NCBI GenBank assembly: GCA_040752415.1
Contig: JBFMGU010000106.1
Coordinates: forward strand, 1-35,036
DNA length: 35,036 bases
Direction: 5' to 3'
Origin: Myxococcota bacterium
GTDB lineage: Bacteria > Myxococcota > JACRCW01
In this document: positions 1 through 35,036 of the stretch, in pieces
How the letters are laid out: every line of letters begins with the position of its first letter
Numbering within the stretch: the stretch's first letter is position 1
Program-made: the position numbers and the translations under genes
The notes under the pieces: model-generated
Databases searched by the model: none
What the model was told of the DNA's origin: nothing
Seen by the model: the letters and a program-made list of their open reading frames with translations, nothing else

Positions 1-88
1 CCCTCCCGCTCCCGGAAGTCAGCGCGGGGGAGTGGCGTCCACCCCTCGGCCCCCCGGGAGGGGGAGCGGGAGGGGGAGCGGGAGCGGG
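1..88. repeat. G-rich (GGGAGC/GGGAGG)n hexamer-type repeat with a complementary CCCTCCCGCTCCC arm; probably truncated by the window edge
   Basis: 56-88 reads GGGAGGGGGAGC GGGAGGGGGAGC GGGAGC GGG; bases 1-13 are the exact reverse complement of 62-74. Confidence 0.6.
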
Positions 89-113
89 AAAAGCAGGGGC
101 AAAGGCAGGCTCG

Positions 114-160
114 CACAAACAGCAACGCCCCGGAACCCAAGTGAAGGGCGCCGAGGCGTC
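114..160 (-). terminator. Probable intrinsic terminator of cdnL
   Basis: Minus strand reads ACGCCTCGGCGCCC-TTCACTT-GGGTTCCGGGGCGT (stem with G-U pairs and one mismatch) followed by TGCTGTTTGT, about 25 nt past the stop. Confidence 0.6.
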
Positions 161-183
161 AAAGCTGCGAAAGACAACGGCTT

Positions 184-744
184 TCAGCAGTTGAAGATCT
201 GCTTGAACTCCGCTTCCACCTCCGCCTCCTTCATGCTCTTGGCAATCGCAATCTCGCGCACGAGCAGGGAGCGGGCGGTGTCCAGCATCTTGCGCTCACC
301 GAACGAGAGGTCCTTGTCGTTCTTGAGCAGGTAGAGGTCCCGGAGGACCTTGGCCACCTCAAAGACGCTGCCGGTCTTGATCTTCTCCATGTACTCCCGG
401 TAGCGACGGTTCCAGGTGGTGGAATCCACGGTCTTCTCCTTGCGGTTGCGCAGGATGGCAAAGACCTGGTCCACTTCCTTTTCTCCAATGATTTCACGGA
501 GCTTCACGCTGGAGACATTGGAGGTGGGGACGTAGACCTTCATCCCGTTCTCCAGAATCTGCAGCTCGTACACCATCTGCTTCTGGCCAGCGAAATCCAT
601 CTCCTTGATGGCGGTGACTTCCGCCACCCCATGGCTCGGGTACACGGCCTTGTCCCCGATCTTGAAACTGTCCATGGGACGGAATGGTGCGGCTTCCTTG
701 GCAGCGGCTGCTGCCGGACCGCGATGGTTGCGTGCTGTGCTCAT
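184..744 (-). CDS. cdnL: CarD/CdnL family RNA polymerase-binding transcription factor (CdnL type, no HMGA tail)
   Basis: F-x-x-GDKAVYP-x-HGV N-terminus and WNRRYREYMEKIKTGSVFEVAKVLRDL...DKDLSFGERKMLDTARSLL match myxobacterial CdnL as I recall it; AAGGAG SD before ATG 744; alternative start 675. Confidence 0.93.
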   Translation of the reverse strand: MSTARNHRGPAAAAAKEAAPFRPMDSFKIGDKAVYPSHGVAEVTAIKEMDFAGQKQMVYELQILENGMKVYVPTSNVSSVKLREIIGEKEVDQVFAILRNRKEKTVDSTTWNRRYREYMEKIKTGSVFEVAKVLRDLYLLKNDKDLSFGERKMLDTARSLLVREIAIAKSMKEAEVEAEFKQIFNC

Positions 745-870
745 TCAAGCTCCTTGGCACCGACATGTAGGTGAGTGGCGACAAACGTTGAACAATTCAC
801 GCCAAACCACCGACAAGTCAGAGGTTTTTGCCCTGCGGGAACGGCCAGAAGGCCATCAAAAACGCGCCTG

Positions 871-899
871 CATCTAGCCGAAAGGACGGTTTCCGTCAA
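871..899 (-). promoter_or_regulatory. Candidate sigma70-type promoter for cdnL
   Basis: Minus strand TTGACG-N17-TAGATG (imperfect -10); the -35 overlaps the inverted repeat GACGG-TTT-CCGTC at 885-897. Confidence 0.35.
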
Positions 900-1036
900 C
901 CCGATAATCCCCCTGCTTGACAACCCCACCTCCGACGAGGCAGCCGCCTCCACCCGTTGGTGCTGGTGGTGGCGTGTGCGTGGGTGTGTGTGATCGCCTC
1001 CCGTCGTCGAGTGTGATTGTGAGACGTTGCAGGGGC

Positions 1037-1684
<648 letters not shown>

Positions 1685-1726
1685 GCTTCAGCTCCTTGCC
1701 GCCCGCGGAGAGCCCAAAGCCTGGGT

Positions 1727-1753
1727 GTCCGGGGAAAACCCAACATGTTCAAG
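1727..1753 (-). promoter_or_regulatory. Candidate RpoH/sigma32-like promoter for the trx-rhodanese gene
   Basis: Minus strand CTTGAA-N13-CCCCGGAC compared with consensus CTTGAA-N13/14-CCCCATNT. Confidence 0.35.
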
Positions 1754-1773
1754 GCCTTATGGTCCCGCCCGCG

Positions 1774-1802
1774 TTGACACCCCCTGGGGCAATCCCTACA
1801 AT
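1774..1802 (+). promoter_or_regulatory. Near-consensus sigma70 promoter of hrcA
   Basis: TTGACA (1774-1779)-N17-TACAAT (1797-1802), 53 nt upstream of ATG 1856. Confidence 0.8.
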
Positions 1803-1855
1803 TCCTGGCCCTTGGTGCGGCTCTTGTCCGCGCTCTGGAGGGTTCGGGGAAGGCC

Positions 1856-2917
1856 ATGTCCGAGACCGCCCAGCGCCCCAGCTTGTCCGAACGTGAGCGC
1901 TTCATCCTGGAAGCCATCGTCGAGGACTACATCTCCTCTGGTGAGCCGGTGGGCTCCCGCACCATTACCCGCCGGGCTGAGGTGACATTCTCGGCGGCCA
2001 CCATTCGCAACGTCATGAGCGACCTGGAAGCCTTGGGGTTCCTGACCCAGCCGCACACCAGCGCCGGCCGCATTCCCACCGAGGTGGGGTTCCGCTTCTA
2101 TGTGGACACGCTCCTCAAGGTGCGCAAGCCCTCCAGTGAAGACGTGGAACGCCTCAGCGACTCCGTGAAGAACGCCACCGGCGTGCAGGAAGCCCTCGAG
2201 GAGTCCACCCGCCAGCTCAGCAGCCTGGCGCAGCAGACGTGCGTGATGCTGATGCCGCGCCGTGGCGCTGCGCGCTTCCATCACCTGGATTTCCTGCGCC
2301 TCCCCGACGGGAAGGTGCTGGTCATCGTGGTGGACCAGGCGGGGCAGGTGCAGAACAAGATCCTGGAACCGGAGCAGGGCGCGGCAGTGGAGCAGGGCGC
2401 GCTCAATGAAATGGCGGCGTTCCTCAATGCGCGCTGTCGCGGGTTGACGCTGGAGGAGGCACGCGGCCGGTTGCTCGAGGAGATGCGGGCCGCTCGTGCG
2501 GAGGTCAACCGCATGATGAGCCGCGCGCTGGCCATGGCCGACGAGGTCCTGCGCGACGCCGAGCGCAGCCCCAAGGACGTCATCCTCGCGGGCGAGACGC
2601 AAGTGCTGGAGAAGCCGGAGTTCGCCGACGTGGACCGCATCAAGGGCCTGCTGAAGGCCTTCGAGGAGAAGCACCTGTTGGTCCGCATGTTGGACCGCAT
2701 CGAGGTGGCTCCGCAGGTGCAGGTCTTCATTGGTCACGAGAACCGCTACGCGGAAGTGAGCGGGTGCTCCCTGGTGGCCGCCGGCTACGGCACCGACGAG
2801 AAACCGCTGGGCGCCATTGGCGTCATTGGCCCGGTGCGCATGGACTACTCGCGCGTGGTGCCGCTGGTGGAGGCCACCGCCCGGCTGATGTCGCGGTTCC
2901 TGCGCGGCGGTGGCTGA
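1856..2917 (+). CDS. hrcA: Heat-inducible transcription repressor HrcA
   Basis: LSERERFILEAIVEDYI..GEPVGS, SAATIRNVMSDLE..GFL.QPHTSAGRIPT..G.RFYVD and C-terminal G.IGVIGP.RMDY are diagnostic of HrcA. Confidence 0.97.
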   Translation: MSETAQRPSLSERERFILEAIVEDYISSGEPVGSRTITRRAEVTFSAATIRNVMSDLEALGFLTQPHTSAGRIPTEVGFRFYVDTLLKVRKPSSEDVERLSDSVKNATGVQEALEESTRQLSSLAQQTCVMLMPRRGAARFHHLDFLRLPDGKVLVIVVDQAGQVQNKILEPEQGAAVEQGALNEMAAFLNARCRGLTLEEARGRLLEEMRAARAEVNRMMSRALAMADEVLRDAERSPKDVILAGETQVLEKPEFADVDRIKGLLKAFEEKHLLVRMLDRIEVAPQVQVFIGHENRYAEVSGCSLVAAGYGTDEKPLGAIGVIGPVRMDYSRVVPLVEATARLMSRFLRGGG

Positions 2918-2927
2918 GGAAACGACA

Positions 2928-2962
2928 ATGGGCGGCGCGCCGGTTGTTGGCGGGCCGCCCAT
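2928..2962. terminator. GC-rich hairpin between convergent hrcA and histone-like genes (probable bidirectional terminator)
   Basis: ATGGGCGGC-GCGCC-GGTTGTT-GGCGG-GCCGCCCAT; minus strand followed by TGTCGTTT. Confidence 0.6.
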
Positions 2963-2984
2963 GGGGCTGGATGCAGCGCTGGAA

Positions 2985-3338
2985 TCAGGCGGTCTTGTCG
3001 GACCGACGGGCCGCGGCGAGCCACTCCGCCATCTCACGGCTGGCGGCAGCGTAGGCCTGGATGACCTTCTGGTACATCTCGTCAAGCTGCGGCACGGCGG
3101 CCGCCAGGCGACGACCCAGCTTGGGTGTCCGCCCCTGCCGCGACACCTTCTGACGGGCCTCCGCCAACGCCTCCGCGCGGGTCTTGTCCCGACCGCCGCG
3201 CTTCCCCCGACCCTTGGCCTTGGCGCCCTTGCTGCTGGCCTTCCGCGCTGGACCGCGCGCCGCCTTCCTGCCCGCGGGCTTGCGTGCCTTGCTGGAAGCC
3301 GCTGCCTTCTTGCCGCCTGCCTTCTTCTTCGTCGCCAT
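2985..3338 (-). CDS. Small basic Lys/Ala/Arg-rich (histone H1-like) protein with a C-terminal helical domain
   Basis: MATKKKAGGKKAAASSKARKPAGRKAAR...; AGGAG SD 7 nt before ATG; GC3-biased codons. Confidence 0.75.
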   Translation of the reverse strand: MATKKKAGGKKAAASSKARKPAGRKAARGPARKASSKGAKAKGRGKRGGRDKTRAEALAEARQKVSRQGRTPKLGRRLAAAVPQLDEMYQKVIQAYAAASREMAEWLAAARRSDKTA

Positions 3339-3406
3339 GCGCCGCTCCTGTCATCCCGCCCGAGGCGTCTGGAGTGCGGGCTTATGTCACGCGACGAGCA
3401 AACGGG

Positions 3407-4690
3407 TCAAGGCAGTGCGATCACACGCGGCGGCTTCTGCGCGGTGTAACGCACCGGGATGGCCGCCTCCATCGTGGCCTCGCCGTTGAGGCCGTGGATC
3501 ATCAGCGTCACGGTGGTGCCCTCGCCCGGTGCGGAGTCGATGAGGACGTCGCCGCCAACCTTGCGCGCGCGCTCCCGCATGTTCATCAGGCCGTAGTGGT
3601 GCGCCGGCGTGTTGTGCAGGTCAAACCCCTTGCCGTCGTCCTGGATGACCATGTTCAGGCCGTCCACCGTGAACTGCACGCTCACCGTGACGCGCCGGGC
3701 CTGCGCGTGCTTGGCAATGTTGGTGAGCGACTCCTGCAGGATGCGGAAGATGGTGAGCTGGGCCTCGCTGGACAGGCGCGGAGGGGCGCCGCGGAGCTGC
3801 AGCTCACAGGGGATCTTGTGTCGCGTCTTGAAGGTGCTGACCACGTTCTCCAGCGCGGGGACGAGCTGGAAGTCGTTCTTCATCATGGTGAGCGCCCGCC
3901 GCAGCTCGTCAATGGCCTCCTCCGCGGCGCCCTTGAGCTCCTTGATCTCCGCTTTGACCTTGGGGTCCTTGGTGAGCGTGCCCGCGTACTCCGCCTGGAT
4001 GATCACGCCGGAGAGCGCGGCGCCCAGGCCGTCGTGGATCTCCCGCGCCAGCCGGTTGCGTTCCTCGACGACCGCCAGCGCTTTCAACTCCTGCTCCAGC
4101 CGGGCGATCTCGGTGGTCTGCGCCTCCTCGCGACCCGTCAGATACACGATGACGTAGACGGCAATGGCGTCGAGGGCGGCGTACCAGAGGACGTAGAAGA
4201 GGTCGGCGGGGTTGTCGCTGCTGACGACGAGATCCACGCGCGCGGCCACCGGCAGGGCCAGCAGCGGCGGGATGAGCGCGGCGGTGGAAGGGAAGAGCAG
4301 GGCGAAGAAGATGGTGAAGATGAGCTGCGCGGCCATGACCGGGCTGCGCACGCCGCCGCTCTGGCCGATGAGGAAGACCAGCAGCATCAGGTCCACGCAC
4401 AACGTGGCGAACGTGAACTTCTGGCCCCACCGCACCTTGCGCAGCAGGAAGTAGTTGGCCACCGAGTACGCGAGCGCGAGGGCGAACCAGACCAGGGAGA
4501 CCAGGCCGGTGGCGCCGACGGCGGGTCGCCAATCCGGGAGCAAGAGCACGCCCACGCCGAGCACAAGGAACGCCACGCGCGCGAAGAACAGCGCCTGCGC
4601 ACGCACCATGAAGCGTTCATGGCGACGGGTGGCTTCCCGGGGATCCCGCCTCTTGGGCTGCGCTTGAGCTGACTTCTCCGCCTCTTTCAC
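3407..4690 (-). CDS. Membrane sensor histidine kinase, HisKA_3 (NarX/UhpB/DesK-like) plus HATPase_c
   Basis: About 5-6 hydrophobic segments; H-box EERNRLAREIHDGLG; N-box FRILQESLTNIAKHA; G boxes IQDDGKGF, GLMNMRERA, PGEGTTV; start placed at GTG 4690 behind GGAGG. Confidence 0.93.
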   Translation of the reverse strand: MKEAEKSAQAQPKRRDPREATRRHERFMVRAQALFFARVAFLVLGVGVLLLPDWRPAVGATGLVSLVWFALALAYSVANYFLLRKVRWGQKFTFATLCVDLMLLVFLIGQSGGVRSPVMAAQLIFTIFFALLFPSTAALIPPLLALPVAARVDLVVSSDNPADLFYVLWYAALDAIAVYVIVYLTGREEAQTTEIARLEQELKALAVVEERNRLAREIHDGLGAALSGVIIQAEYAGTLTKDPKVKAEIKELKGAAEEAIDELRRALTMMKNDFQLVPALENVVSTFKTRHKIPCELQLRGAPPRLSSEAQLTIFRILQESLTNIAKHAQARRVTVSVQFTVDGLNMVIQDDGKGFDLHNTPAHHYGLMNMRERARKVGGDVLIDSAPGEGTTVTLMIHGLNGEATMEAAIPVRYTAQKPPRVIALP

Positions 4691-4783
4691 GGCTGCCTCC
4701 GGCCAGTGGCACTTCCAGCGCCGCAGTCTGGCACCGTTGGCGCGCTGGCCCAACTGCACGGCGGGGTGTTAGCGGGTGCCCCC

Positions 4784-6220
4784 GTGCGTACGACGTCACT
4801 GCTCCTCTGCCTGGGGCTCCTGGGCTTGGCCTCGGCCTGCGCCTACAAGGTGGTCCACGGCGGACGGCTCTCCCCCTCCGCCATCGAGCGGCTCCTCTCC
4901 GACGTGGAGCGCATCCGCGGGTTGAAGGCCACGGCGCCGCTGCGGGTCTCGCTGGAGGGTCGCCAGCGCCTGCGCACGCGCAGCGAGGCGGATCTCCACC
5001 GGCCGTCGTTCCTGCAGAGCATGGAGGAGCTGAGCCAGGCGTGGATGAAGATCGGCCTGGTTCCCCCGAACACCGACCTGGCCGCGGCGTTCACGGCGGT
5101 GGGCTCGGAAGCTCCCGCCGGCTACTACGACACCTCCGACCGCATCCTCCGCATCATCGACCGCCAGAACCCGCGCAGCGAGATCCTGGAGCTGACCGGC
5201 TTCGTCCGTCGTCGGGACCTGATGGATGGCGAGGTGCTGGCGCACGAGGTGGCGCATGCGCTGCAGGACATGCACTTCGACCTCAACCGCTTCCTCTCCA
5301 CCGCGCCCAACGACGACGCCTCCGTGGCGCGAAGGTGCCTCGCCGAAGGGGATGCCAGCTTTGTGGGCTACGCGTACAGCAGCGTGTTCACGCCGAGCAT
5401 GGAGGCGTGGCTCAAGTTCCTGGAGAGCCGGGCCTCCGCCCTCGACGTGCGGGGTGCGCCGGACTTCCTGAACCGCCGGTTCCAGCTCCCGTACATCTCC
5501 GGGGCGCGCTTCGTGGCCAAGCTGCACCGCAAGGGCGGGTGGAAGCTGGTGAACGCCGCGTACGCGGACCCGCCGGCGTCCACCGAGGAGATCCTGCACC
5601 CGGAGAAGTACCTCGAGGGCCGCGACCGGCCCGTCGACGTGCGCCTGCCCGACCTGCGGAAGCTCCTTCCCGAGGGATCCCGCGAGATCTTCCAGGACAG
5701 CGTGGGAGAGCTGGGGTTCAAGACCGTGCTCGCTCGCGAACGCCCCGACGACAAGGCAAAGGAGGAACCCACCGTCAACGACGCGGCGCTGGGCTGGGAT
5801 GGCGACCGCGCGAGCGTGCTGGTGCGCAACGGGGAGCTGCTGCTGGCGTGGAAGCTGGCGTTTGACGACGAGAAGGACGCGCGCGAGGGGTTCGAGGCGT
5901 ATCGCATGATGGCGGAGCGGTACCCGGCGTACGCCGTCATCAAGCGCGAGGGCGAACGCATGGAGGCGCGGACCGGGCCCGTGGGGTTGTGGTTGGAGCG
6001 CCAGGGTCTCGTTGTGGTGGTGCTCGAGGGGTTTCCGCTGGACTCCCAGGCGCGCATCGCGGAAGCGGTCTTCCATGAGCCGGATGGCCACGCATTCGAT
6101 CCGCCCGGGACCGACGGTGGCGGGCTCGAGGACGGCGGTGTTGTCGACGGTGGGGAGGCGGACGCGTCGGTGGATGCCGGCGTGGCGACGGACGCAGGTG
6201 ACGGTGGGGTGACGCCGTGA
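4784..6220 (+). CDS. Lipoprotein with HEXXH zincin-like motif (putative metallopeptidase) and acidic DAG/DGG tail
   Basis: Signal peptide with lipobox LASA-C from GTG 4784; AGYYD, VLAHEVAHALQD and downstream LAEGDA; PPASTEEILHPEKY and GWDGD motifs. Confidence 0.8.
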   Translation: MRTTSLLLCLGLLGLASACAYKVVHGGRLSPSAIERLLSDVERIRGLKATAPLRVSLEGRQRLRTRSEADLHRPSFLQSMEELSQAWMKIGLVPPNTDLAAAFTAVGSEAPAGYYDTSDRILRIIDRQNPRSEILELTGFVRRRDLMDGEVLAHEVAHALQDMHFDLNRFLSTAPNDDASVARRCLAEGDASFVGYAYSSVFTPSMEAWLKFLESRASALDVRGAPDFLNRRFQLPYISGARFVAKLHRKGGWKLVNAAYADPPASTEEILHPEKYLEGRDRPVDVRLPDLRKLLPEGSREIFQDSVGELGFKTVLARERPDDKAKEEPTVNDAALGWDGDRASVLVRNGELLLAWKLAFDDEKDAREGFEAYRMMAERYPAYAVIKREGERMEARTGPVGLWLERQGLVVVVLEGFPLDSQARIAEAVFHEPDGHAFDPPGTDGGGLEDGGVVDGGEADASVDAGVATDAGDGGVTP

Positions 6221-7497
6221 AGCGGACCCTGTTCGCGTTCGCACTGGTGTTGTGGGCGGGAGGGGCCGTGGCCGCGCCGCGCGTGGTGATCGTCGACGAG
6301 GAGACCGAGCCGTCCGACCCGGGAACGGTCACCATTGCGAGCGACGCGTACCGGCTGCGCCTCAGCGGTCTCTTCGAGGCGACCCTGGGCCGGGACCGCA
6401 CCGGCAACTTCCTGGGATTGCCGCGTGCACGGTTGCGGGCGGAGGGACTCCTCTCGACGACACTCGAGGTGGGCTTCGTGGCGGAGGTGGATTTCTCGCC
6501 GTGGTCCACCGTGGCGCTGAAGGAGGACGGACCGGGTTTTGTCCGTGACCTCTACCTGCGCATGGCGCTGGGCAACAAGAAGGTCCTGGACCTGGGCGAA
6601 GCGCGCATGGGCCTGTTCACGCCGCCGGTGATGGCCGAGCAGTGGCGCATGCAGAGCGAGGAGATGTGGCTCACCGGAAGCCTGGGTCGCGAGGCATGGA
6701 TGCCGGGACGCGAGCTTGCGGCGGCGTATGAAGCCAGTGGCGACGCTTACCGCCTCCCGGTACGCGGAACGCTGACGCTGGGCTCGGGAATCACGCCGCG
6801 GCCCATGCCCTCCCTGCTGACCACGCCACCACCGGAGCAGACCAACGCAGGCACCGCGGCGACGAACGTGCCGCTCACCGCGGGTGAGAACAGCGCGCTG
6901 GTGCTCAATCCCTCCGTCTCGGGGCGCGTGGAGGCAGAACCGCTGCGGAGGTGGACGGGGCGTTCCCGCCTGGTGGTGGGCGGTGGGACGTTGTTGCGCC
7001 CGTTGTCGACGGGAGCGGATGCGCGTGTGGCGGCGACGGCGGACGTGGAGCTCGCGTTCCCGTGGGTCACCGTGCGCGGGAGCCTGCTGGGCGCGGACAC
7101 GCAGCGGCCGCCGTTCTTCGACTCGCGGTCGGTCATGGTCGAGGGGGCGCTGCAGGTCATCCCGGACTTTGCCGACGTGCGGGCGCGCTACCAGATGGCC
7201 ATGGGGCCCACGTCGGTGGAGGCGCAGCATCTCAGCCTGGGCATGGCGTTGTTCTACCTGGACGGCGCCCCACCTGCGCCGCTGGCGGACCCCACGACGT
7301 CGCGGCGGACGGTGCAGCTCGGGCGCGCGTTCACGTTGCTGTGGATTCGCACCTATGACCTGCAGCGCGTGCCGGCGGAATTCACGGCGCTGCGCAATGT
7401 GTCGTCGACGGGGCCGTTGGATCCGCGGCCGCTCGGCGCTGTGAACTGGTTGGTGAGCGGGGACACCGACCAGCTCGTCGCGCGGATCTCATTCTGA
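6217..7497 (+). CDS. Secreted putative outer-membrane beta-barrel (porin-like) protein
   Basis: GTGA start/stop overlap with upstream gene; Sec signal MKRTLFAFALVLWAGGAVA; amphipathic strands; ends LVARISF (terminal Phe, BAM-type signal). Confidence 0.65.
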   Translation: MKRTLFAFALVLWAGGAVAAPRVVIVDEETEPSDPGTVTIASDAYRLRLSGLFEATLGRDRTGNFLGLPRARLRAEGLLSTTLEVGFVAEVDFSPWSTVALKEDGPGFVRDLYLRMALGNKKVLDLGEARMGLFTPPVMAEQWRMQSEEMWLTGSLGREAWMPGRELAAAYEASGDAYRLPVRGTLTLGSGITPRPMPSLLTTPPPEQTNAGTAATNVPLTAGENSALVLNPSVSGRVEAEPLRRWTGRSRLVVGGGTLLRPLSTGADARVAATADVELAFPWVTVRGSLLGADTQRPPFFDSRSVMVEGALQVIPDFADVRARYQMAMGPTSVEAQHLSLGMALFYLDGAPPAPLADPTTSRRTVQLGRAFTLLWIRTYDLQRVPAEFTALRNVSSTGPLDPRPLGAVNWLVSGDTDQLVARISF

Positions 7498-7744
7498 CTG
7501 CGGTCACGAATCGGATTGAGCGGGACTCGCGTCGCCCTGGAGTGCGGTGCGGACGCGTTCAGCCGCGTGGACGGTGCAGCACCGCTCTGGATCCGTCGAC
7601 GCCGGCGAGAGGTTGTTCCAGACACGCAGCCGTTGACGGAGGTGAACTGATCCAGAGGGGTGCTGCACCGTCCACGCGGCTGAACGTGTCCGCACCGCAC
7701 TCCAGGGCGACGCGCGTCGCGTTCAATCCGACTCGTGACCGCAG
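7498..7744. mobile_element. 247-bp palindromic MITE-like element with 96-bp terminal inverted repeats and a 3-bp TGA flanking direct repeat
   Basis: 7498-7593 versus reverse complement of 7649-7744: 6 mismatches in 96 bp; 55-bp spacer; TGA at 7495-7497 and 7745-7747; no credible coding capacity. The palindrome is certain, mobility is inferred. Confidence 0.7.
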
Positions 7745-7745
7745 T

Positions 7746-7814
7746 GAGGTGTCGTGCGGCCGCGACCTCCCCACAGCCAGGAATGGCCGCGCCACGGGGC
7801 CTGGCCGGTGTGGG
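7746..7814. terminator. Two GC-rich hairpins between convergent genes (possible terminators or RNA-stabilising stems)
   Basis: GAG-GT-GTCGTG-CGGC-CGCGAC-CTC (7746-7769); CCCACA-GCCAGG...CCTGGC-CGG-TGTGGG (7770-7814); no clear U-tract. Confidence 0.4.
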
Positions 7815-7822
7815 CTTGACGG

Positions 7823-10800
7823 TCAGTACTGCGCCTGCATGCGGATGTACGGTCCGTAGGCGTTGCGGTCCGCCTTGGCGAACTCGTCGTCGGAGACGCG
7901 GCTGAAGTTGAAGCCCACCGCCAGGCGCACGAATGGCACCGGCACGAAGCCGATCTCCGTCACCACGCCGTGGTCGAGCTGGTTGCTCGTCAGCACCGTG
8001 CGCAGCCGGTACTCGAGCGCGAGGTCGATGTCGCCGGGCCAGCGGTTGAACCAGGGCACAAACTTCTTCAGCAGGCGGAACGCGTGATAGTTCGCGCGAT
8101 TGATCCACAGCGCCGTGAACGCGTTGCCTTCCTTGAGGTCATCCGTCTTCTCGCGGCTCAGCTTGAACGCCACCTTCTCGACGAGCTGCAGACCAAACGG
8201 CAGCTCCAGGACCGGCTCGATGCTCGCCACATCCGCCGTGGTGCGCTCGAAACGACCCTCGGTCAGCATCACGGGGCGCAGCTCCAGGCGATGGCGCAGC
8301 AGGCCCAACACGCTGAACCACTCGTGGTGCACCGGGCGGTATGCCAGACCCACCGCCGCTTCCTGCAGCGACGCCTCGGTGACGCGGAGCGTGCGGTTCT
8401 GCACGTCGGCGAGGTGGAAGCGGCCGATGAACTGCAGGTCATCCGTCCAGTTCCACGCGAGGCTGTTGGCGGTGAAGAAGATGAAGCGGTCGTAACCGCC
8501 GCGGCGCTCGTCGGCGTTGTCGTAGCGGAGCTCGAAGCGGCTGCTGACCTTCAGCCACTTCCACGGGTTGAAGCCGAGCTGCACGAACATGCTGTCGCGG
8601 CTGCCGCTGCCCTGGATGGGCGCGATGGCACCGTTGGCACCGGGCGCGCCGAACGCGTAGCTGTCGGAGACCGCGGCGGGAATCACGGTGCCGTCGGGAT
8701 TCGCGGTGGGCGGACCGCTGCCCGGTGACGACGTGCTGGCCCCGATGACCTGCATGCGCTCGTACCCGAGCGAGAAGGTGAGGCCCTCCATCAATGTCCA
8801 CTGGTGCGAGGCGCCCATCACGCCACGGCTCGTCCCGCCGCCAAGTCCGGTGTGGTCCACCTGGTATTCCGCATAGGTGCGGCTGTCCGGCGAGGCCGCG
8901 CGGCTTGCGCCGATCACCGACGTGTTGAACCAGCCGCCGGAGCGCGCCTGGAAGCGCTCGGCCACGTAGATGTCGCTGTCCTCGTCGACCTTGGTGCGCA
9001 GGCCCACCGTGGTGGCGTTCTCGCCGTTCCACTTGATGGCCTCGGTGACGTTGAGCTCCAGGTTCTCCACCAGCTTGATGCGCGCGCCGCCGCTCGTCGT
9101 GAGACGGTCATTCCAACGCGGGGCCAGGCGCTGGTCCGCGAGCACTGCGCCCTCCTGGCGGAGGAACAGCACCAGCCGGTCATGGATCCTCCAATCCACC
9201 TGCCCGGCGACGACGTTGCCGAGGTGCCGCTGGTAATCCTCGTAGCGCACGCGACCGAAGGTGGCGCCGTCCTCGTTCCACGTCAGCGCGTACTCGCCGG
9301 TGAGCGTGAACGGGCCCTCCTGGTGCTGCACCTGCGTGACGGCGATCTCGCGGTGGAGCTGACGGTACTCGCCCACCTGCGGGACCGTGTTGACCTCGGA
9401 CCAGATGCCATCCCAGCGCAGCCGCAGCCGGTCGCGGCGCGTCACCTGCCAGTTCCCGTCGACGCCGTACTTCACCTGGCCCTGGTCGTAGAGCGTTCCG
9501 TCGGTGAAGAAGCCGCGGCTCACGCGCTGGGCGTACGCGCGCGCGGAGAGGTCCGTGGCCGGACGGCCAAAGACCTTGCCCAGCGCCACCTGGCCCTTGA
9601 GCTTGAAAGCCGTGCCCTGACGCTCCGCCGGATACAGGCGGTTCCCCACGACGACAGCGCCGCTGTCCACGCTCTGGCCCAGCGGTTGATAGGAGAGGCC
9701 GCCGTCGTTGCTGATCGCGGCTTCCACGGGGATGGAGCGGGAGTAGGCGGCCTCGGCCTGCACGTAGTTGTCGTCGTCCCAGAAGAGACGGGTGTGCGCG
9801 CCGGCGAGCTGGTAGCTGGGCGAGTGATTGCGACGCCCCTCGAACACGTAGCCACCACCGACGGCGAAGTGGTCCAGCACCGTCTGCTCCGCGGTACCGC
9901 CCACGGCCACCTCGCTGAAGTCCTCGGTGCCCTCGTGTTCGTAGTCGATGACGAGGAACACCGGGTTGCCCGTGGTGACGGTGGTGGGATTCTGGTTGGT
10001 GATGAGCGTGGCGTCCGCCGTCGACGGGATGGGGTCGTTCATCATGATGCGACCCTCGCGGTAACGGATGACGTAGTCCTGGCCGCGGACCTTCTGGATG
10101 CGCGCGATCTCCTGCGCGGTGACCGCGTCGCGGATCACGATGTACACGCGCTCGCTGCCTTCCACGACGTCACGGTCCTTGAGGAAGTAGAGGCTGCCAC
10201 CAGTGCCGCGCAGCTCCACGTGCGCCGGGCGACGTGGCGTATCCCCGCCGGCAACCAGCAACCGTGCCCGCGTGTGACCGAGGTCGACGCCACCGAGCGG
10301 CTTCAGCTTGACGTAGCCCTGGTCGATGGTGGCCATGCCGGCGTAGCGCGAGCGGCTGTAGCGGAAGAGGTCACCGCCCTGGAGCTGCGCGAGCGCGTTG
10401 CCGACGAAGAGCTCGTTGTTGCCGCCGCGAATCTTCGCGTAGACGGGATAGCGCGCGCGAGCCTCCTGCACCTCGACGCCGTTGTCGCCGTAGGTGGGGT
10501 AGTAGACCATGTCCTGGGCAAGCAGGTCGCGCTGTTGCACCGGGTCGTTCCAGCGGCTGGTGTCGATGTGCAGCGTGGCCTCGAAGAACGGGATGCGCCA
10601 GAAGCCCTTCCAGCGCGCCTTGGCGTACGCCGCGCCGCGTCCGTAGAGGAAGACGGGGCCGCTGCGCAGGGAGAACCCACCGGGCCCCACCACCGGCGCG
10701 ACCATGTTGTACTGGGTGTGCTCGTCAAGCTGCGCGCCCGCGGCGCCCACGCCGGTATCCGCGAAGCCCATCAGGAAGAACCCGGTGAGGTCCACGTTGT

Positions 10801-13800
10801 AACGACGCGTGAGGGTGCCCTTGTTGCCGCGCACGTCGGTGGTCTCCACGGTGACCGCGCTGTCGCCCTCATTGAGCTTGACGATGGCCACGAACTGCCC
10901 GGTCACCGGGTCCACCACCGCGGGCTGACCGTTCACGCTGACGACGTTGAGCGGATGCGTGATACCGCGCACCAGCAGCTTGTCATTGCCCAGGCGCGTC
11001 CCGTCCGGCGGCAGATCCACCACGAGACTCGCCGCGCCCACCTCGCGCGGGTTGGGCATCCACGTCGAGGGATCGGGCTCGGTGGGCGCGGGCGGCGGCG
11101 CTTCCTCGATGACCACACCCTTGCTCACCATGAACACCATCGGGATGCCACCGGGACCGGCGGGGCCGGCGGCGGTCGTCGTCGGGTCCCAGGAGACGAA
11201 GTCACCGCCCTGCGGCTGCTCAGGCGCCGAAGCGGTCAGGACGGTGCCGTGCGCGGGCGTGGGGCCCAGGATTTCGTGCAGCGTCGGCGGGGCGCCCTCG
11301 GCGGCGGGGAGGGCGGGTTTGTGCTTCACCACCACGCGGCCACCCACGGTGTCACGCCAGGAGATCACCACCTCGCCATTCCGCGTGACGAACGCGCGCG
11401 TGTTGAAGCTGGTCACGCCCGACGGCAGCGGCACGCCGTTGACCTCCACGCGCGCGGGAGCGGGGGAGGGCGGGGCCTCCACCGTCGTTGGCGGATTGGA
11501 GAAGATCAGCTCCACGCGCTTGTCGATGTTGCGGTTGCGCTTGCTGGTGGAGATGGGCTGCTCCGAGCCGCGCCCCACCGCGATGATCTCCGCCTCCGGC
11601 ACGCCATTGACGACGAGAAGGTCCTTCACCTGGTCGGCCTGGCGCTGCGTGAGGAAGAGCGCCTTCATCTTGGGGCCCTTGTCCTCGGTGTGGACCTGGA
11701 TCTGCATGGTGCCGCCGGGCTTCTTGTGTTTGGCCACGGCGGTGCGGATGGCCTCCTCACCCCTGGAGGTGATGTTCTCGCCCTTCTTGTCGAACGGGTT
11801 GGTGATGACCACGGGCTTGTCGAGGTCCACCACGGTGAAGGTCCCGTCCGGGCTGTGTTGTGTGACGCCAGCGGGGAGCTCCACGGTGAGGCGGTAGCGG
11901 AACTTGCCAGCGCGCAGGACCGCGGCCCCCCCGGCGTTGCGGCCGGACCAGTTGAAGGTGGGCGGCGGCGCGCCGTCACCGGCCTCCTCGTGGATGATGA
12001 CCTCGTCCGCCGGGAAGAGCGGCACGTCGACCGGGGCGGCGCCCTCAACGGGAGCGGGGGTATTGTCGCCAACCACGCGCAAGGTCCAGCGCAGGGTCTC
12101 CGCGGGTGCGGTGAAGCGGAACGCAACCTCGCGGTCGAGCGTGCCCGAGCCGTCGACGTTGAAAGGCGCCTGCGGACCCTCGCCGATGGTGGCACCGACG
12201 GGAATGCTGGGCGCCACCGGGATGACCTGGTCGCCGACGAGGAGCTGACCCGTGGCGATGTCGCCCTTCACCTCGACGCCGGCGCTCCCCGGGGGAGGCG
12301 GCGCGCCCTCGGGGAACGGTTCCCCGGTGTACATGCGCGTGATGACGCTGCGCTGTCCCGTGGACGACATCATGTCCACCTGGAGCATGTCGCCAACCTT
12401 CAGTGGCACATCCAGGTCAAACAGCGTTTCCTCGTCGAGAGAGGTCTTCTGGCCGTTGACGAGGACGCGCGGCTCCACCTGGTAGGCGGGCACCGGCGGG
12501 CCCATGGCCGCGGAGGTCCGCGACCGCAGCACAATGCGCCGGTTCATCGCGCGCTGCGCGCGACCCAGGTTGGGTACCGCGGGCCGCTCACCGCCGACGC
12601 CCAGCGCGTCGATCTTCGACGGGACGAAGCCCAGCGCCGCCAGCTCCGCTTTCACGCGTTCTGCACGCGCCTGGTTCGCCTCCACCACCTGCTCGGTGGC
12701 GCGGTCGTCGCCGTGGACTTCGATCTGGATGTGCGCTTCCGCGGGGTTGCCAAGCTTGGGCGCTTCCTCCTTCAGCCACTGCTGGACGCGACGGTCCATG
12801 GTGTTCGTCTCATCGAACAGCGGGCCCGTGCTCTCGTCGAGGACGGCCTCGTAGGCATTGTCCGTGGGCGCGGTGTCGCCGGCGCGGATGCCAAAGCGGC
12901 GGGGAGCGGAGACGCCCAGGTCACCGTTGGTGGCCACGGCGGCCAGCGTGACCAGGTAGACGCGCCCCGCCTTGAGGACGAGCGTTCCCTGCTCGTCGCG
13001 GCCGTCCCAGGACAGCATGGCGGCGGGCGTCTCCTGGCCTTCCAGCACGTACACTGCCTCGTGCGTCTGCTCCTCTTCCACGACGAGACGCCAGCCGCTC
13101 AGCGGCAGACTGGTGTGCACGCGCGGGTGGAACCAGAGCTTCATGCCCAGCCCGTTGACGTCGTCAAACGCCATCAGGTTGGGGCCGGGGCCCTGGCCGA
13201 TGATGGGGTCGTCGTTACCGAAAGACACGCCCAGGTCCGCACGCACCGACTCCTGCCGCGCGCCCAGGAGCGACACATTGCGTTGACTCGCGACGCCGCG
13301 AATGTGGATGCGGTCCGGCATGGACGCGGGCGGCGGCAGCGCGGGCAGCGGGCGGTAGCTGTCCTCGTTGATCGTGACGTCGGGATTCGTCGCAGTGTTC
13401 TCCACGCAGCGCACGCCGAACGAGAACCGCGTGGGCAGACCGCGCGTGACGTAGAAGAGTTGGCGCTCCAGCGTGGTCATCTCCGCGCCGGCCGGCAGCG
13501 TGTCGTCGTCGATCTTGGCCAGGTGCGAGCCGGGGCGGACGCCGCTGAAGTGGAACCGGCCCGCGAGGTCCGTCTCCGCGTAATAGCCGGTATCGAGATA
13601 CACGCGGGCGCCGTAGACGCCTTCCTCCGTCGGGTCCTGCCAGCCGTCGCCGTTCTGGTCGCAGAAGACCTTTCCGAGGACCACCCCGTCGTCGAAGATG
13701 GGCTCGGGCCGGATGTCCACGCTGGCTTCCGCCTCATTGGACACGTTCACCTGGCCCGCGGCGGCACGCAGCACTGCGCGGTTGACCTGCTCACCCATTT

Positions 13801-16800
13801 TCACCGACGGACCCACCACGAGCTGGTAGCGGATCTCCGTCTCGGTCTTGGCGAGCAGGTCGAACGGCCCGAAGGTGAGGAGGCGGTTTCCCTGCGGGTC
13901 CGGCGTGGGCAGCTTCTCCCGACGGACGCGACCGCTGGAGTCACGCACCAGGCGGTCAACGCGCGCGCTGCCGGGAAGGAGCTTGAAGCCCGGCGGAATG
14001 GCGTCGGCGAGCTCCACACCACCCATGTTCTCCACCGTCATGTCCCGCGACGCCGTGTTCGTGGCGCGCACGGTGTACGTGATGATGTCGCCGACGCTGG
14101 CGGTGCGCTTGTTGGCCAGCTTCTGCAGGCGCACGTGTGAGAGCAGCGGGTCCACGGGGATGTGGTTGTTGAAGACGGGGCGGTCCGGCGTGAGGTCAAA
14201 GCGCAGGTAGTAACGGCGGTCACCATCGAGCTGAGGCGTGGCGCTGTCGACGACGTTTCCACCCGGGAACGTCCGCGCGAACGAGCCCATGGGATGCGCC
14301 ACGTTGTCATCGTTGGCGGGCGGGATGATGGTGGAGGGCCAGATCGACGTCGGAGACGGGCCGGTCAGCCCAACGCGGTACTTGCCAGGCCGCGGATCGA
14401 AACGGTAGCGCCCGTCGGTGCCGGTCACCTGGTTCTGCTGACCCTCGGGCAGGTCCGCCTCCGCCACCGGGACGTCGTTGTTCGGGTCGTCATCCTCGTT
14501 GTCGACGTAGAGGATCGCGGTCACGCCGGCCAGCGGCCGTCCGTCGCGGGAGTCATAGACCACACCGCTGGGGTCCACGCCCAGGTCCTGGACGCGACGT
14601 TCACCGCCGGTCAGCGCAGCCACCACGTGCTCCGCGAACTGCGCGCCGCCCTGGGAGACGATGCGCGCGCGATAGTCACCGGGAGCCACCGAGCTGAAGT
14701 GGAAGCGCCCGCTCTCGTCGGTGAGCGCGGTCATGATCGGCGTGGCGCGCGGGCCGGCATCCAGCGGCACCAACAGCACCTGGTAGCCGACGAGAGGCTT
14801 GTCCTTCCCGCCGTCGAGCTTCTTGTTGCGCTTGCCCACGTCCTCGAACACGGAGCCGCGCAGGTCGGCCGTGCCGGGGATGGCGCCAATCACGAGAACG
14901 GCGGGCCCCACGCTGGTGGTGGTCCCATCCTCGAGGACGACCACCGCGCCGTTGCGCAGCTCCGTACCGGCGTCCGCATTCCTGGAGACGAGCGCACGGA
15001 ACCGGATGGTCAACGAGCCGCCGGGCGGGATGACGGGTCTCACGTCGGGCTTCAGCGTGATCTGCGTGGGATCACCGCTGGCTTGGAAGCTGCCGGACGG
15101 CTCCAGCGAGGTCTCGACGAACGTCAGGCGCGAATCGAGCGCGTCGAGGAACCCATCCGGCGACCGCAAGCGCGCCTCGGTGGCACCGCGGTTCGGGATC
15201 TGAACCATGTACAGCAGCTCGTCACCCGGCTCCGCGAGGCCGCCGTCCAGGTCCACGACGGTGATGGATGCGCCGCTGACGTCCGCACCGCTGCCCGCAC
15301 GGGTCAGCACGGTGGGCTGATCGCCGGGGCTGGCCGGGTCGGCGTCGGAGTGCATGTCCGGCGCTCCGGTACGCTTGATCTCCGCCTGGAACTGCGCGGT
15401 GTTCACGGAGTTGAGCCGCACGCGGACGGTGGCGATCGTGGCGTCACCGCTCTCCAGGACGGGGAGGCGGATCCACCAGCCGCCGTCCTCGATGCCGCCC
15501 GCGTCGTTGTCCGCGGCCGCGGAGATGGGCGCGCCATTGAGCGTCAGCGTCTGCGGATAGATGTCCACGCCGTTGGGGATGGGCACGCGGATGAGCGCGT
15601 CGTGGGCGGGCAGTGAGCCGGGGTTCTCGAGGACCAGGCGCAGCGTGGAGGTTCCATCCGCGTTGGCAATGGACGGGTCTGCCTGCAGCCACACGCCGAG
15701 GATCGCACCGCCGCCGACGACGGCCTGCGTGGGATCACCGAGGATCTCGGGCGTGCGCGGGTCGTCGCTGGGAACCGGCGTGGTCTCCTCGGACTCGAGC
15801 CACCCTTGTGCGCTGATGCGGTAGCCGCGCGGGAGCGTGAGGAGGGCGCGCACCTGGAACGTGGCCACAATCGCCGCACGCGGTTCCAGGCCGCCAAGCA
15901 CTTCCCCAGCGGCGAGCGCGGAGAGGTTGCCGACGTCGTTGCGCTGCGCGCCGCCCACCCGCGTGGTGCCCGCGACGTACTCGGTACCCGCGGGGATGGG
16001 CATGGTGGCGCGCACGGTGTGGGCCGCGGCGGAGCCGTCATTGACGACGGTGAGGCGGAAGTTCAGCAGGTCACCCGGCTCCACCTCACCGCTGTTGACG
16101 TCGATCATCTCCAGTGACGACGCGCTCAGCCGCGGAATGGACGTGACCTCGATTGTGGCCGGGCCCATGGTGAACCCACCCGGCAGCTCCACCGAGCGCG
16201 CCGTGGCCACCTGGCGGATGTTGGTGCCGTTGGGCAGCGGCGAGCGGACCTGGGCGCGGAACCGCAACGTGACGACGTCGCCCGGTCGCATCAGTGCGAG
16301 CTGCGTGTTGTTGGACGCGTCCCAGGTCAGCTCGGCGCCGTTGCGCGTGCCGCCGTCCTCGGGAATGGGGTCGGTGAGGGAGGCATCCACCGGCGCGCTG
16401 ACCGAGACGCCGCGCGTCACCGACGTGCCGCTGTTGCGGACGGTGATGGTGAACCACAGCGTGTCGCCGGGCTCCACCGTGGCCGGCGGGTTGTTGATGA
16501 CGATGGTGGACGTGGTGAAGGACGGCTCGCCCTGCAACGTGAAGACCGTGGCGTCAACAGGGGCGGTGCGGGGGTCGTCGCTCTGGAGCGGGCCGCCCAA
16601 GCCCACGGCGGTCAGCGAGGCGCGGTTGGTGTACGACGTGTCGCCGGCGGCAAGCGGGTCCACGCGGCCGTCCACCCACAGCTCGACGCGCCCATTGGGC
16701 TCAATGGACGCGAGCGCCGCGGTGGTGTTGAGATCCCAGCGTGCCGTGCCATTCGTGAGCACGCCTTGCTGACCCAGCGTGACGTCGAGGAACCCCGCCG

Positions 16801-19800
16801 GCAGCGGGTCGGTGACGACCACCTGGAGCGCGGGCGCGCTGCCGCTGTTGGTGATGACCAGCGTGTAGCGGAAGCGGTCGCCGGGGATGGTGGGCGCGCC
16901 ATTGTTGTCGTCGAACGACTTGGTGAAGGCGAGGCGCGGCGCGGCCACCGTCATGATGGTGGCGTCGTCCACGGTGCCAGTGCCCGGGTCGTCGGAGGGG
17001 ACGCCGGCGGCGTTCTCCAGCGAGCGCACGGTGGCCTGGTTGGGAATGCGCGTCCCGTCGGCGGTGCCGGCCTTCACGCGGGCGCGGATGGTCAGCTCCA
17101 CGGGGGGATCGGTGGGCCGCAGTCGCGTCAGGGCCGGCGTGGTTTCCTGCGTCCAGCTCAGCAGGTTCCCCGACGCGGTTCCGCCCTGACCAACCTCCAC
17201 GACCTCCAGCGCGGCATCCAGCTCGTCGGTGACGGTGACGGTGCGCGCGGCGGTATTGCCGGTGTTGGAGATGGTCAGCCGGTACAGGATGACGTCGCCA
17301 GGAACGAGCGTGCCCAGGTTCTCGTCCTGCGCGGTCTTGGTGAAGCTGGAGAGGTCCACCACGGCGTTGACCGTGATCGTCGTGGGATCATTGGCGGCGC
17401 CCGTGGACGGGTCATCCGACGCCACCTCGGCCACGTCCTGCGCGCTCGCAAAGGCCTGGTTGTGGAGCTGCCGGCCGTTCTCCACCAGGTCCAGCACTTG
17501 CAGCACCAGCTCTACGCGGGCCTCACCGCCGAACGGCGCCACGTCGGGAAGGGTCCAGTTCACCGTCCGCGTGGCGGAGTCAAACACGCCGCCGCCCGTG
17601 GCGGAGATGAACGTCATGCCCTCCGGGATCTCGTCGCGCATGCGCACGGTCGTGGCGGTGGCGGAGCCCGGGTTGGTGACCGAGAAGACGTAGGTGACGT
17701 CGGTGAGCGGCGGCACCACGCGCGGGTTGCCGTCTGGGATGGACTTGGTGACGGCGAGGCGCGGCGTGGCCACCACCCGGAAGGTCGTGGCGTCGTTGGC
17801 CGCGGGTGTGCTCGGGTCGTCGGAGAGGACGGCGGTGATGCCCTGCCCGGCCACGCTGGCCTGGTTGGAGACCGTGGTCCCATTCCCCACCGTCGGGAGC
17901 ACACGCGCCGTGAACGTCACCGTCGTGGGCGTGTTGCCCGGTGAGACGCTGGCGAGGTTCCACGTCAGCAGGTTCCCACTCTGCGTGCCGCCGTTGCCCA
18001 CGCTCACCACCTCGAGCCGCGCGGTGTCGACGACGTCGGTGATGGCCACCTGGCGCGCGTTGGCGGTGCCGTTGTTGGTGAACGAGACCGTGTAGGTGAC
18101 CTGGTCGCCAGGCTCCACGTTGCCACCGTTGGCGTCGGTGAACGTCTTCTGCACGTTGCTGATGGTGGGCGTGGAGCGGACCGTCACGCGCGTCTGGTCG
18201 CCGCCGGTGGCGGTGGTGGGGTCGTCGGTGAGGAAGGGGGTGCCGGTGCGGTTGTTGAGGAAGAGCTGCGCCTGGTTGCCCACGGTGATGCCGTCGTCGA
18301 GCGGGACGGCCAGGCGGCCGGAGATGGTCACGGTGATGGTGTTGCCGGGTGACACCGACGCGAGCCCGGGGACCTGCGCGCTGGTCCAGCTCACCAGGTT
18401 CCCGCTGATGACCCCGCCGTTGTCCGCCGACGTGGTGATCCACTCCGCGGGCAGCGGATCCTCGATGACCACGTTGCGCGCGATGGCATTGCCGCGGTTG
18501 GTGACCGTGATGCGGTACTGCAGCGGGTCGCCGGGGCGGGCGGTGGTGATGGGATTTCCGCTGCCGTCGAGGATCTGCTTGGTGGAGGCGGAGAGGTCGG
18601 CGGCGCTCGTGATGCGGAGCGTGGTGGCGTCGCCCGCGGTGGCGGTGTTGGGGTCGTCGGACTGGACCGCGGGGACACCGTCAGCGGTGACGCGCGCCTG
18701 GTTGCTGATCTGCGTACCGTCGTCGAGCGGGCTGCTCAGCGTGGCGGTGAAGCTGAGGTCGACCGCGGTGTCGACCGCGAGCGTCTGCAGCCCGGCCACA
18801 CCCGTTCCATCCCAGCGGATTCCGCCGCCGCCCACATTGCCGCCCGCGGAGGGCACCAGGTTCAAGAGCCGGCCATCCACCGGGTCGGTCACGACGACGT
18901 TGGTGGCGTTCATGCTGCCGGTGTTCTGGACGCGGATGTCGTAGCGGATGTTGTCGCCGGGAGCGAAGGGCGCGCCGTTGAGATCGGTGACGGTCTTGGT
19001 CACCACCAGCGTGGGCGAGCTGGTCACGGTGAAGGTGGTGGCGTCGCCGGGCGTGGCGGTGTCGGGGTTGTCGGAATCCACGGCGGAGAGCCCGTCGGCC
19101 TGGATGCTGGCGCGGTTGCTGATGACGGTGCCGTTGTTCAGCGGCCGGCGCACCGTCGCCAGGATGCGCACGGAGCCCGAGCGACCCGCCGGCATCGACG
19201 CCAGCGACGCCTCGGTGTTGCGGTCATACGTCACGGTGGCGCCCGCGAGCTGGCCGTTGGTACCGGGGTCCACGCTGACCAGGTTGGCGTCGAGCGTGTC
19301 GCGGATGACGACGTTGGTGGCCGTCTCCGTGCCGGAGTTGGTGTAGGCGAGGTCGTAGGCAATGCGGTCGCCGGGGCGGAACACCGTCGAGCCGGGGTTG
19401 GTGACGTTGCTGAGCCGCTTGGTGATGGACAACCGCGGACGGGAACGGATGGTGATGTTGGTGGCGTCGTTGGGCGTGCCCGTCGTCGGGTCGTCGGACT
19501 GCACGCTGATGCCGCCGTCGGCGCGCGCGGTGGCGCGGTTGGAGATGACGGTTCCGTCGGCCAGCGGCGAGCTCACCGTCGCCGTGAACACCACCGTGAC
19601 CGGCGGGCCGGGCACCACGCTGAGGAGCGAGGGGACGCCGGGGTTCTGGTAGGTCACGAGCTGACCCGCCACGATGCCACCGTTCTGCGCCTGAATGCTG
19701 ATGAGCCGCGCATCCACCGGGTCCTCGATGACGACGTTCCGCGCCGGCGCGTCACCGGTGTTGGTGAGCACCAGCGTGTAGGTCACAACGTCACCCGGCA

Positions 19801-22800
19801 GCGTGTCTCCCCCGTTGTTGTCGCCGACGAGCTTGGTGAGCGTGAGCACCGCTGCGCTGGTGACGGCGAAGTTCGTGGGATTCGCCGTGCCGGCGACGCT
19901 GGGATCGTCGGAGAGCACGGGGCTCGTCAGCTCGGTGGCGGTGGTGGAGGACTGGTTGGAGACCGTCAGACCGTTGTCGAGCGGCGTCTTGAGGCGTGCG
20001 TCCAGGGTCAGCGTGACGTCGTTGGCGGCGCCGGTGTTGATGTTGCCCAGGTTCCAGCGCACCGCGCCGCCCGAGAGCGTGCCGCCATTGGACGCGGAGA
20101 CGAAGTCCAGCGCAGAGGGCAGCGTGTCCAGCACCGCCACCGTCGAGGCCACGCCGTCGCCACGGTTGCGCAGCGTCATGGTGTACCGGATGTTGTCGCC
20201 GGGGCGGAACTGGCCGCCGTTGAGGTCCTGCACGGTCTTCTCGACGGTGAGCAGCGGCGTGGCGGTGACGGTCAGCGCCGTGGGCGGCGAGGAAGCCAGC
20301 GGGGACGTCTCCGCGGAGTCCACCGTGGCGGTGTTGTTGATGGTGGCGCCGTTGGTGACCCCGGCGTTCACGGTGGCGTCGAAAGTCAGCGTGGTGGAGG
20401 TCCCCTGCGCCAGCGACGCAAGCGCGCCGGTGGTGCTGGAGCTCCACGTGATGTTGCCGGCCGCGTTGCTCCCATTCTGCCCCACCGACGTGATGGTGAG
20501 CCGGTTGTCCACCGCGTCGGTGACGACGACGCTGGTGGCGGCGCGGTTGCCGTTGTTGATGACGGTGATGGTGTAGCGGACCGCGTCGCCCGGACGCGTG
20601 GGGGTTCCCCCCAGGTCCTGCACGGTCTTGGTCACCGCGAGCACCGGCATGGCGGTCACGGTGAACGATGGCGACGTCACGGTCACTGCGCGCGTGGTGT
20701 CCTGCTGCGGCGTGAGACGCGCGGAGTTCTGGATGGTGGAGCCATTGGCGGCGTTGTTGGCCACGTTGGTGACGATGACGATGTCCTGGAACGCGCCTTG
20801 AGCCAGCGTGATGGTGCCGCTCATGCGACCGGTCCCATTGGCGCCACCGGCCTGGCAACTCACCCCCGTCACCGCCGAGCCCAGCGTGCATCCGTTCACA
20901 CCCACGGGCAGGTCATCCAGGATGTCCACCGTGATGCTGCGGTTGCCGTTGTTCGCCACGCGCACCGACCAGCGCACCTCCTCGCCCGGACCTGCGTTCC
21001 CGTCGGCGGGCATGAGCAGCGTCTTGCTGGAGGTGCTGAGGTCGATGCGGTTCCGCGTGATCACCGTCGTGGGATCGGCGGCGGCTGTCGTGGTGGGGTC
21101 GTCGCTGAAGAGCGTGGTGTTGGTCCCGGGCTGGGTGACCTGGGCCTGGTTGGACACGGAGGTGTTGTCGGCGGTGCCTTCCCGGATGCGCGCCGTGAAC
21201 GTCACCACCACGCTGCCGGAGGCCGGCACGGAAATGCTGCTGACCTGCAGGGTTCCCGTCGTCACGTCGCTGTCCAGCACCGAGCCGTTGGGCCGCTGCG
21301 TCACGGCGATGCCCTGGAGCTGGGCGGGCAGCACGTCGCGGAGCGTGACGCCGCTGACCGGCGAGCTGCCGTTGCCGAACACCGTGATGGTGTACGTCAG
21401 CGTGTCGCCGGGTGCTGCGCCGCCGCCCGTGGCACCGGACACCGTCTTCTCCATGCGGTTCACGGTGGTGGCGCGCACGGTCACATTGGCGGAAACCGTG
21501 ACCGGGTCCACCTCGTCGGAATCCACGGTTCCGGTGTTCTGGATGACCGTCCCGTCGGCGGTCCCCACCTTCACGCGTGCCTGGAAGCTCACCTCGCAGA
21601 CGGGACGCGTGCCGCCCGGCGTGAGCTGGCCGATGTTCAGGCCGCTCGTCGAGAACAGCGGGCTTGCTCCACCCACGTCGGGCGCGTTCACTCCGCAGCT
21701 CGTGGTGGTGGAGTTGGGGATGTAGTCCAGCAGCGTGGTGGGCAGCGTGTCCTTGACGACGACGTTGTTGGCGTTGGCGGTGCCGTCATTGGTGGCGCGG
21801 ATGGTGAACGTGATGATGTCGCCGGGCGAAGCCTGCGTGACGTTGGCGCTCTTGAACGTTCCCGCGTTGAAGAGGCGCGGCGCATTGGAGTCCAGCGCCA
21901 CGAACACGTACCCGAGGAGGAACAGCTCGCCGCCGCCCAGCTCGCCGCCGGCAATTCCGTCGCCACTGCCAATGCGGAAGTCCATGTACGTGTCGGAGGC
22001 GCTGATGACCCGCTCCACGCCGCCCTGGCCGATGCTGATGGTGTCGACGTCGACGCCAGTGGTGGACCCGCCGTTCTTGTTGCTGCTGTTGAACAGGTTG
22101 CCCGCGGGGTTGATCTGGGTGCCGTCGGTGACGCGCCACAAGCTGGGATGGCTCGCGGTGGACAGCTCCATGAAGTCCGCGTTGGCGGCGAGGTGGGGCG
22201 GGGCGCCAAGCTGGGCGTCGCCCTCCAGCGCAAAGAAGCTGAGCTCCGCGCGCGCGGCGTTGCTGGCGTTGAACCCGGTGATGCGGAAGGTCTGGCTGAT
22301 GCCGCTGCCGCCACCCTGAACGCCGAAATCCTCGTCGGCGTAGAAGAAACCGTCCCACAGGACCGCGTCGCGTGTCTTGGTTGCCGTTGGCGAGCGCCAC
22401 GCCACCACGAGCGACCAGCCCGCGAACTTGGCCTGGCAGGCCGGATCGCTGAAGTCGCACGCGCCCGGCTGGTCGGGGCGGTTGGGGTCCGGGACGCCGG
22501 GAGACGCCTCCACGTTGCCGACCGTGTAGGAGCCACCCGCGCCACCCGCCGGCAACGCCGCGAGGATGTTGGTCACGTCGCGACGGCAGTAATAGAAGAA
22601 CACCGGGAGCGTGGGCGTGCTGGTGACGACGCACCGGTTGGCGGAGAGGTTGCAGTTGGCACCGTCTTCCGGCGCGCTGCAGGTATCCACGTCGACGGTG
22701 CGGGTGACGCCGTCGGGGCGGGTGAGGGTGACCACGCGGTCGTCCGTGCCAAAGTCCGTGGAGCCGGACCAGAACAGGAACGCGCCGGTCACCACGCCGT

Positions 22801-23071
22801 CGGCGGGGAAGGAGTTGATCGACGCGGTCGACGACGGGAGCAGCAGGTAGTTCACCTGCGTGTTGCTCTCCATCAGGGTGGCGCCCGTGGTGTCGGCGGA
22901 GCCGGTGACCCGCCAGCTTCGCAGCAGCTCCGGACTGAAGCCGCCCGTGGATGCGTTGACGTCGACAGTCAGCGCGAGCACCAACGCAACAGGCAGCAGT
23001 CCACGTGCAGTGAGACCGGAGTGACCCATCCGCGGATTCCCGACGGGCCCGCCTGGCCCAATGGACAACAC
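7823..23071 (-). CDS. Giant (~5,080 aa) surface protein: Cys-containing tip domain, 18 DUF11-type Ig repeats, SdrD-B-like domains, two FlgD-Ig-like/OmpA-like modules, C-terminal putative beta-barrel
   Basis: Uninterrupted 15.2-kb ORF; signal-like LLPVALVLALTVDVNA; repeated PGD-x-x-x-Y-x-I-x-x-x-N-x-G; GKVFCDQNGDGWQD; OmpA-like VHGDD...RAERV...NRRIV; ends YIRMQAQY; alternative start ATG 23029. Confidence 0.92.
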   Translation of the reverse strand: MLSIGPGGPVGNPRMGHSGLTARGLLPVALVLALTVDVNASTGGFSPELLRSWRVTGSADTTGATLMESNTQVNYLLLPSSTASINSFPADGVVTGAFLFWSGSTDFGTDDRVVTLTRPDGVTRTVDVDTCSAPEDGANCNLSANRCVVTSTPTLPVFFYYCRRDVTNILAALPAGGAGGSYTVGNVEASPGVPDPNRPDQPGACDFSDPACQAKFAGWSLVVAWRSPTATKTRDAVLWDGFFYADEDFGVQGGGSGISQTFRITGFNASNAARAELSFFALEGDAQLGAPPHLAANADFMELSTASHPSLWRVTDGTQINPAGNLFNSSNKNGGSTTGVDVDTISIGQGGVERVISASDTYMDFRIGSGDGIAGGELGGGELFLLGYVFVALDSNAPRLFNAGTFKSANVTQASPGDIITFTIRATNDGTANANNVVVKDTLPTTLLDYIPNSTTTSCGVNAPDVGGASPLFSTSGLNIGQLTPGGTRPVCEVSFQARVKVGTADGTVIQNTGTVDSDEVDPVTVSANVTVRATTVNRMEKTVSGATGGGAAPGDTLTYTITVFGNGSSPVSGVTLRDVLPAQLQGIAVTQRPNGSVLDSDVTTGTLQVSSISVPASGSVVVTFTARIREGTADNTSVSNQAQVTQPGTNTTLFSDDPTTTAAADPTTVITRNRIDLSTSSKTLLMPADGNAGPGEEVRWSVRVANNGNRSITVDILDDLPVGVNGCTLGSAVTGVSCQAGGANGTGRMSGTITLAQGAFQDIVIVTNVANNAANGSTIQNSARLTPQQDTTRAVTVTSPSFTVTAMPVLAVTKTVQDLGGTPTRPGDAVRYTITVINNGNRAATSVVVTDAVDNRLTITSVGQNGSNAAGNITWSSSTTGALASLAQGTSTTLTFDATVNAGVTNGATINNTATVDSAETSPLASSPPTALTVTATPLLTVEKTVQDLNGGQFRPGDNIRYTMTLRNRGDGVASTVAVLDTLPSALDFVSASNGGTLSGGAVRWNLGNINTGAANDVTLTLDARLKTPLDNGLTVSNQSSTTATELTSPVLSDDPSVAGTANPTNFAVTSAAVLTLTKLVGDNNGGDTLPGDVVTYTLVLTNTGDAPARNVVIEDPVDARLISIQAQNGGIVAGQLVTYQNPGVPSLLSVVPGPPVTVVFTATVSSPLADGTVISNRATARADGGISVQSDDPTTGTPNDATNITIRSRPRLSITKRLSNVTNPGSTVFRPGDRIAYDLAYTNSGTETATNVVIRDTLDANLVSVDPGTNGQLAGATVTYDRNTEASLASMPAGRSGSVRILATVRRPLNNGTVISNRASIQADGLSAVDSDNPDTATPGDATTFTVTSSPTLVVTKTVTDLNGAPFAPGDNIRYDIRVQNTGSMNATNVVVTDPVDGRLLNLVPSAGGNVGGGGIRWDGTGVAGLQTLAVDTAVDLSFTATLSSPLDDGTQISNQARVTADGVPAVQSDDPNTATAGDATTLRITSAADLSASTKQILDGSGNPITTARPGDPLQYRITVTNRGNAIARNVVIEDPLPAEWITTSADNGGVISGNLVSWTSAQVPGLASVSPGNTITVTISGRLAVPLDDGITVGNQAQLFLNNRTGTPFLTDDPTTATGGDQTRVTVRSTPTISNVQKTFTDANGGNVEPGDQVTYTVSFTNNGTANARQVAITDVVDTARLEVVSVGNGGTQSGNLLTWNLASVSPGNTPTTVTFTARVLPTVGNGTTVSNQASVAGQGITAVLSDDPSTPAANDATTFRVVATPRLAVTKSIPDGNPRVVPPLTDVTYVFSVTNPGSATATTVRMRDEIPEGMTFISATGGGVFDSATRTVNWTLPDVAPFGGEARVELVLQVLDLVENGRQLHNQAFASAQDVAEVASDDPSTGAANDPTTITVNAVVDLSSFTKTAQDENLGTLVPGDVILYRLTISNTGNTAARTVTVTDELDAALEVVEVGQGGTASGNLLSWTQETTPALTRLRPTDPPVELTIRARVKAGTADGTRIPNQATVRSLENAAGVPSDDPGTGTVDDATIMTVAAPRLAFTKSFDDNNGAPTIPGDRFRYTLVITNSGSAPALQVVVTDPLPAGFLDVTLGQQGVLTNGTARWDLNTTAALASIEPNGRVELWVDGRVDPLAAGDTSYTNRASLTAVGLGGPLQSDDPRTAPVDATVFTLQGEPSFTTSTIVINNPPATVEPGDTLWFTITVRNSGTSVTRGVSVSAPVDASLTDPIPEDGGTRNGAELTWDASNNTQLALMRPGDVVTLRFRAQVRSPLPNGTNIRQVATARSVELPGGFTMGPATIEVTSIPRLSASSLEMIDVNSGEVEPGDLLNFRLTVVNDGSAAAHTVRATMPIPAGTEYVAGTTRVGGAQRNDVGNLSALAAGEVLGGLEPRAAIVATFQVRALLTLPRGYRISAQGWLESEETTPVPSDDPRTPEILGDPTQAVVGGGAILGVWLQADPSIANADGTSTLRLVLENPGSLPAHDALIRVPIPNGVDIYPQTLTLNGAPISAAADNDAGGIEDGGWWIRLPVLESGDATIATVRVRLNSVNTAQFQAEIKRTGAPDMHSDADPASPGDQPTVLTRAGSGADVSGASITVVDLDGGLAEPGDELLYMVQIPNRGATEARLRSPDGFLDALDSRLTFVETSLEPSGSFQASGDPTQITLKPDVRPVIPPGGSLTIRFRALVSRNADAGTELRNGAVVVLEDGTTTSVGPAVLVIGAIPGTADLRGSVFEDVGKRNKKLDGGKDKPLVGYQVLLVPLDAGPRATPIMTALTDESGRFHFSSVAPGDYRARIVSQGGAQFAEHVVAALTGGERRVQDLGVDPSGVVYDSRDGRPLAGVTAILYVDNEDDDPNNDVPVAEADLPEGQQNQVTGTDGRYRFDPRPGKYRVGLTGPSPTSIWPSTIIPPANDDNVAHPMGSFARTFPGGNVVDSATPQLDGDRRYYLRFDLTPDRPVFNNHIPVDPLLSHVRLQKLANKRTASVGDIITYTVRATNTASRDMTVENMGGVELADAIPPGFKLLPGSARVDRLVRDSSGRVRREKLPTPDPQGNRLLTFGPFDLLAKTETEIRYQLVVGPSVKMGEQVNRAVLRAAAGQVNVSNEAEASVDIRPEPIFDDGVVLGKVFCDQNGDGWQDPTEEGVYGARVYLDTGYYAETDLAGRFHFSGVRPGSHLAKIDDDTLPAGAEMTTLERQLFYVTRGLPTRFSFGVRCVENTATNPDVTINEDSYRPLPALPPPASMPDRIHIRGVASQRNVSLLGARQESVRADLGVSFGNDDPIIGQGPGPNLMAFDDVNGLGMKLWFHPRVHTSLPLSGWRLVVEEEQTHEAVYVLEGQETPAAMLSWDGRDEQGTLVLKAGRVYLVTLAAVATNGDLGVSAPRRFGIRAGDTAPTDNAYEAVLDESTGPLFDETNTMDRRVQQWLKEEAPKLGNPAEAHIQIEVHGDDRATEQVVEANQARAERVKAELAALGFVPSKIDALGVGGERPAVPNLGRAQRAMNRRIVLRSRTSAAMGPPVPAYQVEPRVLVNGQKTSLDEETLFDLDVPLKVGDMLQVDMMSSTGQRSVITRMYTGEPFPEGAPPPPGSAGVEVKGDIATGQLLVGDQVIPVAPSIPVGATIGEGPQAPFNVDGSGTLDREVAFRFTAPAETLRWTLRVVGDNTPAPVEGAAPVDVPLFPADEVIIHEEAGDGAPPPTFNWSGRNAGGAAVLRAGKFRYRLTVELPAGVTQHSPDGTFTVVDLDKPVVITNPFDKKGENITSRGEEAIRTAVAKHKKPGGTMQIQVHTEDKGPKMKALFLTQRQADQVKDLLVVNGVPEAEIIAVGRGSEQPISTSKRNRNIDKRVELIFSNPPTTVEAPPSPAPARVEVNGVPLPSGVTSFNTRAFVTRNGEVVISWRDTVGGRVVVKHKPALPAAEGAPPTLHEILGPTPAHGTVLTASAPEQPQGGDFVSWDPTTTAAGPAGPGGIPMVFMVSKGVVIEEAPPPAPTEPDPSTWMPNPREVGAASLVVDLPPDGTRLGNDKLLVRGITHPLNVVSVNGQPAVVDPVTGQFVAIVKLNEGDSAVTVETTDVRGNKGTLTRRYNVDLTGFFLMGFADTGVGAAGAQLDEHTQYNMVAPVVGPGGFSLRSGPVFLYGRGAAYAKARWKGFWRIPFFEATLHIDTSRWNDPVQQRDLLAQDMVYYPTYGDNGVEVQEARARYPVYAKIRGGNNELFVGNALAQLQGGDLFRYSRSRYAGMATIDQGYVKLKPLGGVDLGHTRARLLVAGGDTPRRPAHVELRGTGGSLYFLKDRDVVEGSERVYIVIRDAVTAQEIARIQKVRGQDYVIRYREGRIMMNDPIPSTADATLITNQNPTTVTTGNPVFLVIDYEHEGTEDFSEVAVGGTAEQTVLDHFAVGGGYVFEGRRNHSPSYQLAGAHTRLFWDDDNYVQAEAAYSRSIPVEAAISNDGGLSYQPLGQSVDSGAVVVGNRLYPAERQGTAFKLKGQVALGKVFGRPATDLSARAYAQRVSRGFFTDGTLYDQGQVKYGVDGNWQVTRRDRLRLRWDGIWSEVNTVPQVGEYRQLHREIAVTQVQHQEGPFTLTGEYALTWNEDGATFGRVRYEDYQRHLGNVVAGQVDWRIHDRLVLFLRQEGAVLADQRLAPRWNDRLTTSGGARIKLVENLELNVTEAIKWNGENATTVGLRTKVDEDSDIYVAERFQARSGGWFNTSVIGASRAASPDSRTYAEYQVDHTGLGGGTSRGVMGASHQWTLMEGLTFSLGYERMQVIGASTSSPGSGPPTANPDGTVIPAAVSDSYAFGAPGANGAIAPIQGSGSRDSMFVQLGFNPWKWLKVSSRFELRYDNADERRGGYDRFIFFTANSLAWNWTDDLQFIGRFHLADVQNRTLRVTEASLQEAAVGLAYRPVHHEWFSVLGLLRHRLELRPVMLTEGRFERTTADVASIEPVLELPFGLQLVEKVAFKLSREKTDDLKEGNAFTALWINRANYHAFRLLKKFVPWFNRWPGDIDLALEYRLRTVLTSNQLDHGVVTEIGFVPVPFVRLAVGFNFSRVSDDEFAKADRNAYGPYIRMQAQY
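14890..21870 (-). repeat. Array of 17 tandem ~130-140-aa DUF11-type repeats inside the giant CDS (an 18th at ~13705-14140)
   Basis: Counted by eye from PGD..Y/F...N.G motifs; repeats are diverged at the DNA level; boundaries approximate. Confidence 0.8.
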
Positions 23072-23143
23072 GTGGGCAGTGTATAGGCTGTGCCCCCGCC
23101 CTCCACCAAGCTCGGAAAGCCCAGATTGTCGCGGGGTTGGCGT

Positions 23144-23596
23144 TCAGTCGTCGGTTGCCAGGTCCGGCACCTTCAGGAAGGGAATCTCCTCCTCCTCAAG
23201 CTCACGCTCCTCCTGCTCGGTTGCCGTTCCACGGATGAGGCGGGGCGCGGCCTCCTCGCGGTGGATCCGTCGGGCCTCCTCGGCAAAGCGTGCGCCCACG
23301 TCTTCGGCATTGGCCCGCACATGCGCCGCCACCATCCCCATCACCTCGCGCACCTGGGCGGGCGTGAGCTGTGGCGGGGCTCCAGCGGGCTCCGGGGTGG
23401 GATACACGTTGGAATCCGCCCGGCCCTCGGCACTGCGCTTGATGGCGGAGCCGGTCACCAGCTTGCGGACCTGACGGGAACCGCACGAGGGACACTCGAG
23501 CTGACCGGCCGCCTCCTGCTGGCGGAACGCGTCCAGATCCTGAAACCACCCCTCAAATCGGTGGCCCTGGGCACAGTCCAAGTCGTAGATGACCAT
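23144..23596 (-). CDS. DUF1178 family protein (zinc-ribbon-like)
   Basis: MVIYDLDC..GHRFEGWF, L.CPSCGS..VRK, EDVGARFAEEARRIH, R.IRG.AT..E..EL.EE are characteristic of DUF1178. Confidence 0.9.
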   Translation of the reverse strand: MVIYDLDCAQGHRFEGWFQDLDAFRQQEAAGQLECPSCGSRQVRKLVTGSAIKRSAEGRADSNVYPTPEPAGAPPQLTPAQVREVMGMVAAHVRANAEDVGARFAEEARRIHREEAAPRLIRGTATEQEERELEEEEIPFLKVPDLATDD

Positions 23597-23659
23597 CTCA
23601 GCTCGCTCTGATTGCTCACGCCCCCGGGTGCAGGCAACACATATTGGAAGGAGGCCCCT

Positions 23660-24709
23660 GTGACATCAACCTTTCGCCGTGGCGGTCACCCCTTTGGCAC
23701 GCATCGCGTCGTGGCGCCGGCCGGGGTGCTTCCCCAGCAGGCCGACGTGGTGGACGCCTCCCTCCCCATCTACGACAACGAGCTGCTCATCGAGGTGGAC
23801 ACGCTCAACGTCGACGCCGCGAGCTTCCGCCAGATCGCCGAGGCCAACAGCCACGACGGCGGGCGCGTGGCGCAGCACATCACGGGCATCGTCTCCCGAC
23901 GTGGCAAGATGCACAACCCGGTGACGGGAAGCGGCGGGATGCTCATTGGTCGACTCAAGGCCAAGGGCTCCGAGTACCGCGGCCCCATCCGCGCCGAGGT
24001 GGGTGACCGGATTGCCACGCTGGTGAGCCTCACGCTCACGCCGCTGCGACTGGACAACATCAAGCGCGTCATCATGGACGCCGACCAGGTGGAAGTGCAG
24101 GGCGAGGCAATCCTGTTCGAGAGCGGCATTGGCGCGCGCCTGGATGGTTCCTTGCCGGACCGCCTGGCGCTCGCGGTCCTCGACGTGGCCGGCGCGCCCG
24201 CGCAGATGGCGCGACTGGTGAAGCCCGGCATGACGGTGGGCGTGCTGGGGACGGGCAAGAGCGGGATCCTGTGTCTGGCTCAGGCGCGTCGCAGCATGCA
24301 AGGGCAGGGGCGCCTCATTGCGATGGATGCTTTCCCGCACGGTCCGGACGCCGCGGTGCGCATGGGCTACGCCGACGAGGCCGTGGTGGTGGACGCGCGC
24401 AACGCCCTGAAGGTGCACGAGGAGATGCAGAGGCGCACCGGCGGAAAGCTGTGTGATCTCGTCGTCAACACCGTGAACATCCCGGGTACGGAGATGGCCA
24501 CCGTGCTGGCCGCGCGGGATGGCGGGCGCGCGTACTTCTTCAACATGGCCACCAGCTTCCAGGCGGTGGCGCTGGGCGCGGAGGGCCTGGCCCGCGACGT
24601 GGAATGCCTCATTGGCGTGGGCTACGCGCCCGGTCACGCCGAGCTGGCGCTGAACCTGGTCCAGGAGGAGGCACCGCTGCGGAAGCACCTGCAGGAGCGC
24701 TTTGGCTGA
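23660..24709 (+). CDS. kdd: L-erythro-3,5-diaminohexanoate dehydrogenase (lysine fermentation pathway)
   Basis: PFGTHRV..P.GVLPQ.A, YDNELLIEV..LNVDAASF.QI, RGKMHNPVTGSGGMLIG, GDRIATLVSLTLTPL, LAVLDVAGAPAQ; GGAGG SD before GTG 23660. Confidence 0.9.
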   Translation: MTSTFRRGGHPFGTHRVVAPAGVLPQQADVVDASLPIYDNELLIEVDTLNVDAASFRQIAEANSHDGGRVAQHITGIVSRRGKMHNPVTGSGGMLIGRLKAKGSEYRGPIRAEVGDRIATLVSLTLTPLRLDNIKRVIMDADQVEVQGEAILFESGIGARLDGSLPDRLALAVLDVAGAPAQMARLVKPGMTVGVLGTGKSGILCLAQARRSMQGQGRLIAMDAFPHGPDAAVRMGYADEAVVVDARNALKVHEEMQRRTGGKLCDLVVNTVNIPGTEMATVLAARDGGRAYFFNMATSFQAVALGAEGLARDVECLIGVGYAPGHAELALNLVQEEAPLRKHLQERFG

Positions 24710-24748
24710 CGTGGCCGGGGCCGGATTCCAGGGCTATGCTCCGTTGTC

Positions 24749-25153
24749 GTGACCGACCCGATCTCGATTGAGCTCCTGCGCGCCATCCACACGTCCATCG
24801 AGAAGATGGCGACGACGCTGCGCTCCGAGCTCAATGAGCTGGGCACCGGCCTTCGCGCGGAGATCCGTGAGACCAACCGGCGCCTGGACGACGTCAACCA
24901 TCGCCTGGACAGCACGAACGAGCGCCTGGAGCGGTTGGAGGAGCGCACCACCGAGGGCTTCCTCCAGACCAACACCAAGCTGGCCGAGCTGACCCTGCAG
25001 GTGGACCGTCTGGGCGACCGGGTGGACAACATCCTGACCGGCCAGCTTGGGCAGGACGTGCGGGAGCTGAAGGGTCGGATGGAGCGGCTGGCGTCCAAGG
25101 TCTTCGGCGTTTCCGAGCCGTCCGAGCCCTACAACCCCCACGCCAAGCGCTAG
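24749..25153 (+). CDS. Small coiled-coil (heptad repeat) hypothetical protein
   Basis: Heptads RLDDVNH/RLDSTNE/RLERLEE; GC3-biased codons; fills the gap between kdd and the ABC operon. Confidence 0.7.
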   Translation: MTDPISIELLRAIHTSIEKMATTLRSELNELGTGLRAEIRETNRRLDDVNHRLDSTNERLERLEERTTEGFLQTNTKLAELTLQVDRLGDRVDNILTGQLGQDVRELKGRMERLASKVFGVSEPSEPYNPHAKR

Positions 25154-25191
25154 GCCGGGACCGTCGCCACGGATCTTTTTCCCTTTCCGGG

Positions 25192-25219
25192 TTGACAGCG
25201 GGACCGCCGTGAATATTGT
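25192..25219 (+). promoter_or_regulatory. Candidate sigma70 promoter of the ABC operon
   Basis: TTGACA-N16-TATTGT about 30 nt upstream of ATG 25251, with a T-rich tract upstream. Confidence 0.55.
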
Positions 25220-25250
25220 GCCCGCCTTCTTTGAGGTCGAGGGCTGCGAG

Positions 25251-26216
25251 ATGAGCGTGTCCACGTCCCAACCCATGATCCGCATCGAGAACCTGACCAA
25301 GGCCTACGGCGCCACGCAGGCGCTGAGGGGAGTCAGCTTCGAGGTCCCGCGCGGTCAGGTGGTTGGCTTCCTGGGACCCAACGGGGCTGGCAAATCCACC
25401 ACCATGAAGATCCTGGCGGGCTATGTGACGCCCACCTCCGGCACCGCGCGTGTCGACGGGATCGACGTCTCCGAAGACCCCGTGGCCACGCGCCGCCGCA
25501 TCGGGTACCTGCCGGAGAACAACCCGCTGTACGAGGACATGATGGTCCGGGAGTTCCTGGATTTTGCAGCGGACGTCCGGAACGTCCCGGCGGGGGAACG
25601 GCCGGCCAAGATCAAGAGCGCCGTGGAGCGTTGCGGCCTCGGCCCCGTCCTCGGCAAGGACATCGGCCAGCTCTCCAAGGGCTACCGGCAGCGCGTGGGC
25701 CTGGCCCAGGCCATCCTGCACAACCCCGACCTGCTCATCCTCGACGAGCCCACCAGCGGCCTGGACCCCAACCAGATCGTCGAGATCCGCAGCCTCATCA
25801 AGGAGCTGGGTCGCGAGAAGACCGTCATCATGAGCACCCACATCCTCAGTGAGGTGCAGTCCACCTGCAGCCGCGTCCTCATCATCAGCGGCGGCAAACT
25901 GGTGGCCGACGACAGCCCCGAGCACCTCACCGAGAGCGAGGGCGGCGTGGTCACCGTGGTGCTCGCGCCCAAGAACGGCACGCCGCTGGAGGCGGGCCGG
26001 GTGCGCAGCCTGCTGGAGTCCCTGCCGGGTGTGTCCGCGGTCTCGGCCATCGCCCCCGACGGCGAGGGCACGCTGGGCTTCTCACTCCGTCACGGCAAGC
26101 TGGACCCGCGCCGGGCCGTGTTCGAGGCCGCCGTGCAGAACGGCATGATTCTCCTGGAGATGCGTCGCCAGCAGGTCAGCCTGGAGGAGACCTTCCGCAA
26201 GCTGACCGCGGCCTGA
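25251..26216 (+). CDS. ABC-2 type transporter ATP-binding protein (GldA-like)
   Basis: Walker A GPNGAGKST, signature LSKGYRQRVG, Walker B LILDEPTSGLDPNQ, H-loop STHILSEV; start placed at ATG 25251 (alternative 25275). Confidence 0.95.
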   Translation: MSVSTSQPMIRIENLTKAYGATQALRGVSFEVPRGQVVGFLGPNGAGKSTTMKILAGYVTPTSGTARVDGIDVSEDPVATRRRIGYLPENNPLYEDMMVREFLDFAADVRNVPAGERPAKIKSAVERCGLGPVLGKDIGQLSKGYRQRVGLAQAILHNPDLLILDEPTSGLDPNQIVEIRSLIKELGREKTVIMSTHILSEVQSTCSRVLIISGGKLVADDSPEHLTESEGGVVTVVLAPKNGTPLEAGRVRSLLESLPGVSAVSAIAPDGEGTLGFSLRHGKLDPRRAVFEAAVQNGMILLEMRRQQVSLEETFRKLTAA

Positions 26217-26276
26217 AGCCATCCGTCACGACGACGGGAACAACTTTCAAACCCATCCACCCTCGTGGAGGGCACC

Positions 26277-26996
26277 GTGCACACCGCACTTGCCATCGCC
26301 AGACGCGAATTGAAGACGTACTTCAACTCGCCCATTGCCTACATCGTCATCGGCGTGTTCCTGCTGGTGGCGGGCTGGCTCTACTTCAGCACCCTCTTCC
26401 TCGCCGGACGCGCCAGCCTGCGGGGGTTCTTCGGCATCGCGCCGGTCCTCTTCGTGGTGTTTGCCCCTGCGCTCACCATGCGCCTCATTGCCGAGGAGCG
26501 GAAGACCGGCACCCTCGAGCTCCTCCTCACCATGCCGGTGCGCGAGCTTGACGTCGTGGTGGGCAAGTTCCTGGCGGCGCTGGGCATGGTGGCGGTGGGG
26601 CTGCTCTGGACGCTCCCCTATCCGCTCACGGTCTCCACGTTGACGGCGGAGGGCACCTCGTTTGACTGGGGTCCGGTGGTCGGTGGGTACCTGGGGCTGT
26701 TGCTGATGGCGTCGAGCTTCCTGGCCATTGGCCTGTGGTGCAGCGCCATGAGCCGCAACCAGATCGTGGCCTTCATCATGGCCCTGCTGGTGTGCTTCGC
26801 GTTCTACTTCGTCGACAAGTTCGCCATGGTGCTGCCGGAGACGCTCGGCGAGCTCCTCGAGTACCTCTCGGTGGACTACCACTTCGAGAACATCGCCCGC
26901 GGCGTCATCGATACGCGGGACGTGGTCTTCTATCTCTCGCTGACGGCGCTCGGCCTGGTGCTCACCAGCCGGTCGCTGACGGCGGCGCGGCAGTGA
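26277..26996 (+). CDS. ABC-2 type permease (GldF-like)
   Basis: IARRELKTYFNSPIAY, TMRLIAEERKTGTLELLLTMP, VVGKFLA, HFENIARGVIDTRDVVFY; about 6 TM segments; GGAGG SD before GTG 26277. Confidence 0.92.
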   Translation: MHTALAIARRELKTYFNSPIAYIVIGVFLLVAGWLYFSTLFLAGRASLRGFFGIAPVLFVVFAPALTMRLIAEERKTGTLELLLTMPVRELDVVVGKFLAALGMVAVGLLWTLPYPLTVSTLTAEGTSFDWGPVVGGYLGLLLMASSFLAIGLWCSAMSRNQIVAFIMALLVCFAFYFVDKFAMVLPETLGELLEYLSVDYHFENIARGVIDTRDVVFYLSLTALGLVLTSRSLTAARQ

Positions 26997-27005
26997 GGTG
27001 ACGCC

Positions 27006-28643
27006 ATGAGAGCCAACGTCAAGAACGCCACCGTGGTGGCCGCGGCCATTGCCGGCAGCCTGGTGCTCCTCAACGTCCTGTCCATCCGCGCTTTCGCGCG
27101 GGCGGACCTCACCAAGGACAACATCTACACGCTGTCGCCGGCCTCCCGGGACACCGTCTCCTCGCTCGAGGAGAACGTGGCCATCAGCGCGTACTTCACC
27201 GAGGACCTGCCGCCTCCCTACAGCTCCAACGCGCGCTACGTCCGCGACCTGCTCGAGGAATACCGCGCGCACTCCAAGGGCAAGCTGGGCTTCGAGTTCA
27301 TTGACCCCTCCACCCAGGAGACCGAGGAGGACAAGGAGAAGAAGAAGGACGTCAAGCGCGACATCTTCGGCCGCCGCGTGCGCGAGCAGACCAGCGTGGA
27401 GAAGGACCTGGCCACCGCGGGCGTGCAGCCGGTGGAGATCCGTGTCGTCGAGGAGGACCAGGCGCAGACCAAGCGCGCGTACATGGGTCTGGTCATCAAG
27501 TACCAGGACAAGAAGGAGGTCATCCCCGTTGTCCAGGACACGCGCACCCTCGAGTACGACATCACCAGCCTCATCCGGAAGATGACCCGGACCAAGGTGC
27601 CCGTCCTCGGCATCGTGCAGGGCCACGACGAGCCCGCCATGCACGAGCACTTCAACAAGCTGCAGGCGCTGCTCAGCCAGATCTACACGCTCAAGCCGCT
27701 GGACCTCTCCGGCAAGGAGAGCGTGGATGACGACGTGGACGGGCTCTTCATCCTGGGCCCCAAGACGGCGTTCAAGCCCAATGAGCTCAAGGCGGTGGAC
27801 CAGTTCATCATGAAGGGCAAGGCCGCCGCGTTCTTCGTCGACGCGCTGCGCGTGGACACCCGCACCTTCCAGAGCGAGGACGTGGACCACGGCCTGGCGC
27901 AGCTCCTGGCGACCTACGGCGTCACCGTGGGTGACCAGCTCGTCGCCGACGTGCAGAGCGCCCAGCTCAACGTGCAGGAGCGCCGCGGGTTCATGGTGGT
28001 GAGCATGCCGGTGCCCTATCCGTTCATCCCACTGGTGCAGCGCCTGGAAGGCGACAGCGCCATCACCTCCGGTCTCACCGGTCTGGCCATCCCGTTCGTG
28101 ACCTCGTTGACGCTGAACGCGCCCGAGGGTGCCACCGGCCAGGTGCTGGCCAGGAGCAGCAAGAAGAGCTGGCTGGAACAGAAGCCGTACAACATCGATC
28201 CCCGTCGTGACTGGCGCAATGAGAGCCCCACGTTCACCGGCCCGCACAACCTGATGGTGCAGGTGAGCGGCAAGCTCAAGAGCCACTTCGCGTCGGAAGC
28301 GGGCATGTCCACCTCGCCCACCGCGGGGCCGCTGCTGGGCGAGAGCCAGGGTGAGGCGCGGGTGATTGTCGCCAGCGGGTCGGCCATGGCGCAGGACGAC
28401 TTCATGGGCCGGCCCAACCAGGCGCTCATCCTCAACGTGGTGGACTGGATGCTGCTGGACCCCGCGCTGCTGGCCATGCGCGCCCGCGGCCTCACCGAGG
28501 CGCCGCTGGAGGCGGACCTCAGCGAGGCGCGCCGGAACACGGTGAAGTTCGGGAACGTGCTGGGTGTGCCGTTGCTCCTGGCGCTCTTTGGCATTGTCCG
28601 TTGGCGCATGCGTGAGTCCAGCCGCAACGCCCAGCTCGTCTGA
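27006..28643 (+). CDS. GldG-like ABC auxiliary component (ABC_transp_aux)
   Basis: N-terminal TM, RADLTKDNIYTLS, FEFIDP, LEYDITSLI, GHDE, DQFIMKG, N..LILNVVDW, C-terminal TM. Confidence 0.9.
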   Translation: MRANVKNATVVAAAIAGSLVLLNVLSIRAFARADLTKDNIYTLSPASRDTVSSLEENVAISAYFTEDLPPPYSSNARYVRDLLEEYRAHSKGKLGFEFIDPSTQETEEDKEKKKDVKRDIFGRRVREQTSVEKDLATAGVQPVEIRVVEEDQAQTKRAYMGLVIKYQDKKEVIPVVQDTRTLEYDITSLIRKMTRTKVPVLGIVQGHDEPAMHEHFNKLQALLSQIYTLKPLDLSGKESVDDDVDGLFILGPKTAFKPNELKAVDQFIMKGKAAAFFVDALRVDTRTFQSEDVDHGLAQLLATYGVTVGDQLVADVQSAQLNVQERRGFMVVSMPVPYPFIPLVQRLEGDSAITSGLTGLAIPFVTSLTLNAPEGATGQVLARSSKKSWLEQKPYNIDPRRDWRNESPTFTGPHNLMVQVSGKLKSHFASEAGMSTSPTAGPLLGESQGEARVIVASGSAMAQDDFMGRPNQALILNVVDWMLLDPALLAMRARGLTEAPLEADLSEARRNTVKFGNVLGVPLLLALFGIVRWRMRESSRNAQLV

Positions 28644-28658
28644 CACTCGAGGTTTGCC

Positions 28659-30410
28659 ATGAACAAGACCACACTCATTGCGGTGGGCGTGTTTGTCGGC
28701 CTGCTGGTCCTGGTGCTGGCCACGCGCGAGAAGCAGGTCAGCGTGGGCATCAAGAAGCTGGAGCTCCCTGCGGTCCAGAAGGAGCAGGTGACGCGCCTGG
28801 AGATGACCGGCGCCAAGAGCGCCACCCTGGTGAAGGACGGCGAGGCCTGGCTGGTGGAGGATCCCGCCAAGCCCGGCACGCGGCACCCCGCCGACGACAC
28901 CGCGGTGAAGAGCGCGCTGGACGCCGTGGCGGAGTTCAAGGCCGCGGACCACGTCACCGACAAGAAGGAGAAGCACGCCGAGCTCGAGGTCGACGACGCC
29001 AAGGGCTTGCGCATCAAGGTGGCCACCGCCTCCGGCTCTCCGCTCGACGTGGTGGTGGGCAAGGCGGCCAAGGGCGGCGGCTTCTACATGCGCCAGGCCG
29101 GCAAGGATGACGTCTTCACCACCAAGGGCCGTCTGGCGAGCGCCGTGCGCAAGGACGCCTCCCAGTGGCGGAAGCGCCAGCTCTTCACCGTCAAGGCGGA
29201 GGAGCTCACCTCCGTCAGCATCAAGCACAAGGAAGGCGGCGAGCTCGTCGTCGAGTCCGCGGACGGCAAGGAGTGGAAGCTCAAGGACGGAATCGCCGTT
29301 CCCGAGGGCTTCCGCTTTGATCCCCAGGCGGCCCAGCGCGTGGCGCAGGGTGTGGCCTCGCTGCGGGCGCAGGACTTCATGGAGGCGGGCGCGCGCACCG
29401 ACGAGCAGCTCGGGCTCTCTGGCGCCCACGACGTCGTGGAGGCCAAGACCAAGGACGGCAAGTCGCTGATGGTGCACCTGGGCAAGGAGGGCGACTCCAA
29501 GGACCAGAGCACCGCCTCCCAGCTCCGTGGCCGTTTTGACGAGGTGGATTCCGCCGGCGCCAAGGACCAGAAGATCACGCTGGCGGACCTGCAGGCCTTT
29601 GCCGCCGACGCCACCAAGCCCGAGGACGTGCGCAACGCGGCCACGGCGCTGACGGAGGACGCCGGGAAGTTCGCGCGCTTCGACGTGGGCCCCTACGGCG
29701 GTGGCACCAAGGACGACGCCATCACCCAGCAGGAGCTGGATATCGCCTCGCGCACCGCGTCGCTGGTCCCCGCGCGCGTGGAGGGCGACCCGCAGGTCTA
29801 CCTGCTGCCGTCGTACACAACGAACCAGCTCCGCAAGAAGGTCACCGACCTGCGCGACCTGGCGCTCCTCAAGCTGGACCCCGAGAAGGCCAAGAAGCTG
29901 ACCATCCAGGCCGGCGAGAAGAAGACCGTGGTGGCCAAGGAGAACGGGACGTGGACCGTGGTGGAGCCCAAGAAGCTCCCCGAGGGATTCGAGTATGACC
30001 CGCAGCAGGTGACCACGCAGCTCAATGTGCTGAAGAACATGAAGGCCACGCGCCTGGCGGAAGGCAACCCCGCCGACGCCGTCACCGGTCTCAACAAGCC
30101 CACCGCGCTGGTGGACGTGGAGCTGGAGGACGGGACCCACCAGACGGTGCGCTTTGGCAAGGACGTGACCAACGCCGACAAGAACGTGAAGGAGCTGTAC
30201 GTGAAGGGCTCCGCGGACAACCTCGTCTACGTTGTGGGGGATTTCCAGCGGAAGCGCCTGGAGAGCGGCGTGGAGCTGTTCAAGAAGCCCAAGCCTCCCC
30301 CCGGCATGGCGGGTGGCATGGGCGGCATGGGTGGCATGAAGGGGCTGGAGAACCTGCCGCCTGAGGTTCGCAAGCAGCTGGAAGCGCAGATGCGCAACAA
30401 CCCGCACTGA
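28659..30410 (+). CDS. DUF4340 domain-containing membrane-anchored protein with an EF-hand-like insertion
   Basis: N-terminal anchor; three repeats ending in G-K...Y/A-x-R/K...VF/VY; typical fourth gene after GldAFG-like genes; GAGG SD. Confidence 0.8.
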   Translation: MNKTTLIAVGVFVGLLVLVLATREKQVSVGIKKLELPAVQKEQVTRLEMTGAKSATLVKDGEAWLVEDPAKPGTRHPADDTAVKSALDAVAEFKAADHVTDKKEKHAELEVDDAKGLRIKVATASGSPLDVVVGKAAKGGGFYMRQAGKDDVFTTKGRLASAVRKDASQWRKRQLFTVKAEELTSVSIKHKEGGELVVESADGKEWKLKDGIAVPEGFRFDPQAAQRVAQGVASLRAQDFMEAGARTDEQLGLSGAHDVVEAKTKDGKSLMVHLGKEGDSKDQSTASQLRGRFDEVDSAGAKDQKITLADLQAFAADATKPEDVRNAATALTEDAGKFARFDVGPYGGGTKDDAITQQELDIASRTASLVPARVEGDPQVYLLPSYTTNQLRKKVTDLRDLALLKLDPEKAKKLTIQAGEKKTVVAKENGTWTVVEPKKLPEGFEYDPQQVTTQLNVLKNMKATRLAEGNPADAVTGLNKPTALVDVELEDGTHQTVRFGKDVTNADKNVKELYVKGSADNLVYVVGDFQRKRLESGVELFKKPKPPPGMAGGMGGMGGMKGLENLPPEVRKQLEAQMRNNPH

Positions 30411-30475
30411 GCGGACGCCAATGGGGGCGGGGCGCGGGGAAATGCCCGCGGGGTGCCGGTTGTTCAGACTGGCCA

Positions 30476-31354
30476 ATGAGACGCCAACGCCCCGACGCAG
30501 GTCCCACGCCCCTCCCGGATCTCTTTCCCTACGCCGCCCTCACCGGCGCGCTGGGGTTCCTCCCGCTGCCATTCCTGGACGAGTACGCCAACGCCCAGGT
30601 GCGTGGCGCCATGCTCAACCACGTGGCCGCACGCCACGGCCTCTCGTTGGATCCGTACGCGCGTGAGCGCCTGGCGCGCGGCTACAAGCCCTCCACCGGG
30701 GTGGCTCGGCGCGTGGGGCTCAAAGCGGTGGGGCTGGTGTTCCGTCGCGTCTTCGCCGTGCTGAACGCGGGCGTGGCGGCCGAGGATGCGGCGCAGACGC
30801 TCATCCTCGGGCACCTCTTCGACCGCTACTGCACCCTCATGCACGACCGCTCGGAAGGCCGCACGGTGGTGGGCGAGATGGCCGCCATCCGCATCCGCGG
30901 CGCGCTGGACTCCGCGGTGCTCAAGGCCTCGCGCTCGGCGCGAAAAGATCTGTTCCAGCGCTCCATGTCCCGCGCGTTGGGCTCCCTGCGCGACCTCCCG
31001 TCCGGCGTGGTGGATACCCTGCGCCAGCTCGTGAAGCGTCGTCCGCTGGGGGCGGAGCGCATGGTGGACCAACTCATCCAGGAAGAGCAGGGCTACTTCA
31101 CCCGCGTGGCGGAGCGGGCCGTGAGTGCGCTCAACGGCATGGGCAACGCGTACCTGCAGCGCGTGCAGGAGGCCTTTGACGCCGCCATGGACTACCGACC
31201 CGGTGGTGCCGCGGCCAAGACGGGACGTCGCGCGGCGTCGCGTCGGAGGGGCGCTGCCGCGCGCTCGCGCAAGCGCGCCGCCGCCACGCAGCCCAACGGT
31301 CACCCCAACGGTGCGCGCGGTCGCGCTCGACGTGAAACCGGACCTTCCGCCTGA
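30476..31354 (+). CDS. Hypothetical protein with a DUF697-like N-terminal motif and a basic C-terminal tail
   Basis: AALTGALGFLPLPFLD...ML..VAARHG; GC3-biased codons; Arg/Ala-rich tail; start uncertain. Confidence 0.7.
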   Translation: MRRQRPDAGPTPLPDLFPYAALTGALGFLPLPFLDEYANAQVRGAMLNHVAARHGLSLDPYARERLARGYKPSTGVARRVGLKAVGLVFRRVFAVLNAGVAAEDAAQTLILGHLFDRYCTLMHDRSEGRTVVGEMAAIRIRGALDSAVLKASRSARKDLFQRSMSRALGSLRDLPSGVVDTLRQLVKRRPLGAERMVDQLIQEEQGYFTRVAERAVSALNGMGNAYLQRVQEAFDAAMDYRPGGAAAKTGRRAASRRRGAAARSRKRAAATQPNGHPNGARGRARRETGPSA

Positions 31355-31358
31355 GCCT

Positions 31359-32039
31359 TCAGCCCGGCAACAACGCCAGCCCACCACCCAGCGAGGTCAC
31401 AATCGGCTCGATCGCGTGGACGAACAGCCCGGGCAATGCGCCGTTGATGGCCAGCTCGAACGTGCACGGCTCCTTCATCCGCTTCTGCTCGACGAGCTTG
31501 GCCACCGCGGGAATCTCCATCCGCCGCGTGTTCTGCACGCCCTCCAGGAAGATCTTGAGCTGACCGGCGCGCAGGGCGCGGTCGATCTGGTCTCCGCGTT
31601 CCGCGGCAGCCAGGACGCTGTCGTCGTGGGAGAAGGTGCGGCAGGCGCGCAGCGCGGCGTCAGGACGGGGACACCGCAGCGGCGGGAGCAGCTCAAAGCT
31701 GATGCCCAGCACGTTTCCCGACGCCAGGTACACGTCCTGTCCCTCACTGCGAGGGAACCGCGCCAGGTACTGACGACGGAACAGCCGCGCCAGCTCCTCG
31801 CGCGCCTCACGGTTGAGGATGCCGTGGCGGAAGTAGGCGTCAAACTTCTCCAGCGCGGTGTTGGCCGTCTTCAGCGCTTCCACGATCTGCGGCGTGCCTT
31901 TGTAGAGCGGCGGTCCGTACGTGTACTCCATGCCGGCCACCAGCGGTGAGCGCGACAACGCGTCGACGAGCCGTGCGTAGGAGTGCACTCCGTCCAACAC
32001 CACCCCCAACAAGAGCGGGATACGCCCCACATCACTCAT
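31359..32039 (-). CDS. Hypothetical protein
   Basis: Starts 3 nt after the stop of the upstream peptidase gene; globular composition; GC3-biased codons. Confidence 0.7.
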   Translation of the reverse strand: MSDVGRIPLLLGVVLDGVHSYARLVDALSRSPLVAGMEYTYGPPLYKGTPQIVEALKTANTALEKFDAYFRHGILNREAREELARLFRRQYLARFPRSEGQDVYLASGNVLGISFELLPPLRCPRPDAALRACRTFSHDDSVLAAAERGDQIDRALRAGQLKIFLEGVQNTRRMEIPAVAKLVEQKRMKEPCTFELAINGALPGLFVHAIEPIVTSLGGGLALLPG

Positions 32040-32042
32040 CCA

Positions 32043-32735
32043 TCACCCCGTTCCCAGGTCGCCCTTGGCGCTGGTCATACGCGCGAACTCCGGGAAGAAC
32101 TTCTTGCGATTGTCCGCCTTGCGTTTTCCGTCGCCATGCGCCTCACGGATGACAGACGCGCGCAGCTCCGCGGAGAAGTATTCCGGGTGCGGTTGCGTGG
32201 CCACTTTCATGAGGAACGCCACCAGCGGCTCGCAGTCCATGCCCAGCTCCGCCAGCGCCACGCCGGAGAAGTAGTCCGCGCGCGTCTCCTCCGTCCTGCA
32301 GAGCCGGTCATGCTCTTCCTGGGACAGCTTGCGCTCCTGCCTGTAGGCCGCCCAGCGCTTGGGGCGGTGACCAATCTCGTGCGCAAGAACTCCCACCAGA
32401 ACCCCCGGACGCGTCGCGTTGTCGAGCAGGAAGCTCTTGCCGACGTAGATCGCCCCGTGCTGGTCGATCATCGCGATTGTCCCTTCGGACAGGATGAGGC
32501 TGTAGTCGTCCTCGTTGTCGCCGGCAAGGCGCGCGAGGCGTTTGCGGTAGACGTGGAGGCGCGCCATCTGGGCGGCCACGTCGGCGTCATCCTGGTCCAG
32601 CACTTTGGGCTTGGGTTTGCCGAACAGCGTGTCCTGGATTTGCTCGCCAACGCTTTTGGTCTCTCCCGCACCCCGCGCCCACGACGGACCGAAGGGGTTG
32701 TGGGTGGAGATGCCACTTCCGTTGATGCGGACCAT
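32043..32735 (-). CDS. Putative M48-like zinc metallopeptidase (soluble)
   Basis: G.IYV, GVLAHEIGH (HEXXH), ETRADYFSG (third-ligand E..AD), late HP...R motif; no signal peptide or TM segment seen. Confidence 0.78.
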   Translation of the reverse strand: MVRINGSGISTHNPFGPSWARGAGETKSVGEQIQDTLFGKPKPKVLDQDDADVAAQMARLHVYRKRLARLAGDNEDDYSLILSEGTIAMIDQHGAIYVGKSFLLDNATRPGVLVGVLAHEIGHRPKRWAAYRQERKLSQEEHDRLCRTEETRADYFSGVALAELGMDCEPLVAFLMKVATQPHPEYFSAELRASVIREAHGDGKRKADNRKKFFPEFARMTSAKGDLGTG

Positions 32736-32754
32736 GCGCGCAACGATATCAACT

Positions 32755-34320
32755 TCACGCGGGCTTGACCGGTCGGGCGCTCCATTGCTCGGTGAGGAAA
32801 CGCGCGGCCACGTAGCTGAAGGCCATGATCGTCTCCGACGGGTCGACGGTGGGAGCGGTGGGGAACACCGAGGGGTCGCACACGAACAGGCCTTGGACCT
32901 GGTGGTGCTGGTTCTGGTTGTCGACGACGCTGGTGGCCGGGTCGGGTCCCATGCGCGCCATTCCGCACGGATGCGGCGCGGCGAACACCATCTGACCCGG
33001 GCCGATCTTCACCGTGTCGATCTTGGCCACTTCCTTGGGATCGCGGATGCGCGTGCCCACCGGGTCCGGGACGATCACTTCCCTGGCGCCGGCGGCCAGC
33101 AGCACCAGCGCGCCCTTCTTCATCGCGTCGCGGGCCTGGAGCTCGTCGTCACCCTGCAGACCCATGTGCCAGATGGGATAGCCCTCGCTGTCCAGCTCCA
33201 TGTGACCGGCGTTGATGTCGTCGATCCAGGCGATGGCCGAGCCGATGCGGTGCGCCTGGTCCATCAGCTTTCGGTGCTCACGACCGTAGCCGGGCAACAA
33301 CGCCGCCATGGCCGCGGGAGGGAGCTGGTTCGGATACAGCAGGTAGCCGCCTTCCTTGTACTTCCCGTTCTCGTAGCTGGGCAGACGGAAGTCCATGGTG
33401 CCCACGGCGGCGGGGATGTTGCGCCACATCACCACGTCCTCGTCGAAGAGACCAAAGACCATGGGGCACGGGTTGGCGCGCAGGTTCCTGCCGAGCTGCT
33501 TGCTGGGGTCGGGCACCTGGCTGCGCATGAGGATGGCCGCGCTGTGGTACCCGCCCGCCGCCACAACGACGCACGGGGCCTTGGCGCGCAGCTTCTTGCC
33601 GCTGGGACGCGCGGTGCGACGGTCCATGAAGTCCGCCACCACGCCGGTGACGCGACCGTTCTCGAACAGCACCTTGTCCACGCGACAATCCGCGAACAAG
33701 CGCGCGCCCAGCTCCAGCGCGGCGGGAATGCCGGTGACCAGCTGGCTTTGCTTGGCGTTGTACGCGCAGCCTTGCATGCAATAGCCGCTGCCAATGCAGT
33801 TCTTCCGCGCCTGCATCACCCGCTCGACGTGGATGCCGATGGCCTCACCGCCCTTCTGGAAGAGCTGGTTCATCCGGTTCATGCGCTCGTCGGTGGCGAG
33901 GTGCGCGTTCAGCTCCTTCTCGATGCGCTCGAAGTGGGGACGAAGCTCATCCTCTGTGTGGTGCTGCACACCGAACTGCTTCTCCCAGACCTCCAGCCGA
34001 TCCTTTGGCGTGCGCAGCGTGTCCGCCCAGTAGTGCACCGACGCGCCGCCGACGTTGTTGCCGTAGGTGAGGTTGATCTGCGTGTTGGCGCTGGTGTCCA
34101 GGCCGCGGCCTCCGTCGACGCGGGCGAGCATGTTGTCCTCGCGCTGGTCGAAGTCGCCGCGCATGGGCGTGTAGTAGCCGCCGGCCTCCAGGATGAGGAC
34201 GCGCCAGCCCGCGCGCGCCAGCTCCTTGGCCACCACCGCGCCGCCGCAGCCGCTGCCAATGACGATGGCGTCGGCCTCCTCGGTCATGTCGCTCTTGATG
34301 TCGGTGTACTCGAGGATCAC
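32755..34320 (-). CDS. GMC family FAD-dependent oxidoreductase
   Basis: IVIGSGCGGAVVA...LILEAG FAD motif, GNNVGGAS, C..SGYCMQGC...AKQS, VVVAAGG, HPCGMARMG, GLFVCDPSVFPT...DPSETI. Confidence 0.93.
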   Translation of the reverse strand: MILEYTDIKSDMTEEADAIVIGSGCGGAVVAKELARAGWRVLILEAGGYYTPMRGDFDQREDNMLARVDGGRGLDTSANTQINLTYGNNVGGASVHYWADTLRTPKDRLEVWEKQFGVQHHTEDELRPHFERIEKELNAHLATDERMNRMNQLFQKGGEAIGIHVERVMQARKNCIGSGYCMQGCAYNAKQSQLVTGIPAALELGARLFADCRVDKVLFENGRVTGVVADFMDRRTARPSGKKLRAKAPCVVVAAGGYHSAAILMRSQVPDPSKQLGRNLRANPCPMVFGLFDEDVVMWRNIPAAVGTMDFRLPSYENGKYKEGGYLLYPNQLPPAAMAALLPGYGREHRKLMDQAHRIGSAIAWIDDINAGHMELDSEGYPIWHMGLQGDDELQARDAMKKGALVLLAAGAREVIVPDPVGTRIRDPKEVAKIDTVKIGPGQMVFAAPHPCGMARMGPDPATSVVDNQNQHHQVQGLFVCDPSVFPTAPTVDPSETIMAFSYVAARFLTEQWSARPVKPA

Positions 34321-34333
34321 GACGGAGCTCCGG

Positions 34334-34882
34334 TCAGGCGCGCCGGTTGTCGGCGGGGGGAGGGTTGGGGACGGGGATGAGCGGGCCGGCGTAGTGGATG
34401 TGGGGCCAGGTCCGCTCGTCGGTGTAGTGGAAGAACACGGCCATCAGGCGGATGGATGCGAACGCCTGCCGCTCCACTTCCAACGCGCTCTCCACCATCT
34501 GTGCCAGGCGCTGCTCCTGCTCCTCCGACGTCATCCTCGAAAAACGCGTGAACGTTCCGTGCGCCACGCCGCCGTGCTCCACCAGCAACAGCGCGGCCTT
34601 GAAGTCGTCGATCATCTTGCCCTGGTGGAATGCCAGCTCGCGGTCAATCCGCTGGGCCACCCTGGTGTCACGTACCGTGGGATGGCCGGGCTCGTCGGGG
34701 ATCAGGTGATTCACCAACGTGCACAGGATGGCGAACTCCTTGCCGCTCAGTGTCTGGGGCGTCAGTCCGGACGGGATCATGGCGTCGTAGTGGTCGCTGC
34801 AACCGCTCATCAGCAGGCTGGAGCCCGCGGCGAGAACGCTGCCCGTGACGGCGGAGACCTTCAGGAACCCACGACGGTCCAT
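34334..34882 (-). CDS. Tat-exported lipoprotein, gluconate 2-dehydrogenase subunit 3-like partner of the GMC enzyme
   Basis: MDRRGFLK twin-arginine motif, hydrophobic stretch, lipobox LMSG-C; RFSRMT.EEQ, FFHYTDERTWPHIHYAGP; 13 nt upstream of the GMC gene; alternative start 34924. Confidence 0.8.
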   Translation of the reverse strand: MDRRGFLKVSAVTGSVLAAGSSLLMSGCSDHYDAMIPSGLTPQTLSGKEFAILCTLVNHLIPDEPGHPTVRDTRVAQRIDRELAFHQGKMIDDFKAALLLVEHGGVAHGTFTRFSRMTSEEQEQRLAQMVESALEVERQAFASIRLMAVFFHYTDERTWPHIHYAGPLIPVPNPPPADNRRA

Positions 34883-35036
34883 GCCGTGTCCCGGTGCCCG
34901 AGGTGCATGGGGGAGGGGAGGCATGGATTTGCACGGTAGGGGTCCCACGGCGGCGGCGTCCAGCGGGGGCGCTCTGGCGTGGGCGTTGACCGATGTTGCC
35001 CGGATTTTCCTGCAGGGGCTGGCTGCCCCCGCACCC

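Follow-up and report, generated by a model that had tools for sequence, protein, structure and literature searches.

The gene at 7823..23071 on the minus strand of the Myxococcota window (the whole stretch of DNA analysed, 35,036 nucleotides) encodes a giant protein in which an adhesin-like stalk, two OmpA-like domains and a very large C-terminal domain with a barrel-like fold are joined in one chain, while a sister subfamily of the same barrel carries the stalk on a separate, adjoining gene. The reading preferred here, held with as much reserve as conviction, is that of a single-chain, barrel-anchored fibrillar adhesin whose stalk would exit via its own barrel and whose OmpA-like domains would tether it to the cell wall.

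The open reading frame, recorded in the program-made list as 5,082 aa and a stop codon, has a GC3 of 0.91 and is a genuine gene. The true start is probably the ATG at 23029 (Met15 of the open reading frame, whose numbering is used throughout), giving a protein of 5,068 aa, and the database copy is likewise 5068 aa long with Met15 as its first residue. A scan of positions 7400-7900 revealed no promoter or terminator. From the N-terminus, the protein presents a signal peptide, a head, 17 DUF11/CLIPPER repeats, an SdrD_B-type region, an 18th DUF11 repeat, a second SdrD_B domain, two OmpA-like domains, an Ig-like domain and the barrel. This order had been proposed by the sequence-only reading and is real, as Pfam, NCBIfam and a separate repeat alignment agree; the last of these also recovers the 17 DUF11 units and the one further unit that had been counted. 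The features are as follows:

7823..23071, minus strand: whole open reading frame (ORF list, GC3, database copy)
22952..23029, minus strand: Sec-type signal peptide, residues 15-40 (read from the sequence; cleavage probable after VNA)
21875..22951, minus strand: head domain, residues 41-399 (AlphaFold2 model, homologue conservation)
14867..21874, minus strand: 17 DUF11/CLIPPER repeats, residues 400-2735 (Pfam, NCBIfam, repeat alignment)
14120..14866, minus strand: SdrD_B/CarboxypepD_reg-type region, residues 2736-2984 (Pfam; best CarboxypepD_reg stretch 2756-2823)
13712..14119, minus strand: DUF11-like repeat number 18, residues 2985-3120 (Pfam, repeat alignment)
13397..13711, minus strand: second SdrD_B-like domain, residues 3121-3225 (best Pfam SdrD_B stretch 3135-3200)
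13172..13396, minus strand: Pro-rich junction (13% Pro), residues 3226-3300 (composition, alignment of split stalks)
12824..13171, minus strand: β-rich module without a family, residues 3301-3416 (conserved in the homologue consensus)
12527..12823, minus strand: OmpA-like domain 1, residues 3417-3515 (NCBIfam Pal_lipo, PDB matches)
11795..12526, minus strand: inter-OmpA region with a second β-rich module, residues 3516-3759 (no family; sub-threshold DUF5666 only)
11504..11794, minus strand: OmpA-like domain 2, residues 3760-3856 (Pfam OmpA, E 1e-14; PDB 5wtp)
11027..11503, minus strand: Pro-rich linker and small β segment, residues 3857-4015 (sequence windows; no Pfam match)
10793..11026, minus strand: Ig-like domain of Glucodextran_B type, residues 4016-4093 (Pfam, E 2.1e-9)
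7826..10783, minus strand: C-terminal β-barrel domain, residues 4097-5082, very probable (AlphaFold2, fold matches, homologues)
10022..10213, minus strand: conserved ~64-aa core of the barrel insert, residues 4287-4350 (conservation profile, DSSP)

One barrel strand aside, the signal peptide is the sole helix-like window with a Kyte-Doolittle value >1.6. Pfam also assigns two stretches of SdrD_B together with CarboxypepD_reg, OmpA and Glucodextran_B. The label "FlgD-Ig-like", given earlier to the modules that accompany the OmpA-like domains, is not confirmed: with the cut-off relaxed to E<=10, Pfam still finds no FlgD_ig in residues 3230-3420 or 3515-3760. At this same permissive threshold, module 3301-3416 returned only a sub-threshold match to CBM_4_9 (E 0.089), and searches with the head, insert and linker regions gave nothing useful.

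The last 986 aa match no Pfam or NCBIfam model, and a profile of the barrel finds no significant match among PDB sequences. Their AlphaFold2 model is nearly all β (mean pLDDT 79.2, pTM 0.72), and its fold matches are to outer-membrane barrels only, none of which covers more than 460 of the 986 residues. Taken together, the model and fold matches make the C-terminus very probably an outer-membrane β-barrel, roughly three times as long as those of type V, and the chain finishes in IRMQAQY with the terminal Tyr that had been noted. The "very large barrel" of the sequence-only reading is supported, over these 986 aa, by one AlphaFold2 model, in which the predicted strands number about 40 (42 by one count). 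Covariation among 172 sequences (Neff 123) places 29 of the 41 adjacent strand pairs above the 99th percentile of non-adjacent pairs, and the sequential hairpins supported in this way include pairs that span long loops. Porins of 16-18 strands align over the N/C seam of the model with an rmsd of 4.5-7 Å, and the barrel may accordingly be bilobed or not circular. In the same covariation analysis, underpowered at 172 sequences, neither first-last strand pairing (z -0.9) nor a two-barrel alternative (z 2.4 for pair 8-30 and -0.3 for pair 9-29) gave a signal.

According to DSSP of the model, a β-rich insert of ~80 aa lies between strands 8 and 9. Its core, residues 4287-4350, shows the highest conservation in the family (RGTGGSLYFL...EGSE.V...DY.I.Y..GR) and is the part still detectable in distant paralogues, and the insert may constitute a plug or gate. 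A plug would also suit an uptake or transport machine, in which the barrel acts as a large gated channel and the stalk captures polymer or prey material. This is very unlikely, since neither a TonB box nor a Plug or TonB_dep_Rec match was found with Pfam and NCBIfam, the fold matches are of a kind shared by barrels in general, and the name "TonB-dependent" is an automatic label borne by distant members only. TonB-dependent transporters possess an N-terminal plug, a TonB box and a 22-strand TonB_dep_Rec barrel; chaperone-usher systems (FimD/PapC) possess a 24-strand usher barrel with a mid-barrel plug and a periplasmic chaperone gene.

The barrel family is comprised of 1,308 clusters at 50% identity, with matches in 114 of the 201 sampled genomes of the phylum. 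The barrel is C-terminal in 140 of 146 homologues, 138 of these 140 ending in an aromatic residue, and the Ig-like domain that directly precedes it in the giant protein occupies the same place in most homologues. OmpA was found in 85 of 201 homologues and is N-terminal of the barrel in every one (85/85). The stalk content of the relatives is far from constant and ranges from 0 to 16 DUF11 repeats, or features Big_1 or SdrD_B. Two proteins considered as stand-alone barrels of ~850 aa (P0015 and P0032) have no signal peptide and align to inner segments of longer proteins, and were rejected as truncated gene calls. Members of ~2,000 aa are encoded without a long stalk and without an upstream stalk gene at all four such loci examined; therefore, the barrel exists without a giant passenger.

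The sequence-only reading had suggested that the parts of this protein may be separate genes in other bacteria, and this is borne out by the sister subfamily, in which a DUF11 stalk gene lies directly upstream of an OmpA-plus-barrel gene at 42 of 44 loci, the remaining two being fused open reading frames. The upstream reading frames are on the same strand, encode 1,154 to more than 3,330 aa and contain 4-13 DUF11-like stretches; the two genes abut or overlap, and stalk and anchor each bear a separate signal peptide. Alignment with the sister subfamily by hhalign (probability 100, E 6.8e-68) extends over 905 columns, taking in the Ig domain and the barrel in full. The split stalks are collinear with the giant protein to residues 3,219-3,281, the break between stalk and anchor mapping to residue ~3,220-3,300, and their last ~95 aa have the look of a small α/β periplasmic-type domain without a family. 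Among distant paralogues, small genes of the Big_1/Invasin_D3 or DUF11/SpaA type stand beside the barrel gene at seven of nine loci with readable reading frames; no clear Ig-like neighbour of the barrel gene was found at L032 and L037, and L029 and L036 (76-77% GC) were excluded from this survey for their ambiguous, overlapping reading frames.

Being fused or encoded by adjacent genes throughout the sister loci, stalk and barrel appear to be functionally coupled. This linkage, seen at 44 of 44 loci, fits an anchor and a translocator equally and does not separate them. A surface stalk could instead cross with help from BAM/TAM or from a factor encoded elsewhere, for instance at the barrel seam while this is still open during assembly, leaving the finished barrel as an anchor only, perhaps also a channel. 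The current view that type V passengers use a BamA-barrel hybrid speaks for such a route, as do the occurrence of the barrel without a giant passenger and the appearance of the junction, where no helix, no obvious plug-forming linker and no other threading element is visible. It is nonetheless unlikely, since no helper candidate is conserved nearby and a pure anchor has no need for ~40 strands.

The case for a stalk at the cell surface begins with the head, which is predicted to be an all-β domain of the jelly-roll type bearing conserved Cys pairs (AlphaFold2 pLDDT 80.5, pTM 0.86). Its fold matches are weak only (double jelly rolls, PNGase F and CBMs), and it has no Pfam family at E<=10 and no significant sequence match in the PDB. 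Of 201 homologues, 37 carry this head at their N-terminus; almost all of these measure 4,000-5,300 aa, with two of ~2,500 aa, and the look-alikes of the head in the Atlas bear the names "Cell surface protein" or DUF3344. The repeats that follow match Pfam DUF11 (PF01345) in 10 and 7 stretches (E 1.4e-95 and 2.7e-68), counted over two pieces of the protein that overlap by 100 aa, in addition to Pfam DUF7507 and DUF7619 and NCBIfam TIGR01451 and TIGR04226; a single repeat has no significant match among PDB sequences. A recent preprint assigns the CLIPPER/DUF11 domain to the stalks of fibrillar adhesins at the cell surface and presents a crystal structure that reveals a Lys-Asn isopeptide bond and the triad K715/D748/N806, the Lys lying on the first strand and the Asn on the penultimate strand, with the Asp as third member (10.1101/2025.04.25.650565). 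Triads with spacing that agrees with K715/D748/N806 are present in the giant protein, where K/D/N occupy the matching columns of the repeat alignment in 11 of the 18 repeats, and many of the stalk repeats are thus putatively locked by isopeptide bonds; the triad is missing from the three or four membrane-proximal repeats. Thr and Ser make up 18-21% of the stalk compared to 11-12% of the anchor and barrel, Lys and Arg ~6% compared to 9.5-11%, and all 12 Cys residues belong to the stalk, where they occur between residues 131 and 3222 as tight pairs or clusters. The CLIPPER domains, their triads, the names of the head look-alikes, this composition and the Cys pairs each count as points for an extracellular stalk.

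The OmpA-like domains are recognised by Pfam OmpA (PF00691) at 55.1 bits against a cut-off of 27.2, and by the Pal/YiaD models of NCBIfam in two stretches, both under the equivalog cut-offs. OmpA-like domain 1 matches OmpA-family lipoproteins and Pal in the PDB (E 7.4e-7) and, aligned to 5lkw/4b5c, retains the Asp and Arg at the peptidoglycan-site columns, which we take to be the contacts of such domains with the peptide stem. OmpA-like domain 2, which matches 5wtp (E 1.6e-9), bears Glu and Gln at the two site columns and, from these replacements, may be degenerate. The Pal-type match of domain 1 with its Asp and Arg, and the place of OmpA ahead of the barrel in the homologues, are points for a tether to peptidoglycan.

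According to the preferred reading, the last 986 residues would fold after Sec export into a very large outer-membrane barrel, its aromatic C-terminus being of the type that BAM recognises. The Ig-like and both OmpA-like domains would stay on the periplasmic side as the link between barrel and peptidoglycan, while the N-terminal ~3,200 residues, comprised of the jelly-roll head, 18 CLIPPER/DUF11 domains and the SdrD_B-type domains, would pass through the lumen of their own barrel and project off the cell surface as a stiff stalk. The Pro-rich junction at ~3,226-3,300 would be the segment that crosses or enters the pore, with the insert at 4,287-4,350 serving as a plug or clamp, and the stalk-anchor unit would exist in fused and two-gene versions as do type Va and type Vb systems. 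Against this mechanism, the stalk must double back, leading from the outside through the pore to the periplasmic OmpA-like domains and only then to strand 1, and the lumen implied by ~40 strands needs more than an 80-aa insert as filling. The junction devoid of a helix or plug-forming linker, the limited cover of the model by solved barrels (460 of 986 residues at most), the seam-spanning porin fits, the absent first-last covariation, the Glu/Gln of OmpA-like domain 2, the triad-less proximal repeats and the stalkless members are also counted against it.

In a rival reading, nothing would cross the outer membrane, and the barrel and OmpA-like domains would form a tether between membrane and wall, akin to SlpA/OmpM or to an OmpA read backwards, with the stalk lying along the wall as a periplasmic fibre that makes up a structural layer. 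Such an arrangement has the simplest topology, with all domains ahead of strand 1 on the OmpA side, and the top Foldseek match of the barrel is the SlpA tether of Deinococcus, with TM-scores of only ~0.2. For the proteins of the split form only Sec export is indicated, by their signal peptides; the periplasmic-type end of the split stalks, the short family members with only SdrD_B-type domains ahead of OmpA, and the DUF11-containing OmcB of Chlamydia, long placed on the periplasmic face, are in line with this arrangement. It is judged somewhat unlikely, however, as ~20 serial β-sandwich domains are estimated to exceed the width of the periplasm several-fold, the variation in stalk length and makeup among the relatives is what one expects of surface adhesins, descriptions of the head and CLIPPER domains elsewhere place them at cell surfaces, and the great size of the barrel is left without a reason. 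SlpA/OmpM tethers share a wall-binding domain and a large C-terminal barrel with the giant protein, which differs in its use of OmpA rather than SLH, its lack of a coiled coil and its 3,200-aa N-terminal fibre. Other very large barrels, such as MtrB and LptD, usually sheathe another polypeptide (MtrA and LptE, respectively).

The genes that flank the giant gene are convergent or divergent, and its neighbours in the window lack conservation across 24 related genome loci, those downstream being common to one clade of four loci only. The ABC genes found nearby are GldA/F/G-like, lie on the opposite strand and have no conserved linkage to the giant gene. Comparison of related loci revealed no conserved accessory or secretion genes adjoining it, in keeping with the "self-contained" display system suggested from the sequence, and Pfam and NCBIfam detect no T1SS, T9SS or type V domain in the protein; both observations are points for export via its own barrel.

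Among known systems, those of type V are likewise self-contained, with a signal peptide, a passenger and a C-terminal barrel, and their Va and Vb forms parallel the fused and split arrangements seen here. Type Va proteins have a 12-strand barrel of ~300 aa with a pore-filling helix ahead of it. The giant protein displays the Va layout of signal peptide, N-terminal passenger and C-terminal barrel with an aromatic end, and has no Autotransporter match and an Ig-like domain, not a helix, before the barrel. In type Ve (intimin/invasin), an N-terminal periplasmic domain and barrel precede a C-terminal passenger, the reverse of the order found here, and Big_1/Invasin_D3 occur in relatives only; an order of passenger, peptidoglycan-binding domains and barrel departs from both type Va and type Ve, as had been pointed out. 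Type Vb pairs an Omp85-type 16-strand transporter bearing POTRA domains with a TpsA bearing a TPS domain, and no POTRA, Bac_surface_Ag or TPS match was found in the fused protein or the split pair L077. Type V barrels have 12-16 strands compared to the about 40 predicted here, with no sequence or Pfam relation, and the giant protein lacks the helical linker and POTRA of type V. Giant repeat adhesins of the T1SS, such as LapA and MpIBP, are threaded through a pore in the outer membrane, where a retention module in the periplasm holds them; their export depends on a C-terminal secretion signal, an ABC exporter and a TolC-like channel distinct from the adhesin. The C-terminus of the giant protein is instead a barrel, with no RTX match in Pfam and no T1SS genes adjacent. 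Its peptidoglycan-binding domains lie between passenger and barrel, unlike those of type V at the far end, for which a 2026 preprint describes LysM in Ve, SLH and OmpA in Vc and the helper TpgA (10.64898/2026.01.22.700529).

The published CLIPPER/DUF11 adhesins share the N-terminal binding head, the tandem stalk with Lys-Asp-Asn triads and an OmpA-like domain towards the C-terminus. The two papers on them treat the OmpA-like domain itself as the anchor, and the words "barrel" and "outer membrane" are absent from both main texts; the giant protein has 986 more residues that form a barrel family without a Pfam model. Literature searches turned up no published description of the barrel or of the whole architecture. 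SprA, with 36 strands, is called the largest known barrel in a 2026 preprint (10.64898/2026.03.07.710327), and the giant protein would exceed it if the modelled domain is one ~40-strand barrel. A bolder claim, that the fused and split forms represent a widespread, undescribed secretion-and-anchoring system in which the largest known barrel, of ~40 strands and bolted down by OmpA, passes folded, isopeptide-locked Ig-like domains, can be entertained only with considerable doubt.

Few routes are known for the display of megadalton fibrillar adhesins by Gram-negative bacteria, namely type I, type V, type IX and the ushers. Here, such fibres are joined, by fusion or gene adjacency, to a very large barrel without a family model or solved relative, and this fusion architecture, together with the adjacent fibre and anchor genes of the relatives, suggests an unstudied mode of giant surface fibre display. 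Should the barrel be both exit and anchor, it would be a new entry among the few outer-membrane export machines and would extend the known size range of β-barrels; should the stalk be periplasmic, the protein would represent a new kind of envelope scaffold.

The minus-strand ORF 7823..23071, with 5,082 open codons in a window of 66-70% G+C, has a third-position G+C of 0.91, the value that marks true genes in the window. The ORF called in the sequence-only reading is thus real, but its listed start is likely to give way to Met15, with which the 5,068-aa database copy of the giant protein begins. Right after this residue, a Sec signal of typical form can be read (R-GLLPVALVLALTV-DVNA|S), and this signal peptide is the sole helix-like hydrophobic segment of the protein, one barrel strand aside. 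Run against Pfam and NCBIfam as three overlapping pieces, the protein matched DUF11 in 10 + 7 stretches (Pfam; E 1.4e-95 and 2.7e-68) together with the DUF11 relatives DUF7507, DUF7619 and DUF7927, as well as TIGR04226, an 'isopeptide-forming fimbrial' domain (NCBIfam). A repeat alignment resolved 17 units across residues 400-2735, plus one at 2985-3120. The other domain matches were:

Residues 2756-2823, CarboxypepD_reg (Pfam)
Residues 3135-3200, the better of two SdrD_B stretches (Pfam)
Residues 3422-3515, a second Pal-like stretch (NCBIfam)
Residues 3760-3847, OmpA (Pfam)
Residues 4016-4093, Glucodextran_B, Ig-like (Pfam)

Since these matches and the repeat alignment reproduce it, the domain order first stated from sequence is correct; the 'FlgD-Ig-like' label given to the modules preceding each OmpA domain was not confirmed, Pfam returning no FlgD_ig match there even at E<=10. 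Its profile matches place the giant protein in the DUF11/CLIPPER and OmpA-like domain families.

Two units make up the single chain of the giant protein, the stalk from residue 1 to ~3,225 and the anchor from ~3,300 to 5,082; in relatives, they are two coupled genes. OmpA-plus-barrel proteins of 1,690-1,720 aa, typified by P0038, are homologous to it through the Ig domain and the entire barrel (hhalign probability 100, E 6.8e-68, 905 columns), and a metagenome scan for loci of this type yielded at least 80, of which 44 had at least 5.3 kb of upstream sequence. The suggestion that the parts may be separate genes elsewhere was borne out at 42 of these 44 loci, where a same-strand ORF of 1,154 to >3,330 aa with 4-13 DUF11-like stretches lies directly upstream, ending no more than ~100 bp from the anchor start or overlapping it (ATGA in locus L077); a single ORF holds stalk and anchor at the other two. 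The split stalk and split anchor proteins carry a signal peptide each. The L077 stalk follows the order of the giant protein (DUF11, CarboxypepD_reg, two SdrD_B), and its anchor bears three OmpA domains. Five split stalks are collinear with the giant protein and stop at its residues 3,219-3,281, which places the break point at the Pro-rich junction 3,226-3,300, just past the second SdrD_B. A conserved segment of ~95 aa (ASIHRVVGLD...VLRLSYVAD...WRLG; L077 9507-9926 (+) and 15 other split loci) closes the split stalks; it has no Pfam match and no recognisable copy in the fused giant protein, and may dock the split stalk onto the anchor protein. At L123 (6554-19628 (+)), a 3,097-aa ORF (head, 13 DUF11, 2 OmpA) is paired with a 1,333-aa barrel ORF; the break falls between OmpA and barrel, and the two ORFs share 215 nt in different frames, which could reflect a frameshift, a pseudogene or another type of split. 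Members of ~2,000 aa from the same phylum were without an upstream stalk gene at four of four loci.

Among 1.84 billion cluster representatives, a full HMMER search returned 1,308 proteins of the barrel family at E<=0.001, 927 at 1e-10 and 337 at 1e-30. At the end of the anchor lies a barrel-type domain whose last residue is aromatic and which the OmpA-like domains always precede: in a census set of 201 homologues, the barrel runs to the query end in 146 and in 140 of these stops within 10 residues of the protein C-terminus, the last residue being Tyr in 115, Phe in 21, Trp in 2, Leu in 1 and Met in 1, while OmpA, detected in 85 of the 201 (phmmer with the giant protein's own domains, an underestimate), is N-terminal to the barrel in all 85. 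Homologue sizes are bimodal (~1.1-2.5 thousand vs 4-5.3 thousand residues), and the long homologues are collinear with the giant protein end to end. The head (residues 41-399) was detected in 37 of the 201, always N-terminal and nearly always in the long class, with two proteins of ~2,500 aa. Among 18 members analysed with Pfam, the conserved core comprises a variable stalk (DUF11, Big_1/Invasin_D3, SdrD_B or CarboxypepD_reg), one or two OmpA (present in 12 of 18), an Ig-like domain and the barrel. Close relatives in named genome records come from Myxococcota MAGs (Myxococcales, Polyangia, Nannocystaceae, Haliangium) and five Omnitrophota. Within the window's phylum, 114 of 201 genomes sampled match at E<=1e-10 (96 of 160 high-quality genomes), a tally that takes in one weak match from genome G195, flagged unpublished; the window's own genome has one copy. 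The names given at source are purely generic ('DUF11 domain-containing protein', 'uncharacterized repeat protein').

In distant paralogues, the barrel gene is flanked by genes for small secreted Ig-type proteins. Such paralogues occur, for example, in 9-10-Mb genomes of one family (f11), with 29% identity over 421 aa. A Big_1/Invasin_D3 protein gene lies immediately upstream of the barrel gene at loci L026, L028, L031, L033, L034 and L035, which cover four families and G+C from 39 to 74%, and DUF11 and SpaA_4 protein genes flank it at L030; no Ig-type neighbour was found at L032 or L037, the survey covering the nine loci with readable ORFs and setting aside the unreadable L029 and L036. An operon recurs in large genomes (9-10 Mb) within the same phylum (L026 2-9000 (-), L034 5256-15049 (+), L035 5476-14847 (-), L037 4115-15574 (+)): FecR+Ig and/or PD40 beta-propeller genes are joined by those for a ~650-aa Big_1/Invasin_D3 protein (not seen in L037), a distant barrel-family member of ~1,200-1,400 aa and a 700-1,075-aa protein of no family. 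L030 (4155-14602 (+)) encodes, in order, DUF11 proteins of 267 and 410 aa, a 2,086-aa CarboxypepD_reg/DUF11/OmpA/barrel protein and a 749-aa SpaA_4 + DUF11 protein, and looks like a fibre assembled from individual pilin-like subunits about the same type of barrel.

The last 986 residues of the giant protein matched no Pfam or NCBIfam model, nor did a barrel-family profile match PDB sequences. An AlphaFold2 model of these residues, built with 35 homologues (mean pLDDT 79.2, pTM 0.72), is nearly pure beta, with 42 predicted strands of at least 7 residues counted from the DSSP string with the insert left out, or 41 if 114-120 and 123-135 form one kinked strand, hence about 40. The insert is a beta-rich stretch of ~80 aa at domain residues 193-272 and is the best conserved part of the barrel (protein residues 4287-4350, RGTGGSLYFL...EGSE.V...DY.I.Y..GR). 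The alternating loop lengths of the model would fit a periplasmic location of both termini, a parity reasoning that depends on the strand count. Among the matches listed by Foldseek against the PDB are outer-membrane barrels only, the best being SlpA/SDBC (E 1.5e-7), Cir, SprA, MtrB and LptD, all with a TM of ~0.2. VIA-align against 48,161 chains and re-inspection of the best 1000 Foldseek chains gave the same picture, with alignments over at most 460 of the 986 residues. The modelled fold class is clearly that of an outer-membrane barrel, with no close match among solved barrels. Small porins of 16-18 strands align over the N/C seam with an rmsd of 4.5-7 A, so the barrel may not be circular. 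Mutual information across 172 aligned barrels (Neff 123) supports a meander of sequential hairpins: 29 of the 41 pairs of neighbouring strands score above the 99th percentile for non-adjacent ones, although sequence proximity inflates adjacent scores, and the long-loop pairs 3-4, 8-9, 13-14 and 29-30 are among those coupled (z 3.4-6.2). In the same 172 barrels, neither first-last strand pairing (z -0.9) nor a two-barrel alternative gave a signal, the test being underpowered for closure.

The repeats of the stalk belong to a domain now renamed CLIPPER, for which the crystal structure is reported to display a CnaA-like fold and an isopeptide bond, catalysed by D748, between K715 and N806 (10.1101/2025.04.25.650565). 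Lys, Asp and Asn each occupy a single column, with similar spacing, in 11 of the 18 repeats. The full triad is missing from the four DUF11 repeats closest to the anchor (residues 2186-2735; window 14867-16516 (-)), and by this residue pattern that part of the stalk may be able to unfold. All 12 cysteines lie within the stalk (residues 131-3222) as close pairs or clusters, and the stalk is high in Thr+Ser and low in Lys+Arg relative to the anchor.

Around the giant ORF lie the genes below, the neighbours at 4706-6220 and 6217-7497 having been recognised as true genes by third-position G+C (GC3):

184-744, minus strand, CarD-family regulator
1037-1684, minus strand, thioredoxin-rhodanese fusion
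1856-2917, plus strand, HrcA
3407-4759, minus strand, HisKA_3 sensor kinase
4706-6220, plus strand, ORF with no Pfam match (GC3 0.90)
6217-7497, plus strand, ORF with no Pfam match (GC3 0.88)
23144-23596, minus strand, DUF1178 gene, ~115 nt upstream of Met15

The first four are ordinary housekeeping or regulatory genes, the two ORFs without a match point towards the end of the giant gene, convergent with it, and the genes past DUF1178 are divergent in orientation. None of the flanking ORFs is conserved beside 24 related loci, shared downstream genes being confined to one clade of four loci, and no secretion-system genes lie alongside the giant gene. A four-gene operon at 25209-30410 (+), encoding an ABC ATPase, an ABC-2 permease, ABC_transp_aux (GldG-like) and a DUF4340 protein, can be likened to the GldA/F/G set of gliding bacteria and is not conserved next to relatives of the giant gene. 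A 1,409-aa ORF opposite it (26247-30476 (-)) was rejected as its shadow (GC3 0.66 vs 0.93-0.94).

BAM inserts barrels of this type so that both ends are periplasmic, and OmpA-like domains bind peptidoglycan in the periplasm. Because the fusion links the stalk C-terminus to the periplasmic N-terminus of the anchor, we infer that the stalk base is periplasmic in fused and split forms alike, and that the stalk is either wholly periplasmic or outside the cell with its base retained. A wholly periplasmic fibre would agree with the position of the base and is unlikely: the stalk far exceeds the width of the periplasm, its domains are of the surface-adhesin kind, and its length and composition vary in an adhesin-like manner, each of which favours exit through the protein's own barrel. 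Display of the fibre by another route, with the barrel only an anchor, would equally place the stalk outside; it is distinctly improbable, as the absence of any other linked export system and a barrel so large that it would otherwise go unexplained again favour the own-barrel exit. A barrel acting as a transport channel, with the stalk as its capture device, is very improbable, the protein lacking the defining features of TonB-dependent transporters. Exit through the protein's own barrel is the favoured reading, held at about even odds: the stalk would leave the cell via this barrel with its base held in the periplasm, the oversized barrel could let through folded, isopeptide-locked domains, which is impossible for a 12-strand pore, and gating or clamping of the chain may fall to the conserved insert, by analogy only with the usher plug.

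The defining features of types Va, Vb and Ve and of T1SS adhesins are likewise absent, so that the placement of the architecture outside types Va and Ve holds. Fibrillar adhesins of Gram-negative bacteria are described as anchored C-terminally by an OmpA-like domain, with a barrel mentioned in neither main text (PMC10952558, PMC12617251). Periplasmic wall-binding domains are reported in type Ve, type Vc and TpgA, where they lie at the opposite barrel end from those of the giant protein (10.64898/2026.01.22.700529). A literature search of main texts, mostly outside subscription journals, found no description of the barrel or of the whole design. The giant stalk-anchor-barrel protein is real, widespread and unstudied, and its proposed display-and-export mechanism is plausible. 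The 36-strand SprA is the largest barrel known according to a 2026 preprint (10.64898/2026.03.07.710327); if the modelled domain is a single barrel with 40 strands, that of the giant protein would surpass it.
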